Shown here piece after piece: positions 1 through 64,000 of a DNA stretch of 64,000 nucleotides. Within the stretch, counting starts at the first letter, position 1. The number at the start of each line of letters is the position of its first letter. The translations under genes and the position numbers were made by a program. The DNA is from Alphaproteobacteria bacterium (GTDB taxonomy: Bacteria; Pseudomonadota; Alphaproteobacteria; UBA828). Below the pieces are notes generated by a model. That model saw nothing but the letters and a program-made list of their open reading frames with translations, did no database searches and was not told where the DNA came from. The stretch covers positions 640,001 through 704,000 of the forward strand of contig CBDCQT010000013.1 in NCBI GenBank assembly GCA_965220745.1, read 5' to 3'.

Positions 1-342
1 CCGCGCCCGGTATGGCTTGGGAAAGTTCAGCGCCCCACGTGGCAGGCACCGGACCGCATTGCGAGCCTTCGTCGGCGCCGCCGAGATGTCCCCTGAGCCA
101 GTCCGAATCGTAGTCGCTGACATGGCCTTCGGGCAGCCACTGGACCCGGAGTCCGCCCGCGTCGGTGATCGAGACCGACTCGGCATCGAGATCGGCTGGC
201 ACGGAAAGCGGATCGAAGATTCGTTCCAGGGTGTCCGGGTGCCGGCATTGCGGACAACGACAGTTGTCCCGCAACCAAAGGTGATGGAATGTCCCGGCGG
301 CGCCGTCATTCCAGGTGACGCGAATGGAGCGCGCCTGCCGCC

Positions 343-1419
343 TTACGCTGCGGAGCCTACGGCCTCCCGCACCATCTCGTGAAAGTAGAACACGCCGTTC
401 TCGTGGAGCGGGCTGAGCGGGCCCGCTTCGTACACGCCGGCTTCTAGGTTCTCCTGAATGATCGGCGTGATCCATTGGTCCTCCTTCGAAACCTGGACGC
501 CGTATTCCAGCGTCGCCTCGAAGTCCTCCATGCTGACCGAATCCGGCCGCCAGTAGTCGTAGACCAGGCGCGTCTGGCGCGGGCCGACCGGCTCCATCCG
601 CATGAAGGAAAGCCCGTCCGGGTAGGAGTTGAACGCAAAATGAGGAAAACGCCAACCGAAAGCGCCGGGATGGTTCGAGCTCCCCTTTGTCGGAGCCTCG
701 TGAAGGCTGCCGCCCTCGAAGTTGATGACCCTGTAGCGCTTCCAGTCCAGGTCACGATGCAATCCGGGGTGCAGCGGAGGGATGTGATAGCCCTCCTGGT
801 AATTGTCGACGTAGGTTTTCCAGTTGCAGTCGACAATGAATTCCAGATGCCGCCCGAACTCGGCCCGCGCCGGCGCGGTCCGTTCCACCGCGTCCTCGAT
901 CGGGCCGAGCCACTCGATGAGCGGCGGCGCCTCCGGGTCCAGGCATACGAAGACCTGGCCGCGCCAGACATCGACGGAGATGGGGAACAGGGAGAGCTCG
1001 TCCTTCGGGAAGTCCGGCGCCTCGCCGAACAGCGGCACATGATCGAGCGCGCCGTCTGACCGGTAGCGCCAGCCGTGATAGGGGCACTCGATGGTGCGGC
1101 ACTGCCCGCTCGGCTCGGTCAGCAGCTTCGACGCCCGGTGCCGGCATACGTTGTGGAAGCCGCGAAGCACGCCGTCTTCCGAGCGGCGCACGAAGAGCGG
1201 AATCTCAGCGGGAGCGGCCGTGATGTATTGTCCCGGCTCCGCCACGTCGCCCTCGCGCCCGATCCAAAGCCAATGGCGCGAGAAAATGCTCCGTCGCTCG
1301 ATCTGATAGATGTCGGGATCGGCGTACCAGCGCGCCGGCAGCGCCCACACGGTGGCCGCTTCCATCCGCTCGTTGATGCCACCAACGAGGTCGTTGGCCG
1401 ATCGTCCGGCAGACGCCAT
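343..1419 (-). CDS. Rieske non-heme iron oxygenase alpha subunit (choline/carnitine monooxygenase-like)
   Basis: Rieske motif CRH...CPYHGW; mononuclear iron motif NWKTYVDNYQEGYHIPPLH. Confidence 0.9.
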   Translation of the reverse strand: MASAGRSANDLVGGINERMEAATVWALPARWYADPDIYQIERRSIFSRHWLWIGREGDVAEPGQYITAAPAEIPLFVRRSEDGVLRGFHNVCRHRASKLLTEPSGQCRTIECPYHGWRYRSDGALDHVPLFGEAPDFPKDELSLFPISVDVWRGQVFVCLDPEAPPLIEWLGPIEDAVERTAPARAEFGRHLEFIVDCNWKTYVDNYQEGYHIPPLHPGLHRDLDWKRYRVINFEGGSLHEAPTKGSSNHPGAFGWRFPHFAFNSYPDGLSFMRMEPVGPRQTRLVYDYWRPDSVSMEDFEATLEYGVQVSKEDQWITPIIQENLEAGVYEAGPLSPLHENGVFYFHEMVREAVGSAA

Positions 1420-1454
1420 CGCACGCCCTCACCCTTCAGCCGCAGCGGCCGTCG

Positions 1455-2261
1455 TCACGTGTCGATCCGGTCGACTGCCCTACCTTCAGCGTCGAAGCAG
1501 GCTGCGGTCAAGGTGCCGCCGAATCCCGCGCCGCCATCCACCGTCGCCACGTAGCCGTCGAGGCTGACGCCCCCCTGCGACGGGTCGAAGCCCCGAATGA
1601 TCTTCTTGTATTCGGCGTAGGGCCGTGTGAGCTGCGCGAGCTGATCGGCGCCCCACCAGAAGGCGTCTCTCTGGGCATCGATCGGACGCGATGGATCGAG
1701 GCCCGAATTCACGAAGAGCAGCGCTCCATCGTCGGTGACGGCCGCCTGCCGCACGCTGGCGAGCAATTCCTGATGGCCCGGATACAGCTCCATCCTCGCT
1801 CGCACTTCGCCAAGCCAGCGCGCGATCTCCTGAGAGCCGTTGCCGATCCGCTCCTGCGCCTGGGCGGCCCCCCACCCATAGGCCGCGAGTGTTTGCTGCA
1901 CGCCCTGATTCATCATCCAGGTCAGCACGTCCGACGGCTCGACCGAGAGGTGTAGGCGAAACAGCTTCTGCCACATCTCCTCCTGGCTGCCGCGCAGGTA
2001 GGCCACGTCACAGACATTCATGTGCGGCACCGCGAGCAACGCGCTGCGGAAGGCCACCATCTCGTCGATGGTGGCGGCGACCTCGCGGCCGTGACCGAGG
2101 AAGTTGCCGAGATAGACGATGCGGTCGCCAACCTCGAAGCGCTCTTCGATGCCGGCGTGGAGCGCGGCCAGCCTGGACGCCTCGCCGTGGATGGCGCCGA
2201 CGGCCCAAATTCGCCCGCCGCTGCGGATCGTCACGAACCGTTCGTTGGTGGCGCAGCCCAC
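1455..2261 (-). CDS. Calcineurin-like metallophosphoesterase fold protein with degenerate metal ligands
   Basis: Motif positions AVGAIHG / YLGNFLG / LRGSQE / FVNSG / VDGGAGFGG parallel those of the PPP phosphatase family. Confidence 0.7.
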   Translation of the reverse strand: MGCATNERFVTIRSGGRIWAVGAIHGEASRLAALHAGIEERFEVGDRIVYLGNFLGHGREVAATIDEMVAFRSALLAVPHMNVCDVAYLRGSQEEMWQKLFRLHLSVEPSDVLTWMMNQGVQQTLAAYGWGAAQAQERIGNGSQEIARWLGEVRARMELYPGHQELLASVRQAAVTDDGALLFVNSGLDPSRPIDAQRDAFWWGADQLAQLTRPYAEYKKIIRGFDPSQGGVSLDGYVATVDGGAGFGGTLTAACFDAEGRAVDRIDT

Positions 2262-2282
2262 TTGTTGAGGGGAGGCCCGCTC

Positions 2283-3182
2283 CTACGCCGCGCGTAGGAC
2301 GTCCTCAAGCTTGTTCGCGGCCTGCTCGGTATCGGTATTGTCGACCGCTGCGAACTCCCGCGCCAGGCGATCCAGCGCCGCCTCGTACATCTGGCGCTCG
2401 CTGTAGCTCTGGTCCGGCTGGCCGACGTTGCGGTGCAGATCCCGCACGACCTCCGCGATCGAGACCGGATCGCCGGAGTTCAGCTTTGCTTCATACTCCT
2501 GCGCGCGCCGGCTCCACATGACGCGACGCTGGCGTGCTCGCCCCCGCAAGGTGGTGATCGCCGCATCCATGGTCTCTTTCGAGCTCAACCGGCGCATGCC
2601 GGCCGACTCTACCTTGTCGGTCGGGACCATGAGGGTCATCTTGTCCTTTTCGAAGGCCACGACGAACATCTGCAGGGTCTGTTCCGCGACCGCCCGTTCG
2701 TCGATGCCGGTGATCCGACCGACGCCGTGGGCCGGATAGACCACGTGATCGCCCACCGCAAATCCGTTGACCTCTGTCGGGGCCTTCTTCTTGCGCCGCG
2801 CTTCGGCGGCCGCACCTGCCTTAGCCGCGGGGACTGCCTTGTTGGCCCGCTTGGCCCTAGTCCCACCCTTGGCCTTGGTCTCTTTGGCGTCCTTGCCGTT
2901 CTTTGTAGTCTTGGCGGCCTTGGCGCTCTTCGCGCGCCCGGCCGCACCTGCCGGCTTCACCGTGTCCCCCTCCTGTGCCTCCGGCTGTTTCGCCTCCGGC
3001 CGGGCCGCGGGGCGCCGCGCGCCAGACGCAGCGCCGGCGGTCTTCTTGGTCGCAGTCCGAGTGCGCGCCGATGCCTTCGATCGCGCTGCTGTGCTCGGGG
3101 AGGAGGAAGACCGTTTGCGGGCCTTGGCGGTGGTCTGTTCTTTAGTGGAAGTCTTCGATCTCGACGGCGCCTTGCTGCTCAC
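2283..3182 (-). CDS. carD: CarD/CdnL family transcription factor with long Lys/Ala-rich N-terminal extension
   Basis: FAVGDHVVYPAHGVG and MWSRRAQEYEAKLNSGD motifs. Confidence 0.92.
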   Translation of the reverse strand: MSSKAPSRSKTSTKEQTTAKARKRSSSSPSTAARSKASARTRTATKKTAGAASGARRPAARPEAKQPEAQEGDTVKPAGAAGRAKSAKAAKTTKNGKDAKETKAKGGTRAKRANKAVPAAKAGAAAEARRKKKAPTEVNGFAVGDHVVYPAHGVGRITGIDERAVAEQTLQMFVVAFEKDKMTLMVPTDKVESAGMRRLSSKETMDAAITTLRGRARQRRVMWSRRAQEYEAKLNSGDPVSIAEVVRDLHRNVGQPDQSYSERQMYEAALDRLAREFAAVDNTDTEQAANKLEDVLRAA

Positions 3183-3351
3183 TGTATCTCGAATTCCCTG
3201 TCCGATTGAGATAGGGCCGCTCTCGAGCGGCCCTACGCCAGCGGCGTTCGGTCAGCGTTCCGCCGCAGTCGGCCGGGCGCCGATCGCCCCGCCGCGTTGC
3301 ATTGCACAATACCAGAGTCGCGGTGCAATTTCCAGGGTTTGGCCCGCGCGC

Positions 3352-3696
3352 TTAATCCCCTTCGCCCGGCTTATCCGAAAAATACTTCTCGAACTTGCCC
3401 GATTCGTCCTTGTAATCGTCCGCGTCCCCCGGCGGCTCGCCTTTGCGCGTGATATTGGGCCAAATCTCGGCAAACTTTGTGTTGATCTCCAACCACTTCC
3501 CCTCATCGTCGTCGCCGGCGGTATCGGGAATAATGGCCTCGACCGGACACTCCGGCTCGCACACGCCGCAGTCGATGCACTCGTCCGGGTGGATCACCAA
3601 CATGTTCTCACCTTCATAGAAGCAATCCACCGGGCACACCTCGATGCAGTCCATGTACTTGCACCGAATGCAGGACTCGGTCACCAGATACGTCAT
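3352..3696 (-). CDS. fdxA: FdxA-type ferredoxin
   Basis: [18 protein letters not shown] and [12 protein letters not shown] motifs. Confidence 0.95.
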
Positions 3697-3744
3697 TCGC
3701 TTTGTGCTCCGTGCTTCGCTTGTGCGTGCGCCGCAGCCGGCTGA

Positions 3745-4224
3745 TCACGTGGCGGCCGCTCGTTCCGCTCCCTGTCCGACGCGGGCGAGGACACGTTTGC
3801 GCGCTTCCCCTCGTTCCCGGTCCGTGATGTGAAGCAAGCCGCCGATGCGGCGAATCAGATTGGCTTCGTATGCGTGAAGCCGACCATCAGCATAAACCAC
3901 CTCCCACAGCATCTCCATCACCGCGAGACGATCCGCGTGGTCGTAGCGATCGTTTATGGCCCGCGTGAAGCGGTGGAGATCGGTCGCCTCGTGGTGGGCG
4001 GCTTCGGCCTCCTCGATCAGAGTGCCGGCCTCGGCATCGTTAAGCCCGAAATGCGCGCCCAAGGCTGCACAAATCGCGTCGCGCTCGTCGCCGTCGAAGT
4101 GTCCGTCCATACACGCCGCCTCGACCAGCAGCGCCGCCGCCGCGAGCTTCGGCGCTTCGGCTGCCACCGGCTCGTCGCCGGTGGCGCCCGCACCGCTCAG
4201 GAGGATCTTGATCCTGTCAATCAC
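3745..4224 (-). CDS. TerB family tellurite resistance-like protein
   Basis: AAALLVEAACMDG...MLWEVVYADG..HAYEANLIRRI pattern. Confidence 0.85.
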   Translation of the reverse strand: MIDRIKILLSGAGATGDEPVAAEAPKLAAAALLVEAACMDGHFDGDERDAICAALGAHFGLNDAEAGTLIEEAEAAHHEATDLHRFTRAINDRYDHADRLAVMEMLWEVVYADGRLHAYEANLIRRIGGLLHITDRERGEARKRVLARVGQGAERAAAT

Positions 4225-4296
4225 GGGCGCTGCGTATCATAACGGCGGCGACCGACTCAAGGGGTGCCCGGACGCCCCCGCCATATCAGATCTGTC

Positions 4297-4581
4297 CTAC
4301 TCCTGCTCGATTTCCTCGTAAAGTTTCCGCGCTTCGGGCGCAGGCCCGCGCCTTTCCGCCACTGCCAAGATGCGCACGATTTTCACCATTCTGCCTTGCG
4401 CGAAGGTCAGCACGTCGCCGGGACCGACAGTTCGGTGCGCCTTGGTAATGCGGCGGCCGTTGACGCGGATGCGCCCGGTTTCGCAGGCCTTCTGCGCAAG
4501 CCCCCGAGTCTTGAAAAAGCGCGCGTGCCAAAGCCACTTGTCCAGCCGGCTCGCGGCGAGGGCGGGAGCGTCGCGCGTCAC
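4297..4581 (-). CDS. S4 RNA-binding domain protein (Hsp15-like)
   Basis: RLDKWLWHARFFKTR and RRGPAPEARKLYEE motifs. Confidence 0.9.
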   Translation of the reverse strand: MTRDAPALAASRLDKWLWHARFFKTRGLAQKACETGRIRVNGRRITKAHRTVGPGDVLTFAQGRMVKIVRILAVAERRGPAPEARKLYEEIEQE

Positions 4582-7115
4582 GACGGGCGCGCGCCTCCGG
4601 TGGCAAGCTCGCTAAGCTTCGCAAAGGGAGAATCGGGGTCCACTCCCCTCCCCCTGCGGCGCGACTTCTCCGCCGGCCGGTGCGGTCGCGTGCTGCTCCG
4701 CCCATAGCGTGGCAGTCCGTCGGTACCGAGTCCCACCATCGTGTAGCCAAGGGCAGCAAGAACGTCGTCGAACTTCGCCCGCTTGCACGCGGCCAACTTG
4801 AGCATTCCAGAGTCGGTGGCGAATGGCTCCTTGCGTGCCGCCTTGCGCAGCCGCGCGGCGAGGCGCTCCACGATATCCGCGCGGAGCGCCTGGGCGCCCA
4901 GGGGAACCAGACCGAGCGCCGCGTAGCACGCGTCTGGCACGGCCGAGTCGCGGTCCATCGAGACCGCCGAGTCCGGTATGGGCGGCGGCGTGCCGGCACC
5001 GCTCCAGGCCCACCACAGCAGGCCGGCGCAGCGCGAGCGCGCCGGCTTCAGCATGGCGGGCACGAACACGCTGAGCGCGCCAAGCCGAACGCCGGCCTCG
5101 GCGAGGGCGCCCCGCCCCGCCTCATCCAGCGCAGCGATCTGGGGGCCAAGCGAGCGCCGGGGCACGCAGCCGAGCGCCTCGCTCAGTGCAAAGGCGATGC
5201 CGCGGGCCGAGCCGTCCAGCGCCGCCTCACGGAGCGATACCAGGGGCCTCGCGTCGCGCGCGATGCGCCGATCGAGCCACGACTGAAGGCGCCTGCGCAC
5301 GCGTTCCCGCTGCGCCGCGCTCAGATGATCCTCGCCGATCAGTGCAATCTGCGGCCGGAGCGGCGTGTCGCCCTGCCCGAGACGCGCAATTGATGCACCT
5401 TGCCAGGCGATCTCGCCCCAGCGGGGCGCGTCTTCCCGCCCCGCCTCAAGCCCGAGTGTGAACGCACCGTCGCTATCCGCTACCGCGGCCGCGACCCGTC
5501 GCGCCACTTCGCGCTCGACCACGCGGTTGGCGGCCGCGAGAATCTCTCGGCTGCGCTCGGCCTCCGTGTCCGGTCGAAAGCGGAAGCCGTCGAAAGCACC
5601 GGCCCGCTCCCCCTCCACCGTCACCGTGCCGCCTTCGCCGACAAGCGCGAACAGCGCCTCGTCTGCGCGCCTGCCGATACGGGCCATTCGCGCCCTCCGG
5701 TTGACGAAGAGCTCGGTCAGACGCGTATGGAGGGCATCGGAGAGCGCGTCCTCGAGCGAGCGGGTGCGCTGCTGCCAGCCGCGCGCGTCGTCCACCCAGT
5801 CGGCGCGGTGGGACACGTACGTCCAGGTCCGCACATGGCTGATCCGGGCGGTCAGCGTGTCGATGTCGCCCTCGGTGGGCGCCAGCCGCTCGATCGAGCG
5901 GCCGACCCAGTCCGGCGGCAGGCGCCCGCTTCCGACCAGGGAGAGGTAAATCCGCCGCACGAGGCCGACGTGATCCTCCGCCATGGTCTTGCGGAAATCG
6001 GGAATCTGGCAGACCTCCCAGAGGAGCGCGACACGATCCGCACCGGTCAGCGCCTCTGCGATCGCCGAATCGCGGGCCAACACGAGCAACGTGCGATGGT
6101 CGTCCGCATCGTGAGTGCGGCGGAGACCAGGCAGCGGCGGCGGCTTAGCCAGCGATTCCGCCAGTTCAGGCAGCGAGTCGAAGCAAAGCGCCGCGTTGCG
6201 CCAATAGGCCCGGCGCACCGGCGGAAACCGGTGATTTTCGACCGCCTGAACGAAGGAGGGCTCGAAGGGTTCGACACCCCCGGTCGTACCGAAGCTGCCG
6301 TCCCTGAGGTGGCGGCCGGCGCGGCCGGCGATCTGCGCGATCTCGGCTGACGTGAGCATCCGCGTCGTGCGGCCGTCGAACTTCTGATAAGCTGAGAACG
6401 CGACGTGATCCAGGTCTAGGTTGAGCCCCATGCCGATGGCATCGGTCGCGACCAGACTGTCCACCTCGCCTGCCTGGTAGAGCCCCACTTGCGCGTTGCG
6501 CGTGCGCGGGCTCAGTGCCCCAAGCACCACGGCACACCCGCCCCTGAGTCCGCGGATGCGCTCGGCAAGCGCGTAGACCGATTCGGTCGAGAAGGCGATG
6601 ACCGCGTTGCGGGGCGCGAGCCGCGCGAGTTTGCAGTGCCCCTCGTGCGCAAGCGTGGAGAGCCGGGGGCGGCTCGTGAACCGCGCTTCGGGGACGAGTG
6701 TGCGGATCAGCGGGCGCATGGTGTCCGCGCCGAGGAACATGGTCTCCGCCGTGCCGCGTGCGCGAAGGAGCCGGTCGGTGAAGACGTGGCCGCGCTCGCG
6801 GTCGCCCGCCAGTTGAATCTCGTCCACGCCGACAAACTCGACCTGCCTGTCAAGGGGCATCGACTCGACAGTGCAGACGAAGTAGCGGGGCTCCTCCGGG
6901 ATTCGCCGTTCTTCGCCCGTCACCAGGGCGACGGCTTGCTCCCCCTTCTCCTCGACCACCCGATCATAGACTTCGCGGGCGAGGAGGCGGAGCGGGAAGC
7001 CCATCATCCCGGTGCGATGGGCCAGCATGCGCTCGACCGCCAGATGGGTCTTGCCCGTGTTGGTCGGGCCGAGCAGCGCGGTGACAGAAGCGTTCTCGGC
7101 GTCGTGCCGAACCAT
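4578..7115 (-). CDS. Suv3-like SF2 helicase
   Basis: GPTNTGKT Walker A, VDEIQ, ATDAIGMGLN, QIAGRAGR. Confidence 0.9.
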   Translation of the reverse strand: MVRHDAENASVTALLGPTNTGKTHLAVERMLAHRTGMMGFPLRLLAREVYDRVVEEKGEQAVALVTGEERRIPEEPRYFVCTVESMPLDRQVEFVGVDEIQLAGDRERGHVFTDRLLRARGTAETMFLGADTMRPLIRTLVPEARFTSRPRLSTLAHEGHCKLARLAPRNAVIAFSTESVYALAERIRGLRGGCAVVLGALSPRTRNAQVGLYQAGEVDSLVATDAIGMGLNLDLDHVAFSAYQKFDGRTTRMLTSAEIAQIAGRAGRHLRDGSFGTTGGVEPFEPSFVQAVENHRFPPVRRAYWRNAALCFDSLPELAESLAKPPPLPGLRRTHDADDHRTLLVLARDSAIAEALTGADRVALLWEVCQIPDFRKTMAEDHVGLVRRIYLSLVGSGRLPPDWVGRSIERLAPTEGDIDTLTARISHVRTWTYVSHRADWVDDARGWQQRTRSLEDALSDALHTRLTELFVNRRARMARIGRRADEALFALVGEGGTVTVEGERAGAFDGFRFRPDTEAERSREILAAANRVVEREVARRVAAAVADSDGAFTLGLEAGREDAPRWGEIAWQGASIARLGQGDTPLRPQIALIGEDHLSAAQRERVRRRLQSWLDRRIARDARPLVSLREAALDGSARGIAFALSEALGCVPRRSLGPQIAALDEAGRGALAEAGVRLGALSVFVPAMLKPARSRCAGLLWWAWSGAGTPPPIPDSAVSMDRDSAVPDACYAALGLVPLGAQALRADIVERLAARLRKAARKEPFATDSGMLKLAACKRAKFDDVLAALGYTMVGLGTDGLPRYGRSSTRPHRPAEKSRRRGRGVDPDSPFAKLSELATGGARPS

Positions 7116-7267
7116 GGCAGAAAGTTTGGCGGTTCAGCCCGATTTGGCAACCCCATGAGCAGGCGCCATGGCGTTCCACACTTCGTAATCGCGGGTATGC
7201 CACGTCCCACAGATGGCTAGAATGATCGTGCGTGGAAAATACGTCTCGCTCATTGGGAGGTTATCGA

Positions 7268-7735
7268 ATGACTCGTCTTTGGAAGATTGGAGCCAGTGGC
7301 TTGGCGGCCGCGACCCTCGGTCTCGCTGTTGCAGCGTGCCAGCCGTATGAGATGGCTGCGACCACTCAAGACGCTGCAGTTCAAGATGCAACCGCTCCGG
7401 CCGGTACGATGACCGTCGCCGAAATCCAGGAGCTTATCGTGGGGAATACCGTCATCAGCGTTGAAGAAAAAAGAAATATCGATGCGGCGGAGTATTTCGC
7501 TTCCGATGGGACAGCGAAATTGAAGGCGAAGACGCCATTCGGGACTTTCAACTATGACGGAACATATTTCTTCGATGACCGTGGCCAATTCTGCACGAAT
7601 TACCCAGGCATTCCACTTGGCCCCAACGAATTTTGTAAGTACGTCACACCGCTCGGCGATGGCCGGTATGAACAGTCCGACGGCATCGTCATGGAACAGG
7701 TTCTCGAAGGCGAACAGCTCGACGATCTGGAATAG
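7268..7735 (+). CDS. Putative lipoprotein
   Basis: GGGAGG RBS; signal peptide with LAVAAC lipobox; lower GC than neighbours. Confidence 0.65.
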   Translation: MTRLWKIGASGLAAATLGLAVAACQPYEMAATTQDAAVQDATAPAGTMTVAEIQELIVGNTVISVEEKRNIDAAEYFASDGTAKLKAKTPFGTFNYDGTYFFDDRGQFCTNYPGIPLGPNEFCKYVTPLGDGRYEQSDGIVMEQVLEGEQLDDLE

Positions 7736-7848
7736 GCCTTCGCTGCGCCTGCCCTCGTCGCTCGAACGAGCGAGCACGGGCTTGAACCGCCCGCAGGTTC
7801 GTCACATATAGCGCTCCGAATCGACGGCGGACGGGCGCATCGGAGGGG

Positions 7849-9789
7849 TTGATGGCCAACACCAGCGGGGAACGCCACGCGTTCCAGGCCGAGGTCAGCA
7901 AGCTGCTCGGCCTCATGGCCAACTCGCTCTATCGGGACAAGGAAATCTTCCTGCGGGAGTTGGTCTCGAACGCGTCCGACGCGTGCGACAAGCTGCGCTA
8001 CGCCGCGATCACACAACCCGACCTGCTAGGCGACGATGCCGCGCTCGCGGTGACCATCACGCCGGACAGCAAGAGCAGCGTGCTGGTCGTAACCGACAAC
8101 GGCATCGGCATGAATCGCCAGGAGCTGATCGACAACCTCGGCACCATCGCGCGGTCCGGCACCGAGGCATTCGTCAAGCAGATGGCCGACTCGCAAGATG
8201 GCGACGGGAAGGACGGACAGGACGAGCAGAGCGGGCAGGACGAACAAGACGGTTTGGCAGCCGGTCTCATCGGCCAGTTCGGCGTCGGCTTCTACTCGTC
8301 CTTCATGGTGGCGAAGCGCGTGGAGGTCGTGACCCGCAGGGCAGACGAGGCCGAGGGCTGGCGCTGGCGCTCGGACGGGACCGGATCGTTTTCCATCGCG
8401 CCGGAGGCCGACGCCGCTCGCGGCACCCGAATCGAGCTCCACCTGCGCAAGGACGCGCGAGAATTCCTGGAGCCGCTCCGCATCCGCACCATCGTCAAGG
8501 CCTACTCCGACCACGTCGGCCTGCCGATCTGGCTTGAGAACGAGAGCGGCCAGAAGGAGATGGTCAACGAGGGCTCGGCGCTCTGGAGCCGGCCCAAGAG
8601 CGACATCGACGAGGATCAGTACCGCGAGTTCTACCACCACATCGCCCACATGCCGGGCGACCCTTGGCACACCATCCACCTCCACGCCGAAGGGCGCATC
8701 GAGTACACGGCGCTGCTCTTCGTGCCGGACACCACGCCCTTCGATCTGTTCGACCCGATCCGCCGGCACCGGGTGCGGCTCTACGTCAGGCGGGTCTTCA
8801 TCACCGACGAGTGCGAGGGGCTGATCCCGCCCTACCTCCGCTTCATGCGGGGCGTGGTGGATTCCGCCGATCTCGCGCTCAACGTCAGCCGCGAGACCCT
8901 GCAGAACGACCCCATCCTGGCCAAGATCAGGACCGGTGTGGTCAAGCGCGTCTTCTCGGAGCTCGAGAAGCGTGCCAAGAAAACGCCTGAGGAATACGCG
9001 TCGTTCTGGGAGAATTTCGGCGCGGTCCTGAAGGAAGGGCTCTACGAGGACGCCGAGCAGAAGGACCGGCTGCTTCCCCTCGTCCGCTTCCGCTCCACGG
9101 GCGGCGGCGATCGCTGGCTCTCGCTCGACGACTACGTGGACGCGATGCCTGAGCAGCAGGAGGCCATCTACTACATGAGCGGAGAGGATGCCGACACGCT
9201 ACGCCGTAGCCCCCAGATTGAGGGTTTTCGGGCGCGCGGCATCGACGTGCTTCTCATGGTCGATCCGGTCGATCAATTCTGGCTGCCCGTGGTCGGCACC
9301 TACAAGGAGAAGCCGTTCCGCTCGGTTACCCAGGGCGCGGCGGACCTGGACAGGTTCGCGGTGAGCGACGAGGCCAAGCCGGATGAGGCCGACGCCACGC
9401 CGCCCGGCGAGATGGACAAGCTGATCGCCCTGGTGAAGCTGACGCTGGCCGATGCCGTGAAGGATGTGCGGACCTCCGAGCGCCTGACCGACAGCCCGGT
9501 TTGCCTCGTCGCCGACGAAGGCGACCTCGACATGCACCTGGAGCGGTTGCTGCGCCAGCACAAGCACGAGCTGCCGGAGCAAAAGCGCGTGCTGGAGATC
9601 AACCCGTCACACGATCTGACCCGCGCGCTGGCGCGGATGGTCGGTCAGAAAGGCGCGAGCGAGGCGCTCGAGGATGCCGCGCACCTGTTGATGGATCAAG
9701 CGCTGATCCTCGAGGGCGAGCCGGTGCCTGACCCCTCGGCCTTTACCAAGCGCCTTTCAGGTCTGGTGTCGCGCGCTTTGGCGGAGTAG
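7849..9789 (+). CDS. htpG: Molecular chaperone HtpG (Hsp90)
   Basis: EIFLRELVSNASDA, NLGTIARSGT, IGQFGVGFYS. Confidence 0.97.
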   Translation: MMANTSGERHAFQAEVSKLLGLMANSLYRDKEIFLRELVSNASDACDKLRYAAITQPDLLGDDAALAVTITPDSKSSVLVVTDNGIGMNRQELIDNLGTIARSGTEAFVKQMADSQDGDGKDGQDEQSGQDEQDGLAAGLIGQFGVGFYSSFMVAKRVEVVTRRADEAEGWRWRSDGTGSFSIAPEADAARGTRIELHLRKDAREFLEPLRIRTIVKAYSDHVGLPIWLENESGQKEMVNEGSALWSRPKSDIDEDQYREFYHHIAHMPGDPWHTIHLHAEGRIEYTALLFVPDTTPFDLFDPIRRHRVRLYVRRVFITDECEGLIPPYLRFMRGVVDSADLALNVSRETLQNDPILAKIRTGVVKRVFSELEKRAKKTPEEYASFWENFGAVLKEGLYEDAEQKDRLLPLVRFRSTGGGDRWLSLDDYVDAMPEQQEAIYYMSGEDADTLRRSPQIEGFRARGIDVLLMVDPVDQFWLPVVGTYKEKPFRSVTQGAADLDRFAVSDEAKPDEADATPPGEMDKLIALVKLTLADAVKDVRTSERLTDSPVCLVADEGDLDMHLERLLRQHKHELPEQKRVLEINPSHDLTRALARMVGQKGASEALEDAAHLLMDQALILEGEPVPDPSAFTKRLSGLVSRALAE

Positions 9790-9816
9790 CGAGCCTTACG
9801 CGACCGGGGCTGACCG

Positions 9817-10572
9817 TCAGCTCTCGTCAAGCCAGACGATGTCCGCACCCATGACGCGGCCCTTGCCGCGATTCTCCTGCACGAGGACAGCACAGCCGTC
9901 GCCCATGCCATCGGCCATGCGCGATAGCTCGTCTGGCCCGAACTTGAGGGTCATGGCGCCGCCGGTCCAGCGCCCGATAGAGCGGAAATCGCGCACCACG
10001 TGATAGTTGGTCAGCGTGCGTCCCCGGTTCTCGCCGGCATCGACCGTGGTCCTGTGCTCTCGATCGACGGACACGAGCCAGACCGTGGCCTCCCCGTAGT
10101 AGCCGTCGGAGTGGCCGATCTCGACGGATAGCTGGCCGGTGCCGCTCGACGTGAGCGCCACGGGGACCCGCCTCGCCTTCACGGCCTTCGACACGGCAAT
10201 AGCGTCGGACACGGCCCGCTTGTTGGACCCCACCGCGTGGCGGGCGCCGTCAATCACGAGCTGAGGCGTATAGACGTAGGCGATGCCGAGCGCACGGGCA
10301 TAGTCCCGCTGCCGATCCGTCGTCTCCTCGGTCGCGAAGCGATCCTCCCAGCCGATGTAGTCCCAGTAGTCGACGTGGAACGAGAGCGCGACCACATCGT
10401 CCCGCGTCGCCGCCAGCTCCCCGAGATAGGCATCAGCGGAGGGGCACGATGAGCAGCCCTGGGACGTGAACAACTCCAGAACCACCTTGGGGTCGTCCGC
10501 GCGCACCGCAGCCGGAACGGCCACGAGTACCGTGACGAGGAGAAGAGCGCCAAGCTTCATTTTCACGATCAT
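9817..10572 (-). CDS. DUF1223 thioredoxin-like secreted protein (start codon uncertain)
   Basis: VLELFTSQGCSSCP and HVDYWDYIGWED motifs. Confidence 0.85.
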   Translation of the reverse strand: MIVKMKLGALLLVTVLVAVPAAVRADDPKVVLELFTSQGCSSCPSADAYLGELAATRDDVVALSFHVDYWDYIGWEDRFATEETTDRQRDYARALGIAYVYTPQLVIDGARHAVGSNKRAVSDAIAVSKAVKARRVPVALTSSGTGQLSVEIGHSDGYYGEATVWLVSVDREHRTTVDAGENRGRTLTNYHVVRDFRSIGRWTGGAMTLKFGPDELSRMADGMGDGCAVLVQENRGKGRVMGADIVWLDES

Positions 10573-10648
10573 GGCGCGATGGTAGCACGCGGGCGCCTGA
10601 CGAAATCGCAAGGCCAATCACGTTTGGGTGAAGGATGCGCCGCGTCTC

Positions 10649-11710
10649 TCAGCCCGCACGCCCCTCGGTCTCCGGCTCCGGCGGATAGAGCCACGCCTTG
10701 GGGCGCCCCTCGGACTCGCCGGCCGCCTCTACCTCAAGCCCCGGCGCGCGCTGCTTGGTCAGCTTCATCGTGATGTGATCGCCCGAGGTCGTGCGCCCGT
10801 AGCGCGCCGGATTGTCGGCGCTCACGCAGCTCGGCAGGCACTCGATCTCTGCGTCGTAGTTGGGCTGATGGAAGAAGATTAGCGACAGCCGGTCGAGGTG
10901 CGCCTTGTCGCGGGGCGGATTCGCGATGCGGTGCATGGTCGAGCGCCAGCGGTCGTTGGTCCACTCGGCCATCAGGTCGCCGAGATTGACCGAGAAGCTG
11001 TCCGGGAACCAGGGCACGTCCTCCCAAACCCCTGACTCGGTCTGAATCTGCAGCCCACCCACGGCGGTGTCGCAATGCACCAGAGTGAGGCTGCCGTAAT
11101 CGGTATGGGCGCCGCCGCGAAGCTGCTCCGGCAGCGGCGTATCCGGCTGCGACGGATAGTAGATGGCGCTGAAGTTGGTGATGTGCTCGTCGATCTTGGC
11201 CTGAAAGAAGCCCTCGGGCATGTCGAGCGCCACGGCGAAGATTCGCATGATGTCGGCGGAGAGACGCGTCATCTCGCGGTAATAAGCCTCCCACACCCGC
11301 GCCATGTCCGCAGGCCGGTCCGGCCAGATGTTGGGCGCGAAATAGCGCGCGCCGGCGGGGCCGTAGTGATACTCGTCGTAGGCCGCGTCCACCGGACCCA
11401 TGCTATAGGCCTCCTTGAGGTCCGGTGGGCGCTCCTCGTCGAGGCTGTAGGCCAGGCTTTCCGTCCCCGGCGGCGTGTAGCCGCGATAACGGTCGGCCGG
11501 CATCTTGTGCTTCATCTTTTCCCAGTGGGGCCGCGCGAAGAAGCCGCGCGAGACACCGTGCATCTCGTCGATGAGCGATTTCGGAACCCCGTGGCCCGCC
11601 ACTACCAGCCATCCGAACGCACGGCAGGCGTCGTCGAGCGCCCTGGCCGTGTGCGCCTTGTCCCCCTGAGAGCCGTGCAGGAAGGGTTCGATATCGATCA
11701 GCGGGATCAT
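10649..11710 (-). CDS. Isopenicillin N synthase family 2OG-Fe(II) dioxygenase
   Basis: IPLIDI start, GAHTDYGSLTL, NLGDLMAEWTNDRWRSTMHR, RLSLIFF. Confidence 0.9.
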   Translation of the reverse strand: MIPLIDIEPFLHGSQGDKAHTARALDDACRAFGWLVVAGHGVPKSLIDEMHGVSRGFFARPHWEKMKHKMPADRYRGYTPPGTESLAYSLDEERPPDLKEAYSMGPVDAAYDEYHYGPAGARYFAPNIWPDRPADMARVWEAYYREMTRLSADIMRIFAVALDMPEGFFQAKIDEHITNFSAIYYPSQPDTPLPEQLRGGAHTDYGSLTLVHCDTAVGGLQIQTESGVWEDVPWFPDSFSVNLGDLMAEWTNDRWRSTMHRIANPPRDKAHLDRLSLIFFHQPNYDAEIECLPSCVSADNPARYGRTTSGDHITMKLTKQRAPGLEVEAAGESEGRPKAWLYPPEPETEGRAG

Positions 11711-11775
11711 GGTCTGTCGCTCGTCGTCGCGGTTCGGGAGCGGTTTCTACACCGGCGTCGCGCGCTCCAGTCCAA

Positions 11776-12666
11776 TCAGTTGCGCGTGCCGAGGATCTCG
11801 CGGGCCTCCGCGGGCGTCGCGGGCTCCGCCCCCAGCATGCGGACCAGCGCCACCGCCTGCTCCACCAGCGCCGCGTTGGAGGGCGCGAGCGTGCCCCGCC
11901 CCAGATAAAGATTGTCCTCCAACCCCGTGCGGACGTGCCCGCCGCTCAGCACCGAGAGGCCGGCAATGGGAAGTTGGTCGCGGGAGATACCGAAGGCCGC
12001 CCAATGCGCGCCGTCCGGCAGCAGGCTCTTCATGTAGGAGAGCGCCTCCGGAGTCGCCGGCGCGCCCCACTCGATCCCGAGGCAGAGCTGGAAGAACCCC
12101 GGCGCCTCCACATGGCCCTTCTCGATCAGGTTGGCCGCCAGCCGCACGCCGCCCACGTCGAAGACCTCCAACTCCGGCACGACCCCCCACTCACGCATGT
12201 TGTCGGCCATGTAGCGGAGTTGCGGCGGCGAGTTGATCATCACGCTGTCGTCGCGCACGCCGCCCGAGTTCATGGTCGCCACGTCGAGGCTGCAAATCTC
12301 GGGCCTGAGCTCGCCCACGTGGGCGATCCGCCTGGCCGGCGCCGTGAAGGTCGTGCCGGGCCCGTAATCGAAGGGGTCCTCCACGCCGGGGCTGAGGCGC
12401 GCGCCGTAGCCCGTGGTGAGATTCAGCACGACATCGGTCTCGCTCTGGCGGATGCGGCCGGCGGTCTCGCGGTAATGATCGAGCTCCATGCTGGCCTTCC
12501 CGGTCTCAGGGTCGCGCACGTGGACATGCACGATGGCCGCGCCCGCCTTGGCCGCATCGAGCGCGGATTGCGCGATCTCCGTCGGAGTCACGGGCACCGC
12601 CGGGTTCTTGGCCACCGTGTCCGCCGAGCCCGTCACCGCACAGGTGATGATGACCTTGCGCGCCAT
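11776..12666 (-). CDS. 3-keto-5-aminohexanoate cleavage enzyme family (BKACE/DUF849)
   Basis: MARKVIITCAVTG start, AAIVHVHVRD, HVRTGLEDN. Confidence 0.9.
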   Translation of the reverse strand: MARKVIITCAVTGSADTVAKNPAVPVTPTEIAQSALDAAKAGAAIVHVHVRDPETGKASMELDHYRETAGRIRQSETDVVLNLTTGYGARLSPGVEDPFDYGPGTTFTAPARRIAHVGELRPEICSLDVATMNSGGVRDDSVMINSPPQLRYMADNMREWGVVPELEVFDVGGVRLAANLIEKGHVEAPGFFQLCLGIEWGAPATPEALSYMKSLLPDGAHWAAFGISRDQLPIAGLSVLSGGHVRTGLEDNLYLGRGTLAPSNAALVEQAVALVRMLGAEPATPAEAREILGTRN

Positions 12667-12954
12667 GTCTCTCCTCTTCCGTATCGCACCGCCGGGCGGC
12701 GACCTCGTCGAGGACCTGATCCAGGATATCGAGAAGGGAGATGCCTTCCCGCTCGGCCCTATCGGGTGCCCATTGTGCCATGAGGAAGCCTCTATGACGA
12801 CAATGCCCACAGGGCGCCGCATCGGAGGCCAGAGATCACGTTTATCGTCCCATAACAATCGGTTAGACGCGAACACTTTAAATCAAAATTAGCTTGTTGA
12901 CGGATCTTGTGGATCACGCTATAGGTTGGGGTTCTGGGCATTCACTGCCCCTAC

Positions 12955-13149
12955 ATGGAGAAGATCGTCATGCAGTATGAGTATTATCAAAGCGCCAGGA
13001 ACAACGAGTGGTATTGGCGCCTGAAAGCCAGCAACGGGAAGATCATCGCCGATGGAGGCCAAGGCTATGACAATAAGTCCGACTGTCTCCACGGAATCTC
13101 GCTGGTCAAGAAGTCCGCCACCGCCAAGGTGACCGAGACCGACAGCTAG
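12955..13149 (+). CDS. YegP/DUF1508 family small protein
   Basis: WYWRLKASNGKIIADGGQGY..KSDCLHGISLVK pattern. Confidence 0.8.
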   Translation: MEKIVMQYEYYQSARNNEWYWRLKASNGKIIADGGQGYDNKSDCLHGISLVKKSATAKVTETDS

Positions 13150-13152
13150 TCC

Positions 13153-13178
13153 GGGGCAGGGGTTGAAGCCCCTGCCCC
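13153..13178 (+). terminator. GC-rich hairpin, possible terminator or RNA-stabilising stem
   Basis: GGGGCAGGGG-TTGAAG-CCCCTGCCCC 10-bp stem just after the stop codon; only a weak T tract follows. Confidence 0.5.
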
Positions 13179-13199
13179 TTCCTCCTGAAAGGAATCGAC

Positions 13200-13577
13200 A
13201 TGGCCGACGACAATCAGGACCTACAACAAGCAGTCAACATTCAATCCATAAAGGAAAAGCGCGAAGAGCGAAAGAGCATGGTCCGAGTGCTACTGACGTA
13301 TCTGGCAGCACTCTTCCTTTTCGGAATATCGCTAGTGTTGATCATCTGGTTCATGTGGATCAAAGACTACGATAAGGCGACAGCAGCATTCGGCACTGTC
13401 GTCCCCACCACCACGTTTATCATTGGTTACTGGTTCGCAAAGCGCTCCGGGGAGCGCCAGGAACCCGAGATGCCGGAAGAGATGAAGGCGCTTGTGCCGT
13501 CACCCGACGCCGCTGGACAAGGCGGCCAGGCCGGCGCCCAACAGGATGAAGAACGTCAAGATCAAAACGGCAGATAG
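13200..13577 (+). CDS. Hypothetical protein with two predicted membrane helices
   Basis: AAAGGA RBS; two hydrophobic segments. Confidence 0.65.
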   Translation: MADDNQDLQQAVNIQSIKEKREERKSMVRVLLTYLAALFLFGISLVLIIWFMWIKDYDKATAAFGTVVPTTTFIIGYWFAKRSGERQEPEMPEEMKALVPSPDAAGQGGQAGAQQDEERQDQNGR

Positions 13578-13962
13578 TCTTTCGTCCATCAGATTGTCCT
13601 TCCTGAGTACCGAAAAGGCGTTGGTGTGGCCTACCCCGTTTCATGACTCCTATCTGGGTTGATAATCGCCCCCAATTCGACTCTGGAACGTTCCGGGTAC
13701 GCGTTCAGTCAGGTACATAAAGCACCCAATCTTATGGGTCCGATCTCGATCAACATGGGGCGATTCTGGCAAAGGCAACGTGCGCCGTGCACCGCACCAT
13801 AGTATTGGGGATATATGATACTGACAGACATTGAAGGAGAAATTGTAGGTTTTCAGCTACTTGGTGTATTGTCTTGCAGACTGAAGCACGCTATCGTACG
13901 CACCGTTTGGATTTCTGGTGGTGCCTAGATGGTGCCCGATACGCACCGCAAGGAAAATTCCC

Positions 13963-15117
13963 GTGCCCAAAATCACCAAGAGAACCGTCGATGCCCTCGT
14001 CCCCGAAGAGCGGGAGAGAATCCTCTGGGACGACGCCATCAAAGGCTTCGGGGTCCGTGTCCATCCGACCGGACGCAAGGTCTACATCGTCAAGTACAGA
14101 CACGAGGGGCGATCCGTCAAAGTCACCATTGGACCCCACGGCCCCATCACTCCCGCTGCCGCGCGCGCGAAGGCAGCGGAAATCGTCACCCTCGCGAAGA
14201 CCGGCCGCGATCTCGAAGGGAAGATCCCCCGTGGCAAGAGAGGCGCCACCGTGGCAGACCTCGCCAAGCGCTTCATGGACGAGTACGCGCCTGCCCATCT
14301 GAAGCCCGGCACCGCGCGGCTCTACCGCAAGATCATCGACAACCGCATCCTTCCCCGGCTCGGCAAGCGCCGGGTCGGCGATCTCGGCAAGAACGACGTC
14401 GCCGCTCTTCATCACGAGATGCGCGACGTCCCCGGCCATGCCAACCGGACGCTGAGCGTGCTCTCGCGCATGCTGACCCTCGCCGAGGTCTGGGAGATGC
14501 GGCCCGAGGGCGTCAATCCGTGCCGGCACGTCAAGAAGTATCCGGAGCACAAGCGGGAGCGGTTTCTCTCGGACGACGAGTACCGCCGTCTCGGCGCCGC
14601 GCTGCGTGACGCGGAGGAGGAGGGCTTCGTCTCCCCGGTGGCGATCGCCGCGATACGGTTGTTGATGCTGACCGGGTGCCGGAGCGGGGAGATCATGAGC
14701 CTGCGGTGGGAGCACGTCGATCTTGAGGCAGGCGAGCTCAGGTTGCCGGAGAGCAAGACCGGATCGAAGGTGGTGCACCTGGGCGATCCGGCGATAGCGG
14801 TGCTGCGGGGCATCCCGCGCGCAGACGGCAGTCCGTGGGTGTTGCCAGGCATCAGGGGTGGCAAGCACATCGCGTATCTGCACGACTCGTGGCGCCGCAT
14901 TCTCAAGCGTGCCGCGATCGAGAACCTGCGCATCCACGATCTTCGGCACAGCTTTGCCAGTGGCGGTCTGCTGGTCGGTGAAGGGCTTCCGATGATCGGC
15001 AAGCTTCTCGGCCACAACAGGGTGACGACGACCTCGCGCTATGCGCACCTGGCCAACGACCCCGTGAAGGCGGCCGCCAACCGGATCGCGAGCAGGATCG
15101 CCAAAGTGGCGGGTTGA
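13963..15117 (+). CDS. P4-like tyrosine integrase with N-terminal arm-binding domain
   Basis: WDDAIKGFGVRV arm domain; TGCRSGE, IHDLRH, LLGH, RYAH catalytic motifs; GTG start after AAGGA. Confidence 0.93.
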   Translation: MPKITKRTVDALVPEERERILWDDAIKGFGVRVHPTGRKVYIVKYRHEGRSVKVTIGPHGPITPAAARAKAAEIVTLAKTGRDLEGKIPRGKRGATVADLAKRFMDEYAPAHLKPGTARLYRKIIDNRILPRLGKRRVGDLGKNDVAALHHEMRDVPGHANRTLSVLSRMLTLAEVWEMRPEGVNPCRHVKKYPEHKRERFLSDDEYRRLGAALRDAEEEGFVSPVAIAAIRLLMLTGCRSGEIMSLRWEHVDLEAGELRLPESKTGSKVVHLGDPAIAVLRGIPRADGSPWVLPGIRGGKHIAYLHDSWRRILKRAAIENLRIHDLRHSFASGGLLVGEGLPMIGKLLGHNRVTTTSRYAHLANDPVKAAANRIASRIAKVAG

Positions 15118-15285
15118 GTTCACAACGGACCTTGCAGGGCCTTCGCCCACATGGGCGGCTGAGCCATCGCCATATTGCCTGACGCGGCTGGGGTCGCGAG
15201 TGCCGGGTGCGTCAGTCAAGCCGCCAATACCAGTCTCATGCGCGCCCCACCGCCCGCCGCCAAGGCATTGCGCAGCCCGCACGCC

Positions 15286-15476
15286 TCACCACCGCGCCAG
15301 GAGCTCGACCCCGGCGGTGTGCTCGGGCTGCGCGGTCTCGCTCTCGCGTCTTGTCACCTTCACGCCGAAGGAAACATCGGTCGCGTTGGCGTTCGTCGCC
15401 GGCGTCAAGCGCCAGCCGACGCTGTAATCCCGAGCGCCAGTCGAGAGGCCGACCTCGACGGCGAGCAAGTGCCCGA
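15286..15476 (-). pseudogene. C-terminal remnant of an outer-membrane beta-barrel (autotransporter-like) protein
   Basis: Amphipathic strands ...RDYSVGWRL...SFGVKVTRRE...HTAGVELLARW ending in Trp; 5' part cut off at the IS1182 end. Confidence 0.55.
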
Positions 15477-15480
15477 CTAG

Positions 15481-17074
15481 CAGTCTGTCGGACTTTGGGG
15501 TGGTGTTCGGTTAGAATTCGGCCATGAGCAGATTCGTGGACTGCGGTCGGGACCAAGCTTTCTTGCTTCCGCCCGATCTTCGGGAGTGGATCCCGGAGGA
15601 CGATCTGGCGCACTTCGTGATCGAGGCGGTCGAGCGCGTCGACCTGGGCGCCTTCAAGGTGAACCGCCGCGGCAGCGGCTCGGCGCAGTATCACCCCCGG
15701 ATGATGCTGGCGCTTCTGATCTACTGCTATGCCAACGGGATCTTCTCGAGCCGTCGGATCGAGCGCGCGACCCGTCGCGACATCGGTGTGCGCTTTGTGG
15801 CCGCCAACAGCCATCCCGACCATGACACGATTGCGACCTTCCGGCGCGAGAACCTTGGGGCGGTGGCTGAAAGCTTTCTTCAGGTTCTGCTGTTGGCCAA
15901 GGAGTTGAAGCTGGTGAAGCTGGGGGTGGTCAGCGTCGGCGGCAGCAAGTTCGATGCCAATGCGAGCAAGCATCGCTCGGTCACCTATGACCGGGCGGGG
16001 GCGCTGATCGACCAGTTGCGGCTGGAGATCGCCGATTTGATGGAGCGTGCCGAGGCGGCGGACGCCGACGTCGGCGAGGAGGCGCAGGCGCTGCCCAGGG
16101 AGATTGCGCGCCGTGAGGCTTTGTGCGCGCGCCTGGACGCGGCGCGCCAGCGTCTTGAGGCTCAGGCCAAGGCGCGTGCGGAGGCGGAGCGAGCGGCCTA
16201 CGAGGCCAAGGTAGCAGCGCGCGCCGGGCGCAAGGGCCGGGCCAAGGGCAAGCGGCCGAAGCCGCCCGAGGAGACGCCGCGCGGCGACGAGCAGAGCAAC
16301 CTGAGCGACCCGGACAGCCGGCTGATGCGCAAGAGCAAGAGGCACGAGTACCGCCAAGCCTACAATGCGCAAGCCGTGGTGGATGCCGGGGGCTCTCAGC
16401 TGATCGTGGGCGCGCGGGTCAGCCCCTGCGCCAGCGACCGCAACGAGTTGGTGGCGGACATCGCGGCGATCGCGGCCGAACTGGGCCGGCCCGAGACGGT
16501 GCTGGCGGACAACGGCTATGCCACCGGTGCGGAGGTGGCGGCGCTCGAAGCGGACGGCATCGAGGCTCTGGTGGCGACGGCTGCGGAAGGCCGGCGGCGG
16601 CGCCACGACTTCCGCCCGAGCGGGGCCGGGACGGCGGTGAAGGAAGCCAAGGCCGCCAAGGCCGCGTGGCTCCGGGAGATGGCGAGCAAGCTCGACGGCG
16701 AAGAGGGCCGGGCGCTGTACAGGCTGCGTCAGCAAACCGTCGAGCCGGTGTTCGGCGTCATCAAGGCGGTCCTCGGCTTCACCCGCTTCTCGCTGCGCGG
16801 CCTCGACAAGGTGGCCGGCGAGTGGGACCTGGTGGCGCTGGCCTACAACTGCAAGCGCCTGCACAAGCTCACGTTGTCCATGGCGTCATGACGGCCTTCC
16901 TGGCCCGACTTCTCGATGCGAATGCGTCGACACAGCCCTGCAGTACCGGACATCGACGTTTCAGCGATCGCCCCAACCCCATCCCCGCCGTCTCATCCAA
17001 CCTCGATCGTGCCGCCGGCAAACCAAAGCCAAACCACTCATAATCGAAAGCCGACCCCAAAGTCCGACAGACTG
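15481..17074 (+). mobile_element. IS1182-family insertion sequence
   Basis: Perfect 21-bp terminal IRs CAGTCTGTCGGACTTTGGGGT (15481-15501 and 17054-17074), each flanked by CTAG. Confidence 0.92.
15524..16891 (+). CDS. IS1182 family transposase (first catalytic Asp apparently replaced by Gly)
   Basis: DQAFLLPPDLREWIPEDDLA, YHPRMML, PDHDTIATFRR, LADNGY, RQQTVEPVFG. Confidence 0.9.
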   Translation: MSRFVDCGRDQAFLLPPDLREWIPEDDLAHFVIEAVERVDLGAFKVNRRGSGSAQYHPRMMLALLIYCYANGIFSSRRIERATRRDIGVRFVAANSHPDHDTIATFRRENLGAVAESFLQVLLLAKELKLVKLGVVSVGGSKFDANASKHRSVTYDRAGALIDQLRLEIADLMERAEAADADVGEEAQALPREIARREALCARLDAARQRLEAQAKARAEAERAAYEAKVAARAGRKGRAKGKRPKPPEETPRGDEQSNLSDPDSRLMRKSKRHEYRQAYNAQAVVDAGGSQLIVGARVSPCASDRNELVADIAAIAAELGRPETVLADNGYATGAEVAALEADGIEALVATAAEGRRRRHDFRPSGAGTAVKEAKAAKAAWLREMASKLDGEEGRALYRLRQQTVEPVFGVIKAVLGFTRFSLRGLDKVAGEWDLVALAYNCKRLHKLTLSMAS

Positions 17075-17343
17075 CTAGGTCCTGACACTGATCGACAGGG
17101 GTCTCGGCCCGTCCTCGACCAACTCCACGCTCTTTGCCTTCTGGTGGTTCCTGTACGTCGAATTGACCGCGAAAAACGCGCTGTTCGCTGTCCACGACGA
17201 GGGCGCTCGCTTCTGGGGCCGTGTCGGCTCGCTCATCGAGACGTGCAAGATGAACGGCGACGATGGGGTGGACGCCCCCTCCCGACGGCATCGAATCGTG
17301 CCAAGGTGGTGGTGCGTTGAACCACCTGAGGAAGGAGGCATCC

Positions 17344-18366
17344 ATGGACGAGGTTACCATCATCGGAATCGACTTGGCGAAGAACAGCTTTCAGTTGCAT
17401 GGTGCCCGGGCAGACGGGTCCGTTGCGTTCCGCAAGAAGCTGAGCCGAGGAAAGGTGCTCGACTTCCTCGCCAGGCAATCATGCTGTGTCGTAGCGATGG
17501 AGGCCTGCGCGAGCGCTCACTATTGGGGTCGTGAGGCGCAGGCGCTTGGACACGAGGTCAAGCTGGTCCCGCCGATCTACGTGAAGCCATTCGTGAAGCG
17601 CCAGAAGAACGATACGGCTGACGCGGAGGCGACCACCGAGGCAGCCCAGCGCCCGACCATGAGCTTCGTGGCCGTGAAGACGGAAGAACAGCAGGCCAGG
17701 GGGATGCTGTTCCGCACGCGTGATCTCCTGGTGCGCCAGCGCACGCAGACGATCAATGCTCTGCGAGGTCACTTGGCGGAGTTCGGCGTCATTGCTCCGC
17801 AGGGGCCAGCTCACGTCGGTCGCTTGGAAGCGGCACTCATGGATTCACACTCAGGGCTACCGGAACTGGTTCGCGAACTGGGTGTCCTTCTGCTGGAGCA
17901 GATCGCCGGCCTCGATGAGAAGATCGTCCGATTAGAGAGCGAGCTGCGGGCCAACGCGCGCCGGGACGAAGAAGCGTCGCGACTGATGACGATACCGGGT
18001 GTTGGGCCGATCACCGCGATGGCGGTTCAGGCATTCGCGCCTCCGATGGAGAGCTTCCGGTGCGGGCGCGACTTCTCAGCCTGGATCGGCCTGGTTCCGA
18101 GGCAGCACACAACCGGCGGCAAGCCGCGGCTGGGCAAGATATCCAAGATGGGTCAGCGCGATCTCAGACGGCTCTTGATCGTCGGTGCCATGGCCGAGAT
18201 CTCTTGGGCAGTGCGCCGCGGTACGACGAAGGATCCATGGTTGGCCTGCATGTTGGAACGCAAACCACGCAAGGTAGTCGCCGTTGCGCTGGCCAACCGG
18301 ATGGCCCGCATTATCTGGGCGCTGAACACGAAGAAGGAGATCTACCGGGCTCCCGCCGCCGCCTGA
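17344..18366 (+). CDS. IS110 family DEDD recombinase/transposase
   Basis: AAGGAGG RBS; IGIDLAK, VAMEAC, KNDTADA, IPGVGP, GLVPRQHTTGGK. Confidence 0.95.
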   Translation: MDEVTIIGIDLAKNSFQLHGARADGSVAFRKKLSRGKVLDFLARQSCCVVAMEACASAHYWGREAQALGHEVKLVPPIYVKPFVKRQKNDTADAEATTEAAQRPTMSFVAVKTEEQQARGMLFRTRDLLVRQRTQTINALRGHLAEFGVIAPQGPAHVGRLEAALMDSHSGLPELVRELGVLLLEQIAGLDEKIVRLESELRANARRDEEASRLMTIPGVGPITAMAVQAFAPPMESFRCGRDFSAWIGLVPRQHTTGGKPRLGKISKMGQRDLRRLLIVGAMAEISWAVRRGTTKDPWLACMLERKPRKVVAVALANRMARIIWALNTKKEIYRAPAAA

Positions 18367-18610
18367 CAAGGGTGAAGGTTGGGAAGCCGTCGGGGATGTG
18401 AGCAGGTCGGAGGATCGGTAAGGGCAAACGGTCAATGAGACGGGGTCGGGAAAACCAGTGTAGGGCTCCGAGCTTTCAAGCTCGTCGCGTCGATTTTGGA
18501 CCCGATCCGCGCATCTCCATACAGGCCAGCGGCGTCTAGCAGGCCGCATCAACAGGCCGGATAGACGACTGCACCTGACCACATGAACCGAGCCGTCCAA
18601 AGAAAGCGCT
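18367..18610 (+). ncRNA. Putative bridge RNA / seekRNA region (boundaries approximate)
   Basis: Guide-like matches to the insertion target (GTAGGGCTC 18460-18468; GCGTCGA 18487-18493) flanking hairpin CGAGCTT-TC-AAGCTCG; match to the element right end (ATAGACGA 18561-18568). Confidence 0.8.
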
Positions 18611-18778
18611 TGCATCACCGGGGGCGTCCATAGACGAGCCCTACGCTTGGCTCAAGAGCACGCTGGAGAAAATCGCGGCCGGCCCCATCCTCAATCCCGA
18701 ATTCACGAACTCCTGCCCTGGAACTTCGGTCCGGCGTCAAGCTGAAAACCAAGGTGGTGCGCTTGCACCGGTCTCACG

Positions 18779-19522
18779 TCAGAGTCTGCTGAAGGCCCAG
18801 ATCACCGTGCCCACGATGTGGGCCTCGTCGACGAGGCAGGTATAGGGCTCGTAGGCAGGATTGGCGGAGTGCAGACGGATCGCGGGAGGCTCAGTGTGGA
18901 TCAGCATCTCGACCCGCTTGACCACGAGGCCGCCGCCGTCCCAGAGCACGACCATCTCACCAGTCACCGGCACGCGGCGAGAGGTGTCGACCACGATCCT
19001 GTCGCCCTCGCCGACGAGGGGCTCCATGGAATCGCCGCGGGCGCCGAGGATGCGCAGGTTCTCGGGCGCGGTGCGTCCCTCGTGGCGGATCATGGCGTCG
19101 GGCAGGTACCAGCGCGCCGCCTCAGCAGCGTTGTCCTCATTGAGAGCCCCGGGACCGGCAGAGGCGTCCACAGCCATTTCGCGGACCGCGGATACCGGCG
19201 CGTTCGGAAGCTGCGGTGGCCTGAAGCGCGGGGTTCGCGGCTTCGCTGGCCTGCGCTTCGGCACGTAATCGTGACGCAACTCCTCCGGGTCGCACCCGAG
19301 CCATTCGGCGAGCGCGCTGCGGTCGCGCGACCTGAGCGCCTTGGGGACGCCGCGTTCGAGGAACTGGTGCATGTACGAGGAGCCGCGGCCGATGGCGAGG
19401 GAGGCCTCCCGCATTGTGGCGTCCCGCTCGCGCAGCAGGTGGCGGATTCTCTTTCTGATGGGGTCGTTCTGCAGCAGACGTGCCTTGTCGTCATCTGCCC
19501 GGTTCCGGGGTTGATCGTGCAT
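18779..19522 (-). CDS. cI/LexA-like repressor (HTH plus S24 peptidase)
   Basis: N-terminal HTH (MREASLAIGRGSSYMHQFLERG); RGDSMEP catalytic Ser; VVKRV catalytic Lys. Confidence 0.88.
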   Translation of the reverse strand: MHDQPRNRADDDKARLLQNDPIRKRIRHLLRERDATMREASLAIGRGSSYMHQFLERGVPKALRSRDRSALAEWLGCDPEELRHDYVPKRRPAKPRTPRFRPPQLPNAPVSAVREMAVDASAGPGALNEDNAAEAARWYLPDAMIRHEGRTAPENLRILGARGDSMEPLVGEGDRIVVDTSRRVPVTGEMVVLWDGGGLVVKRVEMLIHTEPPAIRLHSANPAYEPYTCLVDEAHIVGTVIWAFSRL

Positions 19523-19554
19523 GGGCGTCCTCGATAGTGTCTCTTCGTATGTAT

Positions 19555-19856
19555 GTCATAGTACACAGTATCGTGTTGTCAAGAATATGTTGCGCAATTG
19601 TTCAGATACGATCCGATCGCTCGACTTCGAACCCGCCGAGCGTGTCGCAGGGTTAGGCTGAGCTCTCCGCAGCGACCGGGGGCTCGCCAAGAGAACAGAT
19701 CCTGGAATACCGAGCGCTTGACTGCTTGCAGACGCCGGTCTCCGTGCGGAATCAGGTCGTCGGGACCCCGCAAAGGCGTGTAGGGAAGGTGCGATTCGTC
19801 AAGATTCTGCGGGCGATTGCGCATGATTGACAAAAGTGTAGGAAACTAGCTACCAA
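19555..19856. promoter_or_regulatory. Divergent promoter region of the repressor/Cro switch
   Basis: TTGACA on minus strand (19577-19582) facing the repressor and on plus strand (19827-19832) facing the transfer operon; -10 boxes only approximate. Confidence 0.55.
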
Positions 19857-19898
19857 AACATATTGAATACCGCGCATGTTCCATCTACGTTCCCTGCC

Positions 19899-20690
19899 AT
19901 GACCGATAGTGCTCAACACCTCCGAAGCGCCGTCATGGCATTCATGGAACGCCGAAAGTTCAGCCCGTCACGAATGGGCAGGCTCCTCTTCGGCAACCCC
20001 TCCTTCGTCCGCGTCCTGATGGACGGCTGCTCCCCCAGGCTCGATACCGCAGACCGTGTGCTCGTGTTCATGGGACTGGAGCCCATCGGTCCGCGCTTCC
20101 GATGCGAGGTCGATGCGTACCTGGCGGTGACCGGCGCCAAGGCCACAGCGGTCGGCGAAGGGGCGATCGGGAACCGCTCTTTCGTGACGCGCCTGCGCAA
20201 TGGCTCCTCGCCCCGCCTCAAGACCGTCGACCGCGTGCGCGCCTGGATGAGGCAGAACGCGAGCGCCGAGGAGTCGCGCATGATCGAAGTGGCTACAAGA
20301 GAGGCGCTGCAGGACGAAGAGGGGGAGGGCGACAAGGCGCAACAGCCCGAACTTGTCGACAGGCCGCAGGCGGCACTGGCGGGTGCTCTCTTTTGGAGCG
20401 TGGTCGAGCTCGCCGAACTCCTGCGCATGAGCCGGCACACCCTGGACCGGTACAGGGTGGTCGGCGGCGGACCGCCGTTTCTCAAGCTGAGAGGACACAT
20501 CATCTATGCCCGGGAGGACGTGAAGAGGTGGTTGAAGACCCGTCGGCGGTCCACGACCTCGGATCTGGGCAAGTTGCTTGCCGACGAGCCGCCCGGCACG
20601 CCGGAAGACGATCTCTCTGGCTCTGCGGAGGGCGCTTCACCCGATTCCGAGGAGGACATCTCCCGTGATACCCGGGAGGACGACCGATGA
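19899..20690 (+). CDS. Regulator with two tandem Cro-like HTH domains and an excisionase-like HTH (start uncertain, 19863 or 19899)
   Basis: Repeats GNPSFVRVLMDGCSPRLDTADRV / GNRSFVTRLRNGSSPRLKTVDRV, then ELAELLRMSRHTLDRYRVVGGGPPFLKL...YAREDVKRWL. Confidence 0.75.
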   Translation: MTDSAQHLRSAVMAFMERRKFSPSRMGRLLFGNPSFVRVLMDGCSPRLDTADRVLVFMGLEPIGPRFRCEVDAYLAVTGAKATAVGEGAIGNRSFVTRLRNGSSPRLKTVDRVRAWMRQNASAEESRMIEVATREALQDEEGEGDKAQQPELVDRPQAALAGALFWSVVELAELLRMSRHTLDRYRVVGGGPPFLKLRGHIIYAREDVKRWLKTRRRSTTSDLGKLLADEPPGTPEDDLSGSAEGASPDSEEDISRDTREDDR

Positions 20691-22282
20691 CCGCGCGGCG
20701 CCGCCGGCTGGTGGCTGGACCATGGCCGCTTCTGGTCCTCCCTGTCCTCCTTCTGTGCGGCTGCGGGCTCACGGCCGTGGAGGACGCGCGGGACGAAGCG
20801 CATGCGGTGGCGCGGGATGCCGCAGCGGCGCGTGCGGGCGCATCGGCCGAGCCCGGCTACGTGACGGTGCGCCGGGTGGACCGGCCCTGGGTGGGGCTGG
20901 TGGTAATTGAAGAAGACAGGAGCACGCTGCCCGAGCGCCTGCTCAGCGAAGACGCGGTGACCCTGCCGCTGGCCGGTGCCGATGACGATGCAGTGCTGGC
21001 GGCGCGCATCGAGGCCGTCACCGGCATCCCCGTGCGCTTCGTCGGCGCCGCCCGTGAGGACGCGGGGACGCCCTTCGCCGCCGCGGACCTGCTGGTGCCG
21101 AACGGCACCGTCTGGACCGGCTCCCTGGACCGTCTGCTGGACGCCTGGACCGGGGCCGCCGGCCACGAGTGGCGGTACGCCGATTCGGGCCGCATCGAGA
21201 TCGTGCGCCGGCTGACGGCAGTGTTCCGGGTCAACGCGCTCGCCGGCACCGAGCGCCACGGCGCCTCGTCGTCGACGCAGGACCAGGCCGGCGAGGACGG
21301 ATCGAGCAGCCTCAGCGCCCAGTCCATCGAGAGCGAGATCGTCTACGACCCCTGGCCCGAGATCGAAGAGCAGATCGCGGGCCTCGTGGGCGAGGAGAGC
21401 ACGGTTACCGTCTCGCCTGCGAGCGCATCGGTGACGGTGAGCGGTGCGCCAGCGGACGTGCGCAAGGTGCGCGGCTATCTCGCCTGGCTCAACCGCGAGG
21501 TGCTGCGTCCGGTGACGCTGAGCGTCCACCTCTACGCAGTGCGCTTCGAGCGCGAGAGCGACCACGGCGTGGATGTCTCGCTCAGCGAGACGCTGGGCTC
21601 GTCCGTCGGCCTTTCGGTGGCGGGCGACACCGTCTCGGTGATCAGGCCCGGCGACACCGGAGGCGCCGTGGGCGCCGTGGACACGCTGGCGGCGGCGGTC
21701 CGGGCGCTCAGCCGGGCGGGCACGGTATCCCGGGTGCTGTCCGCCGACATCCCCTCGCTCAACGGCAAGCCGGCACAGTTCCTGGAACTCACCAACGAGG
21801 CCTATCTCAAGGAGCTCAGGACCACGGCCGGCGAGGGTGTGGCGCAGACCGAGCTGGTGCCGGGCACCGTGTCGTCGGGCTTCGCTCTCTCCTACCTCGC
21901 GCGCATCACCGGGCCGGACGAGGTTCTGGTGCGTCTCAACGCCAGTCTCAGGGACCGCCCGCGCTTCACCACCTTCACCACCGACGGTCACACCATCCAG
22001 CTTCCGGCCTACGGCGGGCGCGCGGTGCAGGTGACCCGGAAGATCGCGCATGGCGAGACCCTGATGGTGACGGGGTTCACCGACCGGGGTGCGGTGTCGG
22101 ACCGGCAGGGCAGCATCGACGTGGACATTCCCGCTCCTCTCGGCGGGCGCAGCGCGCACTTGGTGCGCGAGGAGCGGGTGCTTTTGATCGCGGCCGAGGT
22201 CGGCGCGCCGCTCGGCATCACGCAGGTTCACGGGGTCGAGCTCGGCCGGGGTGAGCCCCGGTATCGGGGAGACTATCCGTGA
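20687..22282 (+). CDS. pilN: Type IVb pilus secretin lipoprotein (PilN/BfpB-like)
   Basis: Lipobox LCGC; LNREVLRPVTLSV, SLNGKPAQF, ELVPGTVSSGF, TIQLP, GETLMVTGF secretin motifs. Confidence 0.85.
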   Translation: MTARRRRLVAGPWPLLVLPVLLLCGCGLTAVEDARDEAHAVARDAAAARAGASAEPGYVTVRRVDRPWVGLVVIEEDRSTLPERLLSEDAVTLPLAGADDDAVLAARIEAVTGIPVRFVGAAREDAGTPFAAADLLVPNGTVWTGSLDRLLDAWTGAAGHEWRYADSGRIEIVRRLTAVFRVNALAGTERHGASSSTQDQAGEDGSSSLSAQSIESEIVYDPWPEIEEQIAGLVGEESTVTVSPASASVTVSGAPADVRKVRGYLAWLNREVLRPVTLSVHLYAVRFERESDHGVDVSLSETLGSSVGLSVAGDTVSVIRPGDTGGAVGAVDTLAAAVRALSRAGTVSRVLSADIPSLNGKPAQFLELTNEAYLKELRTTAGEGVAQTELVPGTVSSGFALSYLARITGPDEVLVRLNASLRDRPRFTTFTTDGHTIQLPAYGGRAVQVTRKIAHGETLMVTGFTDRGAVSDRQGSIDVDIPAPLGGRSAHLVREERVLLIAAEVGAPLGITQVHGVELGRGEPRYRGDYP

Positions 22283-23808
22283 GCGTGCTGACCGTCGGCG
22301 GGCGGCGCTTTGCGGCCGGGCTCTACTGGCTGGAGCGCAAGGGTGCGGCCTCTGTGGCTCGGAACGCGCGGGCCTTCAAGCGTCCCTGGCACGTTCACTG
22401 GGGCGAGCAGACCGGGTACGCGGCGGACGAGGAGAGCCCGAAGGACTGTCCGAGCCTGGCGGCGTCGCTGCAGGCGCGCATCGCGGCCCCCACCTGGATG
22501 GCGCTGGTGGAGGTGGACGACGGGCGCCTTGCGCTGGTGAAGGCCAGGGACGGCGCCTTCCTTGCCGACGGCGACGAGGTGTTTGCCGACCGGGAGGCCG
22601 CGCTTGCGGCCTTCGAGCGTGCCCGCGGCAAGACGGAAAGTTCCACCGTACCCGTGAGTTCCACGGTACCGGAGAGTTCCTCCGTGGGCTGGGCGCTCCA
22701 TGCGACGCCGGGGCTGGTGAAGGACGCGGGAGCGGAGCGTTCCCCCGTAAGCGAGATCGACCCCGCGTCGCTGGCGGACGATCCCGGCATGCGCCTTGCG
22801 GCGGCGCCGCTCTCGACGCTCGGCCTGCCGAAGGTGGGGCGCTTCCTGGCGCTTGCCGTCATGGTGGCGGGCGGCGCCTTCGTGTGGACGCAGCGCGGCA
22901 CGATCTGGGACTTGATCGCCGGACCCGAGGAGGCGGCGGAGGCGGAGCAGGCGCCCGTGGAGCCGCCGGTGACGGCGATACTGGATGCGGGCGCGCTGCT
23001 CGCGGGCTGCCGGCAGGCGCTCATGGCGTATCCGCCGTACCTGCCGGCATGGCGCACGGAGCGCATCTCCTGCGAGGGCCGCTTCGCAGACATCGCGCTC
23101 ATCGGCGTGCGCCCGGAGCTCGAGGACCGGGCGGTGCTCACGGTGCGCTGGCGGCTCGGTTCGGGTCGTCCGGAGCCCCTGCACCGGCGCATCGCCGAGA
23201 CGCACCTCTCCGGATGGTACGCGGCTTCGGTCACGGGGGACCGGGCCTGGGCGGTTGCGCCGCTCGCCCCGGTGCTGCAGCGTTTCGAGGTCGGAGGGGA
23301 ACACCATGGTGCCCCTCCCTCCCTGCTCGACTTCCGCGAGGCGGTGGACCGGCATTTCGGCGCGCGCGGCACCCGCATCGAATACCCCATGCAGGGCGAC
23401 GGCATCGAGTTGCGCGTCACGACCGGTCGCGTGCCCTTTCGCCTCGCAGACGCCATTGCCGCCGTGCCCGGTCTCGAACTCGTGCGGCTCATCCGGGACA
23501 GCGCCGGCGAGTGGCGGCTCGAAGGGCGGCGGGTGTCGCCGGTCTCCATGCCGCGCGAACGCTTCGAGCAGGCGATTCGGCCACTGACTCAGTCAGTGTC
23601 TCAGTCAGTGACTCAGTCACCGGCGCATTCGGTGGCGCAGCCAGTAGCGCAGCCACCGGCAAAGCTGGAAGGCGCGGCCACTGACCTGACCGGCGATGCA
23701 GTCGGCGAAGTCACCGACCCAATCGATGCCGCGGCCACCGGCACGACTGGCAATGCAGCCGGCAGCGCGATCAACCACACGGCCAACGACGGAGGCTCTG
23801 GATCATGA
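22279..23808 (+). CDS. Type IVb pilus assembly protein PilO2-like
   Basis: VGGRRFAAGLYW start, PSLAASL, FLADGDEVF; central TM; follows the secretin. Confidence 0.7.
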   Translation: MSVLTVGGRRFAAGLYWLERKGAASVARNARAFKRPWHVHWGEQTGYAADEESPKDCPSLAASLQARIAAPTWMALVEVDDGRLALVKARDGAFLADGDEVFADREAALAAFERARGKTESSTVPVSSTVPESSSVGWALHATPGLVKDAGAERSPVSEIDPASLADDPGMRLAAAPLSTLGLPKVGRFLALAVMVAGGAFVWTQRGTIWDLIAGPEEAAEAEQAPVEPPVTAILDAGALLAGCRQALMAYPPYLPAWRTERISCEGRFADIALIGVRPELEDRAVLTVRWRLGSGRPEPLHRRIAETHLSGWYAASVTGDRAWAVAPLAPVLQRFEVGGEHHGAPPSLLDFREAVDRHFGARGTRIEYPMQGDGIELRVTTGRVPFRLADAIAAVPGLELVRLIRDSAGEWRLEGRRVSPVSMPRERFEQAIRPLTQSVSQSVTQSPAHSVAQPVAQPPAKLEGAATDLTGDAVGEVTDPIDAAATGTTGNAAGSAINHTANDGGSGS

Positions 23809-25583
23809 GCAAGGGAGCACGCTGCAATCGGCGACATCTGCGTAGACGCATCATGGCGGGTGCGAGCGCGCTCGCGATCAGCGTCGCCATCCACGCAGCG
23901 GCGATAGCGGTGATCACGCCGATGTTGGCGACACCGGCGGCCGCGCAGGAGAGCGAGGAGGTCTACCGCCAGGAGGCGCTGGCCCATGCAAGGGCCATCT
24001 CCGAGGGCTGGCGGCGCCTCGAGGACCACATTCTGCGGCGCTCGACTGCGCCCACGCGCTGGACAGGCTCCGTGCCGCCGGCGTCGACCGGATGGCTGGA
24101 TGCCTGGAACGAGCGGGGAGTAGGGGCGCGCTACTGCGATAACACCCTGCTGGTCTACATGGAGCCCGAGGTCCTCAAGGGCGTGGGTCGCGACCAGCGC
24201 TCGGTGCAGGTGGCGCCCCACCTCTATGCCGCACAGGGGAACACCCTGGTCCAGGGGAACACCCTGGCAGGCGGCCTCGCCGCCCTGCACTGGCTCACGG
24301 GTGCCTCAGGCACATGGGTAGCCGAGGGAACCGCGGGCCGGCCTGATGTGTCCTTGCCGGCATGCCTCTCCGATTCGTCCTTCGGCGGTCCCCTGCCCTT
24401 CGGGCGTGTGGCGCTGGCGGGCGCAGTGCGCGACCCGCACCTCGATCTGCGCGAGCGGATCTCGCACGAGCGCAGCGTGGAGGACTGCCCCGCAGGAACG
24501 CATGGCGAAGGCCGCACCATGACCCGTGAGGTACGGCAGACATACGACGGCAGGGGCGATGCGGTGGGCGATCCCGTCATGGGCTCCTGGCAGGTGTCGA
24601 TCGACGACTGCCGGGCCGACTACAGCGAGTGGGAGCACTACACGCTGGAGTGCAGCTGGCTTGCGGGCCCGCCGCACGACCGGGAGATGACGGGTCAGGA
24701 GATCTGGCGCCGGGAGAAGACGGTAACTGCCGATGGCGTGTCGTGGGGTACGCCGGAGTTCGTCTCGACGAGTTGCTGGGAGGGGCAGGTGCCGGCGCTC
24801 CCGCAGGCCGAGGTGACCGAGACGGTGCGCACCGAGACCACGAGCGGGGCCTGTCCTGCGGGCTACTCGGGCACGGCGGTGCTGACGCGGACGGTGACGA
24901 CGCGGTCCACGACGTGGCCCTGGGACGCCCAGCCCACGGTCCAGGACATCCCCGGCAACTGGATTGCCGACGAGTCGGGGTGCACCCAAGTGGTTCTGCC
25001 TCCCATCCACACGGACGAGTTCACGCCGGGGGGCCCGACGGGTACGGGCACCGGGGGGCCTGGAGACGGCAGTTGCGGGCCAGCACCCGGAGATGGCGGC
25101 GGCTCGGACGGCCCCGGCGACGGCACCTGCTCGGGGCCGGGCGTGGGTCCGGGCGCGGGCAACGGCGGCGGAAACGGCGGCTGCTTCCTCACCGAGGCGG
25201 TGGTGGGCGCGCAGGGCATCGAGGCCGACGACGGCCCGACGCTGACGACGCTGCGCGCCTTCCGCGACCGCTACATGCAAGAGACGCCGGAGCGCCGGGC
25301 GCTGGTGGCCCGCTACTACGAGATCGCACCTCGCATCGTTGCTGCGATCCGGCTGGGGCACGAGGACTGGAACTGGATCGGCACGCAGGTGGACGAGGCG
25401 GTGGCGGCGATCCGCGCCGGTGAGAACGACCATGCCTTCGCCATCTACGTCGCCATGGTGCGCCGCCTGGAGGCGCGCTGGCTCGAGCCGGCGCGGGAGG
25501 CGCCGCAGCAGAGGGTTTCTATGCACCAGGGTGTTCCCCTGCACCAGGGTGTTCCCCTAGACCGGGGTGTTCCCCTGTCATGA
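23805..25583 (+). CDS. Secreted Cys-rich protein with C-terminal CFI-box-CTERM-like domain
   Basis: Signal peptide; CPAG repeats; Gly-rich linker; GGCFLTEAV...LRAFRDRYM...VARYYEIAPRIV. Confidence 0.7.
   Translation: MSKGARCNRRHLRRRIMAGASALAISVAIHAAAIAVITPMLATPAAAQESEEVYRQEALAHARAISEGWRRLEDHILRRSTAPTRWTGSVPPASTGWLDAWNERGVGARYCDNTLLVYMEPEVLKGVGRDQRSVQVAPHLYAAQGNTLVQGNTLAGGLAALHWLTGASGTWVAEGTAGRPDVSLPACLSDSSFGGPLPFGRVALAGAVRDPHLDLRERISHERSVEDCPAGTHGEGRTMTREVRQTYDGRGDAVGDPVMGSWQVSIDDCRADYSEWEHYTLECSWLAGPPHDREMTGQEIWRREKTVTADGVSWGTPEFVSTSCWEGQVPALPQAEVTETVRTETTSGACPAGYSGTAVLTRTVTTRSTTWPWDAQPTVQDIPGNWIADESGCTQVVLPPIHTDEFTPGGPTGTGTGGPGDGSCGPAPGDGGGSDGPGDGTCSGPGVGPGAGNGGGNGGCFLTEAVVGAQGIEADDGPTLTTLRAFRDRYMQETPERRALVARYYEIAPRIVAAIRLGHEDWNWIGTQVDEAVAAIRAGENDHAFAIYVAMVRRLEARWLEPAREAPQQRVSMHQGVPLHQGVPLDRGVPLS
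25524..25577 (-). repeat. 18-bp family A array, 3 units, reverse orientation
   Basis: CACCAGGGTGTTCCCCTG-type units; HQGVPL. Confidence 0.9.
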
Positions 25584-26797
25584 GGGCGCGTCGCACCATG
25601 ATGGGCCTGGCTGCGGCCGCGCTCATGGCGGCGTGCGCGGGAGAGGCAAGTGCACAGTCAGGACCTCCCAACTACAGCTCCCATGATGCGGCGTTCTTCT
25701 CGGAGCTGCTGACCGACCGGGTCTGGCTGCTCGAGCGCCCGAACTCGGCGCAGGCGGGCGACCGGGGTCTGGTCTGGGGCATCCACCATGCGGCCGACGG
25801 CACCGCGCGGGCGTGCATCCACCTCGACGGCGTCTGGCAGGCGCGAATCGACCGCTGGCGGGTGGTCTCGTCGCCCCGCTTCCGGGCCCTCTACAACTAC
25901 CACGACGCCGGCACGGAACCCGATCCCGGCCACGTGAAGGGGCACGTGCCGATCTTCTACGACCCCGGGACGGGCCGGCTCCACAGCGAGAGCGTCGGCG
26001 GAGCCGAAGGCTCGCAGGGCAACTGGTTCGTGCTCTCTCTCGGCTGGGTGCAGGAGAGCTGGCCGCAGGCGCTGAAGGACACTTGTCCCGACCTCGATCT
26101 TCCCGCCGGGTTTTCGGTCAATGCGAAACAGACCTCCGTGCTCATGGAGGAGGCCGTCGCGCAGGATCCCGATGCGGCGCTCCGCACTCATCCGGGCTCG
26201 GAGCTGAGGGCGCCGGGCTCGATTGGGCTGGCGATGACAGGCGGCGGGCCAACGGTGACGGCGGCAGACCTCGCGCGTTTCCTTGCGGCCAACGACGGGC
26301 ACGTGCTCAAGAGCCCGGCGGGAACGCGAATGGTGCTGGTGCTTGGGGCAGAGCGCGACGAGCTGTGGCGGCTGGATGAGCACGGGAACGTAACCGACAC
26401 GGCGGTGCTGCTGCCTTCGGCCGAGGGTGCCGGCATCGCGGCGCAGTGGGAGCGCCTTCCACGCCGTCTGGAGTACCGCCTGGGCGACCCCTTCCCGCTG
26501 CAGCCGACCGGCGAGCGTTATGGGGCGATGGCGCTCACGGACCGCCTGGTCGCCGCGGGCCGGCCCGTCGCGCTGCCGTTCGGAGACATGGGCGACATCC
26601 CGCTGCGCTTCTACGACGGCGGCGCGGCGACGGCGGAAGACGTCCACGGCGGCGAGCTAGGCGGCCGCTGGCGCTGGTCGCGGGGCCATCTCCACGTCTC
26701 GCTCGACGGCATGGCGGAGACGCTGGCCTGGCCCTTGCGCGATCTTGCGCGGCACGTCGGCACGATCCCGGCCTCTTCCGACGGCTCGGCGGAGTGA
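25580..26797 (+). CDS. Hypothetical exported protein
   Basis: Signal peptide; ATGA overlap with upstream gene. Confidence 0.7.
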   Translation: MRARRTMMGLAAAALMAACAGEASAQSGPPNYSSHDAAFFSELLTDRVWLLERPNSAQAGDRGLVWGIHHAADGTARACIHLDGVWQARIDRWRVVSSPRFRALYNYHDAGTEPDPGHVKGHVPIFYDPGTGRLHSESVGGAEGSQGNWFVLSLGWVQESWPQALKDTCPDLDLPAGFSVNAKQTSVLMEEAVAQDPDAALRTHPGSELRAPGSIGLAMTGGGPTVTAADLARFLAANDGHVLKSPAGTRMVLVLGAERDELWRLDEHGNVTDTAVLLPSAEGAGIAAQWERLPRRLEYRLGDPFPLQPTGERYGAMALTDRLVAAGRPVALPFGDMGDIPLRFYDGGAATAEDVHGGELGGRWRWSRGHLHVSLDGMAETLAWPLRDLARHVGTIPASSDGSAE

Positions 26798-26804
26798 ACG
26801 GACG

Positions 26805-27911
26805 ATGAGCGTGCGCCCCCTCCGTTTCGTCTTGCCCGCGGCCATGCTCGCGTCCACCACTCTCTGGGCGAGCACCGCCGCTGCGGGAGGATTGCCGCCC
26901 CTGCCGATAGAGATCGGGGAGATCGCAGAATCGGTCGCCGCGGTCTCGGGGGCGGTCGAAACAGACGCACGGACTGCCGGTGACAATGCCCTTCGGCATG
27001 CGACGCAGCCGTCGGCATCCGGGCCGGCAGAGGAGGCCGCCGGGACCGCCGATGTTCCTGAAGCGGCCAATGCCGCACCCGATGCAGTTGCGAAAGCGCC
27101 GCCGGCGAGCCGTCTGCTTCGCTCCCTGGAGGCGTGGTCTGCGCAGCCGACGATGGCCTCGCCATCGCCCGACGGGGCTTCCGCTGATGTCGGCCGGTCG
27201 GCAGCGGAAGCAGCGATCGGCAGATCACCGGGGAGTTCCCCTGGCCCGGCGCGTTCCGCTGTACCAGGGAGTTCCCCTGTGCCGGGGAGTTCCCCCGTTT
27301 TGCACGGTTGTCCGCGCGCGCTGCTGGCAGCGCTTCTGGGGGAGGCAACCGAGACAGCGGATGCGGTCTCTGCGCTCGCGATCGAGCGGGAGACGCTGGC
27401 GCTCTGCCGTGAGCGCCAGGAGATCGTCAACGGCATCGTGGCGCTGGAGGGCGAGCTGCAGGCGCTGCTGGCCGAAGCGCAGAACACGACGGGAGCGCCT
27501 GATGCAGGTGCCGGCGCAATCGGGCCTGCGGACGCGCCTATAGTTAAGGTGTCGGCGCCGGTCCGCGTGATCGAGGTGCCGGCGCCTGCGCCCCTGCGCG
27601 CGGAGACGGCAGAGGGGGCGACGGCCGCCCCGGCGCCCGCGCCGGAACTCCCCTCATACAGCTGGTTCTCGATCGTCGGCACGGCCGGCGACCTGCGCGC
27701 CGGCGTCAGCGACGGCACCGGGCACGGTGGCACGAATGTCTGGTTCGTGCGCGAGGGCGACCGGCTGCCCGGCGGGGTGACGGTGGCGCGCATCGTCGCC
27801 CGACCTCCGGGCGTGCACGTGGAGGGCGCCGTGGAGGCCGCCCTTCCCTACAGGCCCCGTCCTTCTGGCGTTACCGGCCCGCGCCGGGATGGCAAGGGAG
27901 ACGGATCGTGA
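26805..27911 (+). CDS. PilP-like type IVb pilus biogenesis protein
   Basis: Signal peptide, coiled coil, C-terminal SIVGTAGDLRA...VREGDRLPGGVTVARI domain; upstream of the ATPase. Confidence 0.6.
   Translation: MSVRPLRFVLPAAMLASTTLWASTAAAGGLPPLPIEIGEIAESVAAVSGAVETDARTAGDNALRHATQPSASGPAEEAAGTADVPEAANAAPDAVAKAPPASRLLRSLEAWSAQPTMASPSPDGASADVGRSAAEAAIGRSPGSSPGPARSAVPGSSPVPGSSPVLHGCPRALLAALLGEATETADAVSALAIERETLALCRERQEIVNGIVALEGELQALLAEAQNTTGAPDAGAGAIGPADAPIVKVSAPVRVIEVPAPAPLRAETAEGATAAPAPAPELPSYSWFSIVGTAGDLRAGVSDGTGHGGTNVWFVREGDRLPGGVTVARIVARPPGVHVEGAVEAALPYRPRPSGVTGPRRDGKGDGS
27228..27299 (-). repeat. 18-bp family A array, 4 units, reverse orientation
   Basis: CCRGGGAGTTCCCCTGTG-type units; PGSSPV. 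Confidence 0.9.
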
Positions 27912-29563
27912 AGCGTACCAGGGCGTTCCCCTGTTCCGCCGCAGAGTGGCTGGGCCTGCAGGGGAACGCCCTGATTCCCGCACGGCGTCGGGGTTCCGAG
28001 GGCTCCGGCGGCCTCATCCGCCACCCCGCCATGGACGAGTGGGTCAGGCGCGTCTGCGCCGTGTACGCTGACGGCCGCTGCCTGATCGCCGAAGGCTATG
28101 AGAGCGACCGCAGGCTGCGCGCGGCTCTCATAGAGCTCCGCCGCAACGGCAGTGTCCCCGGCCGACTGATCGAGCGCACCGCCGACCTCGACGAGATCGC
28201 GGCGTGCTGGCGCAGGGCAGCGCATGAGGCGGCGGGCGGCGAGGCGCCTGCAGCGCACAAGGTGCGCACCCTCTTCGAAGAGGCCGCCGCGGCCAAGGCC
28301 AGTGACGTCGTCTTCGAGAACGACGGCGGGCTCTGCCGCGTCCACGGCATCGTCAACGACCGCAAGCTCCAGCTCGCAGCCCCCATGCCAGCAGACGAGG
28401 GCCGCGAGGTCATGGGCTTCCTCTTCCACTGCAAGGACGAGGGATCGGCACAGACCTCGTACCAGAGAAGCGCCTTCCAGGGCTTCTCGGTCCGAGCCGG
28501 CGGCCAGGTGCCGCTGCCCTCGACGGTCTCCGCGCTGCGCTGCCAGCGCGGCCCCCACGAGCCCGACGGCGATCATCTGTTCGCCCGCCTCTTCTACCGT
28601 GACCGTATCGCCAAGGGCACCACTCTGGAGAGCCTCGGCTTCTCTGCAGAGGAGGCGGCGGTGTTCTCGGAGATCCGCATGTCGCTCCGGGGCGGCATCT
28701 TCCTCGGCGGCACGGCGGGGGACGGCAAGTCCACCACGCTGGCTACCAATCTCGCGCTCCAGATGGAGGAGGCGCAGGGCCAGCTCAACGTGGTGACCAT
28801 CGAGGACCCGGTGGAATACCCCATTCCGGGCGCGGTGCAGATCGCGGTGCCCACCACGGGCTCCGGCGAGGAGCGCGGCAGGCACTTCAGGGACGCGCTG
28901 ATGCACTTCTGCAGGGTGCATCCGGCGTCGGGAATGGTGTCCGAGATCAGGGACGCGGACGCGGCCCGGCAGGTGCTGCAGTTCATCGACACCGGCCACC
29001 AGGTGTGGACCACCATCCACGTCCACTCCGCCAACGCGATCCTTTTCCGCCTGCTCGACATGGGGGTGGGCACCGCCGAGGTGTGCAAGCCCGGCAACAT
29101 CGAGCTGCTGATGAAGCAGACCCTGCTTCCCAGGCTCTGCGACGCATGCGCGCTCGAAGAGCCTGCGGGAGGCAAGGCGGTCCCCGACTGGCTGGGGCGG
29201 CATCTCCGCAACTGGCCCGGAGTGCGCTTCCGCAACCCGCAGGGCTGCGAGACCTGCAATCGCGAAGACCGAAGTGTCGTGGCGGGCAAGGCCTGGAACG
29301 GCTACGCGCAGCAGACGGCAATTGCCGAGACCATCCGCCCCGATGCGGCCTACCTCGCCTTCGTGCGCCAGCGCGACCCGGCAGGCGCCTGGGAGCACTG
29401 GGTGACCCATATGGGCGGCAGGCCCATGGGCGAGCGCATCTGGGCGCTGGTGGCGGCCGGCCGTGCGGACCCCTTCGATGCGCTGCGCAAGGGCGCACGG
29501 GTGAACCAGGCGGAGGCCGTGGATGCCTCGCCGCTTCCGGCCTCCGGGGAAGACGCCGCATGA
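27908..29563 (+). CDS. pilQ: Pilus assembly ATPase (PilQ/GspE family)
   Basis: GTAGDGKSTT Walker A, TIEDPVEY, MVSEIRD, TGHQVWTTIH, two CxxC. Confidence 0.9.
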   Translation: MKRTRAFPCSAAEWLGLQGNALIPARRRGSEGSGGLIRHPAMDEWVRRVCAVYADGRCLIAEGYESDRRLRAALIELRRNGSVPGRLIERTADLDEIAACWRRAAHEAAGGEAPAAHKVRTLFEEAAAAKASDVVFENDGGLCRVHGIVNDRKLQLAAPMPADEGREVMGFLFHCKDEGSAQTSYQRSAFQGFSVRAGGQVPLPSTVSALRCQRGPHEPDGDHLFARLFYRDRIAKGTTLESLGFSAEEAAVFSEIRMSLRGGIFLGGTAGDGKSTTLATNLALQMEEAQGQLNVVTIEDPVEYPIPGAVQIAVPTTGSGEERGRHFRDALMHFCRVHPASGMVSEIRDADAARQVLQFIDTGHQVWTTIHVHSANAILFRLLDMGVGTAEVCKPGNIELLMKQTLLPRLCDACALEEPAGGKAVPDWLGRHLRNWPGVRFRNPQGCETCNREDRSVVAGKAWNGYAQQTAIAETIRPDAAYLAFVRQRDPAGAWEHWVTHMGGRPMGERIWALVAAGRADPFDALRKGARVNQAEAVDASPLPASGEDAA

Positions 29564-30609
29564 GCCAGTTCGCACAGAAACTCGCGGGCACGTTCCTGCT
29601 CGGGCGCAAGGCCCGTGTGGACGTCTTCCGCATGGTGGCCGATCTGCTGGACGCGGGGTTCTCGCTGGAGCGCGCGCTGGAGATCGCCGCACGGGCGGCG
29701 AAGGACCAGGGTCAGCACGGCAGGGCGCAGCTCCTCGGGGCCTGGCGCAAGGCGCTGCTGGAGGACCGCTTCGCGGATGCCGTTGCAGGAAGCCTGCCGG
29801 CTTCCGAGGCGATGATCTTCCACGCCTATGGGCGCGTCGATGCGGCGATGCTGTTCGCCGCCGCCGCACGCGTCGCGGAGATGCGCGAGCGCCAGATCGC
29901 GGCGGTGTGGAAGGCGCTGGCCATGCCCCTGGTGCTGGCTCTGGGCCTGGTGCTGATGCTCTGGGCCGCCGGCGGCCACTTCATCCCCGTCATCGAGAGC
30001 GTGAGCCCGCCCGAGCAGTGGGGCTCCGGCGCGCGTCTCTTCCGCAGCGTCTCTGTCTGGCTCAACGCCAACACCCTGGCGTTCGGCGCCACGCTCCTGG
30101 GTCTCGTCGCGGCCGTCACGGCCGCGATGGTGGCCTGGACCGGGCCCGGCCGCACCGTTCTCGACAGGATCGCACCGTTCTCGCTCTACCGCACGCTCAC
30201 CGGCTCCGCCTTCCTGTTCGTGACCATGGAGTTCCTGGCGGCGGGCATCGACGTCAACGACCGCACCTTCGAGGCGCTGAAGCGCGCCGCCTCCCCCTAC
30301 GCCCGTCACCGCATCGCGGCGATCCAGGGGCACATGGCGCGGGGCGTGGGCCTCGGGCGCAGCATGGTCATGGCGGGACACGGCTTCCCGGACCCCTCCC
30401 TGGTTCCCGTGGTTGCGGCGCTGGACGGGGCGCCGGGATGGGAGAGGAAGCTCGCGCGCTTCGTGGAGCGCTGGGTGGGGCGCTCGGACGAGCTGCTGCG
30501 CGCTCGCGCTGCGCTTCTCAACGGCACGCTTCTCATTGTGGCGGCACTGGTCATGGGCTCGGGCATCGACGCGATGTTCTCGATCCTGGAACAGGCCGCC
30601 CGGTACTGA
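29560..30609 (+). CDS. pilR: Pilus inner-membrane platform protein (PilR/GspF family)
   Basis: RVDVFRMVADLLDAGFSL, LDRIAPFSLYR, GHGFPDP; three TM segments. Confidence 0.85.
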   Translation: MSQFAQKLAGTFLLGRKARVDVFRMVADLLDAGFSLERALEIAARAAKDQGQHGRAQLLGAWRKALLEDRFADAVAGSLPASEAMIFHAYGRVDAAMLFAAAARVAEMRERQIAAVWKALAMPLVLALGLVLMLWAAGGHFIPVIESVSPPEQWGSGARLFRSVSVWLNANTLAFGATLLGLVAAVTAAMVAWTGPGRTVLDRIAPFSLYRTLTGSAFLFVTMEFLAAGIDVNDRTFEALKRAASPYARHRIAAIQGHMARGVGLGRSMVMAGHGFPDPSLVPVVAALDGAPGWERKLARFVERWVGRSDELLRARAALLNGTLLIVAALVMGSGIDAMFSILEQAARY

Positions 30610-30623
30610 CGGAGGAAAAGGAC

Positions 30624-31271
30624 ATGGAAGGCTTCATCGGCGACGGCAACCGGGCCCTCGACAATCCTGGCCTGAGGCAAGGGGGCGGCGCGGCGCCCGC
30701 TGCGGGGCGCCTGCGGCGCCTGCGCCAGAAACGCTGGCGCCGGGGCTTCAGCCTCTTCGGGGTGCTGCTGGGGCTGACCCTCGCTGCGGTGGCCATCGTG
30801 GGGGCCGTCAGCCTCTACAACGCCGCCCGCGAGTCCGCCAACCGCTCCGAGGCGCTGACCCTGCTCAACCGGCTGCGCGCCAACGTGGAGAGCGTCTTCG
30901 CAGGCGCCCCCTCCTACGGCAACAACACGAACCTGATCGCCACCATCGACCGCAGGGGTGGCATCCCCGACAGCGCACGCACGGTGCGGGGCAACAGGGT
31001 CCAGATCCGCCACCCCTTCGGCGGCCTGGTGAGCGTGACCGGCGGCCCCGGCGGGGCCACCAACCAGTTTCTGATCGTCTTCAACGACGTGGACGACGAG
31101 GTTTGCGCGGCGCTGGGCGACGCCTATGCCGGCCGCACCCGCGCCAGGGCGGGAATCGTGTCGATCACGGTGAACGGCACCACCCTGGCCTCGCCGGTGA
31201 CGGTGGCGCAGGTGACGGCCAACTGCGACGACGGCGCCGGCGCCAACGATATCGGGTTCACCTTCGGATGA
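30624..31271 (+). CDS. pilS: Type IVb major pilin (PilS-like)
   Basis: GGAGG RBS; long basic leader, RRG/FSLFGVLL cleavage site, HPFGG.V.V motif, C-terminal Cys pair. Confidence 0.85.
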   Translation: MEGFIGDGNRALDNPGLRQGGGAAPAAGRLRRLRQKRWRRGFSLFGVLLGLTLAAVAIVGAVSLYNAARESANRSEALTLLNRLRANVESVFAGAPSYGNNTNLIATIDRRGGIPDSARTVRGNRVQIRHPFGGLVSVTGGPGGATNQFLIVFNDVDDEVCAALGDAYAGRTRARAGIVSITVNGTTLASPVTVAQVTANCDDGAGANDIGFTFG

Positions 31272-32470
31272 CTAGGCGAAGCCTGGACATGCGAGGCGCG
31301 GATAGGCGCAGCATGACCATGCGTGGCGTGAGCCCGGGCGGCAAGAAGCCGCTTCGCCGGTACCGTGTGGGCGCAGGCGCGCTTGTAGCGGTGCTGCTTC
31401 TGGCGGCGCTGGCGGGCACCGGGCTTGCGGTCCATTACGCGGCGCAGCATGCGGCGCGGCAGGTGGCGTCGTCCTTCGACGCGGGCCGGGTGTTCGGCGA
31501 ATGGGTGCTGGCGGCGCACCGGGCGAGCCAGGAGCACGACTTCTCGCCGCGCCTCGAGACCGAGCCCGCCTTCGTGCTGACGCCGGCCGCGCTTCGGACC
31601 CTGGGTGCGGCGCCGCCGGGGCTGCCCACACATGCAGGCCGTCTCGCCTCCTTCATGGTCGGCATCATGGAGGACGGCCGCGGAGGACCAGGGAGTTTGC
31701 CTGGACCGGGGCGTTCCCCTGTGGCGATGGCTTTCGGTGTGCTGGAGCCGGCGCGTCCGGAGGCGGCCCCGGCCTTGCGGAGCGGCGCCATCGCCGCCGG
31801 TCTCGCCGCGCTTGCGGAGGCCGGCAGCGCAGAGACGTCGATGGCGGCTCACGTACCTGCCATCGAGGCCGCGCTGGGGCGGCCGCTTGCAGCGGACGGA
31901 CTCTACGTCACGGCGGACGCAGGGTTGCACTACAAGGACGCGGTTCTCTACCGGCGCCCGCAGCCCGGGCGGCCGGGGTTGAACCGCATGGAGACGGCCC
32001 TCGATGCCGGAGGCCACGATGTCACCGGCATCGCGGATGCCGAAGGGTTCACGGCGTCGGTCTCGGGCGACGCAGGCGCCAAAGGCGCCGGCCGCATAAG
32101 CGGCGACGCTGTCGCTGCTGGCCTCGAAGCGGGATCGCTCGAGGCGGGCGCCCTGGGGACGGCCTCGCTCGCCGTGTCGGCCGATCTCCTGGTCGGGCGT
32201 GCGGTGGCGGGGCCGGTATCTGCGGGCTCGGCGGAGGTCAACGGCCGTCTCGAAGCGATGTCCGCCGCCGTCACCGGCGCGCTCACCGCAGACACCTTGG
32301 CCGTGGCCGGCACAGCCTCCGTCTCCGGCCCTTCCTCGGCGCAGACGCTGGCGGGAGAGATGCTGACGGCAAGCGGCACCATGCGATCAGGTCGGATCTC
32401 GTCCACCGGCCTGCACGGTCCCGATGCCTCCATCGGCTCTCTCAGCGTCGGGAGCTGCGGCGGATGCTGA
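31268..32470 (+). CDS. PilV-like minor pilin, paralogue 1
   Basis: Hydrophobic N-terminal helix; LYRRPQPGRPGLNRMETALDAGG motif of the PilV constant region. Confidence 0.7.
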   Translation: MTRRSLDMRGADRRSMTMRGVSPGGKKPLRRYRVGAGALVAVLLLAALAGTGLAVHYAAQHAARQVASSFDAGRVFGEWVLAAHRASQEHDFSPRLETEPAFVLTPAALRTLGAAPPGLPTHAGRLASFMVGIMEDGRGGPGSLPGPGRSPVAMAFGVLEPARPEAAPALRSGAIAAGLAALAEAGSAETSMAAHVPAIEAALGRPLAADGLYVTADAGLHYKDAVLYRRPQPGRPGLNRMETALDAGGHDVTGIADAEGFTASVSGDAGAKGAGRISGDAVAAGLEAGSLEAGALGTASLAVSADLLVGRAVAGPVSAGSAEVNGRLEAMSAAVTGALTADTLAVAGTASVSGPSSAQTLAGEMLTASGTMRSGRISSTGLHGPDASIGSLSVGSCGGC

Positions 32471-32472
32471 CC

Positions 32473-33684
32473 ATGTGCGCAAGCCGCCTTGGCGGCCTCT
32501 CGCAAGGTTCGAACCTTGCGCTGAATCGGCGTCATTGCCTGGGACGGAGCCTTCGGCTCAGTCGGGGGCTGAGCCGGGGACTGAGTCTCTTCGGGTCGCT
32601 GCTGGCGCTGGGGCTGCTGGGCGCGATGGTGCTCGCCGTGGCGCTCTTCTTCGAGAACAGGGCCATGGACGAGCGCGCCCGCCTCGCCGCGCGCCAGCTC
32701 ACCGTGCTCTCCGACGCTGCTGCGAGCCACGTCAGCGGCCGCTTCCCCGCGATGCTGACCGCCCTCGGCGGCGGCTCCTCCGAGCTCACGCTGGCCACTC
32801 TTCGAAGCGCCGGCGCGTTGCCTGCCGGCTTCGCGGACGTGGGCGCCATGGGCCGGGGCTACCGGGTGCTCATGCGCGCGGCAGGCGCGGACACCATCGA
32901 CCTGCTGGTGACCCAGACCGTGCCGGCGGGCGGGGCGACGCCGGGATCCACCGAGGTGCCCGCATCGGCGCTCTTCGGGGCCGGCGGCAATGCCAGGATG
33001 GGGGTGGTGCTGCCGGACATCCCTGACCGCCTGACGGGTCCGGCGGTGGACGCCGACATGTCTGCCTTCCAGGCCGCCTTCGCTGGCGCACCTCAAGCGG
33101 GTGCGCTGGCGACGCTCAGGCGTCTCGACCACCGCGCCGTCTACGGCGACCAGCTCTATCGCGTCCCGGTGCCCGGCTTCGCCGGCGCCAACCGCATGGA
33201 GACCGATCTCGACTTCGGCGGCAACGACTTGACGGGTGCGAACGCCATGGAGGCGGACACGCTTGCGCTGGAGAGCGATCTCACGGTGGGCGGCGGGCTC
33301 ACGGTGACGGCGGACCTGATGGTGGGCCGCGCGCTGAACGTCTCCGGTTCGGCCGAGGTGGCGGCCGGGGTCACGGCGCAGACCGCGCGGGTGACGGGCG
33401 CTGCGTCGGCGGGCTCGCTTGCTGTCACACACGATCTGAGGGCGGCCAGCCTGACGGCGCAGGGCGCGTTGACGGCGGGCTCGGCCGGGGTGCGCGGCAC
33501 GGTAGCGGCTGGCAGCGCCTCCCTTGCGAGCCTGCAGAGCGGCAGCGTGACGGCCCGGACGGTGACGGCGACGGAGGTTTCGGCTGCCGGCGCCACGGCG
33601 CGGGCGGTGCGGGCCACGGGGCGTGTCGACGCCGCGGAGGCCGGCTTCAGCCGCCTCACCGTCGGACGCTGCTCGGGGTGCTGA
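32473..33684 (+). CDS. PilV-like minor pilin, paralogue 2
   Basis: RG/LSLFGSLL prepilin site; LRSAGALPAGF; LYRVPVPGFAGANRMETDLDFGGN. Confidence 0.8.
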   Translation: MCASRLGGLSQGSNLALNRRHCLGRSLRLSRGLSRGLSLFGSLLALGLLGAMVLAVALFFENRAMDERARLAARQLTVLSDAAASHVSGRFPAMLTALGGGSSELTLATLRSAGALPAGFADVGAMGRGYRVLMRAAGADTIDLLVTQTVPAGGATPGSTEVPASALFGAGGNARMGVVLPDIPDRLTGPAVDADMSAFQAAFAGAPQAGALATLRRLDHRAVYGDQLYRVPVPGFAGANRMETDLDFGGNDLTGANAMEADTLALESDLTVGGGLTVTADLMVGRALNVSGSAEVAAGVTAQTARVTGAASAGSLAVTHDLRAASLTAQGALTAGSAGVRGTVAAGSASLASLQSGSVTARTVTATEVSAAGATARAVRATGRVDAAEAGFSRLTVGRCSGC

Positions 33685-33697
33685 GAGGGCAAGCGCA

Positions 33698-34132
33698 ATG
33701 AAGACGAGGTTCCTGCTCCTGCCGATCGCCGCCACCCTGGCTGCCTGTCTCTGGACTTCGAGCGCCATGGCGCAGGCCGGGACGATGCCCGCGGGCTTCG
33801 GCACGCACGGGACAGAGAGGCACGCTGGTAGAGGAAATCATTCTCCTGCAGCGCAGCCTGCGGACAGCACCGCCTCCGGTTCCGCGACGGCGCTCCGGCA
33901 GCGGGCGCTCACCGCGATGGAGTCGCTGCGCGAGGAGATCGCGACGCTTTCCGCGCTGAAGAACGCGCAGGCGGCGCTGCTCTCCCTGAACCAGGCGGGT
34001 TTGGAGTCGGGTGAGATGCCCGCGACCCTCGCCGCCGCGCTCTGCGCCGAGCCCGCGCTTGGCGCGTGGTGCCCTCTGCTGCCCGCCACCTTCGGCACCT
34101 CATCCGGGGAGGACGGCCATGACCGCGACTGA
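33698..34132 (+). CDS. Hypothetical exported protein
   Basis: Signal peptide, short coiled coil, Cys pair; inside the operon. Confidence 0.6.
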   Translation: MKTRFLLLPIAATLAACLWTSSAMAQAGTMPAGFGTHGTERHAGRGNHSPAAQPADSTASGSATALRQRALTAMESLREEIATLSALKNAQAALLSLNQAGLESGEMPATLAAALCAEPALGAWCPLLPATFGTSSGEDGHDRD

Positions 34133-35468
34133 CCTCGTTCTGATCGCCCTCGTGCTGACGGCCATGGCGGCAGTCGCCGCGGTGGACGCCCGGCGCGCGA
34201 TCGTGGACCCGCGCCTGGTGCTTGCGCTGGTGGGCGCCGGCCTGCTCTGGCGCCTGTTCGGACCGGTCGAGACCGGGCCGTTATGGACTGGCCCCGCAGG
34301 GGCCGCGCTCGGTGTCGCCGTCGTTGCCGTGCCGATCGCGCTCGCGCAGCTGTGTCGCCGGCGCTGGCCGCTCTTTCCCGGCGATGCGATGATGCTGGGC
34401 GGCCTCGGCTTCGTCCTCGGCCCTCTTGGGCTGGGCTGGTCGCTGCTGGCAGGCGCAACCCTGGCCTCCTTGTACCGCGCCTGGCTCCAGCGCCGCCGGG
34501 GCCGCTCCTTCTTCCGGGGGTACTGCCCGCTCGGGCCCGGCATGATGGCCGGCGCCATGGCGGTGTTCGTGTTCGTGAACGCCGACGGGGCGCTCGCGGC
34601 GGACGAGGCGCAGATACCGCTTCCTCCGCAGCATCCGGCCCTGCAAGACGCACCAGCCCCCACTCCCCCACTTGCGCCATCTCGCCCGGGTGCGAGCGTA
34701 GCGGCCGCCGACACACCCGAGCTCGCGGCATCGGAGCTCGCGCCGGTACGGATGCCGCTGCCGTCTTCGCTCGCCGCCAGGGCAGTCGCGATCGACGGGA
34801 CTGAGCCGCTCGCGTTGGCAGCGATCGCGGAACGCATCGCCACGCTGGCGGGCGTCCCGGTGGAGGTCGAGGAGCGGCCCGCGCGTGTCGCGGGCGGCGC
34901 CGTGCGGCTGCCCGATCCGCCGCGAGTGCGTCTCGCGTTCGAAGGGGCGCTGCCCGGCCTGCTGAACCTCGTCGCGGCGCGCGCCGGCTACGACTGGGCG
35001 TACCAGGGCGATCCCTTGGGCGAGCCTGATCCGCTGGACCAGGGCGATCCCCTGGACCGGCGAGATCTGCTGGACCGGCGTAATGCGCCGTGGGCGGAGG
35101 GCGGAATCGTGTTTTACCGCTACCACGATGTCGAGCAGCGCATGCCCGGCATGATGAGGGCCACCCCCGGAAGCCAGGGGGCGGCTGTCGGCCGCGGCGG
35201 CGATGAGGCCGCAGTCTGGCGCATCGACCGCGAGCGGCACGCGACCTTGCGCGCGGTGCTCGAAGAATGGGGCACGCTGGCAGGCTGGTCGGTGGTGTGG
35301 ACCCCCCGGCGCGACTACGCCGTGCGCGCCGATGCCGCCTTCGAGGGCAGATTCCTCGACGCCGTGGACGGACTGCTGGCGGCACCGGCGACGCGGCGCT
35401 CCCTGGTGGCGCTGGCGTATGAGCCCAACCGCCACCTGGTGATCGAGCCGGCGGGAGGCGTGCGATGA
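34119..35468 (+). CDS. A24 prepilin peptidase fused to TcpQ/PilL-like periplasmic domains
   Basis: AVD.R and PGDAMM aspartates, CPLGPGM; C-terminal TLRAVLEEWGTLAGWSVVW...DY.VRADAAFEGRF. Confidence 0.75.
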   Translation: MTATDLVLIALVLTAMAAVAAVDARRAIVDPRLVLALVGAGLLWRLFGPVETGPLWTGPAGAALGVAVVAVPIALAQLCRRRWPLFPGDAMMLGGLGFVLGPLGLGWSLLAGATLASLYRAWLQRRRGRSFFRGYCPLGPGMMAGAMAVFVFVNADGALAADEAQIPLPPQHPALQDAPAPTPPLAPSRPGASVAAADTPELAASELAPVRMPLPSSLAARAVAIDGTEPLALAAIAERIATLAGVPVEVEERPARVAGGAVRLPDPPRVRLAFEGALPGLLNLVAARAGYDWAYQGDPLGEPDPLDQGDPLDRRDLLDRRNAPWAEGGIVFYRYHDVEQRMPGMMRATPGSQGAAVGRGGDEAAVWRIDRERHATLRAVLEEWGTLAGWSVVWTPRRDYAVRADAAFEGRFLDAVDGLLAAPATRRSLVALAYEPNRHLVIEPAGGVR

Positions 35469-36178
35469 GACCGCGCCATCCAGCCGTTCTCGCCGCGCTC
35501 TGCCTCGCTGTGCCTCTCGCCGGCGGCTGCGCTCCGCTGGGGCTGCAGCTCGGAATTGCCACGGAGGCGTCTCCGCCGAAGGCAAGCGAGAGCCTGAGGA
35601 CGGACCCTGCCGGGATACGGCTCGCCGAGGCGGCGGAGCGCGCGGAGGCGGCGCTGACCGCGCTGGCCATGATGCGCGCGGCAGAGATGCCGCCGCGCCC
35701 TGGCGGCATGCTGGCCGAAGCAGCAGGGAGTTCCCCTGTACCGGGAAGTTCTCCCGTGCCGGCGGAGTTGCTGCGCGCGGTGACGATCGACTGGATCGGC
35801 CCGGTCGAGACCCTGGCCGAGGCCCTCGCGCGACGCGCAGAGTACCGTTTCGTCATGGCAGGCGCGCCATCTGTGCGGCCGGTCATGGTCTCCGTCACGG
35901 TCCGGGACACGCCCCTGATAGAGGTGCTGCGGGACCTCGGCCTGCAGGCCAGCAATGCCGCGACCCTGGTCGTCGATGCGAACGGCCGCACGGTCCACCT
36001 CGACTGGACAGGGGAACACCCTGGTCCAGGGGATCACCCCGGTCCAGGGGATCACCCCGGTCCAGGGGATCACCCCGGTCCAGGGGATCACCCCGGTCCA
36101 GGGAAACACCCCGGTCCAGGGAAACACCCCGATTCAGATGAACGACCCGGTTCGGCGCCGGGGCAGGAGGGAACATGA
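35465..36178 (+). CDS. dotD: DotD/TraH family lipoprotein
   Basis: LAGGC lipobox; VTIDWIGPVE; PLIEVLRDLGLQ. Confidence 0.85.
   Translation: MRPRHPAVLAALCLAVPLAGGCAPLGLQLGIATEASPPKASESLRTDPAGIRLAEAAERAEAALTALAMMRAAEMPPRPGGMLAEAAGSSPVPGSSPVPAELLRAVTIDWIGPVETLAEALARRAEYRFVMAGAPSVRPVMVSVTVRDTPLIEVLRDLGLQASNAATLVVDANGRTVHLDWTGEHPGPGDHPGPGDHPGPGDHPGPGDHPGPGKHPGPGKHPDSDERPGSAPGQEGT
36009..36152 (+). repeat. 18-bp family A tandem array, 8 units
   Basis: CAGGGGATCACCCCGGTC x4 plus variants; encodes GDHPGP repeats in the DotD tail. Confidence 0.95.
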
Positions 36179-37041
36179 CCCGCATGTGCATATTGCTGCT
36201 GGCCCTCGTGTGCCTCGGCGCCGATATCGCCTTCGGCGCGGACGAACCCCCGATGCTGGAAGCGCTGCTGAAAGCAGAGCCGCCGGATGGGGCGGGAATC
36301 GACGACGGCGGTCTCTCCGGAGAGATGCGCGGCTCCGCCATGCGTTTGTCTGCGCTGACCTTCGGCTCCCGCGCAGGACTGGCCCGGCGGGGCTGGGAGA
36401 TCGCCGCGATGCTGGAGCGCCATGCCCACAAGCTCTCCGCCGTCTACCGCTTCCGTGACCTGATGCTGGAGAAGGACGGCTTCACCGTGATGCCGCCGGT
36501 GCTGGCGGAGACCGACCGTGTCTTCCGGCTCGGCCGCGATGGCGCCCGCGCTGCGAGCGCACGCCGTGTCGTTCGCATCGTCGAGCCCGAGCGGATCGTG
36601 AGTGCCGTGCCGCACTGGCGCGAGTTCCTGGTGCGCGAATGGTCCGGGGCCGAGCTGCCGGCGGCGGTGCTGTTCCCCCGCAGCAGTGCCGAGGCCGCGC
36701 GCTGGCGGCGCTGGCTGCGGGAGGGATGGGAGCACGGCACCGCGCTCGTGGACGACATCTTCGCCGCCGACCTCGACCGCCTGAACCGGGTGTTCGAGGG
36801 GCTGGTGCAGTGGCGCCGGGCTTACCTGGCGGGAATGGTCTCGTCGCCTTCGCTCGAGACGGAACGCATCGCTGCGAGCGGCCACGGGCAGCTGGTGCGG
36901 ATCGGGGAGACCCTCGCGCGCCTCGGCCCGCCGGCCCGCTTCGAGCTCCGGCCCCGGCAATGGAAGGCGCTCCCCTACGCCCCTTCGGGCGGAGGCACCC
37001 CTGCGGGTGGAGGCACCCCTTCGGGTGGAGACACCCAATGA
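36175..37041 (+). CDS. dotC: DotC / IncI TraI family T4BSS protein
   Basis: ALTFGSRAGLA, YRFRDLML, VMPPVL, PHWREFL, LREGWEHG. Confidence 0.85.
   Translation: MTRMCILLLALVCLGADIAFGADEPPMLEALLKAEPPDGAGIDDGGLSGEMRGSAMRLSALTFGSRAGLARRGWEIAAMLERHAHKLSAVYRFRDLMLEKDGFTVMPPVLAETDRVFRLGRDGARAASARRVVRIVEPERIVSAVPHWREFLVREWSGAELPAAVLFPRSSAEAARWRRWLREGWEHGTALVDDIFAADLDRLNRVFEGLVQWRRAYLAGMVSSPSLETERIAASGHGQLVRIGETLARLGPPARFELRPRQWKALPYAPSGGGTPAGGGTPSGGDTQ
36980..37036 (+). repeat. 18-bp family B array at the dotC 3' end
   Basis: GGAGGCACCCCTKCGGGT units; GGTPSG. Confidence 0.85.
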
Positions 37042-38243
37042 ACCGTCGCTGGGCGGACGCCGATCACGCCTTCCCGGCCGCAGGGCTGGACCGCTTCCTG
37101 CTCTGGGCCGCCGATCTCGGTGCCTCCGACATCGCCTTCCAGACCGGCTCCCCCGCCTTCATCGAGGTGGACGGCATCCTGCACCGCGCCACCGGCGCGC
37201 GCCTCGACGGCGTCGTCATGGGCAGGCTCTGCGCGCGCATCTTCGATAACGTCCCTTCCGATGGAAGCACCTCTTCGGGTGGCGGCACCGCAGACGGGAT
37301 CCTGCGCTCGGGCAAGGCCATCGACTGCTCCTATGCCGTGGCCTCCGGACCCAGGGAGTTTCGGCGCTTCCGTTGCAACCTGTCGCCGGTCCTCGCCGGG
37401 CAGCGCTTCGGCATCAACATCACCATGCGGGTACTCCCCGACAGCCCGCCCACCCTGGAGGAGCTGGGCGTCGAGCCGGAGGTCGCGGAGGCGTGGGACC
37501 TCTGCCGGGGCCTCACCCTGGTCACGGGCGTGCCGGGCTCCGGCAAGTCGACCCTGCTCGCGGCAGGGACCAGGCGGCTCCTGGAGAGCGGCGCGGGCCG
37601 CATTCAGTCCTACGAGGCGCCGATCGAGTTCGTCTTCGACGGCATCGCCGGCGACGGCGCGCTGATGTCGTCCTCGGAGGTGCCACGCCACTTCCCGAGC
37701 TTCGCCGAGGGACTGAGGTCCAGCCTGCGGCGACGACCTTCGGCTGTGATCGTGGGCGAGGCGCGGGACCGGGAGACGGTCGAGGCGGTCGTGCGGGCGG
37801 CGGACTTCGGGATCGCAGTGTTCGCGACGGCGCACACGGTTGGGGTAGCCGCCGCCATTCGTCGTCTCCTGGCGGAATTTCCGGCGGACGAGCGCCAGGA
37901 GCGCGGCGCGGCGCTGATCGACGTGATGACGCTGGCGGTGACCCAGGTGCTGCTGCCCAACCCGCAGTGCGATCTCACCCCTGCGGGTGGGCGCACCGCA
38001 ATCCGCGAGTGGCTGCGCTTCGACGGCGCGCTGAAGGCACGGCTGATGGAGGCGCCGCAGGAACGCTGGTCCGGTCTGATCGCGGAAGCCCTGCGGTGCA
38101 CGGGAAACGATCTCGCGGCTGGCGCGGAGCGGGCCTTTCGGGAAGGGCGGATCGCCGAGGCGGACAGGCGACGGCTGACGGCTGCCGCCGCAGCCGGTCC
38201 GCAAGCCGCCGAGCCCGGCACGAGAGGGAGGACATGGCAATGA
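37038..38243 (+). CDS. dotB: DotB/TraJ ATPase
   Basis: GASDIAFQTG, RRFRCN, GVPGSGKSTLL, YEAPIEFVFD, SLRRRP...VGEARD. Confidence 0.9.
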   Translation: MNRRWADADHAFPAAGLDRFLLWAADLGASDIAFQTGSPAFIEVDGILHRATGARLDGVVMGRLCARIFDNVPSDGSTSSGGGTADGILRSGKAIDCSYAVASGPREFRRFRCNLSPVLAGQRFGINITMRVLPDSPPTLEELGVEPEVAEAWDLCRGLTLVTGVPGSGKSTLLAAGTRRLLESGAGRIQSYEAPIEFVFDGIAGDGALMSSSEVPRHFPSFAEGLRSSLRRRPSAVIVGEARDRETVEAVVRAADFGIAVFATAHTVGVAAAIRRLLAEFPADERQERGAALIDVMTLAVTQVLLPNPQCDLTPAGGRTAIREWLRFDGALKARLMEAPQERWSGLIAEALRCTGNDLAAGAERAFREGRIAEADRRRLTAAAAAGPQAAEPGTRGRTWQ

Positions 38244-38258
38244 GAGGGGAGACGAGCA

Positions 38259-38540
38259 GTGGAATCGCCGAGCCAGGGGGTTCTCACGTGGCGCGACAGC
38301 ATGCGGCCCGTGCGCTTCTATTTCATCGACGCGCGGCTGCTGGCGCTGTTGATTGTGTGGCTGTTCGTGCCGGCGTGGTGGACGACGGCGGCGGTCGTGC
38401 TCGCGGTTGCAGCGCTCAGGATCGCGGAAGCCAGGGGCTACCGGCTGCACGCGGCGCTGAGGGCGGTACGCGCACGAGCGGCGGGCAGGCGCTCCGCGCT
38501 GCACGCCCGTCGCGTGCGCCGCTTCGTGGATTTCGGGTGA
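38259..38540 (+). CDS. icmT: IcmT/TraK family protein
   Basis: WRDSMRPVRFYFIDAR motif followed by two TM segments. Confidence 0.85.
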   Translation: MESPSQGVLTWRDSMRPVRFYFIDARLLALLIVWLFVPAWWTTAAVVLAVAALRIAEARGYRLHAALRAVRARAAGRRSALHARRVRRFVDFG

Positions 38541-39247
38541 GTATCTCGATACCCGGTATCTCGATGCCCGGTATCCCGTTGCCCGGCATTTCGTTGCGCG
38601 GCATCCCGACCCTCGTCTCGACGCCTGTCTCATTGGCGATGTCGACGCTGGTCCCGACGGCAACGTCGATCCGTGCCTCGATATGCGCCGTCGCGATGTC
38701 CGTCTCGGCCGCGGCCATGTTCTCCCCCGCCGAAGCCGACTTCCTCTACGTGCCGCCCCGCGAAGCCTCTGCCGTGGCGGAGAGCGGGAAGGACCGCGCG
38801 CCGGCCGTCCATCGGGCGGCAACGGAAAAGAACGATCGTGCGGGCAACCGAGGCCACGGCAATCACGGAGAGACGACGACGCACATGCACGGGACCGGCG
38901 CTCACCATGCCGATGCCGAGCCACTGGAGAAGAGCGGCTCCGCGGGCCCCTGGCAGGTCCATGCCGGCGAGATGCTGCGCGAAGCGCTGGATCGCTGGGG
39001 AGAGCGCACAGGCGTCGAGGTGCTGTTCCTGACCGACCGGCGCTACCGGCTGCACGAGGGCCGCGCGTTCGAAGGCGCGTTCGACGAGGCGGCACGGGAC
39101 TTGTTCGCCGCCCTCTCCCACCTGCCGCACCCGCCCGCCGGCGAGATGAGGCCGGACGGGCGAACGCTGGCGGTCATGCATCAGGCGAGCGTGCACCAGG
39201 CAAGCCTGCATCGGGCGAGCCCGCGCGGTGCAGGAGGCAGACAATGA
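38537..39247 (+). CDS. TcpQ-domain protein (start uncertain)
   Basis: WQVHAGEMLREALDRWGERTG...RY.L...AFEGAF. Confidence 0.7.
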   Translation: MSISIPGISMPGIPLPGISLRGIPTLVSTPVSLAMSTLVPTATSIRASICAVAMSVSAAAMFSPAEADFLYVPPREASAVAESGKDRAPAVHRAATEKNDRAGNRGHGNHGETTTHMHGTGAHHADAEPLEKSGSAGPWQVHAGEMLREALDRWGERTGVEVLFLTDRRYRLHEGRAFEGAFDEAARDLFAALSHLPHPPAGEMRPDGRTLAVMHQASVHQASLHRASPRGAGGRQ

Positions 39248-40197
39248 GACGCGGAACGGCAGGCCTCGTGCTGGCGTCGGGGCTTCTGATCGCAACGCTG
39301 TCGGCGGCACATTCGGGCAATGCGCACGATGCGGCCCAGACGGATGCCGGGAACGACGTGCCTGTGGTGTCTGCGCTCCGCGCCAACGGCGCGCACATCC
39401 TGACCCTGGGCGAACGGGGCGGGCTCCAGGGGCACTTCGTGGAGCTTGCCAATGGCGACGCCTACGGCCTCTACGTCACGCCCGACGGCCATGCCGTTAC
39501 CGGCCTCCTCTACGGACCCGACGGCACACTGCTCACGGGCCGCCAGATCGAGGCGGCGGGCGGGGAGAGAGGCGCGGCCGCCGAGACGCTGGCGGCGCAC
39601 GGTGCAAGGCGTGCCGCCCGCGATAGCGAGGTCTCCTCCGTCAACTGGAGGTCCGGCGCGGAGGAAACCGCGGGCGGCGCGGGCGGCTTCGCCGACGCAT
39701 ACACCTCCGGTCGCAACGTATCCGCCGTCGAAGCGCTGGACGAGGGCGATCCCCTGGACCGGGACGATGTCTTGTTCCGGCGCGCGGCCTTCGCGTTCGG
39801 CTTCAGCCTCGGGCACACCGGCCCGTTGGCGGTGGTGTTTGCCGATCCGGGCTGCCGCTGGTCGCGCTCGGCGGTGGCACGGCTCGCCCGGCTTGCGCTC
39901 GACGGGCGCCTGAGGCTGCACGCCGTCCCGGTCGGGGTGCTGGGCTCGGCGTCGGCCCGCGAGGCTGCCGCCATCGCCTCCGCCGGCGATCCCGCAATGG
40001 CCTGGTTCGAGGGAGCCGCCGGGCCGGCGAGCCCGGAGGGCGGGCGGCGGATCGCGCGCAACAACGCGCTCTTCGATGCGTGGGGAGCCGGCGCGGTGCC
40101 CCTGATCGCCTGGCGCACTGCCGAAGGCCGTGTCGCCCACAGCCTCGGCGACATCGACGATCTCGATGCCTGGCTGGAGACCCTTCCCCATGAGTGA
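39244..40197 (+). CDS. DsbG/TrbB-like thioredoxin-fold protein with CxxS site
   Basis: LYVTPDGHAVTGLLY; VVFADPGCRWS; VPVGVL; GAVP cis-Pro loop. Confidence 0.7.
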   Translation: MRRGTAGLVLASGLLIATLSAAHSGNAHDAAQTDAGNDVPVVSALRANGAHILTLGERGGLQGHFVELANGDAYGLYVTPDGHAVTGLLYGPDGTLLTGRQIEAAGGERGAAAETLAAHGARRAARDSEVSSVNWRSGAEETAGGAGGFADAYTSGRNVSAVEALDEGDPLDRDDVLFRRAAFAFGFSLGHTGPLAVVFADPGCRWSRSAVARLARLALDGRLRLHAVPVGVLGSASAREAAAIASAGDPAMAWFEGAAGPASPEGGRRIARNNALFDAWGAGAVPLIAWRTAEGRVAHSLGDIDDLDAWLETLPHE

Positions 40198-40834
40198 GCG
40201 CAAGCGCGCCATCGCTCAGGCGGTCAACCGCTTCGCCTTCCACCGCGACCAGCACCACAGCTGGCGCAGGGCTGCCGCCTGGCTCCTGCTCTGCAACGCG
40301 CTGACCGTCGCTGCCCTCGCCGGCTACATCGCGCTGCACTCCACCGTCTACATCACCGTGGCCGCCACGCCGGACGGCAGGCTGGTGCCGCTGACGCCGC
40401 TCGACGATCCCATCATGTCCGACGCGGCGCTCAGGAACTGGACGGTCTCAGCGGTGACCGAGGCCTTCACCCTCGGACACCACGACTGGCGCCTGCGTCT
40501 CGCATCGGTGCGCGAGAGCTTCACCGACGAGGGCTACGAGTCCTTCCTGAAGGGGCTGGACGAGAGCCTGTTCCTGGACCGGCTGAGGGACAACCTGCAG
40601 GTGGCCTCTGCCGTGGCGCAGGGCGCGCCGGTGGTGACGGAGACCCGCTACTTCGAGGGCCGTCTCGGCTGGGCCATCGAGTTCCCGCTCCTGGTGACCT
40701 TCGCGGCGGGCGCCCGGAGCGTGAGCCAGGACCTGCTTGCGCGGGTGCTGGTGCTGCGGGTGCCGCTCTCGGAGCGCCCTGCGGGCATCGGCATCGCGCA
40801 GCTGATCGCCGACAAGAGGAGGCCGTCGCAATGA
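40190..40834 (+). CDS. dotI: DotI/IcmL/TraM family protein
   Basis: ATPDGRLVPLTPLDDP, SFTDEGYESF, W.IEFPLLVTF, GIGIAQ. Confidence 0.9.
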   Translation: MSERKRAIAQAVNRFAFHRDQHHSWRRAAAWLLLCNALTVAALAGYIALHSTVYITVAATPDGRLVPLTPLDDPIMSDAALRNWTVSAVTEAFTLGHHDWRLRLASVRESFTDEGYESFLKGLDESLFLDRLRDNLQVASAVAQGAPVVTETRYFEGRLGWAIEFPLLVTFAAGARSVSQDLLARVLVLRVPLSERPAGIGIAQLIADKRRPSQ

Positions 40835-41910
40835 GGACCGGATCAGTGCTCTTTCTGCTAGCTGCCGCTGCGGTGATGGCGACGGTGACCGGGGCCGTTG
40901 CCGCCGGCGACGGGGCATCGGAAGGCGGAGCCGATACCTGGGCCGGCCACGCGGTGTCGGACGACGACGTGGCACGGGGCGGCCGCGCCGCGATGCCGTT
41001 CACGGCGAAGCAGATCGAGGCCCTGGGCCGTCTGCTGCAGGAGACGCAGCGGGCAGCGTCGGTGGCGGCGGACCCGGTACCGCAAGGACGCATCAGGCGG
41101 GTGCGCATCGGCTCCCCCGGAGAGGGCGCGATCCCCATGATCGCGGTGCGCAAGGGCTACGTGACGGCGGTCTCGTTCGCCGACGCCACCGGCGCGCCCT
41201 GGCCGATCGAGGACGCGCTGGTGGATGCACGGTTTCTGTCTGAGACAGTCGTGACTGGGACAGTTCGTCCTGCTGGCGGGGCGGGAGACGATGGCGGTGC
41301 CGGCCGGGGGAGCGGCCGTGTGCCAAGCCACCTTCTGTACCTGTTCCCGCAGGCGCGCTCCCTGCACGGCAACGCGGCGGTCAAGCTTCTCGGTCTCGCG
41401 GAGCCCCTGGTGCTGAGCCTTCGGGGCGGCGGAGCGGACACCGACTTCCGGGTGGAGATCAGGCTGGGGCTGCCCGGACCCAACGCCGAGCCTGCGGCAA
41501 CTGCCCCGTCCGGCTTCCACGCGGGCAATGCGGTGCTTCTGGACCTGCTGGGCGGCATCGCGCCGCCAGGTGCTGAGCGTCTCATGGTTGAAGGTGGCGG
41601 GCGGGACGACCGCGCCTGGCGCGTGAGCGGCGACCTTCTTCTGGTGACCCGCGCGCATCTGCTCTCGCCGGGGCCGTGGGCGGCAGAGCGCGGGGCCGGA
41701 GGCCGCTGGGCCTACCGGCTTCCCGATGTGCCCCACGCCCTGGTGAGCCAGGACGGGGGAACGTCCTTGTCAGGACGCGAAACGCGCCTCGCCTTCCGGG
41801 CATGGGGGGAGAGCGGGGTGCACCACGGAGTTCACCTGGACCGGAGAGTTTCAGCGCACCGGGGAGCTCCGCTGTTTCCGGGGTTGGAGAGAGAGGGAGA
41901 ACGGCAATGA
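40831..41910 (+). CDS. dotH: DotH/IcmK/TraN family protein
   Basis: GYVTAVSFADATGAPWPI; GNAAVKLLGLAEPLV; GPNA. Confidence 0.85.
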   Translation: MRTGSVLFLLAAAAVMATVTGAVAAGDGASEGGADTWAGHAVSDDDVARGGRAAMPFTAKQIEALGRLLQETQRAASVAADPVPQGRIRRVRIGSPGEGAIPMIAVRKGYVTAVSFADATGAPWPIEDALVDARFLSETVVTGTVRPAGGAGDDGGAGRGSGRVPSHLLYLFPQARSLHGNAAVKLLGLAEPLVLSLRGGGADTDFRVEIRLGLPGPNAEPAATAPSGFHAGNAVLLDLLGGIAPPGAERLMVEGGGRDDRAWRVSGDLLLVTRAHLLSPGPWAAERGAGGRWAYRLPDVPHALVSQDGGTSLSGRETRLAFRAWGESGVHHGVHLDRRVSAHRGAPLFPGLEREGERQ

Positions 41911-43064
41911 ACGCGAAGGCGAATGGAAGAGCCTCCGGCGCCGGCCGGCTCGCCGTGGCGGCCTTGCCCGCCATGCTGTGCGCGGCGGTCTGGGCCGGAG
42001 CTGTGTGGGCCGACGTGCCCGACAACCGGGGTGTGGGGTTCAACCCCGACGATCCGGTATCGCCGGCATACGGAGAGACGATCCAGGATCGGGACGAGCA
42101 GCGCCTCGGCGATGCGCTGGAGCATGGCGAGACCTTCATCTCCACGGTCGACGGCACGGGACGGGCGCTGCAAGAGGGTCCGCCGCTTCCCCTGGAGCAC
42201 GGGAGCGATCCCGCAGAGGTAGGGAGTGCGTCGCCGGATCCGGCAGTGAAGGCGCCCCGGCCGGTTCCGGCCTACGAAAGCATCAGCCGCCCCCGAACGC
42301 GCGGCCGGGACAGGGACGGCGGTCTCGCGGCGATGATCGGCGCTCTGCTGGAGAGCTGGACCCGGCCGCCGGAGATCGTGCGTCTGCGCTATGCGGATCC
42401 GCAGGAGCGCGGCAGCGATGCGGCGCGGTCTTCCGCAGCTCCGGAACCGCCGGCGCCGGTGGATGACGGCGTGCACCTGCCGCACGTCGCGGCGGGCCAG
42501 GGCTTCTACGCACACACTCTCTATGCCGTGGACTCGGACTATCCCGGTCCCGTGGTGCTGGAGCTGCTGCAGCCGCCGCTGGTGGGCGCGGTGGCGCACG
42601 GCGGCTTCGAGCGCGTCGGGGAGAGGCTGGTGCTCAGGCTTGCCAGCCTGACCTGGCGCGGCCGCACGCATCCCGTGGACGCCTGGGCCGTGGACCCCGA
42701 ATGCGCCTGCTTCGGCATCGAGGGCGAGGTGGACCGCCACTTCCTCGCCCGTGTCGTGCTGCCGGCGGCGGCCCGCTTCGCCGAAGGGTTCATGACCGCC
42801 GCCGCCATGCCGGCACGCACGCTGAGCCTGCAGGACGGCACCGTGCTGCACGAGCGCGGGGCGGGCGAGCGGGAAGCGCTCCACTCGGGCCTCGGGGCGG
42901 CGGCCCGCACCCTGGGCGACATCCTGACGGCCGATGCGCCGAAGGAGACCACGGTGCGCATCCCCCGCAACACGCCGCTGGTGGTCATGGTGGCTCGCCC
43001 GTTCGCAACGCCGCCGGGGGCGGCGGCTGCGTCGTGGCGGGAGAGGACCGATGCAGGGAACTGA
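41907..43064 (+). CDS. dotG: DotG/IcmE/TraO (VirB10-like) protein
   Basis: AVDSDYPGPV, A.AVDP, EVDRHFLAR, TTVRIP C-terminal domain. Confidence 0.8.
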   Translation: MNAKANGRASGAGRLAVAALPAMLCAAVWAGAVWADVPDNRGVGFNPDDPVSPAYGETIQDRDEQRLGDALEHGETFISTVDGTGRALQEGPPLPLEHGSDPAEVGSASPDPAVKAPRPVPAYESISRPRTRGRDRDGGLAAMIGALLESWTRPPEIVRLRYADPQERGSDAARSSAAPEPPAPVDDGVHLPHVAAGQGFYAHTLYAVDSDYPGPVVLELLQPPLVGAVAHGGFERVGERLVLRLASLTWRGRTHPVDAWAVDPECACFGIEGEVDRHFLARVVLPAAARFAEGFMTAAAMPARTLSLQDGTVLHERGAGEREALHSGLGAAARTLGDILTADAPKETTVRIPRNTPLVVMVARPFATPPGAAAASWRERTDAGN

Positions 43065-43584
43065 CCTCGGCGGCGCAATGATCTCCCTGGTGCGGGACCT
43101 CGATCCCGCGCTCATGGTGCTGATCTCGGTGTGCTGCTACCTGCTTGGGTTTGCAGCCTTCATCCAGGGGTGCGCGCGCCTGCTGCGCCTCTCCGAGGAC
43201 CGCTTCAACGGACCTTCGGTTGCCGGCACCGCGCTCTGCTTCCTGGTCTGCCTGGTCATGACGAGCTTTCCCTCCTGGCTCGCCGCCGGCGGCGAGAGCC
43301 TGTTCGGGCAGGGCACCGCAGCGTCCGCCAGCATCGGTCACGGCAGCCGGGGCGCGGACTACGACGCCGTCATCGGCGCGGTGCTCACCGTCGTGGGCTG
43401 GGTCGGCGTTCTGGCCTTCCTGCGCGGCGCCTTCGTGCTGCGGGCCGCGGCGGACGGCGTGCCGGGCGCAAGCGCAGGCCGCGCCGCCATGCACATGCTG
43501 GGCGGGATCTGCGCCTGGCACATCGAGAGCCTGATCGGTGCGGTGCAGACCAGCCTCGGCATCCAGGTGCTGAGGGTCACGTGA
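43051..43584 (+). CDS. IcmC/DotE (TraQ)-like membrane protein
   Basis: Four TM segments; GVLAFLRGAFVL and HMLGGICAWHI patterns. Confidence 0.65.
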   Translation: MQGTDLGGAMISLVRDLDPALMVLISVCCYLLGFAAFIQGCARLLRLSEDRFNGPSVAGTALCFLVCLVMTSFPSWLAAGGESLFGQGTAASASIGHGSRGADYDAVIGAVLTVVGWVGVLAFLRGAFVLRAAADGVPGASAGRAAMHMLGGICAWHIESLIGAVQTSLGIQVLRVT

Positions 43585-43595
43585 GGAGAAACGGC

Positions 43596-44015
43596 ATGAC
43601 CAACGCAATCGCACTCCTTCGAGTGGCGACACCCCTTCGGGTGGTTACACCCCTTCGGGTGGCGACACTGACGGCCATCGCGGGCGCGACGCTGTGGGCC
43701 GGGGGGCTGCTTCGGACCCCGCCCGCGCTGGCCGTGTCGTTGGGCGACATGGCCGACAAGGCGGCCACGGACCTCGACGCGGTGCCGGCGCTGCTCGCCA
43801 TCGGCTTCTATATCGTCGGCGCCGCCGTGGCGGGCTTCGGTCTGCTCAAGCTCAAGCGTCACGTCGATCACCCGCAGCAGACCACGCTCGGCTCGGGCCT
43901 CATCGCCATCCTCATCGGCGTGGCCCTGATCGCGGCCCCTGCGGTGATCAACGGCCTCGTCGACACCTTCGGCCTCGGCGGCGCGGTCCAGACCGTCAGC
44001 CGGCCCAGGCTCTGA
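43596..44015 (+). CDS. IcmD/TraR-like small membrane protein
   Basis: Signal peptide; YIVGAAVAGFGLLKLKRHVDHPQQTTLG motif. Confidence 0.7.
   Translation: MTNAIALLRVATPLRVVTPLRVATLTAIAGATLWAGGLLRTPPALAVSLGDMADKAATDLDAVPALLAIGFYIVGAAVAGFGLLKLKRHVDHPQQTTLGSGLIAILIGVALIAAPAVINGLVDTFGLGGAVQTVSRPRL
43612..43668 (+). repeat. 18-bp family B array, 3 units
   Basis: CACCCCTTCGGGTGGCGA-type units; PLRVAT. Confidence 0.85.
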
Positions 44016-44046
44016 GAGCCGCGCAACAGATTGGGGAACGAGCCCC

Positions 44047-47000
44047 GTGACCCGCGTTCTCGAAGACGCCCTGGCGGCGAGCTGGACGCTGCGGCGCAAG
44101 CCGCTGGAGAGCTTCATGCTGCCGCAAGCCGCCATCGGCGACGGCATGCTCGCGTGCTCGGACGGCTCCCTGGTCTCGCTCATCCGCATCGACGGGGCGC
44201 GCTCGATGACCGGGGCCGAGGAGCTGGAGCGTTTCGTGGAACTGGCCTGCCGGCGTCTCAACAGCCGCCTGGCTGCGCCCGGTCATGCGCTGCACCTGAT
44301 GCTGGAGCGCGCACCCGACGATGCCGGGACACAGGTGGAGCGGATATGTGCGCGGGCCGGAGCCCAGGCATCTCGGCTCGGCCTCTCACTCAGCGACGTC
44401 CTGGACGAGCGGTCGCGTTATCTGGGCACCCTGCTCGCAGCCGAGAGCGTGATCTTCGCGTGCTGGACCCGGCCCGCGTGCCTCACGGCAGCCGAGGCCA
44501 GGCGGGGCCGCAAACGTCTGCGGCAGTGCCTCAAGGCCTGGCTGCCCGAGGCGGGGGAAGCCCAGTGCCCCGATGCCGTGCTCGACGGACTGGAGCCACG
44601 CCACCGGGCGCTCATGGACGCCATGGGCGCGCTGTTCGACGAGGCCGGCATCGTGGCAGAGCGGCTCGATGACGAGGCGGCGCTCAGGACCATGCGCGTG
44701 CTGCTCAACGGGACGGAGACCACTGCACCCGACTGGCGTCCTGTGACGGCAGAGAACGATACGCCGGCTCGGGCCACCGAGTCCCCCGAAGCGGGGGCCT
44801 TCCCGCCGCCGTTGGCGCCGCAGCTCCTGGTCCGCGATCCGCTGCACGCATCGAACGGCATCCGCATCGGCGGCCGCCTCTACGGCGCAATGGACATGGT
44901 GCTTGGGCCCAGGTGCGCGCGGCCCTTTGCCGAGCTGATGGAAGGCCTGGCCGAGGCGAAGCTGCCCTGCCGCTTCTCGATCCTCATCGAGGGCGGTGGG
45001 ATGCGCCGCCTCGGCGCCGCCGTCGCAAGGGTCTCGTCCGCCTTCCTCGCCTTCTCCCATCCCGACAGCTGTGCGGTGAGAGACGCCATGCGGGCACTTG
45101 CCGAGCAGGACGCTGCGGCGCAGGCGGTCGTCAGGCTTCGCATCGGCATGCTCACGTGGGTGGGAGCGCAGGAAGATGGGGAAGAGCTCGCGCGCCGGCT
45201 CGGGCGCCTCCAGCAGGTCGCCGAGGGATGGGGCGAGTGCGTGTTCTCGCCCCTCGTCGGAGACCCCCTCGAGGCCTTCGCGGCCTCGGTGCCGGGCTTC
45301 TGCTGCGGCGGCACCGCCGAGCCCGCGCTCGCCCCCCTCTCCGAGGCGCTGCGCCTCCTGCCCGTCTGCCGCCCCGCGGCCCTGGCGCGCTCCGCCGGAA
45401 CGGCCCGGCCCGGCGGAAGTTCCCGGAACGGGGGAACGCCCCGGAACGGGGGAACGCCCCGGAACGGGGGAACGCCCCGGAACAGGGAAGCACCCTGGTC
45501 CGCGGTCGACCACATCTTCCGGGCGCCCGACGGCAGGATGCTCCCCTTCTCCTGCAGCGGCGGCGAGGACCACGGCTTCGAGCTGATCCACGGCATCCCC
45601 GGCCGGGGCAAGTCGGTGCTGATGAACAGCCTTAGCCTCGCCCACCTCCTCCAGGGGGGCCAGGCCAGGCTGCCGCTTTCCGCCACCATCGACATCGGGC
45701 CCTCGTCCTCCGGCCTGATCTCGCTGATCCACGAGGCGCTGCCGCCGGAGCGGCGCGCCGAGGCGGGCTGGTTTCCGCTCCGCATGACCACGGCGTGCGC
45801 CATCAATCCCTGCGACACGCAGCTCGGCTGCCGCTCGCCCCTTCCGGCCGAACGCGCCTTCCTGGAGAACCTGGTGGGCCTGATCCTGACCCCTGCGGGC
45901 GTGGCAGGGGTGCCCGACGGCATGCGCGAGCTGATCGGGCCCACCGTGGACCGGGCCTACGGGCTCCGTTCCGATGCCATCGCCGGTGCCGAGCCCAACG
46001 TCTACACGCCCGGCAGGGACGGAGACGTGGACCGCGCCCTGGAGCGCGCCGGACTCGCTCCTTCGGACCTTCCCTGGTGGGAGGTGGTGGACCTGCTCTT
46101 CGATGCGGGCGATGCGGTGGCAGCGTCGCGAGCGCAACGCTACGCGGTGCCGGTATTGGGCGATTTCCTTGCCGCGGTGCGCGAGCCTGCGGTGCAGGGG
46201 CTGGTTGGCGAGGCGGTGCACGGCGCGGGCGGAGAGACCGTGACCCGGGCCTTCATCCGCATCCTCACGTCGCTGGCGGGCTCCTGGCCTGCGATGTTCG
46301 CGCCGACCGCCTTCGATACCGGCGCCGCCAGGGTGGCGGCCATCGACTTGCGCGAAGTGGCGCCGAGGGGCTCGGCCGAGGCCGACCGCCAGACCGCCGC
46401 CTTCTACATGCTGGCCCGCCACGCGCTGACCCGCCATTGGTGGATTGGGGAAGAGGACATCGACCAGGCACCGGGGCGTTCCCCTGTGCCCGAGCGCTAC
46501 CGCGCGTGGCACCGGGAACGCCTGCGGGAGATCCGCGAGACCCCGAAGCGCCTCGCCTTCGACGAGTTCCACCGCACCGGCTCCGCTGCGGCGGTGCGCG
46601 CCCAGGTGGAGCGCGACGCGCGCGAGGCGCGCAAGCACGGCGTCCGCCTCTGCCTCGCCTCGCAGCGGCACGAAGACTTCGGGCCTGCCCTGGTCGAGCT
46701 TGCCAACCGCATCTGGGTGCTGGGGGCGGGCGGCAAGGCGGCGGAGCTGGAGGCGCTTTCCCGGGTGTTCGATCTCAGCGCCACGGTGGCGGACGCGGTG
46801 TCGTACCGGCTCACGGGGCCGGGCCCCGAGGGCGCGCCGGCGCTGCTCATCGCCACCCATCCCGGGGGTCGCCTCGAGCAGGTGCTGCTGAACGCGCCGG
46901 GGCCGGTGGAGCTCTGGGCGCTGACCACCAGTCCGCGGGATGCGGCGCTCAGGGAGCGCCTGTGCGCCCGCCTTGCGCCGGCCGAGGCACGGGCGGCGCT

Positions 47001-47184
47001 GGCCAGGCGCTTCCCCACCGGCACTGCGGGCGCCTGGATCGAGGCGGAGCTGCGCCGGCTGGAGCTGCGCGGCGCAAGGGTGGCCGCCTCCGAAAGCGAC
47101 CTGCTCGACAGGCTCGCGGACGAGCTCGCGAGCGGCGGAACGATCGTTGCAACCATGACCGAGAGGAGAACGGAACCATGTTGA
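44047..47184 (+). CDS. dotO: DotO/IcmB/TraU VirB4-like ATPase
   Basis: DGSLVSLIRIDG, GIPGRGKSVLMN, IDIGPSSSGLI, INPCDTQLGCR, FDEFHRT, GPVELWALTT. Confidence 0.92.
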   Translation: MTRVLEDALAASWTLRRKPLESFMLPQAAIGDGMLACSDGSLVSLIRIDGARSMTGAEELERFVELACRRLNSRLAAPGHALHLMLERAPDDAGTQVERICARAGAQASRLGLSLSDVLDERSRYLGTLLAAESVIFACWTRPACLTAAEARRGRKRLRQCLKAWLPEAGEAQCPDAVLDGLEPRHRALMDAMGALFDEAGIVAERLDDEAALRTMRVLLNGTETTAPDWRPVTAENDTPARATESPEAGAFPPPLAPQLLVRDPLHASNGIRIGGRLYGAMDMVLGPRCARPFAELMEGLAEAKLPCRFSILIEGGGMRRLGAAVARVSSAFLAFSHPDSCAVRDAMRALAEQDAAAQAVVRLRIGMLTWVGAQEDGEELARRLGRLQQVAEGWGECVFSPLVGDPLEAFAASVPGFCCGGTAEPALAPLSEALRLLPVCRPAALARSAGTARPGGSSRNGGTPRNGGTPRNGGTPRNREAPWSAVDHIFRAPDGRMLPFSCSGGEDHGFELIHGIPGRGKSVLMNSLSLAHLLQGGQARLPLSATIDIGPSSSGLISLIHEALPPERRAEAGWFPLRMTTACAINPCDTQLGCRSPLPAERAFLENLVGLILTPAGVAGVPDGMRELIGPTVDRAYGLRSDAIAGAEPNVYTPGRDGDVDRALERAGLAPSDLPWWEVVDLLFDAGDAVAASRAQRYAVPVLGDFLAAVREPAVQGLVGEAVHGAGGETVTRAFIRILTSLAGSWPAMFAPTAFDTGAARVAAIDLREVAPRGSAEADRQTAAFYMLARHALTRHWWIGEEDIDQAPGRSPVPERYRAWHRERLREIRETPKRLAFDEFHRTGSAAAVRAQVERDAREARKHGVRLCLASQRHEDFGPALVELANRIWVLGAGGKAAELEALSRVFDLSATVADAVSYRLTGPGPEGAPALLIATHPGGRLEQVLLNAPGPVELWALTTSPRDAALRERLCARLAPAEARAALARRFPTGTAGAWIEAELRRLELRGARVAASESDLLDRLADELASGGTIVATMTERRTEPC
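45411..45501 (+). repeat. 18-bp family A array, 5 units, in dotO
   Basis: CGGGGGAACGCCCCGGAA x3 plus variants; GGTPRN. Confidence 0.9.
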
Positions 47185-48260
47185 CGATGAACAGGGCGAC
47201 GGTGCTGGGCCATGCCGGCCGCGATCCGGAGATGCGCACGCTGCAGTCGGGCGGCGAGGTGGCGCTGTTCAGCCTGGCGACCAGGGAGCGGTTCACGCGC
47301 CGCGACGGCACGGCGGGCGAGGCCACCGAGTGGCACGCCATCGTGGCGTTCGGCAACGCGGCGCAGACGGTGCGCAAGATGGTGCGCAAGGGCGCGGCGG
47401 TTCTGGTCGAGGGGCGCATCGCGACGCGCACCTGGAAGGACAGGACGGGCAGGGAGCACCGGACCTCGGAGATCCTGGTCTCGGGTCCGCAGGCTTGCGT
47501 GAACGTGTTGACGAAGCGCGCCCGGGGGTCGGGCGGCGATGACGATCCGCCCGGCGGCGCTGCGCCGGCAGGGGCGGCGAAAGCCGCGACCGAGGATCCC
47601 GGCGATGACCCCGCAGACGCGGCGGCCGGCTCCGGCGCGGTCGAGGATGCGGGCGCGGACGACGATGCCGACACGGGAACCGGCGCTGCCGCGGACCGCG
47701 CTTCGTCCGACGGTGCGGAGAGTGAGGGGGCTGCCCCGACCGAAGCCGCTGCCGATGCGGCGGGCGCAACCTCCCTTCCGGCAGTCGAAAAGGCTGGGAA
47801 CGAAACAGGTACTCATGCCCCGGCTTGTGCCGGGGACGGACCTGAAGAGGAAGCGAGGCCGGCAGGCGGCGAAGATGCCGGTCCCGGAACCCAGGACGTT
47901 CAGACCGATGAAGCCACCGGCGCGGCCGATGAGGACACCGGCCATGACGGAGGGGATAGCGCGCCCGCCGCTTCCCCGGAGGGAACGGCCTCGGCTGAAG
48001 CGGCATCGGCCGAGGCCGCCACTGCCGGCGTGGAGGGCAGCACGTCGGCGTTGGGAGAGCCGGAGACCGACACATGCGGCGAGCCAGGGTCCGGCGAAGC
48101 GACCGGCAGCGCCGAAGACACGTCCGACGGAGGTGTTGCGACGGGCGACGCCGGTGATGCTGTGACCGGCAAAGCCGAAGCCACCGACGCGGGGGATGCC
48201 GGCAGCGAGGCGGTAACGGCTGGGGTCGAAGGCCGGGCAAGCGATGCCGGCCATGACTAG
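47178..48260 (+). CDS. ssb: Single-stranded DNA-binding protein with very long acidic tail
   Basis: MNRATVLGHAGRDPEMR, TEWHAIVAFG, KG..VLVEGRI.TRTW. Confidence 0.85.
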   Translation: MLTMNRATVLGHAGRDPEMRTLQSGGEVALFSLATRERFTRRDGTAGEATEWHAIVAFGNAAQTVRKMVRKGAAVLVEGRIATRTWKDRTGREHRTSEILVSGPQACVNVLTKRARGSGGDDDPPGGAAPAGAAKAATEDPGDDPADAAAGSGAVEDAGADDDADTGTGAAADRASSDGAESEGAAPTEAAADAAGATSLPAVEKAGNETGTHAPACAGDGPEEEARPAGGEDAGPGTQDVQTDEATGAADEDTGHDGGDSAPAASPEGTASAEAASAEAATAGVEGSTSALGEPETDTCGEPGSGEATGSAEDTSDGGVATGDAGDAVTGKAEATDAGDAGSEAVTAGVEGRASDAGHD

Positions 48261-48840
48261 CAGGACCCTTCTCCTCGCGGGTGTCCTGGCACTGGCGCTC
48301 TCCCTCTGGCCGGCAGAAGCCTCGGCGGCCGGCGTGGTGGGAGCTGCCGGTGCCGAGTGTGCGCCGGAGGTGGAACGCGCGCTGATCGAGGGTGCACGCA
48401 TGGGCGTCGAACGCGACGTGGCCGTCCTGCGCCATCCCGACCAGGGCATCCGCGACCCGGACTCGATCCTGGATTTCTCCTGCCTCGACGATCTCTTCGA
48501 TTTCCGGCGCTTCGACATCCTCTTCGATCCGGGCAGGAGCATGTCCGACCTGCTTGGCCTTGTGCAGCGGCGCATCTGCGCGGCTGCACGCGAGGCATAC
48601 CGCGGATACGTCGGCCGCCCCCTCAATGCGGCCCTCTACACCGCGCGCATTCCCCGGCTGCCGGGGCTCGGTCCGGTCCACGTGATCGAGAGCGCGGGGC
48701 GCGCCGGGAGCGCCGAGCGGGACCAAGGCATTCCCCTGGACCGGCGCTTCCCGCTGGAACAGGGCGTTCCGCTGGACCACGGCGTTCCCTTGTACCAGGG
48801 AGTTCCCGTGTTTCGTAGCATCGTGGGAGGCGGTCGATGA
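48253..48840 (+). CDS. Hypothetical exported Cys-containing protein
   Basis: Signal peptide; PDSILDFSCLD; overlaps both neighbours. Confidence 0.65.
   Translation: MTSRTLLLAGVLALALSLWPAEASAAGVVGAAGAECAPEVERALIEGARMGVERDVAVLRHPDQGIRDPDSILDFSCLDDLFDFRRFDILFDPGRSMSDLLGLVQRRICAAAREAYRGYVGRPLNAALYTARIPRLPGLGPVHVIESAGRAGSAERDQGIPLDRRFPLEQGVPLDHGVPLYQGVPVFRSIVGGGR
48721..48810 (-). repeat. 18-bp family A array, 5 units, reverse orientation
   Basis: DQGIPL DRRFPL EQGVPL DHGVPL YQGVPV. Confidence 0.9.
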
Positions 48841-50057
48841 GCACCGAGGCAATGACGACCGGGTCAACCACCGCCGGCGGTAGGGGCGCCCGGCCGCATG
48901 CCGCCGCGACGGGGCGCGCCGGCATGGTGCGGATTCTCCGCGGTGCGTGTGCCGCGGCGGTGGCAGCGATCGCGATCCTGGCGGCATCGCCCGCCGAGGC
49001 GCTTCGCTGCGACCGCACCGACAACGACCGCGCCGAGGCCAGCCGGGCGATCCGGGTCCTGACGGGCGAGATCGACGCCATGGAGCGGGCCATCATCGAG
49101 GCCTTGCGGCTCCAGACCGGCCAGCTCGCGGGCTACACCGCGCAGAGCACCAAGGCGCTGACCCAGGCGCTCGACGCCCAGACCCGTCTCCAGGCCCAAA
49201 CGGCGCGGGAGGTCGAGGAGACGCGGAGCATGAACGCGCACCGGCCGAGCCGGAGCGCGTGCTCGACGGTCACCGGCGTCACCGGTCTCGGGGCGACCCG
49301 GCGCGCCGCCGATGCCCACCGTGCTTCCGCAGGCGAGGTCGAGGCCGGGCGTATCGCGAGCGACCGCGCGGTGGTGGCGGAGGCCGGCAGCGCTGCCGAC
49401 GGCGCGGCGCGGTTCGATACCGTGACCGGGCTCTATTGCAGCCCCGGCCGCGCCGGCGACGAGACCTGCCGGGGCGAAGACGCCTGGCACGGCGTCGATC
49501 TCAGACCTGGAATCCTCCTCGACCGCCGCACGTTCGGCAGCGAAGAGGAACTCCACGCCGCAATCGAGCTCTCGCGCAACCTGGCGGCGCCGGTGGTGCA
49601 CGATCCCCTGCCGCTCGCGTCCGCCGAGACCGACCGGGAGCGCCGGCTGGTGCTGCTGGCGCGCGCCGCAGACGCGCGCACGGCGCTGGCTGCGGACTGG
49701 TTCGGACATGCCCGCAGCCTGCGCGCCCCGGGCGCCGATCTCGGTGCCTGGGCAGATGCCGTGTCCGGCGGACGCGGGCGCGACACGGGAAAGCCGATCA
49801 GCCGCTACGCGCTGATGGAGCTGCTGGCGAGCCGCCGCTTCGAGGATCCCGCCCGGTTCGTGGCGTTGCAGGAGATGTCCGCGGACAACCTGCTGCGCGA
49901 GCTGGCGATGCTGACCTCCATCTCCCTCATGCTCGACTGGGAGCGCTTCCGGCAGGATGAGCGCCGGGGCGCCATGGAGGCGGCGCGGCTGGCTCTCGGG
50001 GTGGAAGAGATGCGCCGCCTGCCGGGCCTCACCGATCCGGGGGCCGCGCCCCGATGA
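48837..50057 (+). CDS. TraW/IcmX-like exported protein (assignment tentative)
   Basis: Signal peptide; helical; ASRRFEDP..F...NLLRELA; lies just before dotA. Confidence 0.5.
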   Translation: MSTEAMTTGSTTAGGRGARPHAAATGRAGMVRILRGACAAAVAAIAILAASPAEALRCDRTDNDRAEASRAIRVLTGEIDAMERAIIEALRLQTGQLAGYTAQSTKALTQALDAQTRLQAQTAREVEETRSMNAHRPSRSACSTVTGVTGLGATRRAADAHRASAGEVEAGRIASDRAVVAEAGSAADGAARFDTVTGLYCSPGRAGDETCRGEDAWHGVDLRPGILLDRRTFGSEEELHAAIELSRNLAAPVVHDPLPLASAETDRERRLVLLARAADARTALAADWFGHARSLRAPGADLGAWADAVSGGRGRDTGKPISRYALMELLASRRFEDPARFVALQEMSADNLLRELAMLTSISLMLDWERFRQDERRGAMEAARLALGVEEMRRLPGLTDPGAAPR

Positions 50058-52333
50058 GCATGCGCCTCCTGCGCTTCCTCTTCGCGCCCGAGCTGGGCCG
50101 CTGCCTGGCCGACATGCGCCAAGCCGCCTGGCGCTTGGGCCAGAATGTGCGCGCACTCTCGGACGGGAGTTGTCCCGTAGCAGGGAGTTCCCATGGACCA
50201 GGGAGCTCCCCTGTACCAGGGCGTTGCCCTGCGGCTGACAGAGACCGGCGCTGGAAGCGTCTCCTGGAGCGGGAGCGGCGCCTGCGCACCGTCCTGGGCG
50301 CCGCTCTTTCCGCCGCCGGCTTCGCCTTCGTGTCCCTCGGCGCTTCCGGCCTGGTTTCCGGCGCCGCCGGCGCCCAGACCATCGACCCGGACATATTCGC
50401 GACTGCGGACAACGCCACCCGCGACCTGTTCTCCTTCCTGAGCGACATGGACGTGGCCCGCCACGCCGTCCTCGGCGACATGCTCTTCGTCTTCAACGGC
50501 GGCGTGCTGGTGCTCGCGGGTTTTTTGCTGCTCTGGCACACCGTGGCTGGAACCGTCGACACCGCCCGCACCGGCCGCTGGGGCTTCGGGGCCTGGGAGA
50601 TCGTGCGCATCGTGGCGGCGGTGGCCCTCATGGCCCCGCTTCCGGGGGGCATGAACGGCGCGCAGCACGCCGTGGTCGGATTGGCCACCCTCGGCGGCGA
50701 CTTCGCGGGCGCGGTGTGGACCCCCTTCTCGGAGCAGGCGCTGGGCCGGGGCGATCCCATTGCGCCACGGCCCAAGGCTGCAGCCTGGCGCTCGGCCATA
50801 TCCCGCGTGCTGCTCGCCGAGACCTGCACGCATGTCGCCAACGCCAACGCGCGCCGTATCGGCGACGACCCCTATATAGAGGCGAACGAAGAGCGCGCGG
50901 ACGGCGCGCTGCTGCTCCGCTACGACGGCGACGGCCGGGGCATGCCCCGCGACCTCTGCGGCGCGGTGCGCTTCGACGGCCTCGACGGCGAGGGATCAAG
51001 AGGGATCGCCGCGCACGGCCATCGCAGGGCGATGGAGGGCCTGTTTCCGGCCATTCGCGGTCTGGCCGTCGAGCTGGGAGACCGCTACCTGCCGGGCTCG
51101 CCCGTGCACGGGCAGCCGCTGCCGGACGTCGAGGCTGCCATGAATGCGCGGGGCCTCGCGCTGTCCTATGAGTCCGTCCTTGACGATGCATTGAGCCGCG
51201 CGGCCTCCGAGGAGCGCCTTGCGCTCGAGCGTGCCGTCGCCGAGGACGCGGCGGGCTCGTCGTGGCTCGCGGCCGCAGGCTTCTTCAACACCATCGCGTC
51301 CCGCACCGGCCTCTTCCAGGCCGCAGCCCACAACGTCCCCGACGCAGCGCTTCCCCTGCCCAGCCTCGAGGAGTGGTCGCCGCCGGCTGCGGCGGCGGTC
51401 AAGGGCCTGCTGGGCGCGCTCGCCTCTTCGCGCACCTGGCAACCCGTGTTCTTCGCCGCAGGCGGCGGGGTCGCGGGGACGCTGCCGGCAGCAGGGGGCG
51501 GCAACGGCAGCCTGGTGGCCGGCCTCTTCGAGTTCATCGACCTCGATGCTGTCGTCATCGCCGACAGCGGCAACCCCATCGCCGACCTCGCGGGTTTTGG
51601 GCACGACCTGATTGCCTCTGCATTGAGCGCCATCGGCGCCATCTCCGGCGTCGCCGTGGGCTCCGGTCTGCTGGAATCCATCCCCTTCTTCGGCAAGGGG
51701 CTCGATGCCTTCGAGTCCGTCTGGCGGGTCACCGACGGCTTCGTTTCCACCATCCTCGGCCTCATGCTGATCGCGGGCGCCGTGCTGGCCTTCGTGCTGC
51801 CTGCGCTGCCTTTCATCCGCTTCCTCTTCGGCGTCTTCGGCTGGCTGGTGAACGTGGTGGAGGCGGTGCTCGCCGTCACCGTGTTCGCCGCCGCCCACGT
51901 CACGCGCGGCCAGGAACGTGGACTTGCGGTGCCGGCGACGCGCCAGGGGTGGCTGTTCCTGCCGGGGCTGATCCTGCGCCCGCCCCTGATGCTGTTCGGC
52001 CTCATCCTCGGCTACTTCGTGTTCCTCGCCGCCATCGGCCTGCTCAACGCCATCTGGCTGCCGCAGCTGCGGGACGCGGGCGCCTCGGACGGTCTCGGGC
52101 CGGTCGGCTTCCTCGCGATGCTCACCCTTTACGTGATGCTCTGCTACGCGCTGATGAACGGCGCCTTCAAGCTGATCGACCTGCTGCCTTCTGCGGTCAT
52201 GGAGTGGATCGGCGGGCGCGCCGGCGGCACCGACGACGGCGCGGGCCGTCTTGCGGGCGCCGTCACCGGCGGCATCGCGCGGGCCGGGAGCGGCCGCCTC
52301 ACGGGCCGGCTGCGCGGCGGAAGCGGCGGATAG
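50054..52333 (+). CDS. dotA: DotA/TraY family polytopic membrane protein
   Basis: TVDTARTG..G, SWLAAAGFF, LAFVLPALPFIRF, ILRPPLMLFG, FKLIDLLPSAVMEWIGG. Confidence 0.9.
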   Translation: MSMRLLRFLFAPELGRCLADMRQAAWRLGQNVRALSDGSCPVAGSSHGPGSSPVPGRCPAADRDRRWKRLLERERRLRTVLGAALSAAGFAFVSLGASGLVSGAAGAQTIDPDIFATADNATRDLFSFLSDMDVARHAVLGDMLFVFNGGVLVLAGFLLLWHTVAGTVDTARTGRWGFGAWEIVRIVAAVALMAPLPGGMNGAQHAVVGLATLGGDFAGAVWTPFSEQALGRGDPIAPRPKAAAWRSAISRVLLAETCTHVANANARRIGDDPYIEANEERADGALLLRYDGDGRGMPRDLCGAVRFDGLDGEGSRGIAAHGHRRAMEGLFPAIRGLAVELGDRYLPGSPVHGQPLPDVEAAMNARGLALSYESVLDDALSRAASEERLALERAVAEDAAGSSWLAAAGFFNTIASRTGLFQAAAHNVPDAALPLPSLEEWSPPAAAAVKGLLGALASSRTWQPVFFAAGGGVAGTLPAAGGGNGSLVAGLFEFIDLDAVVIADSGNPIADLAGFGHDLIASALSAIGAISGVAVGSGLLESIPFFGKGLDAFESVWRVTDGFVSTILGLMLIAGAVLAFVLPALPFIRFLFGVFGWLVNVVEAVLAVTVFAAAHVTRGQERGLAVPATRQGWLFLPGLILRPPLMLFGLILGYFVFLAAIGLLNAIWLPQLRDAGASDGLGPVGFLAMLTLYVMLCYALMNGAFKLIDLLPSAVMEWIGGRAGGTDDGAGRLAGAVTGGIARAGSGRLTGRLRGGSGG

Positions 52334-52707
52334 GTCGATGGGAGGCGATACGCGCCGCATGGCCGAAAGTGCGAGCGGCCTTGCCGCCGCCGCAACGACG
52401 CCGGGGACCGCTGCTGGCGGGCGGCCCCCGGTAGAGGGAGATGCACATGAAGAAGTCTCTAAAGGTGATGGTGACGATCATCGCCGAGCGGACGACGACA
52501 GTCAAGCGGCGGCGGAACTGCAACTGGTATCGGCACCTTCGACCGCGCCCGATGCGAACGTAATGACGGCATCTTGCGGAACCCGGTTGCGACTCACTTG
52601 TGAGGAGGCCCGGCGGGCCGGGCTCAAACGATGCCGGGGGCCGCCCCTGGATGGCACCCCCGGCACGTAACGACACAACTCAGCATGACATCACGAGGAT
52701 AGACACG

Positions 52708-53388
52708 ATGACCGAGCAGGAATCTGCCGTCAAGAGCCGCCGCAGGCGCGCACAAGAGAAGCTCACGCCGCCCCCTCGCTGGCCCGGGGATCCGGAGCAG
52801 GTCGAGGGTGTCGACGTGGACTTCGAGGCCGTCGCCCACGTGCTCGCCAACACCTGCCGTTGGGGCGGCCGCACGCGGCGCTTCTACTCGCTCGCCCAGC
52901 ACGCGCTCACCGCCTCGGAGGAGATCGAGGCGCTGGACGGCGTCGCAGACGAAGACCGCCGCACGCTCGCTCTCCATGCACTCCTCATGACTTCGCGCGC
53001 CGCCTGGCTCGGCGACGCGGAGGGAGAACGCCCCGCATCGGCCCGGGCGTCAGCGCTCGCCAGAACCCACGGCGAGGCCATCGACAGGGCCGTGCGCGAG
53101 GCCGCAGGGCTCGATCCGGAGCCCTGCGAGGAGTGGGCCGAGGTGCTGCGCTTTGTCGACCGCATGACCGATGCCGCAGAGAGGCGCGACCTCGGCGTGG
53201 ACAGCGGCGGCTTCCCCTTCCCGCCGCTGCGCCGCGCCATCCGGCCCCTGGCGCCCGAGGCCGCGGCAGAGCGCTGGCTCGCCCGCTTCAGAGAGCTGGC
53301 AGGCTCTTCCCGCTCCGGCGGCGTCCACGCCGGGAGCGATGCAACCGGTGTCCCGGCGGCTGCCGCCGAGGCGGAGGCCTCACGATGA
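52708..53388 (+). CDS. YfbR-like HD-fold protein with degenerate HD motif
   Basis: VAHVLANTCRWGG...FYSLAQH; ALLMTSRAAWLGD where LLHDAxEAYxGD is expected. Confidence 0.7.
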   Translation: MTEQESAVKSRRRRAQEKLTPPPRWPGDPEQVEGVDVDFEAVAHVLANTCRWGGRTRRFYSLAQHALTASEEIEALDGVADEDRRTLALHALLMTSRAAWLGDAEGERPASARASALARTHGEAIDRAVREAAGLDPEPCEEWAEVLRFVDRMTDAAERRDLGVDSGGFPFPPLRRAIRPLAPEAAAERWLARFRELAGSSRSGGVHAGSDATGVPAAAAEAEASR

Positions 53389-55610
53389 CCGGCGTCGGCG
53401 GGGACACCGGCCGCGGGCTCCGGGTCGCCGCCCGGAGCTTCCGCACATGGCTCAGTCTCGGCATGAAGGTCGCAATGGTCGTGATCGCCGCGGGTCTGGG
53501 CGCCGCAATCCACGAAACCTACGAGAAGACCGCCGAGTACGACCGCTACATCGTGGGTGTCCAGGTCATGTCCGAGATCATGCTCGCCCTGCAGTTCGAT
53601 CCGGACAGGGACAGGACGGTCCTTCGTCCGGACGATACGGAGTATGTCGGCAGCCTGGAAGAGATCGCCACGTTCGAGCCCTACCTCCGCCAGCGTGCCC
53701 GAATGGTGGACCGGGCCGTCGACGCTGCAATTCTCGGCGGCGGTATCGGCGCGGGCCTGGCCGTCGCCGCCCTCTTCGGGCTGCACCTCTTGGGGCGAAG
53801 GCTGGGGCGGGGCCGGCGCCTGCGCGGCGGAGAGCTGGTCAGCCGGAGAAAGCTCGCCTGGCGCACCCTGCCGTGGTGGCGGCGCCTGCCGCTGCCTGGC
53901 CGAGGCCCCGAAGCCTGGCCCTACACTATCGCCCGCATCCCCTGGCCGAAGGGAGCCGAGACCCGGCACACGATCGTCTCGGGAACCACCGGATCGGGCA
54001 AGACCGTGCTCATCGCGGACCTCGTGGAGCAGATCCGGAAGAGGGGAGAACGCTGCATCGTCTACGACAAGATGGGCTCCTATACCGAGACCTTCTTCGA
54101 CGAGCACCGGGACGTTCTCCTCAATCCCCTCGACAGGCGGGCACCCCGCTGGTCCCCCTTCCTCGAGGCCCGCACGGCGCGGGATTTCGACACCATGGCG
54201 GCGGCGCTGATCCCCCGACAGAAGGACGCCGCCGATCCCTTCTGGATCACCGCAGCCCGCCAGCTCTTCTCCCACGGCGCCGCCGTCCTCTGGCAAAGGG
54301 GGGAGACGCGTAACCGGGTGCTGGTGGATCACTTGCTCAAGACCGAGCTCAGCGCGCTCGCCGAGGCCATGGAGGGCACGGTGGCGCAGTCCATCGTCGA
54401 TCCCGCCAACCCGAAGACCGCGCTCTCGGTGCGCGCCATGCTCACCGCCAACATCGGCGCCATGGACCTGCTCCCCGACGAGGGCGATCCCTTCTCCATC
54501 CGCGAGTGGATCGAGCAGGACAGCGGAGGCTTCCTGTTCCTCACCTCGAGGGGCGATCAGCACGCGAGCCTGCGGGGCCTGATCTCGACCTGGCTGGAGA
54601 TTGCCGTCAACGCGCTGCTCTCCCTGCCGCGCAAGGACGCGCAAGGCAACGTCCCGGCACGCCGCACCTGGGTGATCCTGGACGAACTTCCCACCCTGCA
54701 TCAGCTTCCCTCCCTTCGTCCCGGCCTCGCGGAGAGCCGCCAGTTCGGGGGGTGCTTCGTCCTGGGGGTCCAGGTGTTCTCTGCGTTGCGCGACCTCTAC
54801 GGCCGCGACGGGGCAGAGACGATCTCGGGCCTCTGCGGCACGCGCGTGGTCCTGGCGGCGCCGGACAAGGACACCTCGGAGTGGTCTGCCGAGAGCCTGG
54901 GCCGTGTGGAGGTCGAGGCTCTCTCCGAGAGCGTGAGCTACGGGACAGGGGGACGCCCTGGTGCCCCGCACGGCGGCGTGTCCCTGAGCACGCGGCGCGA
55001 CCTGCGCCCGCTGGTGCTGCCGTCGGAGGTGTCGCGGCTGGAGAACCTCTCCGGCTATCTCAAGTTCCCCGGTGCCTGGCCGGTCGCACGGATCGGGCTC
55101 GACTACAGGAAGCGAACCGAAGTGGCCAAGCGCTTCGTGCCGAAGGCGGAGCACGGTGGAAGCAGGCGCTGCAGCACGAAGGAGGAGACGGCCGTCCAGG
55201 GCGCTGCCCCCGTGGCCGATGGCGTAACCGGCAGCGACGCCTATCCTGACCCGAAAGCGCGGCAAACCGACCCAACGTCGACGGTGGAGCGAGCGGTTCC
55301 GGCAACCGCTGCACCGGCCGGCCGGGGAGTCGAGAGGGACGCGTCCGAGGCGGAGATGGCTGTCGGCACCGCCGAAACCATATTCGGTGAGCCGGAGACG
55401 CAGGACGAGGCCGACATCCTGGAGCCGGAGGAATGGGTGCGTGGCGGCGAGGTCCCCGGCGACGCCGGCATCGATGCGCCGAACGAGTCCTGCTGGCGGT
55501 CCGAAGTACTGGCTGCCTCGGCGGGCGCGCGGGACGATCGAGGGGAATCGTCAGGCCAGAAGCGAGGCGAGGGCGAGGCGGACGACGCGAGCGGCCGGTG
55601 GCGGCTGTGA
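53385..55610 (+). CDS. traD: Type IV coupling protein, TraD/TrwB type
   Basis: Two N-terminal TM segments; RLRGGEL; GTTGSGKT; VYDKMG; LNPLDRR; ILDELPTLHQL; acidic tail. Confidence 0.92.
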   Translation: MTGVGGDTGRGLRVAARSFRTWLSLGMKVAMVVIAAGLGAAIHETYEKTAEYDRYIVGVQVMSEIMLALQFDPDRDRTVLRPDDTEYVGSLEEIATFEPYLRQRARMVDRAVDAAILGGGIGAGLAVAALFGLHLLGRRLGRGRRLRGGELVSRRKLAWRTLPWWRRLPLPGRGPEAWPYTIARIPWPKGAETRHTIVSGTTGSGKTVLIADLVEQIRKRGERCIVYDKMGSYTETFFDEHRDVLLNPLDRRAPRWSPFLEARTARDFDTMAAALIPRQKDAADPFWITAARQLFSHGAAVLWQRGETRNRVLVDHLLKTELSALAEAMEGTVAQSIVDPANPKTALSVRAMLTANIGAMDLLPDEGDPFSIREWIEQDSGGFLFLTSRGDQHASLRGLISTWLEIAVNALLSLPRKDAQGNVPARRTWVILDELPTLHQLPSLRPGLAESRQFGGCFVLGVQVFSALRDLYGRDGAETISGLCGTRVVLAAPDKDTSEWSAESLGRVEVEALSESVSYGTGGRPGAPHGGVSLSTRRDLRPLVLPSEVSRLENLSGYLKFPGAWPVARIGLDYRKRTEVAKRFVPKAEHGGSRRCSTKEETAVQGAAPVADGVTGSDAYPDPKARQTDPTSTVERAVPATAAPAGRGVERDASEAEMAVGTAETIFGEPETQDEADILEPEEWVRGGEVPGDAGIDAPNESCWRSEVLAASAGARDDRGESSGQKRGEGEADDASGRWRL

Positions 55611-55712
55611 GAATGATGCGTTCCCCTCGGCCCTTCCGCAGCATGGGCACGTCGGGCGCCGGGTCGACCGGTCGGATTGCCGAAGCGGTGAGCAGCGGGT
55701 GAAACGGGTCCG

Positions 55713-58700
55713 ATGGTCGTCTCGATCGGAGCCATCGCCTCCGCCGCGCAGGGCGTGTCGTATTTCGAGCGGGACGGATACTACACGAAGGGGGATCCCC
55801 AACACCTGAATGCAAGCGCCTGGGTCGGCAAAGGCGCGGATGCGCTCGGGCTACGGGGTCCCGTCGAGCCCGATGTATTCCGGGAGATTCTGGAGGGTAT
55901 CGTGCCTGACGGCTCGGGGCGCCGCCTGGGGCGCCCCGAAAAGGACGGCACCGTCACGCATCGCCCCGGCAGGGACCTCACGTTCTCGGCGCCCAAATCC
56001 GTGTCTCTGGCCGCATTGCTCGGCGGTGATGCGAAGGTCGCAGCGGCCCACGATGCCGCGGTGAGGCGCACGCTCGCCTGGCTGGAGGCGACGACGATCC
56101 AGACCCGCATGAGAGATCCGGAGACCGGAATTCTGGTGCGCGCCGGCGGCCAGAAGATGGTGGCCGCCACCTTTCGTCACGAAGTCTCGCGCAACCTCGA
56201 CCCCCAGCTCCATACCCATGCGGTGATCGCAAACATGGTGCAGGGCGAGGACGGGGGAACACCCCGGTCCGGGGGAACGCCCCGGTCCGGCAAGTGGCGC
56301 ACCATGGCCAATGAACCCCTCTACAGGCGCCAGAAGCCGATCGGCATGGTCTACAGGAACGAGCTCGCGCGGGAGCTGCGGGCGCTCGGCTACGAAGTCG
56401 AGAAGACCCACGCCGACGGGCGTTTCGAGATCGCGGGCGTATCGCGGACCGTCGTCGAGGCCTTTTCTTCCCGCCGCGCGGAGATCGAAGCGGCGATGGC
56501 GGCGCGCGGCCTGGGCGATCCGGGCAGCAATCCGCACCTCGCCGAGCGCGCGGCCCTGATGACGCGCGCCCACAAGCGCGACGTGGACAGGGAGGCGCTT
56601 CAACGGAGCTGGCGCGAGCAAGCGGCGTCGCTGGGCTTCTCGGCAGAGGAGGCGATCAAGGCAGCCCGCAGGCAGCGCTCGATGAGCCCCGACGGCTCGG
56701 GACAGGGGGTTGAGGCGCCCCGCGAGCGGAACGCCGCCGGCAAAGAAGGCGCGACCCCGGGTGCGGCACGCGATGCCGGGCTGGCATCCGAGGCGGTGGC
56801 GTGGGCGACGGAGCACCTCTCCGAGCGCGAGGCAGTGTTCGCTCGCTCCGACCTGCTCGCCGCCGCGCTCGCCTGGAAACCGGGCGCCGTCCCCGTCGAG
56901 GCCGCTGGAACGGCTATCGAAGCGGCGCTCCAGGAGGGCCGGCTGCACGCCGCGCCGGGTTACCGGGGAGCTTCCCTCTCTCCGGGAGACGAGGGCCTGA
57001 CCACGGACATCGCGCTCGCCGACGAGCGCGAGACGATCGGCCTCATGCGCAGCGGCCAGGACAGGGGACGGGTGCTGATGCGCCGGCGAAAGGTACGCCA
57101 GCACCTGCACAAGGGACCGCTCACCGGCGGCCAGAGGCAGGCGGTAACCGCGATTCTCTCATCCAGGGATCGGGTCGTGGGCGTGCAGGGCTTCGCCGGC
57201 ACCGGCAAGACGGCCATGCTGAACCGGGCACGCGCGCTCGCGGAGAAGAGCGGATACCGCATGGTCGGGCTCGCACCCTCCGCCTCTGCCGTGCAGACGC
57301 TCGCGGCCGAGTCCGGCATACAGAGCGAGACCCTGCAGGGCTTCCTCGCGCGCAACGCAGGCGTCGCCGAGGGCAGGCTTGCCCGCAAGGCGGCCCGCAA
57401 GATGCGCGAGGACTTCGCGAAGACCGTTCTGGTGGTGGATGAGGGCTCGCTCGCCTCCACCGTCCAGGCCCGCGACCTGCTCAGGATCGCAGACGCCCTG
57501 CACATTCCCAGGGTCGTGCTGGTTGGCGACGAGAAGCAGCTCGACGCCGTCGACGCCGGCAAGCCCTTCGCCCAGTTGCAGCAGGCAGGCATGCAGACGG
57601 CGGTCATGGACCAGATATTGCGCCAGAGGGAGCCTGCGCTGAAGGAGGCGGTCGAGGCCAGTCTCGCAGGCGACGTCCGCACGGCGTTCGAAAAGCTCGG
57701 ATCCAATGTGGCGCAGGTGAAGGCCGACAACATTGCGGGCGCCGTCGCCGCGCGCTGGCTGAGGCTGTCATCGGAGGAACGTGAAAACACCGGCGTGATG
57801 GCGCCGAGCCACGAGCTCCGCGGCGCCATCAACGGCCACATCCGGGAGCGCCTCGCGAGAGAGGGCGCGATCCACGGCCCCACCTTCCACGGCGAGCAGC
57901 TGGTCTCCCGCGGCTACACGCGGGCGGAGAAGGCGCTCGCCGTCAACTATGCGCCCGGCGACGTGGTGACCTTCCACCGCGCCTACAAGCGAATGGGAAT
58001 CGGCAAGGGCGACGAGCGCCGGGTGGTCGAGGTGGACCGTCGCAGCCGCACGGTGGTGTTGGCGGACGCGAGCGGCGGCACCATCGCCTGGAAGCCCGGC
58101 ATGATCGCGGGTCGTCATGGCGGCAGCGAGGTCTACCGTGCGGAGCCCATTGAGCTGCGCGCGGGCGACCGTATGCGCTGGACCCGCAATGACAAGGGCC
58201 TCGGGCTGGTGAACGGCCGCACTGCCGAAGTGGTCTCGGTGAGCGCCGACCGCGTCTCCTTGCTGCTGGAGGACGGGCGGACGCTCGCGCTCGACAAGGA
58301 TGCCCCGCAGCTGCGCCATCTCGACCACGCCTGGGCTTCGACCGTGCACGCGTTCCAGGGACGCACGGTCGACAGGGTGATTGCCGCGATGGAGGCCAAC
58401 CACCCGCACCTGACGACGCAGAAGAGCTTCTATGTCGAGATCAGCCGGGCGCGCGACCAGGCCGAACTCGTGACGGACGACGTGGTGCGGCTACGGGAGC
58501 GGCTCGAGGCCACGACAGGCGAACGGATCGCTGCGCTGGAAGCGGTTACGCCGAAGAATCGGGACGCAACGGCGAAGGCAGCCGAGGCGACCGGCGAATT
58601 GCCGGCACACACGATGCCCGCGCGCTCGGACGCGGGCGTCAGGCCGCAGGCGGATCGAGGCGCGCCGTTGGACAAACAGACCGAACCGGGTGGCAGGGAA

Positions 58701-58778
58701 CATACTGAAGGCAAACCCGGGCCGAGCGAGCCTGCCCCTCGAAAGCGGATCGAGCTGGAACTGGAGTTGGAACTGTAG
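55713..58778 (+). CDS. MOBF relaxase-helicase (TrwC / F TraI type)
   Basis: YFERDGYY, DLTFSAPKSVS, HEVSRNLDPQLHTH, FSSRR, QGFAGTGKT, VVDEGS, TVHAFQG. Confidence 0.95.
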   Translation: MVVSIGAIASAAQGVSYFERDGYYTKGDPQHLNASAWVGKGADALGLRGPVEPDVFREILEGIVPDGSGRRLGRPEKDGTVTHRPGRDLTFSAPKSVSLAALLGGDAKVAAAHDAAVRRTLAWLEATTIQTRMRDPETGILVRAGGQKMVAATFRHEVSRNLDPQLHTHAVIANMVQGEDGGTPRSGGTPRSGKWRTMANEPLYRRQKPIGMVYRNELARELRALGYEVEKTHADGRFEIAGVSRTVVEAFSSRRAEIEAAMAARGLGDPGSNPHLAERAALMTRAHKRDVDREALQRSWREQAASLGFSAEEAIKAARRQRSMSPDGSGQGVEAPRERNAAGKEGATPGAARDAGLASEAVAWATEHLSEREAVFARSDLLAAALAWKPGAVPVEAAGTAIEAALQEGRLHAAPGYRGASLSPGDEGLTTDIALADERETIGLMRSGQDRGRVLMRRRKVRQHLHKGPLTGGQRQAVTAILSSRDRVVGVQGFAGTGKTAMLNRARALAEKSGYRMVGLAPSASAVQTLAAESGIQSETLQGFLARNAGVAEGRLARKAARKMREDFAKTVLVVDEGSLASTVQARDLLRIADALHIPRVVLVGDEKQLDAVDAGKPFAQLQQAGMQTAVMDQILRQREPALKEAVEASLAGDVRTAFEKLGSNVAQVKADNIAGAVAARWLRLSSEERENTGVMAPSHELRGAINGHIRERLAREGAIHGPTFHGEQLVSRGYTRAEKALAVNYAPGDVVTFHRAYKRMGIGKGDERRVVEVDRRSRTVVLADASGGTIAWKPGMIAGRHGGSEVYRAEPIELRAGDRMRWTRNDKGLGLVNGRTAEVVSVSADRVSLLLEDGRTLALDKDAPQLRHLDHAWASTVHAFQGRTVDRVIAAMEANHPHLTTQKSFYVEISRARDQAELVTDDVVRLRERLEATTGERIAALEAVTPKNRDATAKAAEATGELPAHTMPARSDAGVRPQADRGAPLDKQTEPGGREHTEGKPGPSEPAPRKRIELELELEL
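56252..56287 (+). repeat. 18-bp family A, 2 units, inside the relaxase domain
   Basis: CGGGGGAACACCCCGGTC CGGGGGAACGCCCCGGTC. Confidence 0.9.
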
Positions 58779-58781
58779 TCC

Positions 58782-58913
58782 AATTGCCGCGCTCGCCGGA
58801 ACCGCGCCGAGATAGTGGTGCGCCTGCATCAGGTTGCGGAAGCGGGCCTCGTCCGCCGCCACCACGATGTCAACCGCTACCTCCGAAAGAACCGCCACCG
58901 CCTTCCCGTCCAC
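58782..58913 (-). pseudogene. DUF4338-like (IS-associated) N-terminal fragment
   Basis: DEARFRNLMQAHHYLGA motif, truncated at the relaxase 3' end. Confidence 0.5.
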
Positions 58914-59059
58914 ACGGCTGCCTCACGGCACCTAAAGCGGAACGTGGCGGGGAAGTTCAGAATCACCGTCAACTCGTTGTCAGACGGCACCAATGCTCAA
59001 GGAACGTATCCGCCCTCGCCGGATACCCTGGAGCATGTGGTTCCGGGTCGCTTATCTGG

Positions 59060-59390
59060 TCCCCTGTCAGACAAGGGCATGTCTGCGGTGCAGTTTCAGT
59101 GGCAGCTTGGACTGACGCGGTACGAGACTGCGTTCGGCATTCTGCTCAGCTCCACGCTGGTATGGTGCGGCCCGGCCGCAGGTCGGGGCCGGATCGTGCC
59201 TGGAGACGGAGAGTATGCGGAGGTCGACGAGTCTTATGTTGGAGGCCGGACCCGTGGTGAAGGCCGAGGCGTTCACCACAAGACGCCGGTGGCCGCTGCC
59301 GTCGAAGCCCGCTACAGGAATCCCGACACCGCGCGGGACAGGCGGACGGGTGGCCGCTACGCCGAGCGCGTACGGCTGGCCGTCGAACTC
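59060..59390 (+). pseudogene. IS1595-family transposase remnant
   Basis: GMSAVQFQWQLGLTRYETAF and AEVDESYVGGRTRGEGRG; no intact N- or C-terminus. Confidence 0.75.
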
Positions 59391-59551
59391 ACGGTCGTCC
59401 CTCGTTCCGAACGTCAAGAGCGACACCAAGTGCACGCGCCCAGGGCGCCGCAACCCAATTCGAGCGCCTTGTTTCGAGCTCGCGGGCGGATGGGAACCCG
59501 TCCGGCGCGCAGCTTTCCGTTGGCAGCAGCGCGTGGCGGCGCCCGGTACGA

Positions 59552-60160
59552 TCACGGATGCGGCGGCTCAGCCTGGGCAAGAGCCTCCGCCGCCCAGCCA
59601 GGAACGATCCCGGCGATCCACCAGGCTCCGTCCTTCAGGATCGCAACTTCGCGGTGCGGCCGATCGGGATCGGTGTTGTCGTAGAGCAGGACGTCGTGCG
59701 CGCGCGCAATCGCCGCCGGGAGATTGGCGTGTGAGCGCGCAAACCGCCGCCGCACATCCGCTTCCGGAACATCGTGACCGCCGAGCGCGACCCGGTTGCG
59801 GATGCGATCGAGCGCCTGGTCCGGCGAGGCGACGGACAGGAAGTGAAGGACGATCCGGTAGCCATCACGCCGCGCGGCCTCCATGTGGTGAAGAATGCCG
59901 GAACCGGCAAGCGTCGTCTCCACCAGGTGCGTCCTCCCGGCGGCAAGCGCAGCCTGCCGCCGGCGCAGCGCCTCGCGCGCTGCCTGTCCGGTGGAGCCGG
60001 CGGTCATGCTGCGCGCGATCGCATCGGGGTCGATGATGTCAACGTCGCCGAACCAGGTCGTCCGCGTCAGACTGGACTTGCCACACCCGTTCGGACCGGA
60101 AACAACGATGAGAGTCGGCAAGGCCGCTGCCGGGTCAGGCGGACTTCTGCCCGGGCGCAC
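59552..60160 (-). CDS. Zeta-toxin-like P-loop ATPase/kinase
   Basis: VVSGPNGCGKSS, IIDPD, ETTLAG, RIRNRVALGGHDVPE..VRRRF, YDNT. Confidence 0.85.
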   Translation of the reverse strand: MRPGRSPPDPAAALPTLIVVSGPNGCGKSSLTRTTWFGDVDIIDPDAIARSMTAGSTGQAAREALRRRQAALAAGRTHLVETTLAGSGILHHMEAARRDGYRIVLHFLSVASPDQALDRIRNRVALGGHDVPEADVRRRFARSHANLPAAIARAHDVLLYDNTDPDRPHREVAILKDGAWWIAGIVPGWAAEALAQAEPPHP

Positions 60161-60338
60161 TGAGCACCCGGTCCCCCTCCCTGGTCCGTGCGATATAGGC
60201 GCCGTCCGAACGGACGCCGTAGAGGGTACCGCCAGCCTCGACCTGGGCTGCCAAGTCTGCCCTGATCTGGTCGCGCCAGTCTTTCGGGCGACCCGGTATG
60301 TCGGGCGGCGGCGCGGGTGTATGCCTGTGCTCTCTCAT
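60135..60338 (-). CDS. Small hypothetical protein, candidate antitoxin partner
   Basis: 67-aa ORF overlapping the ATPase start. Confidence 0.45.
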   Translation of the reverse strand: MREHRHTPAPPPDIPGRPKDWRDQIRADLAAQVEAGGTLYGVRSDGAYIARTREGDRVLSAPGQKSA

Positions 60339-60698
60339 GCCGCCGACCCTACATTCGACGGTCGCGGCCTTCAACCCGATACAGATCGATACTGCGCGGG
60401 AACAGGCGGCGGCCCGAACGCCCCAAACATGTGCCGACGGCGTCACGCCGCTGCGGGATCGTCCGTCGACCTTCCCGCGAGTTTGACTTGCCCCCACACT
60501 CCGGCGGGAAGGGAGAGTCACGATGTGTCCGTCGCCAGGGCATCACTTTCGTTCGTGATCGACGCGGCGGCTGCGATGATGGGGCTGAGGCGACCCGGCT
60601 CAACGTGTCCAGGTTGAGCGCCTATGCTGCGAGGTGCTGCGAGGAAGCGCATTCCTGCGGGATCGGCGATACGCGGAAACCGGAAAGCGTCCCTCGCT

Positions 60699-61076
60699 TC
60701 AGTCGCTGGCGAGGAGATCCGACTGGGAGAGTCTGGCGTCCCGATGCGTCCTGTCGATCTCTTCGTGGCGTCCCTCGCGGACCAGTTCCTCGCGCTTCAG
60801 CGCCGCGACAAAGTACACGCCGCGATAAGTGCTCTCGATCAGTCTCACCAGTCCACGCGGCAGCGTGCCCTCGACGGAGCCGGCATCGCCGATGGCTGCC
60901 GCCAGGGCGGCATTGCGAACGAACTCGCCGGGTGAATCGTCACGTGTGGACGCCGCCACTTCCACCGCTTTCCACTCCGACTTGGAGAATCTGATGCTAT
61001 GGTTTGTTCGAGTGTCGACGCATTGTCTGTTCGCAAAGCCGTTCGTTCCTTTTGATATGGGCTTGTTCGATGTCAT
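60699..61076 (-). CDS. Ribbon-helix-helix relaxosome accessory protein (NikA/MobC-like)
   Basis: HSIRFSKSEWKAVEVAA....SPGEFVRNAAL; GAAGGA RBS; adjacent to oriT. Confidence 0.65.
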   Translation of the reverse strand: MTSNKPISKGTNGFANRQCVDTRTNHSIRFSKSEWKAVEVAASTRDDSPGEFVRNAALAAAIGDAGSVEGTLPRGLVRLIESTYRGVYFVAALKREELVREGRHEEIDRTHRDARLSQSDLLASD

Positions 61077-61169
61077 TGTTGCATCCTTCGTGTTTGAGAC
61101 TGGAACGTTCGGCGCTCAAGCCGCCGAACAACTTCTTCGATCGTACAGTTACGAGACGGGGTATAGCAG

Positions 61170-61410
61170 CCGTAGTGCGGCCGCACTACGGGGTTTCGGT
61201 AGCGCAAAACCTACGCGTTGCGATGCAACGCGCTTCTAGAGAAAGCATTGTTTACAAACATACTTTGATCGCACTGCGCTGCAACGCGCTCGCTCCAACG
61301 GCAATTTTGCAGGTTTAATCATGCTCCTGCCAACTTCTGCGCACGATTGCAGCAGGAATTCGGGGAAATAGCATCTTTGCACCCGCGGTGCGTGGGGTGT
61401 GAGAACAGAA
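61170..61410 (+). other. Origin of transfer (oriT), predicted nic between 61400 and 61401
   Basis: Hairpin GCACC-CGC-GGTGC followed by GTGGGGTGT/G; palindromes at 61170-61191 and 61214-61232. Confidence 0.8.
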
Positions 61411-61869
61411 GCGGCTCCGCCGTAGAGCCGCGACTATGGGGGGCAGTAGAAAGGAGTCAGGGCCCAGCCTCAAGAGCGGGGCAAGGGGGACGATCCGCGG
61501 CAGTTGGCCGGGCGATTGCGCTGGGAACGCAACGGCGTGCTGCACGACCGCATTGGGCAGTGACTGGGGCACGCGATCATGGTCCGCACGATTGACGGAT
61601 CACCATCGTCATCGCCGGTGTCGGGCGTGGTGGCGCCGGGCCGTTCAGGCCCGGCGCCACCAATGTCCGGAGAGCGTCCGGCGACGGCGCGCGAGCGCCG
61701 AGCCAGACGCGACGGGCCGCGGATGGCGGGCCGCGGAACGGATCGCTTGCCGGGAGCGCGGCGGCGGCGCGTAGCGCCGCGACGCGCGACGCGGGGGCAC
61801 GGCGAAAAAGAGAGAGCCGATCCGCGCCGAGGCACGGACCGGCTCCTGGGGGGAGGAGGAAGCGCCGCT

Positions 61870-62790
61870 TCAGGCAGCGACGCTCATGACCGGGATGCCG
61901 AGCTGGCGGGCCTTGTCGACCAGGTTCCCGGTGATGCCTGAGCCGGGGAACGCGATCACGCCCTTCGGCAGCAGGTTCAGCAGCTCGTCGTTCCTGCGGA
62001 AGGGGGCAGCGTTGCCGTGCGTCTTCCAGTCCGGGCGGCACACGACCTGGTCGACGCCGCGCGCGTCCGCCCAGCTCGCCGCGATCTTCTCGACGCCGGG
62101 GCCGCCACCGTGCAACAGCACCATGTCGCCGTACTTCGCGCGCGTGGAGTCGAGCGTGGTCCAGATGGCGTCGGCATCGCTGACGGTCTTGCCGCCGGTG
62201 ATGGCGACGAGGGTGCCGTCGGGCAGGTGCGCACTCGTCTCGCGGTCCTGCCGTGCGCGGCGGAAGTCGCGGGCGTCGATGGCGGCTGAGGTGAGGGTTC
62301 CGGTCTGCGAGGTGTGCGATCCGTGACGCGGACGCCAGACGTCGCCGGTCTCGACACGGTAGGCGTCGGCAGCGAGGTCGCGGAGCTTCTCGAACGCGTC
62401 GCGCCTGTCGCCGAGGTTCTGTGCGCGGTCGGTCAGAGTCTGCAGCTCCCATGCCTTCACCTCGGTGCCGTCCTGCGCGCGCTCGAGGTCGCGCATCTCG
62501 GGCGCGATGCGGTCGACGGCACGGTCGAGACGGGTGACCTGGGAGTGCAGCATGTTGACGAAGCCCCACATCAGGGGCTCGCGCTCGTCGGCCATCTGGG
62601 TGCCGTCGACGGTGACTCCGTCCACCATGACGCGGATGGCCTCGGACAGCGCGTCGATGGCGTCGTCCTCGTCCCAGACCTCGCGGCTGTCGAGCTCACC
62701 GCGCTCAGGGCTGGCGCCGTAGAGCGCGATGCTGTCGCAGACGGCTGCAGTGGCGGAAGCGGATGCGGTAGCGCTGGTGGTGTCGATCAT
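61870..62790 (-). CDS. DUF2493 / YspA-like SLOG-domain protein
   Basis: VAITGG, LLHGGGPGVEKIAASWA, AAPFRRNDELL, AFPGSGITGNL. Confidence 0.85.
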   Translation of the reverse strand: MIDTTSATASASATAAVCDSIALYGASPERGELDSREVWDEDDAIDALSEAIRVMVDGVTVDGTQMADEREPLMWGFVNMLHSQVTRLDRAVDRIAPEMRDLERAQDGTEVKAWELQTLTDRAQNLGDRRDAFEKLRDLAADAYRVETGDVWRPRHGSHTSQTGTLTSAAIDARDFRRARQDRETSAHLPDGTLVAITGGKTVSDADAIWTTLDSTRAKYGDMVLLHGGGPGVEKIAASWADARGVDQVVCRPDWKTHGNAAPFRRNDELLNLLPKGVIAFPGSGITGNLVDKARQLGIPVMSVAA

Positions 62791-63501
62791 GACGATCTCC
62801 TTCGGTTCGTCCTCCGAGGCGGTATGCCCCGTCGTGACGTCCTTTTCGGGTCACGCGCGCGCAGCGGAAGCACCTGGCCCTGGAAGCTCTTGGGCGGGAG
62901 TCGGTGCGGAAGGTCGCCGATTTCGGTGCGGAAGATGGCGCCGGCGTTCAGGTGGGAACGGTGCTCTGCAGCAAATCCATTCCAGTGGTCATCACGGCGC
63001 CGGGCCGGGCGGGCCCTCTTGGGCCTGCCCGGCGTCTAGGCGCCGCCACGAATGGTTCCGCGAATGGATTTGATGCGGTGCAGCGTGACGCGGCGGCCCC
63101 GCGCCAGGGGCCGGCGCGCTGCAGGACGGGGCGGTTGGTGATTACACGCAAGCCATCTTCACGGTCGGCGACCTTCACGGCCCGCCTTAGAGTTTCCTGG
63201 GCCAGGCCGAAGGGAGCGGAGCGACCGGAGGACCCGCAGGGTTGCTGCAGCGAGCACGTGTGAGACGATTGGACGAAACGACGGGAAGAGCCTTTGTTGG
63301 AAGCTCCTCCATCTTTGTCTTTGGCAAGCGGAGCGCGCAGCGAGCGTTCGCGAGCGGAGGCGAGAGGGATACCCGCCCGAAGGGACGAGACCGCGCAGCG
63401 GGCTCGGCAGGGTAGCCCGGCCGCGAAGCGGCTCGCCCGAAGTGCTCCTTGAAGGCCGCAGGACAATCCACGAGGGCATGGCATGGTCGAGGGGCCAGTC
63501 A

Positions 63502-63741
63502 TCACGGCCACAACGGATGTGTGTCCACGAGACGCTGCGCCTCGGCGCGGATGCGCGCGCGGTCGTGCACCGAGACGGGGCCGCGATGGTCTTCGGAAAG
63601 ATGGATGACGTAGTAGTGCGCGCCCGCGTTGAGGATGTCTTCCTGCCGGTAGACCTCGCCGACGACGGCGCCGTCCTGGTAGATGCGGGATTCCTCAGGC
63701 GTGATGCGCCGGAAGGTGAGGTCGGTGCGATAGCGTCCCAT
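63502..63741 (-). CDS. Small hypothetical protein (start 63741 or 63786)
   Basis: GAAGGGAG RBS; GC3-biased ORF between toprim gene and structured spacer. Confidence 0.55.
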   Translation of the reverse strand: MGRYRTDLTFRRITPEESRIYQDGAVVGEVYRQEDILNAGAHYYVIHLSEDHRGPVSVHDRARIRAEAQRLVDTHPLWP

Positions 63742-63798
63742 CCGGGTGCTCCCTTCGTGCCTGGCGGGCGGGTTCTCTCTCTCCATCCCGCGTCTTGT

Positions 63799-64000
63799 TC
63801 ACGCCAGCTCCTGCTGCCCTCTCACTCCCGCGAAGCGGAAGAGGGGCGCGAGGCGCGCGCGCAGAGCGGCGGAGCCGAGCGCGAGCAGGTCGTCGTTGAA
63901 GTCCGCACCCTCGGGAACGAGGACATGGACGGGCACGCCGGCCCGCGCACAGCGGCGGGCGAGGCGTTCGGCCGCCCACTCGCCTTCCGGGTCGTTGTCG
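63799..64000 (-). CDS. Toprim-domain protein, C-terminal part (continues beyond window)
   Basis: My translation: DNDPEGEWAAERLARR...VLVPEGADFNDDL. Confidence 0.7.
   Translation of the reverse strand, partial: DNDPEGEWAAERLARRCARAGVPVHVLVPEGADFNDDLLALGSAALRARLAPLFRFAGVRGQQELA

Follow-up and report, generated by a model that had tools for sequence, protein, structure and literature searches.

An IS1111-Group Insertion Sequence With a Predicted Guide RNA Matching Its Insertion Site in an IS66 tnpC Remnant

Results

The Element and Its Insertion Site

The window, i.e., the whole 64,000-nt stretch of alphaproteobacterial DNA that was analyzed (contig CBDCQT010000013.1, positions 640,001 to 704,000), contains at 17263-18636 an intact IS1111-group insertion sequence of the IS110 family, which is located in the remnant of an IS66 tnpC gene (Table 1). 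As originally predicted, the element is of the IS1111 type: it has subterminal inverted repeats (sTIRs), a 3′ non-coding region (NCR) and a recombinase carrying the Pfam domains DEDD_Tnp_IS110 (PF01548, E 4.2e-14) and Transposase_20 (PF02371, E 2.8e-21), in whose translation the string GLVPRQHTTG has the form of the C-terminal motif GL-P----S(t)G, as given in PMC11187229, section 6. Full-length relatives of the recombinase, with 70-90% identity, are present among the 80 related loci listed of 197. The gene is preceded by a 5′ leader of 81 nt and followed by 270 nt of non-coding sequence, which extend from the stop codon (ending at 18366) to the end of the element (18636). The left sTIR is preceded by a 6-nt extension, ATGGGG, and the right sTIR is followed by the 4 nt TAGA and then by the core, so that extensions and CG add up to 12 nt versus the 10 or 9 published, a count that changes with the limits chosen for the sTIR and the core. 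The sTIRs themselves, of 11 bp, agree with the length of about 11-13 bp typical of the IS1111 group.

The border of the element can slide inside a GACGA repeat and, because GACGA stands at both junctions, the core is undecidable from the window alone. In the alignment of the listed relatives, 61 of the 68 copies have an identical dinucleotide at their two ends (CG in 51 and TG in 10), and the base 3′ of the right-hand core copy is variable; therefore, the element is taken to be 17263-18636 with CG as the core. The same observations rule out GA, the core of the empty site first proposed: that site does lie in an IS66 remnant, but the base following CG at the right varies in the relatives, and CG or TG is common to both sides. 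Insertion occurs without target duplication beyond the common core, both in the 61 of 68 listed relatives and in a contig of metagenome sample X6, which joins 17260 to 18635 and skips exactly 1374 bp, its shorter side being 26 nt long.

The interrupted gene is a decayed IS66 tnpC, and the codons split by the element are those for NG[D]EPY near its C-terminus; when the flanks are joined they read AACGGCGACGAGCCCTAC, encoding N G D E P Y. The left and right peptides match positions 1-10 (E 0.013) and 13-26 (E 0.012), respectively, of DDE_Tnp_IS66_C (PF13817), both under the curated cut-off, and the joined peptide is one residue apart from the IS66 copies of sister genomes, which are open frames of 472-569 aa and score up to 77.6 bits. 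No DDE domain was found upstream of the remnant within the window, only the C-terminal part being left, and the remnant is adjoined upstream by another transposase gene (15524-16891). In the sister genome G006, a 5-bp deletion lies exactly at the crossover point. A G006-like sequence was considered as the ancestral target and rejected, given that insertion at its CG cannot yield the flanks of the window and that the intact IS66 copies keep the five bases.

Table 1. Positions of the element, its parts, the predicted RNA and the interrupted gene (window coordinates)
Feature	Position	Strand	Remarks
IS66 tnpC remnant, left part	17158..17262	+	Ends ...SLIETCKMNGD; 93% identical to G006 ortholog
CG core (crossover dinucleotide)	Left 17261..17262; right 18635-18636	+	Common to both ends in relatives
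IS1111-group element	17263..18636	+	1374 bp with one CG core copy; ends aligned to 80 (of 197) related loci
Left sTIR, TGGACGCCCCC	17269..17279	+	11 bp; perfect reverse complement of 18620-18630
Transposase/recombinase gene	17344..18366	+	340 aa, full-length ORF
Predicted seekRNA/bridge RNA core	18418..18579	+	RNAalifold consensus, 37 sequences
T guide (putative), GTAGGGCTC	18460..18468	+	9/9 complementary to top strand of core-G + right flank AGCCCTAC
Predicted hairpin, CGAGC-TTTCAA-GCTCG	18469..18484	+	Within target-binding loop; 5 realistic pairs, 7 if loop shrunk to 2 nt
B guide (putative), GCGT-CG-AT	18487..18494	+	Same sense as left flank + core + first two bases of element
Left-end donor guide (candidate), CTCCAT	18515..18520	+	Reverse complement of ATGGAG; within CATCTCCAT (18512-18520)
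Right-end donor guide (putative), ATAGA-CG-A (ATAGACGA)	18561..18568	+	Last 5 nt of element + core + first base of left end
Right sTIR, GGGGGCGTCCA	18620..18630	+	11 bp; conserved in alignment of relatives
IS66 tnpC remnant, right part	18637..18745	+	Begins EPYAWLKSTLEKIAAG...; frameshifted further on; Pfam, G006 comparison

The Predicted Guide RNA

In the RNAalifold prediction for the NCR, a target loop and a donor multi-loop lie within an outer stem that 18418-18425 forms with 18571-18579. Within the consensus stems 95.7% of the cells are paired, versus 27-41% when the partners are slid, compensatory change is found at 8 pairs, and the covariation score was reached by none of 500 shuffles. 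Pair 101:116, in the hairpin of the target loop, is GC in 17 sequences, AU in 8 and UA in 5; the palindrome that had been described as a 7-bp hairpin is thus present, but it forms fewer realistic pairs (Table 1).

The scaffold of the NCR is conserved in 47 distinct relatives except for the segments at the guide positions. In 29 elements with distinct target loops, drawn from the 80 related loci listed of 197, the T guide matches its own flank at 6.90 of 8 positions and the B guide at 7.07 of 8, versus 3.91 and 3.89, respectively, in 804 mismatched element/site pairs. A match of at least 7/8 is reached by 22 of the 29 elements for the T guide and the right flank and by 25 of 29 for the B guide and the left flank, while in the mismatched pairs this occurs in 0.6% and 0.7% of cases. 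This covariation in 29 guide variants supports a seekRNA/bridge RNA guide role for the strings named in the original prediction (GTAGGGCTC, GCGTCGA at 18487-18493, CATCTCCAT and ATAGACGA), all of which occur where it had placed them, and bears out its assignment of the two target guides and of the right donor guide. In the window RNA the T match comes first, 5′ of the B match, an order that has been published for the seekRNAs of IS1111 elements (PMC11187229, section 9). The B guide of the window is short (4 nt plus the core): it agrees with the left junction of the window, GCGA-CG-AT, at 7 of 8 positions and with the intact IS66 copies at 6 of 6 over flank and core, and in the 8-nt metric used for the covariation it scores 5/8 against the window site, the family mean being 7.07. 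The guide scores of the window were counted by hand.

As for the donor side, the putative right-end guide equals the circle junction sequence of the element, and the right end (A, the 4-nt extension and the core) recurs verbatim in the donor segment of the RNA in 25 of 30 distinct relatives, in line with the original reading of ATAGACGA as right end plus core. The candidate left-end guide, already described as matching only partly, is indeed a poor fit, since CTCCAT agrees with the ATGGGG of the window only in CCAT and one more base; among the 30 relatives, 20 have a contiguous match of 4 nt at this end, 3 have one of 5 nt and 7 have one of 6 nt. Donor nucleotides in a multi-loop have been noted for many IS1111 orthologues (Durrant et al., PMC11208160).

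No Rfam family matched positions 16500-19500 at E<=1, and a scan of 17150-18750 revealed no promoter-like or terminator-like sites. Contigs of an RNA library cover 18506-18572 with 0 differences and, within tnp, 17337-17510 with 1 and 18028-18214 with 2 differences; contigs of this kind do not display RNA ends, strand or a circle, and these may stem from close relatives or from DNA, so that expression is at most suggested. A further RNA contig (18543-18664) was left out as evidence, as it crosses the right junction by 28 nt, the threshold being 31 nt. The X1 joints (among them 17203>18636 and 17263>18704) and a number of short skips, which stem from contigs of repeats, were likewise set aside, as were stretches with no contig coverage. 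An RNA known from prediction and the lack of an Rfam match would suit the view that the agreement between NCR and flanks is coincidental and that the target is chosen by protein-DNA recognition alone. This is extremely improbable, being already contradicted by the covariation of guides and flanks in 29 variants, with controls below 1%; the structural covariation of the RNA argues against it as well, and so do experiments reported for members of the family (PMC11187229, sections 9 and 12).

Distribution of the Target and Searches for Further Copies

The guides specify GCGT-CG-AGCCCTAC, to be read as 4+2+8 and not as the 7+2+5 of the original prediction. The site of the window matches 13 of these 14 bases, whereas the intact IS66 copies match all 14: they read GGCGTCGAGCCCTACG, with T as in the guide where the window has A. 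The target deduced from the RNA, GCGTCGAGCCCTAC, which encodes G-V-E-P-Y, is therefore carried by intact IS66 copies of the same lineage in sister genomes. Since these copies are homologs of the flanks of the window, what their perfect match contributes independently is a single base (T versus A). Within the genus, 6 of 21 genomes together contain 43 occurrences of the 14-mer (6 occurrences for the reversed control), and 42 of the 43 are in IS66 tnpC, in agreement with the IS66 motif originally recognized in the ideal target. The reading CKMNGVEPYAW was found at 29 of 30 loci that were read directly, and the other 13 lie within matches to DDE_Tnp_IS66_C, as judged from coordinates compared by eye. 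In genome G011 there are 37 perfect targets, every one unoccupied. In the genome of the window no other such site was found, which fits with the element being single-copy. Across 401 genomes of the class, the 15-mer GGCGTCGAGCCCTAC gave 10 matches in 9 genomes, none of which is in IS66 (7 for the reversed control); the target is therefore specific to the lineage and no general signature of IS66.

No further copy carrying these guides turned up in the own genome, among the 80 related loci listed of 197, in 100 relatives or in the 401 class genomes. In metagenomes the word of the T guide occurs in 104 stretches, and none of the 80 listed has the IS scaffold, so that these are regarded as chance matches. 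The 704 plasmid records, nearly all at 60-80% identity, include none that is the same element, no match was found in viral contigs, and the pattern of the right junction gave, in 101 relatives, 3 matches beyond the window, all in one unrelated conserved gene. The proposal that the element parasitises IS66, unproven as it stands, is supported by the distribution of the 14-mer and not by repeated insertions, one insertion with these guides being known.

Among the metagenome samples, which are known from assembled (Logan) contigs, X6 yielded a contig over the guide region (18345-18524) with 1 difference, its flanks being unseen. In another X6 contig the left end of the element is nearly the same, differing at 3 positions in 388 nt, but runs into a different left flank. 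Samples X5 and X6 also contain the uninterrupted forms GGTGTCGAGCCC and GGCGT-CGAGCCC, and the empty-site allele in X6 indicates that the insertion is polymorphic.

Two further readings can be weighed against these data. In one, a normal IS1111-type element would have landed in IS66 off-target or by a half-match, its habitual target being another sequence that shares most of the 14-mer. The single insertion, the mismatch adjoining the core, the short effective left guide, the 15-mers that all fall outside IS66 in the class, the second left flank in X6 and a report of half-match insertion by IS621 (bioRxiv 10.64898/2026.08.31.748434) are in keeping with it, but the window matches 13 and intact IS66 copies 14 of the 14 specified bases, 42 of the 43 perfect genus sites are in IS66 and no better site exists in the own genome, and we hold it to be unlikely. 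In the other, the element would be an inactive fossil in a decaying graveyard of insertion sequences, the match recording one old event and the programming having no present function. This would account for the single copy, for an IS66 host that is truncated, frameshifted and adjoined by the transposase gene at 15524-16891, and for the lack of a usable target in the own genome; on the other hand, the full-length ORF, the perfect sTIRs, the near-identical pieces in two other metagenome samples, the tnp pieces in the RNA library and the polymorphic insertion in X6 make it rather improbable.

Discussion

The reading that we favor, and consider probable, is that of an intact IS1111 element with an RNA-guided DEDD recombinase, for which the IS66 lineage is the habitual target. 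A seekRNA/bridge RNA made from the 3′ NCR would guide the recombinase, with GTAGGGCTC and GCGT-CG-AT, in one RNA loop, pairing with the top and the bottom strand of the target, respectively. A second, multi-loop region would carry the circle junction of the element itself (ATAGA-CG-A, with CCAT representing the left end), which would read ...CCATAGA-CG-ATGGGGTGG..., and recombination across the CG core would place the element in the N-G-V/D-E-P-Y codons of the C-terminal domain of IS66 tnpC. As a habitual target, the IS66 lineage would offer a site that is multi-copy, moves horizontally and can be lost at no cost to the host. The data show the family to which the element belongs, its anatomy, the covariation of guides and flanks in relatives and the distribution of the target 14-mer; we infer that an RNA is produced to which the recombinase binds, that the element is active and that it has IS66 as a recurrent target.

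The element provides a clean natural example of the programming of an IS1111 seekRNA/bridge RNA and leaves the known mechanism unchanged. The 29 natural guide variants on one scaffold read like a reprogramming table, showing which positions vary, the lengths of the guides and the CG and TG cores, and could inform engineering. IS66 tnpC would join the short list of safe, multi-copy landing sites of the IS110 family in mobile elements.

Some of the relatives are inserted in IS3 orfA (L008 group) or in tyrosine integrase genes (L030/L031 and L070), and others are nested within sibling IS1111 elements, in their ends or in their seekRNA gene (a triple nest in L038, and L230); the flank pieces of six relatives (L003, L055, L020, L066, L039 and L033) matched no Pfam family, and their long frames may be GC-rich noise. 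Another IS1111 member reportedly has a specific target in another mobile element, a non-coding terminal repeat, whereas the window element targets transposase codons. The data on the relatives suggest that element-on-element targeting is common in the clade. It is conceivable, though doubtful, that the IS1111 clade is a guild of hyperparasites, whose seekRNAs have been repeatedly retargeted to conserved sequences of mobile elements, the deletion in G006 being a recombinase scar that removed the target.

The seekRNA mechanism and the targeting of one insertion sequence by another are already published, ISEc21 being known to insert in transposase codons of the IS3 family (PMC11187229, section 12), and the idea is less new than the original prediction implied. 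No literature was found on IS1111 or IS110 elements in IS66 tnpC, although supplementary Figure 11 of PMC11187229 and the target logos may bear on whether further IS-in-IS targets, among them IS66, are on record. ISEc21 resembles the window element in that an IS110-family seekRNA matches both strands of transposase codons of another IS family and in that insertion is orientation-specific and without duplication. It differs in the place of the NCR and in the order of the matches, the NCR being upstream and B preceding T in ISEc21, whereas in the window the NCR is downstream and T is 5′ of B; in its target, which are the DDE codons of IS3 instead of the C-terminal domain of IS66 TnpC; and in having been experimentally tested and found in many copies, while the window element is single-copy and known from its sequence.

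A closer anatomical likeness is found with ISEc11, ISPa11, ISKpn4 and ISPst6, which, like the window element, have sTIRs, a 3′ NCR and a DEDD transposase of 330-350 aa with the GL-P----S(t)G motif, and in whose seekRNA the top-strand match precedes the bottom-strand match in the 5′ to 3′ direction and overlaps with it at the crossover; however, what these four target is a linear site, REP sequences or integron attC sites, and not a transposase gene (PMC11187229, sections 6 and 9). The terminal extensions published for IS1111 elements are of 7+3 or 6+3 bp, compared with 6 and 4 nt plus the 2-nt core in the window (PMC11187229). Finally, the bridge RNA of IS621, as described by Durrant et al. 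(2024, PMC11208160), shares with the RNA predicted in the window a two-part guide, for target and donor, and a 2-nt core, but it lies in the left end and has two simple internal loops, whereas in the window the RNA is predicted in the right end, with a donor multi-loop.

Element, host gene and crossover core

The IS1111-type element, present as a single copy in its own genome, separates two halves of the C-terminal domain of an IS66 tnpC gene (see table). The left flank corresponds to positions 1-10 and the right flank to positions 13-26 of the Pfam profile DDE_Tnp_IS66_C, both matches being weak, and the peptide encoded by the joined flanks, SLIETCKMNG-D-EPYAWLKSTLEKIA, is one residue off sister-genome IS66 copies scoring up to 77.6 bits. 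The IS66 remnant starts near 17158 and is frameshifted further on. The surroundings, with a tyrosine integrase, a transposase and an S24 peptidase gene, look like a mobile island. The best IS66 copy of the same genome (L120, G000:C10:158000-166000, about 3182-5630) has a tnpC split near the conserved IRP...KKNALFAG by an insert of ~2.4 kb, whose 694-aa ORF looks by eye like a large serine recombinase.

Table. Features of the element, its guide RNA and its surroundings (window positions)
Feature	Position	Details
Tyrosine integrase	13918-15117	Phage_integrase with arm-binding domain
DDE_Tnp_1/DUF772 transposase gene	15524-16891	~270 bp upstream of the IS66 remnant
IS1111-type element	17263-18636	starts ATGGGG, ends TAGA-CG
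Subterminal inverted repeats	17269-17279 and 18620-18630	11 bp, perfect
Transposase ORF	17344-18366	340 aa; Pfam DEDD_Tnp_IS110 + Transposase_20
Non-coding region		270 nt, 3' of the transposase gene, within the element
T block (top-strand guide)	18460-18468	GTAGGGCTC, ~9 nt, after GGGAAAACCAG; reverse complement of core-G + right flank
B block (bottom-strand guide)	18487-18494	GCGT-CG-AT, ending core+AT, followed by TTGGACCC
Right-end donor segment	18559-18569	GG-ATAGA-CG-A-C; right end + core + first base of left end = circle junction
S24 (LexA/CI-like) peptidase gene	18779-19522	minus strand

GACGA is present at both junctions, so that the window by itself is ambiguous as to the core. A scan of genome contigs found 197 relatives, the best 80 of which (70-90% aa identity) were used; among the 81 sequences examined, window included, both ends were recognised in 68 copies, 61 of them with an identical dinucleotide at both ends (51 CG, 10 TG), and the base after the right-hand dinucleotide differs among relatives. 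The recurrence of the same CG or TG at both ends, together with the variable next base on the right, indicates that the core is CG. The GA core of the original prediction was one base off, a shift that leaves the reconstructed empty site unaffected.

Predicted guide RNA

Alignment of 47 distinct relatives over their last 300 nt revealed a strongly conserved scaffold with variable blocks in between. The T and B blocks are separated by a hairpin, and in the aligned relatives the B block equals the left flank, the core and the element's first two bases. Across 29 distinct target loops, the match to the element's own flanks averages 6.90/8 for the T block and 7.07/8 for the B block, against 3.91 and 3.89 in 804 mismatched pairs, and a match of at least 7/8 is reached by 22/29 T and 25/29 B blocks (mismatched pairs, 0.6% and 0.7%). 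Among 30 distinct relatives, 25 show the right-end donor match verbatim; for the left end the guide is limited to CCAT plus 0-2 nt, which bears out the partial fit first noticed for it.

The RNAalifold consensus of 37 sequences comprises an outer stem, a stem that encloses the target loop and is closed by CCAG/UUGG, and, between the two donor segments, a GGCC/GGCC + GCGGC/GCCGC arm. In this structure 95.7% of cells are paired vs 27-41% with slid partners, compensatory changes occur at 8 pairs, and the covariation score was reached by none of 500 shuffles; the window sequence folded alone gives z = -2.4. Two papers describe, for IS1111 elements, a T guide 5' of the B guide (PMC11187229) and a donor multi-loop (PMC11208160), both as in the window element. 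Rfam holds no model for the predicted guide RNA.

IS66 tnpC as the probable programmed target

The site specified by the RNA is GCGT-CG-AGCCCTAC and the actual window site GCGA-CG-AGCCCTAC; a search of the own genome found no further such target. IS66_C domains are present in 19 of 21 genomes of the genus, and one IS66 lineage, whose peptide is that of the window remnant, reads GGCGTCGAGCCCTACG (L267, L269, L271, L285), a perfect match to both guides. The guide-specified 14-mer is present 43 times in the genus, in 6 of its 21 genomes (37 in the sister genome G011; reversed control, 6), and lies within IS66 tnpC in 42 of these cases: CKMNGVEPYAW is encoded at 29 of 30 fetched loci, and the other 13 fall within PF13817 matches, coordinates being compared by eye. 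In 401 class genomes, the 15-mer GGCGTCGAGCCCTAC was found 10 times (control, 7) and never in IS66; the guides therefore match one particular IS66 lineage and not IS66 generally. Moreover, the sister IS66 copies are homologous to the window flanks and therefore contribute a single independent base.

No second copy with the same guides was found in 100 relatives (the best non-coding region, 86% identical, has other guides), in the 401 class genomes, plasmids or viral contigs, or among the best 80 of 104 metagenome matches. All 37 perfect-target IS66 copies of G011 are empty; this genome does carry further members of the IS1111 family, whose guides differ. The original observation of an element and guide strings inside IS66 tnpC is confirmed, and its interpretation as programming against IS66 appears largely right but has a single insertion as its basis.

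Sister locus and independent samples

The sister genome G006 has the sole orthologous locus (L300, minus strand of G006:C73 at about 2895-3100), with 93% identity on the left side and 96-98% on the right; it was compared with window 17253-17262 and 18637-18644. Its IS66 remnant is without the IS and also lacks 5 bp precisely at the crossover point, where it reads AACGGCG-CCCTAC. Intact IS66 copies keep these five bases, reading AACGGCGTCGAGCCCTAC, which makes the deletion derived; it may be a recombinase scar or a chance event.

Contigs of public sequencing runs were compared with window 17000-18900. Runs X1-X4 come from a single sample, which may be the source of the window DNA. Run X6 belongs to a different study; in one of its contigs 17260 is followed directly by 18635, an omission of exactly 1374 bp. 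This contig represents the empty site in its A variant, with a shorter side of 26 nt that is under the 30-nt caution level. In contigs of X5 and X6, TGT links 17257 to 18635, which yields GGTGTCGAGCCC, and a loose end in X5 reads ...AATGGCGT ahead of 18635, a perfect target. A 180-nt X6 contig on 18345-18524, with one difference, places the same guide region, seen without flanks, in a second study. Contigs of the RNA library X7 match the transposase gene at 17337-17510 (1 difference) and 18028-18214 (2 differences), and 18506-18572 with none; these contigs do not show transcript ends and may derive from DNA. Another X7 contig (18297-18535) matches the conserved scaffold and differs at guide positions 18459-18469 and 18482-18490, so that a relative with another target is represented in this library; it also differs at 18415-18417 (three changes) and at 18475 in the loop of the hairpin (one change).

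Related insertions

Nine guide groups of relatives were scanned with their flanks, and three of them are inserted in genes of mobile elements: one MAG has four copies (L008, L011, L017, L018; insertion near 2917/4300) in an HTH_Tnp_1 (IS3-type orfA) gene, and L030/L031 and L070 are in two tyrosine-integrase (Phage_integrase) genes. These relatives share 75-82% aa identity with the window element, and their guides match their sites. Family members also nest in one another. L038:1-4330 is a triple nest, with one member in another's left end and a third within the second one's seekRNA region (AAGAGGC-CG-ACATACGACAG), and in L230 (minus strand, junctions about 1756 and 3137) an element interrupts the right inverted repeat of a sibling (GGGGG-CG-TCCATAGACG); the guides of the nested guests match their insertion sites.

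Comparison with known systems

By sequence, the window element appears to share both mechanism and architecture with published IS1111 seekRNA elements. PMC11187229 cites IS1111 members with Tn21 ends or integron attC sites as their targets, and describes ISEc21 as targeting IS3 transposase codons, i.e. another IS family, as here IS66. The literature searched gave no earlier report of IS66 tnpC occupied by an IS110/IS1111 element. Mechanism and transposase-codon targeting are thus already known; with the ISEc21 precedent, the window element is best regarded as a further case of a known phenomenon.

Follow-up and report, generated by a model that had tools for sequence, protein, structure and literature searches.

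A predicted chromosomal mobile element of an alphaproteobacterium pairs an R64/Dot-Icm-like channel and thin pilus with an F-type coupling ATPase and relaxase

Analysis of a 64,000-nt stretch of the genome of an uncultured alphaproteobacterium (the window) points to a chromosomal mobile element in which an R64/Dot-Icm-like channel and thin pilus are paired with an F-type coupling ATPase and relaxase. Gene calling by codon bias placed 32 plus-strand genes at 19935-58778, 31 of which fall within 20687-58778, and whole-library Pfam and NCBIfam scans assigned families that run along the plus strand as a thin-pilus set, an MPF-I set, g30, TraD, and TrwC (Table 1). Consistent with the original prediction of a nearly continuous plus-strand run with overlapping stop and start codons, 18 of the 31 junctions in this run overlap, and its boundaries, 20687 and 58778, are the PilN start and the TrwC stop. 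The family matches likewise bear out the predicted hybrid make-up, an MPF-I channel and type IVb pilus with a probable F-type TraD and a MOBF relaxase. The suggestion that the layout is little described also held up: no description of it was found in the literature searched, and surveys of conjugation systems do not describe the pairing of an I-type channel with an F-type coupling ATPase and relaxase.

Table 1. Features of the element and coordinates of related elements (window positions unless a contig is named)
Feature	Position	Strand	Evidence
Tyrosine integrase, P4-like, Arm-DNA-binding domain	13963..15117	+	PF00589 70.5 bits; PF13356 48.4 bits
Two insertion sequences between integrase and regulators	15524..18366	+	PF01609, PF02371, PF01548
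DDE_Tnp_1 transposase	15524-16891	+	Pfam match
IS110-type transposase	17317-18366	+	Pfam match
S24 (LexA/CI-like) repressor, divergent from transfer operon	18779..19522	-	PF00717 61.4 bits
HTH_17 protein, 251 aa	19935..20690	+	PF12728 30.7 bits
Type IVb thin-pilus module	20687..35468	+	Profile scans; collinear with G041 sister element
PilN	20687-22282	+	TIGR02520 164.8 bits
PilO-like	22279-23808	+	
Three unknowns	23853-25583; 25580-26797; 27279-27911	+	
PilQ ATPase	27908-29563	+	PF00437 136.5 bits
PilR	29560-30609	+	Weak ComGB-like match
PilS	30624-31271	+	PF08805 54.9 bits
Two PilV-like genes	31313-32470; 32464-33684	+	PF04917 30.4 and 21.1 bits
Unknown	33698-34132	+	
PilU peptidase with TcpQ domain	34119-35468	+	Weak Peptidase_A24; TcpQ 52.4 bits
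MPF-I (Dot/Icm, R64 Tra-like) channel module	35510..52333	+	Profile scans, R64 phmmer
DotD	35510-36178	+	PF16816 83 bits
DotC/TraI	36175-37041	+	PF16932 184 bits
DotB/TraJ	37038-38243	+	TIGR02524 229 bits
IcmT/TraK	38259-38540	+	NF038220 58 bits, above cut-off
TcpQ-domain protein	38537-39247	+	
DsbG-like	39268-40197	+	
DotI/TraM	40166-40834	+	PF11393 136 bits
DotH/TraN	40846-41910	+	PF12293 150 bits
DotG/TraO	41907-43064	+	~44 bits
TraQ	43051-43584	+	44.7 bits
Two-TM protein	43659-44015	+	
DotO/TraU	44047-47184	+	phmmer to R64 TraU 273 bits, E 5e-84
SSB	47178-48260	+	
Unknown	48244-48840	+	
TraW-like	48837-50057	+	Weak match
DotA/TraY	50054-52333	+	TIGR04346 210 bits, above cut-off
Largest non-coding gap in operon (375-nt DotA-g30 spacer)	52334..52707	+	
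g30, 226 aa, all-helical cytoplasmic, no named family, Atu1052-like fold	52708..53388	+	
TraD, probable F-type type IV coupling protein (T4CP), 741 aa, two N-terminal TM-like segments	53385..55610	+	
TrwC/TraI-type MOBF relaxase-helicase, 1021 aa	55713..58778	+	
Twelve tandem arrays of 18-nt hairpin units (starts 22639, 25522, 27227, 31685, 35002, 36009, 36980, 43612, 45397, 48720, 50165, 56252)	22639..56290	.	Period-18 search
MPF-F/MOBF ICE examples	G008:C1:1.81-1.84 Mb; G202:C3:1.83-1.86 Mb		
Sister I-type element, same genus	G041:C2:1.12-1.16 Mb; also contig C1 of source genome		

The channel set is collinear with R64 traH-traY, and 8 of 26 R64 transfer proteins match their counterparts by phmmer, in R64 order. 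The published rule for MPF-I asks for four or more of the class-specific proteins TraI, K, L, M, N, P, Q, R, W, and Y (PMC3158045); we found TraI/DotC, TraK/IcmT, TraM/DotI, TraN/DotH, TraQ, and TraY/DotA, with TraW as a weak match. The VirB4-like ATPase falls in the TraU/DotO clade, grouping with R64 TraU and Roseomonas DotO apart from VirB4 and TraC in a quick tree of 8 rows (split 99 SH-aLRT), and its identity to the nearest plasmid homologues is only ~35%. The window shares with R64 (IncI1) the channel order traH-I-J-K ... M-N-O ... Q ... U ... W ... Y and a thin-pilus set with family matches for PilN, Q, R, S, V, and U (in R64, the pil genes presumably lie upstream of tra). Unlike R64, it is chromosomally integrated and has two PilV-like genes with no shufflon recombinase seen, and counterparts of TrbA (DotM), TrbC (DotL), NikA/NikB (MOBP), Sog, and ExcA were not found. 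ICEs of the PAPI-1/pKLC102 type also join R64-like thin-pilus genes to a conjugation system (PMC3548315), but their channel is MPF-G and their relaxase MOBH (PMC3158045).

Downstream of DotA, the spacer is a candidate oriT and/or promoter. Two inverted repeats within it are conserved (52401-52431 and 52632-52665), as is a small ORF that begins at 52448; the second repeat is retained in an MPF-less copy, where both arms have changed. Within the genus, g30 always lies directly upstream of TraD-TrwC. None of its >1255 homologues carries a Pfam domain, and its AF2 model (mean pLDDT 71) has 2GZ4 as best Foldseek match (E 1.7e-4, TM ~0.5). TraD scored 435.9 bits with PF10412 and 421.4 bits with TIGR02759, the latter under the equivalog cut-off of 521.35, and its best plasmid matches are the F-type TraD proteins of MOBF/MPF-F plasmids (33-43%). 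In a quick T4CP tree (18 rows, long branches), TraD and 8 relatives (support 97) joined three F-type TraDs (fork 81 SH-aLRT), apart from the R64/Roseomonas TrbC/DotL pair (99) and the TraG clade (100). The relaxase matched PF08751 (280 bits) and PF13604 (159 bits), with AAA_30 and UvrD_C_2 present, as well as the MOBF profiles NF041492 (279.9 bits, cut-off 100) and TIGR02686 (253.8 bits, cut-off 145.5), and its PDB matches are TraI and TrwC. Its relaxase domain is 43% identical to that of R388 TrwC, with the histidine motif HEVSRNLDPQLHTH aligned to HETSRERDPQLHTH and Y residues within an SY..GYY stretch. The HUH relaxase domain, histidine triad, N-terminal tyrosines, and fused SF1B helicase of the MOBF class are all found.

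That no DotL or DotM could be recognised, as first reported from the window, was confirmed: profiles NF041447 (DotL/TrbC) and NF033890 (DotM/TrbA) had no match in the 36 window ORFs of the NCBIfam search or in the whole 4.8-Mb genome (completeness 99.96%). As positive controls, R64 TrbC (1043 bits) and TrbA (75 bits) and a Roseomonas plasmid pair (274 and 120 bits, respectively) were all matched by these profiles; NF033890 was silent in all control genomes, and its sensitivity rests on the R64 and Roseomonas sequences. The original prediction would have fallen had dotL/dotM and a MOBP relaxase turned up elsewhere in the element, and the whole-genome search returned none with these two profiles or with PF03432 (Pfam 'Relaxase', a MOBP probe without a NikB control). 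R64 NikA, NikB, TrbA, and Sog gave no phmmer match at E up to 1, no counterpart was found for TrbC, and general Pfam/NCBIfam models, which had no positive control, named no IcmS/W-like adaptors. The T4CP lies outside the TrbC/DotL clade of MPF-I systems, with NF041447 unmatched and TraD elsewhere in the tree, and the IncI1-type combination of a NikB MOBP relaxase with NikA, TrbA/DotM, and Sog primase was not found. Dot/Icm type IVB systems share with the window homologues of DotA, B, C, D, G, H, I, O, and IcmT, but their coupling complex is DotL-DotM-DotN-IcmSW (PMC12857230), whereas the window has a relaxase and neither DotL nor DotM was found. This combination predicts a system that moves DNA, not effectors, and we infer DNA transfer by the element.

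A synteny search across genomes showed that this layout is conserved. Of 20 congeners, 14 carry a DotA homologue, as against none of 28 genomes from 13 other genera of the order. Among the 20 loci fetched (near-full-length DotA matches at G042:C7, G034:C192, and G045:C5 were left out), all 11 with DotA at ≥73% identity carry g30-TraD-TrwC and all nine with DotA at 60-66% carry a TraG-like T4CP, while TrbC, TrbA/DotM, and NikB queries matched in none of the 20. In eight other genomes the channel genes share 90-98% identity with those here, and a single genome often has several copies, suggesting recent spread. Between loci, the 90-98% identity of the MPF genes compares with 63-73% for TraD and 63-80% for TrwC, a gap consistent with a tail that has been exchanged repeatedly or has diverged quickly. 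In three related loci DotA and TraD are separated by an additional 2-4 kb, and in another (L061) TrwC is interrupted. The sister I-type element has the same pil and dot order with an SSB after DotO (43-79% identity; 43-73% aa identity across the collinear pil module in G041) and likewise lacks DotL and DotM. Unlike the window, it carries a TraG/VirD4-like T4CP and, on the opposite strand, a 1340-aa TrwC-family relaxase only 28% identical to the window's, and no match to the S24 repressor, integrase, g30, or TraD was found in the G041 copy.

A sample of 400 genomes from across the class contained eight with g30 homologues, and in the two annotated carriers, G008 and G202, the gene belongs to an MPF-F ICE whose genes run S24 repressor, HTH_17, TraL-E-K-B-V-C, g30, TrbI ... 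TraG, SSB, TraD, TrwC. These alphaproteobacterial MPF-F/MOBF ICEs resemble the window in their divergent S24/HTH_17 pair, g30, TraD, TrwC, and P4-like integrases, but have an F-type channel (TraL, E, K, B, V, C, W, U, N, F, H, G), with g30 between TraC and TrbI and pil/dot genes absent. Across the four checked, identity to the window's proteins is 59-71% for TraD and 65-70% for TrwC; the HTH_17 proteins heading such ICEs are 41-46% identical over ~210 aa, and an S24 repressor, oriented divergently as it is here, heads the G008 ICE. The regulators and tail are homologous to parts of F-type ICEs in other alphaproteobacterial families, a relationship that is new here.

At the left, congener synteny ends at ~12696, marking the left chromosomal junction, and the tyrosine integrase is the probable left-end integrase of the island. 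An integrase, a full transfer apparatus, and a left junction are present, while searches for a right end, att sites or repeats, and a tRNA target found none; the far flank in four congeners maps to another contig, C2. The HTH_17 gene, whose stop codon overlaps the pilN start, encodes a candidate activator or excision factor. Related sequence is present in runs labelled sponge metagenome, and a contig from one such run covers 19075-20871, crossing the HTH_17/pilN junction.

Beyond the gene content, absences, conserved layout, and chimeric ancestry observed here, we consider it likely that the window holds an ICE of two lineages, an F-type backbone in which an I-type mating channel has taken the place of the original, with TraD serving the DotO/DotB-powered channel. 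Because the head (S24, HTH_17) and tail (g30, TraD, TrwC) are those of the MPF-F/MOBF ICE family, the channel would be the incoming part: the integrase, S24 repressor, HTH_17 protein, g30, TraD, and TrwC would derive from this family, found in several alphaproteobacterial families, and the traL-traG position would be occupied by an R64-like thin-pilus operon and MPF-I channel, a block that matches that of the sister element. Loss of S24 repression may let the HTH_17 protein turn on one long, translationally coupled operon, after which the integrase would excise the element. TrwC would nick an oriT, for which the DotA-g30 spacer is the likeliest site, and remain on the 5' end; TraD, putatively anchored by its own transmembrane domain, would then pass the relaxase-DNA complex to the channel without a DotL-DotM complex, with mating pairs held by the PilN-V thin pilus. 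More tentatively, it is quite possible that DNA natively passes through a Dot/Icm-like channel without DotL-DotM, driven by an F-type coupling protein and a MOBF relaxosome.

The locus might instead comprise two neighbours, with pil and Dot/Icm genes forming a protein-secreting type IVB system used in host association and g30-TraD-TrwC a separate mobilisable module served by other channels. A second, channel-less g30-TraD-TrwC copy in the same genome (C13:731.6-737.4 kb) means that the tail can exist apart from the channel, and the more than 10 TrwC-like genes in the genome, the sponge-labelled runs, and the 375-nt spacer could be read in the same way. We nonetheless think this very unlikely, as the adjacency is kept in 11 of 11 loci and the head regulators that start the operon share an ICE family with the tail. 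Known type IVB systems have a T4CP; the cluster has no other, and in the sister clade a separate TraG-like T4CP occupies the corresponding position. DotM is also missing, and IcmS/W-like adaptors went unnamed in the general scans, which had no positive control for them. A decaying, immobile remnant whose parts no longer work together is still quite unlikely: all 32 genes are open with coding codon bias, the repeat insertions are in frame, and the channel genes have evidently spread recently, against which stand the two IS elements between integrase and regulators, the att repeats and tRNA target not found, the arrays inserted in DotO and the TrwC relaxase domain, and a 482-nt stretch without a called gene (26798-27278).

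The replacement may also have run in the direction first proposed, with an R64-like I-type element losing TrbA/TrbC/NikB and gaining TraD, TrwC, and, piecemeal, regulators from F-type elements. The sister element, already without DotL/DotM and with another foreign T4CP, indicates that T4CP replacement does occur in the channel lineage, and the I-type block makes up most of the element's length. This direction is rather unlikely, however, in that both ends of the transfer region (S24 and HTH_17; g30, TraD, and TrwC) match the F-type ICE family, g30 is internal to the F-type MPF operon in those ICEs, and exchanging the middle once is a simpler history than capturing genes several times at both ends.

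If an F-type coupling protein and relaxosome do natively drive DNA through such a channel, T4CP-channel docking would be far more portable than the near one-to-one pairing of T4CPs with MPF-I suggests, and a whole mating channel could be swapped within a living ICE lineage. T4CPs tied to MPF-I are reported as a nearly monophyletic clade (PMC3548315), and the docking of a T4CP to a type IV channel is, in the account of PMC12857230, known only through one VirB10 contact in R388. MPF-I ICEs are described as extremely rare, with none delimited in the surveys concerned (PMC5587801; PMC3158045); one genus here holds many chromosomal I-type elements in two versions, neither with DotL/DotM. The same backbone (regulators, g30, TraD, TrwC) with an F-type channel elsewhere and an I-type channel here is a natural experiment, whose matched pairs may help identify which TraD and channel parts decide compatibility. 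Hybrids of this kind can escape MOB/MPF typing of metagenomic elements.

Finally, 18-bp repeats had been noted in both modules and taken as a sign of long co-residence. The repeats are real, forming twelve period-18 arrays in frame inside genes or at gene ends, but their presence in both modules holds only narrowly: 11 of the 12 lie in pil/dot genes and a single two-unit array lies in the relaxase domain of TrwC, with none in TraD or g30. The MPF-less TrwC copy elsewhere in the genome has the array at roughly the same residue, and this, together with the array-free TraD and g30 and the identity gap between MPF genes and tail, leaves long co-residence a weak conclusion. In DotO, the array is a 36-37-aa insertion missing from four homologues. 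No tandem 18-nt arrays were found in the nine loci of the sister I-type element or on C1, and elsewhere in the genome a strict pattern located them only at C13:704281 and C13:734018. These hairpin arrays, specific to the element, sit within genes as in-frame insertions and may represent a new kind of intragenic palindromic repeat or regulatory device.

Codon-bias gene calling places 32 genes in one unbroken plus-strand run, with overlaps at 18 of the 31 junctions, and these were named with Pfam, NCBIfam, and phmmer searches using R64 proteins. Because the gene calls and family matches name the same pil, dot, TraD, and TrwC genes, the coordinates and gene list of the original prediction, which described a hybrid conjugation machine here, are correct. 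The thin-pilus set comprises PilN, a weak PilO, PilQ, PilR, PilS, two PilV-like proteins, and a PilU peptidase fused to a TcpQ domain. The MPF-I set, in R64 order, consists of DotD/TraH, DotC/TraI, DotB/TraJ, IcmT/TraK, a TcpQ-domain protein, a DsbG-like protein, DotI/TraM, DotH/TraN, DotG/TraO, TraQ, a two-TM protein, DotO/TraU, an SSB, an unknown protein, a TraW-like protein, and DotA/TraY. A 375-nt gap 3' of DotA is followed by the 226-aa protein g30, TraD, and TrwC. The genome (G000) is 4.82 Mb in 13 contigs with a G+C content of 0.66-0.69, which rises to 0.69-0.73 across 20-58 kb of the window, and a plasmid megablast with window 35000-58800 returned zero matches. The SSB carries a low-complexity acidic tail of ~240 aa, rich in Ala, Gly, Asp, and Glu and far longer than usual SSB tails. 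One 482-nt stretch of the pilus operon yielded no confident gene call, with coding bias in two overlapping frames, and may reflect a frameshift or a mis-called small gene.

Positions of features in the window, unless a contig of G000 (C1, C13) or a fetched locus (L-numbers) is named
Feature	Position	Strand	Remark
Left end of synteny with congeners	~12696
Integrase	13963-15117		Would excise the element
Unbroken gene run	19935-58778	plus	32 genes
Hybrid machine as originally predicted	20687-58778
Period-18 arrays	22639-56290		12 arrays
Stretch in pilus operon	26798-27278		No confident gene call
Overlapping frames with coding bias	26980-27543; 27279-27911		
PilU, prepilin-peptidase-like	34119-35468		TcpQ domain at C-terminus
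Second TcpQ-domain protein	38537-39247		Between IcmT and Dsb-like gene
SSB	47178-48260		Long acidic tail
Spacer ORF	52448-52567		~39 aa, basic
Zeta-toxin-like/AAA_33 kinase and YAcAr (SLOG) protein	59555-62790	minus
Arrays elsewhere in genome	G000:C13:704281; 734018		734018: second TrwC copy
Tandem P4-like integrases	G000:C13:706044-708488 (L008 2044-4488)		Open the next island
Channel-less copy	G000:C13:731599-738200 (L009 7554-14120)	minus	30 kb to the right
Second I-type system	C1 (L007 8376-20000)	minus	TraG version
Tandem P4-like integrases in another family	L094 2339-4749		Head an F-type ICE

Quick trees and profile scores suggest different classes for DotO and TraD. In a quick tree of 8 rows, DotO groups with R64 TraU and a Roseomonas DotO, apart from R388 VirB4 and two F-type TraC proteins (split 99). 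TraD scores 436 bits against PF10412 and 421 bits against TraD_Ftype, the latter under the model cut-off of 521, and its best plasmid matches are F-type TraDs (33-43% identity) on plasmids typed MOBF/MPF-F. TraD and eight relatives (support 97) join three F-type TraDs (81) and are separate from the R64/Roseomonas TrbC group (99) and the TraG clade (100), in a quick tree of 18 rows with long branches. The relaxase is above the cut-offs of both MobF and relax_trwC (NCBIfam), and its relaxase domain is 43% identical to that of R388 TrwC, with the histidine motif kept.

The I-type partners of such a channel appear to be genuinely absent, as far as profiles can see. Neither NF041447, the NCBIfam model for the I-type coupling protein TrbC/DotL, nor NF033890, the model for its partner DotM/IcmP, matched any of the 36 scanned window ORFs or the six-frame translation of the genome (99.96% complete). 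As positive controls, R64 TrbC and TrbA score 1043 and 75 bits with these models, and the T4CP and adjacent protein of a Roseomonas plasmid 274 and 120 bits; the DotO of that plasmid is one of the nearest plasmid relatives of the window DotO (35.8% identity). With R64 TrbA, TrbB, TrbC, NikA, NikB, and Sog as phmmer queries, none of the 32 window proteins matched at E ≤ 1, and PF03432 is without a match in the genome.

We also find that this layout is conserved. A scan of GTDB species genomes recovered 8 loci in Alphaproteobacteria/Rhodospirillales MAGs, and g30-TraD-TrwC is present in all seven that extend past DotA. In the order as a whole (49 genomes), 14 of 20 congeners have DotA homologues, often several per genome, vs none of 28 genomes from 13 other genera. 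We fetched 20 of the 35 listed DotA matches (near-full-length, in listed order, overlapping with the MAG loci, with three further near-full-length matches left out), and these fall into two versions: all 11 loci with DotA identity of at least 73% carry g30-TraD-TrwC downstream, one with an interrupted TrwC and three with 2-4 kb of extra DNA, whereas all nine with 60-66% identity carry a TraG/VirD4-like T4CP. Queries with TrbC, TrbA/DotM, and NikB matched in none of the 20. Contig C1 of G000 represents the TraG version: a DotO fragment at the contig end, a TraW-like protein, and DotA precede a TraG/VirD4-like T4CP, after which come an unknown 408-aa protein, a class II ribonucleotide reductase, and an SSB, with no relaxase seen on this 20.8-kb contig. 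A TraG-type element in a congener (G041, 60-kb view) shares the pil and dot order of the window at 43-79% identity and then continues into TraG; its TrwC-family relaxase (1340 aa) is only 28% identical to that of the window and lies on the opposite strand. No TrbC/DotM was found in that view, and the element has no match to S24, the integrase, g30, or TraD.

The ancestry of the tail can be followed through g30, whose homologues (more than 1255) all lack both a Pfam domain and a name; a structural model (mean pLDDT 71) resembles only Atu1052 (PDB 2GZ4), with faint HD-domain echoes. In a class-wide sample of 400 genomes, g30 was found outside the genus in 8, where it does not adjoin TraD; all 10 fetched loci are without a Dot, Pil, TraD, or TrwC match within 20 kb, and eight have an HTH_17 homologue ~6.5 kb away. 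The two annotated loci are F-type ICEs, in which a divergent S24 repressor and HTH_17 are followed by TraL, E, K, B, V, and C, then g30, then TrbI, an S26 peptidase, TraW, U, TrbC, N, F, H, and G, and finally SSB, TraD, and TrwC. Four F-type ICEs are 59-71% (TraD), 65-70% (TrwC), and 41-46% (HTH_17) identical to the window, where the same S24 repressor and HTH_17 pair stands directly before pilN.

The simplest reading of these comparisons is that the element is an F-type ICE backbone in which traL-traG was swapped for the genus's I-type pil-plus-dot block, with g30 kept. Gene content, absences, and conserved layout confirm the hybrid make-up first observed. Most of the interpretation given to it was right; the proposed direction of exchange needs revising, as both head and tail match F-type ICEs. 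The origin of the SSB after DotO is ambiguous, at 53-58% identity to F-ICE SSBs and 54% to that of the sister I-type element. We also considered whether the TraD membrane domain was itself swapped when the channel changed, given identities of 21-27% to F-linked TraDs vs 39-60% among I-linked ones. This was rejected: identity of the motor domain falls in proportion (72-74% vs 80-90%), so the drop in the membrane domain is ordinary faster drift and carries no signal. BLASTP found no similarity to an F-type TraB-like N-terminus on DotG.

A copy of HTH_17, a small ORF, g30, TraD, and TrwC that lacks the channel lies beside a 1359-aa Eco57I-type restriction-modification gene, is 63-68% identical to the window's genes, and probably represents a mobilisable form derived from this ICE family. 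At least 10 more TrwC-like relaxase genes (28-66% identity) are found on contigs C3, C5, C10, and C12, only one of them, a fragment on C5, near a TraD-like piece. The genome is unusually rich in MOBF elements.

Judged by its sequence, the element is a new combination of MPF, T4CP, and MOB types with a traceable origin. In the accessible parts of earlier studies, MPF-I T4CPs are nearly monophyletic (PMC3548315) and MPF-I ICEs are "extremely rare", with none delimited (PMC5587801); the parts available of other sources cover the MPF-I profile set (PMC4027160), the coupling complex built on DotL and the only T4CP-VirB10 contact known (PMC12857230), and TrwC-led DNA delivery via type IV A and B systems of pathogens (PMC5572225). 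Three candidate precedents were rejected, as their pairings are canonical in the accessible text: the pPPUT-Tik1-1 plasmids (MOBP13 with TrbC), the single Ralstonia I-type cluster j (MOBP1), and the Xanthomonas Icm/Dot system, which has DotL. Our literature search found no description of an MPF-I channel with a TraD/MOBF tail in the text available, and the supplementary tables of large surveys may list such loci.

We infer that the element would transfer DNA. The S24 repressor and HTH_17 protein may control one long coupled operon, and the integrase would excise the element, after which TrwC would nick oriT. The best candidate site is the DotA-g30 spacer. No other sizeable gap is present, and relatives conserve the two inverted repeats and the small ORF found in it; the channel-less copy also retains the second of these repeats, with changes on both arms. 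The ORF has a good ribosome-binding site upstream and a start conserved in aligned relatives. TraD would then link the DNA-bound relaxase to the channel driven by DotO/DotB, with no DotL-DotM involved, and mating pairs would be stabilised by the thin pilus.

From 22.6 to 56.3 kb, twelve period-18 arrays sit in frame within genes for the pilus, channel, and relaxase, and strict-pattern tandem arrays occur at only two other sites in the 4.8 Mb. The unit is a short hairpin (e.g. CCGGGG-AACG-CCCCGG, with a second type CACCCC-TTC-GGGTG), usually placed at protein ends or gene junctions, and is read in at least five frame/orientation combinations (e.g. QGVPLx, PGSSPV, SSTVPV, GDHPGP, NGGTPR). The DotO array is a 36-37-aa insertion missing in two close and two distant homologues, the TrwC array is a 12-aa insertion relative to R388, and close relatives carry between 2 and 5 copies at the DotA N-terminus; arrays were found in none of the nine TraG-type loci and not on C1. 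Since they are read in several frames, form insertions, vary in copy number, and are absent from the TraG-type loci, the repeats are DNA- or RNA-level elements of this ICE lineage rather than protein motifs, and they resemble palindromic repeats that invade coding sequence. The original prediction took their presence in both modules as a sign of long co-residence, which is not supported: TraD and g30 carry no arrays, and between loci channel genes are 90-98% identical vs 63-73% for TraD and 63-80% for TrwC, so little can be read from the repeats about the age of the association between channel and tail.

On the left, synteny with at least 16 congeners ends at the same base at which a contig of a run labelled sponge metagenome departs from the window. 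The other flank in four congeners corresponds to the end of contig C2 (about 9.7-10.9 kb) and to nothing further along C13, which places the right end beyond an assembly break or rearrangement. Scanned for tRNAs, the window and four flanking 20-kb stretches gave a single one, a tRNA-Pro located 11 kb to the left of the window, and a search for att direct repeats, both genome-wide and from the left junction to 58.7-75 kb, found no flanking pair; a 19-22-nt motif was rejected as an att pair, being repeated about ten times in the genome. Downstream of TrwC lie an IS1595 fragment, a zeta-like kinase, an SLOG/YAcAr protein, a DUF7146-Toprim protein, and then two tandem integrases that mark the start of another element. 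A YAcAr protein also lies 3' of the T4CP in one TraG-type element (L072), and a tandem P4-like integrase pair also heads an F-type ICE in another family.

What the first reader, a model, noticed from the sequence alone, without database searches (positions are those of the whole stretch)
22639..58610. Dispersed 18-bp quasi-palindromic DNA unit inserted in frame at about 20 sites across the transfer genes
Seen: a unit of about CAGGGGAACACCCYGGTC (reverse GACCRGGGTGTTCCCCTG) occurs as 1-8 tandem copies near 22639, 23295, 24234, 25524, 27228, 27919/27959, 31686, 35001, 35724, 36009, 39738, 41751, 41821, 45411, 46469, 48721, 50162, 54944, 56252 and 56961, with degenerate copies near 54642 and 58590. 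It lies in unrelated genes, in both orientations and different frames, giving unrelated peptides (QGNTLV, HQGVPL, PGSSPV, GDHPGP, GGTPRN, DQGDPL). Conservation is therefore at the DNA or RNA level. Tandem copies create symmetry centres such as CCCTGG-T-CCAGGG and GGGG-ATCA-CCCC. I saw no copies in the chromosomal 13 kb or the IS elements. Inference: either an array of protein-binding sites coating the ICE (partition, silencing or ssDNA handling, possibly bound by the Cro-Cro-Xis protein) or a frame-preserving selfish micro-element, conceptually like Rickettsia palindromic elements but much shorter.
Basis: partly seen in the sequence, partly recalled or inferred. Interest (0 to 1): 0.9.

Follow-up and report, generated by a model that had tools for sequence, protein, structure and literature searches.

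The report
In-frame 18-bp hairpin repeats colonising an ICE
A tiny 18-base hairpin-forming DNA unit has repeatedly copied itself, in frame, into the transfer genes of a bacterial conjugative element, adding six harmless amino acids each time, which makes it one of the smallest self-spreading repeats seen inside genes.

Summary
CAGGGGAACNCCCYGGTN occurs 33 times in the window against 0.21 expected. Genome-wide, 38 of 41 strong matches lie in 72 kb of DNA of one ICE family. All copies sit in + strand pilus, type IVB secretion, coupling-protein and relaxase genes, in 5 of 6 reading phases. Synonymous-codon shuffles give 4.1 copies against 39 observed, so conservation is at DNA level.

Gene-by-gene alignment of 7 related ICE copies gives 46 sites. 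Of these, 33 are clean 6n-residue indels and 14 are private to one ICE; one ICE has no copy.

A second 18-bp hairpin family (CACCC-CTNC-GGGTG) behaves likewise. It appears to derive from a native dotB-like segment.

No Y1 transposase is found in 21 genus genomes. Reverse transcriptase and IS91-type genes do not track the repeat. My best reading is hairpin-promoted slippage plus microhomology-guided template switching within the ICE. Relaxase-mediated ssDNA cut-and-paste is the main rival. A binding-site function is untested. This is a new variant of REP/RPE-like intragenic repeats.

The parts
22639..22685 (-). Family A, degenerate array of about 2.6 units in g03 (pilus gene), read SSTVPV
   Evidence: TRF period 18. 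PWM only 3-11. Aligns with PGSSPV arrays of G005a/G005b and with a 30-residue gap in G016/G011 (g03 col 123).
23294..23311 (+). Family A single unit in g03, read GEHHGA
   Evidence: PWM 20.0. 6-residue gap in G020, G016, G011 and G003 (g03 col 367).
24234..24269 (+). Family A, 2 units in g04, read QGNTLV QGNTLA
   Evidence: 0 and 2 mismatches. 0, 1 or 2 units in the other ICEs (g04 col 171).
25524..25577 (-). Family A, 3 units at the C-terminus of g04, overlapping the g05 start; read HQGVPL x2 and DRGVPL
   Evidence: The other ICE copies end before this stretch (g04 col 659).
27226..27297 (-). Family A, 4 units (one degenerate) in g06, read PGSSPV
   Evidence: Shared with G005a/G005b, not with G020/G011 (g06 col 231).
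27916..27976 (.). Family A inverted pair at the g06/pilQ junction: 27916-27933 in - orientation and 27959-27976 in + orientation (QGNALI)
   Evidence: PWM 27.4 and 23.3. The same inverted pair is in G020 at 10156/10199.
31686..31721 (-). Family A, 2 units in the PilV-like gene 1, read PGSLPG PGRSPV
   Evidence: 0-2 units in the other ICEs. A near-identical unit sits at the same site in the distant G003 ICE.
35001..35080 (-). Family A (GATC-loop variant), about 4.4 units in the prepilin-peptidase/TcpQ-like gene, read YQGDPL...DQGDPL
   Evidence: TRF, PWM 21.6 and 25.9. Absent from the other six ICE copies (col 345).
35721..35756 (-). Family A, 1 good and 1 degenerate unit inside DotD, read AGSSPV PGSSPV
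   Evidence: PWM 22.1 and 11.3. 0 to 3 units in the other ICEs (DotD col 108).
36009..36151 (+). Family A, about 8 units forming a C-terminal extension of DotD, read GEHPGP and (GDHPGP)x4...; 4 consecutive units are identical
   Evidence: TRF 6.8 copies, 96% matches. G020 has 2 units and G005b 1; G005a, G016, G011 and G003 score none (DotD col 216).
39739..39756 (-). Family A single unit (GATC-loop variant) in g18, read DEGDPL
   Evidence: PWM 21.3. The region is poorly alignable, so an indel is not shown.
41754..41771 (+). Family A single unit in DotH, read DGGTSL; private to this ICE
   Evidence: PWM 13.8. Clean 18-bp gap in all six other ICEs (DotH col 333).
41821..41874 (-). Family A, 3 degenerate units at the DotH C-terminus / DotG start
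   Evidence: PWM 16.8 and 15.6. 18-residue gap in G020, G016, G011, G005b and G003 (DotH col 356).
45397..45500 (+). Family A, about 5.8 units inside the 1045-aa g24, read GGTPRN x3...
   Evidence: TRF 5.1 copies. Of 16 full-length genus homologues, only G011_C3 has a unit (one) here. Eight close homologues have no insert; seven distant ones have unrelated short sequence (cols 468-504).
46469..46486 (-). Family A single unit in g24, read APGRSP; private to this ICE
   Evidence: Clean 18-bp gap in 15 of 15 other full-length homologues, including the sister G015_C95 (cols 844-850).
48721..48810 (-). Family A, 5 diverged units at the C-terminus of g26, read DQGIPL...YQGVPV
   Evidence: 0 to 8 units in the other ICEs (g26 col 183).
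50160..50231 (-). Family A, 4 units at the g27/g28 junction (N-terminus of the long g28 ORF)
   Evidence: 0 to 5 units in the other ICEs (g28 col 38).
54946..54963 (+). Family A single unit in the TrwB-type coupling protein, read TGGRPG; private to this ICE
   Evidence: PWM 20.9. Clean 18-bp gap in five of five other ICEs (T4CP col 555).
56252..56287 (+). Family A, 2 units in the TrwC relaxase domain after residue 180, read GGTPRS GGTPRS
   Evidence: Among 18 relaxases the insert is 12 residues in 4, 6 in 1 and none in 13. PDB 1omh TrwC aligns with a 12-residue gap here. Coil between two strands in a low-confidence model.
56961..56978 (-). Family A degenerate single unit in the relaxase, read YRGASL; private
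   Evidence: PWM 14.6. 6-residue gap in 17 of 17 other relaxases.
36978..37031 (+). Family B (CACCC-CTNC-GGGTG-GNNN), 3 units at the DotC C-terminus / DotB start, read TPSGGG-type
   Evidence: TRF 3.2 copies, 89% matches.
37268..37285 (+). Family B single unit in DotB (site 1)
   Evidence: 72-bp gap in the repeat-poor G016 and G003 ICEs; 1-3 clear units plus degenerate ones in the others.
37976..37993 (+). Family B single unit in DotB (site 2), at the native N-P-x-G-G-R-T segment that looks like the proto-unit
   Evidence: G016 and G003 carry one native B-like stretch here. The other ICEs carry 1 to about 5 units.
43612..43665 (+). Family B, 3 units at the g22/g23 junction, read in another frame (ATPLRV); one unit has a compensated C>T / G>A stem pair
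   Evidence: TRF 3.2 copies.
13963..58778 (+). Host element. Integrase (13963-15117); two IS (15563-16891, 17317-18366); S24 repressor (18779-19522, - strand); HTH_17 protein (19974-20690); IncI-like type IV pilus and Dot/Icm-like T4BSS genes; TrwB coupling protein (53385-55610); TrwC relaxase (55713-58778). The element runs on to a Toprim primase-like gene at 63799 and beyond the window end.
   Evidence: Pfam hits. Frame plot showing + strand coding from 20 to 59 kb.
52632..52665 (+). Candidate oriT hairpin (TGCCGGGGG-N16-CCCCCGGCA) upstream of the trwA-position gene g29; context, not a repeat copy
   Evidence: Inverted repeat, 9 nt, 100% complementary. Conserved in 4 ICE copies. The oriT role is inferred from position only.

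Best explanation
The 18-bp unit (family A, best phased as C|AGGGGAACNCCCYGGTN|C) is a DNA-level, hairpin-forming micro-repeat. Its stem is CCAGGG/CCCTGG and its loop is GAACN. Together with a second 18-bp hairpin unit (family B, CACCC-CTNC-GGGTG-GNNN), it has multiplied inside the backbone genes of one lineage of integrative conjugative elements. These elements carry an IncI-like pilus, a Dot/Icm-like T4BSS and TrwB/TrwC, and occur in one alphaproteobacterial genus.

New copies appear as exact 18n-bp insertions at new sites and then expand or contract as tandem arrays. They survive because 18 is a multiple of 3. The unit also has no stop codon in five frames, and in the sixth only for a rare variant. 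It encodes short Gly/Pro/Ser/Thr-rich stretches that are tolerated in turns, linkers and gene ends.

Shown: ICE-restricted enrichment, DNA-level conservation, clean indel polymorphism with private sites, a fixed unit phase, compensated stem changes, and absence of Y1 transposases.

Inferred: spread needs no dedicated transposase. Hairpins promote replication slippage, which gives the arrays. They also promote template switching guided by microhomology, which gives new sites. The microhomology is 1-2 nt (C or AC) for family A, about 4 nt (CACC) for family B, and up to 6-10 nt in some cases. Switching would run from an existing copy to another place on the same ICE, plausibly while the ICE is single-stranded during rolling-circle or conjugative replication. 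Family B seems to have been born in situ from a native dotB-like codon stretch (N-P-x-G-G-R-T) and then copied elsewhere.
For: Enrichment and restriction:
- 33 copies against 0.21 expected in the window.
- 38 of 41 genome hits at PWM >= 20 lie in 72 kb of ICE-family DNA, with a reversed-PWM control of 0.
- Units also lie in a second relaxase/T4CP remnant and in an orphan relaxase of the same family.
- They are absent from the genome's other, about 41% identical, TrwC elements; G000 holds 14 TrwC hits in all.
- The motif is in 17 of 20 other genomes of the genus. Of 40 genomes outside the genus, 9 hold one match each and none holds more. The reversed control gives 0-1 per genome.

DNA level:
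- The unit is read in 5 of 6 phases.
- Synonymous-codon shuffles give 4.1 +- 1.7 copies, maximum 11 in 200 shuffles, against 39 observed.

Insertion:
- 46 sites in 7 aligned ICE copies; 33 have a clean internal gap in another ICE and 14 are private. Each of six ICEs has 1-4 private sites.
- The G016 ICE has 0 units and the G003 ICE has 2.
- In g24, two G000 inserts are missing from the sister copy G015_C95.
- The relaxase insert coincides with a gap in solved TrwC.

Defined unit and junction:
- 62 of 97 repeat segments start at phase 0-2.
- The base before the first unit is A in 61 of 100 cases against 13% background, giving NAC|AGGGG. The last unit ends T[C/A/G]C in 68 of 100, and C follows the last unit in 76 of 100.

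Hairpin:
- Position 2/14 pairs: A-T 94, G-C 25, A-C 39, G-T 5. Position 3/13 pairs: G-C 146, A-T 7.
- Family B shows four kinds of compensated stem changes.
- DNA folds give z-scores of -2.1 to -4.0.

Microhomology and endogenous origin:
- Family B inserts are mostly followed by CAC(C/T), the unit's own first bases.
- A family B unit sits inside a family A loop, where 5 nt match on each side (G005a 19927).
- The PilQ insert in G005b lies at a pre-existing AGGGGAA.
- The repeat-poor G016 and G003 ICEs carry a single native B-like stretch at the DotB site where the other ICEs have 1-5 units.

No dedicated enzyme:
- Y1_Tnp is found in 0 of 21 genus genomes, while the control rings in 6 of 14 known genomes.
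- RVT_1 is absent from motif-rich G015 and G019.
- Y2_Tnp is in only 3 of 21 genomes.
Against: - The mechanism is not shown.
- For family A, junction microhomology is usually only 1-2 nt by my reading of 14 junctions. That is little more than chance apart from the constant C. A constant cleavage-like junction (C|A) fits an enzyme at least as well.
- Template switching does not by itself explain why only these two sequences spread, rather than any ICE segment.
- It also does not explain why the integrase/regulator and cargo parts of the ICE carry none. No PWM >= 12 hit lies there. By my own arithmetic, not computed in any call: roughly 11 kb at 0.6 sites per kb would give about 7 expected sites.
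- The same relaxase site is filled in relaxases only 64% identical. This needs a hot spot, gene conversion or old age.
- Orthologous units are not visibly decaying. They are 84% identical, against 73% at synonymous third positions of the flanks, over 70 pairs. That comparison is biased, because both units had to pass the PWM.
- Family B is almost always in one orientation, 51 of 54. Simple slippage does not predict this.
Confidence: 0.55

Rival explanations
1. The unit is a minimal single-strand transposon moved by an HUH enzyme, most plausibly the ICE's own two-tyrosine TrwC relaxase. On the single-stranded ICE the enzyme recognises the hairpin and cuts after ...TNC at two unit boundaries. 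That releases exactly 18 nt, which it pastes after a ...AC in another single-stranded stretch.
For: - Fixed unit phase and a constant C|A or C|G junction, with the left flank ending in AC in 61 of 100 first units.
- No target duplication beyond 1 nt at 14 examined junctions.
- Compensated stems, as expected if a hairpin is recognised.
- Strict restriction to elements carrying this relaxase family. The same cell holds other TrwC elements, about 41% identical, without units.
- No Y1 transposase is present, and the Y2 transposase does not track the repeat. The relaxase is the only HUH enzyme I found that travels with the repeat.
- A candidate oriT hairpin has a CCGGGGG/CCCCCGG stem like the G-variant of the unit.
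- That TrwC-type relaxases have two catalytic tyrosines and can join DNA at oriT-like targets is recalled knowledge, not a tool result.
Against: - Two unrelated hairpin sequences (families A and B) share the behaviour, so the enzyme would have to recognise both.
- Family B has an apparent native origin and 4-nt or longer homology at its junctions.
- The G016 ICE has a relaxase of the family but no units.
- Family A lies in both orientations, 61 to 106. Only one strand is transferred.
- The nic site of this ICE is unknown. The stem resemblance is weak in 70% G+C DNA.
Confidence: 0.2
2. The units are functional sites kept by selection. They could be palindromic binding sites for an ICE or host protein (silencing, partition, ssDNA coating). 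They could instead be hairpins that act on the transferred strand or on the mRNA, for example in priming, nuclease protection, or translational pausing at gene junctions.
For: - The 6-5-6 and 6-1-6 dyad symmetry is of the size used by dimeric DNA binders (sequence).
- Stems are kept by compensated changes.
- Orthologous units are at least as conserved as their coding flanks (biased).
- The longest arrays sit at gene junctions of the operon: 25524, 36009, 41821, 48721 and 50160.
- The loop GAAC/GTTC, with a GATC variant, is nearly invariant.
Against: - No copy lies in promoters or other non-coding parts, nor in the integrase, regulator or cargo parts of the ICE.
- Sites and copy numbers differ even between sister ICEs, and one ICE of the family has none.
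- A-C mismatches are equally common in both orientations, 15 of 61 and 24 of 106. No strand-specific RNA or T-strand constraint shows.
- No Rfam family matches.
- Binding could not be tested here.
Confidence: 0.15
3. The repeats are selected as peptides, that is as flexible Gly/Pro-rich linkers. The DNA likeness is a by-product of codon bias in a 70% G+C element.
For: The encoded peptides are all small, polar and Gly/Pro-rich, and they lie in turns, linkers and termini.
Against: - The same DNA is read in five phases as unrelated peptides.
- Synonymous shuffling that keeps every peptide and the codon usage leaves 4.1 of 39 copies.
- Both orientations occur within genes of one strand.
Confidence: 0.03

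Closest known systems
Intragenic REP-type repeats and Rickettsia palindromic elements (RPE)
   Same: Short G+C-rich palindromic units found in frame inside genes for functional proteins, as singles, dimers or clusters. They add extra residues without breaking the gene. Passages of PMC3733652 read describe intragenic GTAG/CGTC REPs and RPE-4/-6. The original RPE papers are recalled, not read.
   Different: - The unit here is 18 bp (6 residues), below the 20-40 bp given for REPs.
- There is no GTAG or CGTC tag.
- No RAYT/Y1 transposase is found in any of 21 genus genomes.
- Copies are confined to one ICE family rather than spread over the chromosome and mostly extragenic.
- Two families share one period.
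[quoted passage not shown]
   Same: Tandem coding repeats whose DNA has dyad symmetry. They are linked to mobile elements and thought to move between and within genomes (abstract of PMC2996958).
   Different: PARCELs are 25-residue units that build their own repeat proteins with an amphipathic fold. They are not 6-residue inserts scattered through conserved, unrelated enzymes and structural proteins.
MITEs and other small mobile sequences that land in ORFs
   Same: Non-autonomous short repeats occasionally found in frame within genes (search listings only: PMC2759123, PMC10969869, PMC5896051).
   Different: MITEs are given as 70-300 bp with 15-30 bp terminal inverted repeats (passage of PMC3733652). 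That they make target duplications and depend on a cognate transposase is recalled. None of this is seen here.
Minisatellite-type in-frame tandem repeats (slippage arrays) and templated insertions by microhomology-mediated template switching
   Same: Copy number varies between relatives. Runs of identical units look recently expanded, for example 4 identical units at 36027-36098. Junctions share a few bases with the unit. The comparison with these mutational processes rests on recalled knowledge.
   Different: Ordinary slippage does not seed the same unit at dozens of unrelated sites in both orientations. The extent of dispersal here is transposon-like.
Dispersed operator or parS-type sites on plasmids (such as KorB operators on RK2) and shufflon sfx sites of IncI plasmids
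   Same: Short dyad-symmetric sequences occur many times on a conjugative element. An IncI-like pilV region with a Shufflon_N domain is present here. The comparison is recalled, not tested.
   Different: Those sites are not tandem in-frame inserts inside coding regions. sfx sites lie only in the pilV 3' segments. Here the units are spread over at least 15 genes.

Membership tests
REP / REPIN (RAYT-mobilised repetitive extragenic palindromes) | Short imperfect palindrome able to form a stem-loop | tested here: met
   6-bp stem CCAGGG/CCCTGG with a 5-nt loop. DNA folds give z -3.9 for two units on either strand. Stem pairs are compensated.
REP / REPIN (RAYT-mobilised repetitive extragenic palindromes) | Conserved GTAG or CGTC tetranucleotide at one end (as defined in PMC3733652) | tested here: not met
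   Position counts of 167 units show ends CAGG... and ...GGT[C/A/G], with neither GTAG nor CGTC.
REP / REPIN (RAYT-mobilised repetitive extragenic palindromes) | A cognate Y1 (RAYT) transposase gene in the genome | tested here: not met
   PF01797 is found in 0 of 21 genomes of the genus. The control rings in 6 of 14 known genomes.
REP / REPIN (RAYT-mobilised repetitive extragenic palindromes) | Genome-wide, mostly extragenic distribution | tested here: not met
   38 of 41 strong copies lie in 72 kb of ICE-family DNA. Copies in the window lie within ORFs or at their junctions.
Rickettsia palindromic elements (RPE) | Palindromic repeat inserted in frame into many unrelated protein genes | tested here: met
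   Clean 6n-residue inserts in pilus, T4BSS, coupling-protein and relaxase genes.
Rickettsia palindromic elements (RPE) | Unit length of the order of 100-150 bp and sequence relatedness to the Rickettsia families (recalled) | tested here: not met
   The unit is 18 bp. Sequence relatedness to RPE was not tested because no RPE sequence was available from a tool.
MITE | Terminal inverted repeats of 15-30 bp, length 70-300 bp (passage of PMC3733652), and target-site duplication (recalled) | tested here: not met
   The unit is 18 bp. At 14 junctions inspected by eye the ambiguity is usually 1 nt, the constant C, and occasionally 2-6 nt of unit-matching homology, with no variable duplicated target.
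IS200/IS605- or IS91-type HUH single-strand transposition | Y1 or Y2 HUH transposase that co-occurs with the element | tested here: not met
   Y1_Tnp in 0 of 21 genomes. Y2_Tnp in 3 of 21, whereas the motif is in 18 of 21.
IS200/IS605- or IS91-type HUH single-strand transposition | Insertion next to a short fixed target, without duplication, beside a hairpin | tested here: inconclusive
   The left flank ends in AC in 61 of 100 first units, and no duplication beyond the constant C is seen. This is compatible but equally fits microhomology.
Retroelement-made repeats (RT with an RNA template) | Reverse transcriptase co-occurring with the repeat | tested here: not met
   RVT_1 is absent from motif-bearing G015, G019, G001 and G003. 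No RT lies in the ICE.
Protein-binding site array (operator, parS or KorB-type) | Specific binding by an encoded protein | not testable with these tools
   No DNA-protein tool was available. Only the dyad symmetry is shown.
IncI shufflon sfx sites | Repeats confined to invertible 3' segments of pilV and acted on by an Rci recombinase | tested here: not met
   Units are spread from g03 to the relaxase over 34 kb; only one site is in a PilV-like gene. An Rci gene was not searched for.
Host element: MPF-I (IncI / Dot-Icm-like) ICE with MOB-F relaxase | Tyrosine integrase, T4BSS core (DotB, C, D, G, H, I), IncI-type pilus genes, TrwB coupling protein and TrwC relaxase in one block | tested here: met
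   Pfam hits above cut-off for DotD, T4SS_TraI, T2SSE, DotI/IcmL, DotH/IcmK, PilS, TcpQ, TrwB_AAD_bind, TrwC and Phage_integrase. TrbI and Shufflon_N are weak or near cut-off. The element's ends (att sites) were not determined.

The most novel reading that the evidence does not exclude
These 18-bp hairpins would be the smallest known autonomous-looking mobile DNA. In this reading they are single-strand 'nano-transposons' that borrow the conjugative relaxase (an HUH nuclease) of their ICE. They are cut out at unit boundaries and pasted after ...AC sites while the element is single-stranded during transfer. A conjugative element would then carry its own intragenic parasite, which rewrites the loops of the transfer machinery at every passage.
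Probability: 0.18. Interest if true: 0.9.

Novelty: new variant of a known kind. Interest (0 to 1): 0.68.

Why it matters
In-frame palindromic repeats inside genes are known from Rickettsia and from some REP families. How they get there without destroying genes is still debated.

This case has several useful properties:
- It is compact: 18 bp, in two families.
- It is sharply bounded to one ICE lineage.
- It has a repeat-free relative as a built-in control.
- It has many private insertions.
- It lacks any classical transposase.
- It shows a visible birthplace for one family in a native gene segment.

That makes the question experimentally approachable. One can ask whether such units spread by replication errors on single-stranded conjugative DNA or by the relaxase.

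The case also shows that conjugation proteins (relaxase, coupling protein, DotB/C/D/G/H) tolerate 6-48 extra residues at defined places. This is a natural map of permissive sites. Annotation pipelines could use it to recognise such inserts rather than call them divergence.

Tried and rejected
- **Chance or composition.** Rejected by dinucleotide shuffles, a reversed-PWM control and a reversed-pattern control in 61 genomes.
- **Peptide-level selection.** Rejected by the synonymous-codon shuffle, 4.1 against 39, and by the five reading phases.
- **RAYT/IS200 mobilisation.** PF01797 is in 0 of 21 genus genomes.
- **IS91-type mobilisation.** I considered this because I recall that IS91 targets GTTC/CTTG, and the loops read GTTC (family A) and CTTC (family B). 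PF04986 is in only 3 of 21 genomes, and in G000 only on contig C8.
- **Telomerase-like or DRT-like reverse transcription.** RVT_1 is absent from several motif-rich genomes and from the ICE.
- **RNA-level hairpin under strand-specific selection.** A-C (= G-U on the other strand) is equally frequent in both orientations. No Rfam family matches.
- **Equivalent repeats in more distant ICE relatives.** Of the 80 relaxase loci, 68 have no copy and 5 have one. The large repeat families found there turned out to be CRISPR arrays or ordinary tandem repeats.
- **Target-site duplication.** None beyond the constant C at 14 junctions inspected by eye.
- **Extended palindrome between flank and unit end.** Seen at 46469 but not general, on my reading of the junctions.
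- **Conservation of orthologous units against flanks.** Inconclusive because of ascertainment bias.
- **Structure model of the relaxase domain.** Low confidence (mean pLDDT 52.4), so used only as weak support.
- **Literature.** Five searches found no description of 18-bp in-frame repeats in conjugative elements. This covers only the held library. Additional file 3 of PMC3733652, which lists intragenic REPs, could hold related cases that I could not see.

Full report
**Setting.** The window is G000:C13:640001-704000 of a 4.82-Mb, 67% G+C genome in 13 contigs. From about 13.2 kb to beyond the window end it holds an integrative conjugative element. In order, it carries:
- a tyrosine integrase (13963-15117);
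- two inserted IS (DDE_Tnp_1 at 15563-16891, IS110 type at 17317-18366);
- an S24 repressor-like gene (18779-19522, - strand) and an HTH_17 protein (19974-20690);
- an uninterrupted run of + strand genes with an IncI-like type IV pilus set (secretin-N, T2SSE ATPase, PilS prepilin, two Shufflon_N PilV-like genes, prepilin peptidase/TcpQ);
- a Dot/Icm-like type IVB core (DotD, TraI/DotC, DotB-like ATPase, DotI, DotH, a TrbI-like DotG) and an SSB;
- a TrwB-type coupling protein and a TrwC relaxase-helicase.

Downstream lie a zeta/AAA_33-like gene, a SLOG-domain gene and a DUF7146-Toprim primase-like gene that runs over the window end. Two further integrases follow at window-scale 66.0-68.5 kb. 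A second, reversed TrwC + TrwB remnant lies at 91.5-97.2 kb.

- In the whole genome there are 50 such matches, 37 of them in C13:663-737 kb.
- With a weight matrix built from these copies, 38 of 41 hits at score >= 20 and 30 of 30 at score >= 22 lie in 72 kb of DNA homologous to this ICE family. That DNA comprises the ICE, the remnant at 731-737 kb, two orphan relaxases on C3, and fragments on C1, C5 and C12.
- The matrix read backwards gives no hit at those thresholds.
The place at 54642 is weak, 58590 is not a copy, and a hit at 54477 is a native conserved DEGDPF motif.
- Nothing at PWM >= 12 lies in the first 22.6 kb.

**DNA level or peptide level?** All genes between 20 and 59 kb are on the + strand, yet the unit lies in both orientations.
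- It is read in five phases: QGNTLV, GEHPGP/GDHPGP and GGTPR[NS] for one orientation, and [DH]QGVPL and PGSSPV for the other.
- In related ICEs the RGTPW[SY] spelling of the third + phase is common.
- Shuffling synonymous codons among the 29 transfer genes keeps every peptide and the codon usage. It leaves 4.1 +- 1.7 copies (maximum 11 in 200 shuffles) against 39 observed.
- By inspection of the consensus, tandem units have no stop codon in five frames. In the sixth they have one only if the variable last base is T.

**Are they insertions?** The motif is present in 17 of 20 other genomes of the genus, with up to 72 copies. Of 40 genomes outside the genus, 9 hold one match each and none holds more. 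A reversed-pattern control gives 0-1 per genome.

The relaxase has many relatives in public MAGs of several phyla. Their record titles name, for example, Rhodospirillales, Candidatus Poriferihabitaceae, Binatia and Nitrospinota. Only the closest loci carry the motif: 7 of 80 loci have 3 or more copies, 5 have one, and 68 have none.

I fetched six further ICE copies from five genus genomes and aligned 29 genes codon by codon.
- Copies per ICE, at up to 2 mismatches: G000 46, G020 35, G005a 28, G005b 37, G011 22, G003 2, G016 0.
- Hits fall into 46 site clusters. Of these, 33 show a clean internal gap of 6n residues in at least one other ICE with well-aligned flanks, and 14 are private to a single ICE. 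Six ICEs have 1-4 private sites each.
- The 13 clusters not shown as indels are at termini, in poorly aligned stretches, or are chance matches to conserved residues.
- In the relaxase, 4 of 18 sequences have 12 extra residues after the HxH motif, one has 6 and 13 have none. The solved TrwC of R388 (1omh) aligns with a 12-residue gap exactly there.
- A low-confidence model (mean pLDDT 52.4) places the insert in coil between two strands.
- In g24, 16 full-length genus homologues show four sites. Two are private to one ICE each: cols 242-248 to G019_C286, and cols 844-850 to G000. The G000 array at cols 468-504 is matched only by a single unit in G011_C3. Both G000 inserts are missing from the sister copy G015_C95.

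Ancestral presence with repeated exact loss would need many parallel precise deletions. Recurrent gain is the parsimonious reading.

**Anatomy of the unit.** From 167 copies, the consensus with flanks is [N A] C A G G G G A A C N C C C Y G G T [C/A/G] C.
- The stem CCAGGG/CCCTGG encloses the loop GAACN. In arrays a second dyad, CCCTGG-T-CCAGGG, joins neighbouring units.
- Stem pairs co-vary. At positions 2/14 the counts are A-T 94, G-C 25, A-C 39, G-T 5. At 3/13 they are G-C 146, A-T 7, A-C 4, G-T 4.
- Folds of two units give z about -3.9 on either strand.
- The A-C combination is equally common in both orientations, 15 of 61 and 24 of 106. No strand-specific RNA or transferred-strand constraint shows.
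- Repeat segments start at unit phase 0-2 in 62 of 97 cases and mostly end at phase 14-0, so the unit has defined borders.
- The base before the first unit of an array is A in 61 of 100 cases, against 13% background. The last unit ends T[C/A/G]C in 68 of 100, and C follows the last unit in 76 of 100.
- At 14 filled/empty junctions read by eye, the insert is AGGGGAACNCCCYGGTNC placed after a C, usually AC. No target duplication beyond that C is seen. In one case (PilQ of G005b) there are 6 nt of pre-existing homology.

**A second family.** Period-18 arrays at 36978-37031 and 43612-43665, with singles at 37268 and 37976, belong to another unit, CACCC-CTNC-GGGTG-GNNN.
- In the G000 genome its 0-1-mismatch copies are all in the ICE; seven 2-mismatch matches lie elsewhere.
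- It is present in the five repeat-rich ICEs with 6-17 copies. The G003 ICE has none and G016 has two 2-mismatch matches.
- It is read in at least two frames (TPSGGG-type and ATPLRV-type) and varies in copy number between ICEs.
- It shows four kinds of compensated stem changes.
- Unlike family A, it is almost always in one orientation, 51 of 54.
- Its inserts are usually followed by CAC(C/T), the first bases of the unit.
- In two ICEs a family B unit sits inside the loop of a family A unit, where both sides share 5 nt with the insert.
- At DotB site 2, the repeat-poor ICEs G016 and G003 carry one native stretch (N-P-R/A-G-G-R-T) that already resembles the unit. The other ICEs have 1 to about 5 units there. 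At DotB site 1 the same two ICEs have a clean 72-bp gap.

Family B thus looks home-grown: a native 18-bp segment that was duplicated and then copied to other sites. A possible third unit (GAGACCCTCGGGCCG, mostly at gene junctions) is seen in the G003 ICE lineage and was not followed up.

**What moves them?**
- No Y1 (IS200/RAYT) transposase is detectable in any of the 21 genus genomes, although the control rings in 6 of 14 reference genomes.
- Reverse transcriptases are missing from motif-rich G015 and G019 and from the ICE.
- IS91-type Y2 transposases occur in only 3 of 21 genomes.
- G000 holds 14 TrwC-type relaxase hits. Units occur only in genes of this ICE family (64% identity or more), not in the about 41% identical elements of the same cell. 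A general host activity on any conjugative single strand is therefore unlikely.

Two models remain.

(a) Hairpin-promoted slippage for arrays, plus microhomology-guided template switching from an existing copy to another place on the same or a homologous ICE.
- This needs no enzyme of its own.
- It explains whole-unit inserts, because the nascent end after one period again ends in ...NC, like the original ...AC.
- It explains the junction homologies, the native birth of family B and the confinement to lineages that already have copies.

(b) Cut-and-paste of 18-nt single-stranded units by the ICE's own HUH relaxase.
- This fits the constant C|A junction, the AC target, the compensated hairpin and the family restriction.
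- It has to cope with two unrelated hairpins, both orientations of family A, and a unit-free ICE with a relaxase of the family.

I put (a) ahead of (b), but neither step is shown.

A functional reading (binding sites or structural hairpins) cannot be excluded, and the near-invariant GAAC loop and the junction arrays are worth testing. Against it stand the lack of non-coding copies, the turnover of sites and the unit-free relative.

**Comparison with the known.** The nearest described things are intragenic REPs and Rickettsia RPEs. I read passages of PMC3733652. They report REPs inside genes in several species, define the GTAG/CGTC tags and describe the RAYT link.
- This case shares the in-frame, palindromic, harmless-insert logic.
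- It fails the REP membership tests on tag, RAYT and genomic distribution.
- It is far shorter than RPEs (length recalled).
- PARCELs (abstract only) share dyad-symmetric coding repeats on mobile DNA, but they are 25-residue domain arrays.

I found no paper on 18-bp in-frame repeats in conjugative elements in five searches of the held library. Supplementary lists could not be opened.

I therefore rate it a new variant of a known kind. It is very small, occurs in two families, is bound to an ICE, has no transposase, and one family has a traceable origin.

**Limits.**
- Gene starts are approximate. They come from my own codon-usage caller and from ORF ends.
- ICE ends were not mapped.
- The seven aligned ICEs are a sample of many in the genus.
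- Kin are not independent.
- The orthologous-unit conservation test is biased.

Noticed in passing
window 36978-37031, 37268-37285, 37976-37993, 43612-43665: A second 18-bp hairpin repeat family (CACCC-CTNC-GGGTG-GNNN). Its close matches are confined to the ICE, it is nearly always in + orientation, and its stem changes are compensated. It probably derives from a native DotB codon stretch.
   Followed up: yes
loci L034 (13352-17720), L065 (14926-18648), L086 (2117-4400), L045, L044, L038, L067: In several distant relatives of this ICE, a long array of regularly spaced repeats (period 61-72 bp, up to 67 repeats) lies within a few kb of the relaxase gene, downstream in most and upstream in L086 and L067. 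It looks like a CRISPR array carried on or next to the element.
   Followed up: no
G003 ICE (loci L140-L142; joined coordinates 7594, 12232, 13034, 17382, 17824, 19613): A different short G+C-rich quasi-palindrome (GAGACCCTCGGGCCG, often followed by GGAG) recurs at gene junctions of the otherwise repeat-poor G003 ICE. It may be a third family or a translational-coupling element.
   Followed up: partly
window 38541-38609, 39177-39221, 23585-23619, 29916-29967: Other in-frame tandem repeats in the transfer genes: 15-bp units x4.6 and x3, a 12-bp palindromic TGACTCAGTCAG x2.9, and an 18-bp unit x2. The transfer genes are generally rich in short coding repeats.
   Followed up: no
window 52632-52665 (and 52401-52431): A conserved hairpin TGCCGGGGG-N16-CCCCCGGCA lies upstream of the trwA-position gene g29 and is shared by four ICE copies. 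It is a candidate oriT inverted repeat. Its stem resembles the G-variant of the family A unit.
   Followed up: partly
G000 whole genome (C3, C5, C10, C12, C13): There are 14 TrwC-relaxase matches in one 4.8-Mb genome, including orphan relaxases and fragments. This is an unusually heavy load of conjugative or mobilisable elements.
   Followed up: partly
C13:706044-708494, 731551-737172 and 739366-743445 (loci L001, L002): Directly after the ICE come two tandem integrases. Further on lie a reversed TrwC/TrwB remnant that also carries family A units and a 1359-aa MmeI/Eco57I-like restriction-modification gene. This is an island of stacked mobile elements.
   Followed up: partly
G011 (genus relative): 97 IS91-type Y2 transposase matches and 57 reverse-transcriptase (group II intron-like) matches in one 7.9-Mb genome. 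This is a massive expansion of two mobile-element types.
   Followed up: no
window 15563-18366: Two different IS (a DDE_Tnp_1 type and an IS110 type) are inserted between the ICE integrase and its repressor/excisionase-like genes. They may affect regulation or excision of the element.
   Followed up: no
window 31686-31721 and the G003 ICE PilV1 site: A family A unit at the same PilV1 position is 17 of 18 identical between ICEs whose flanks are only 65-67% identical. This points to a hot spot, gene conversion or selection at this site.
   Followed up: partly
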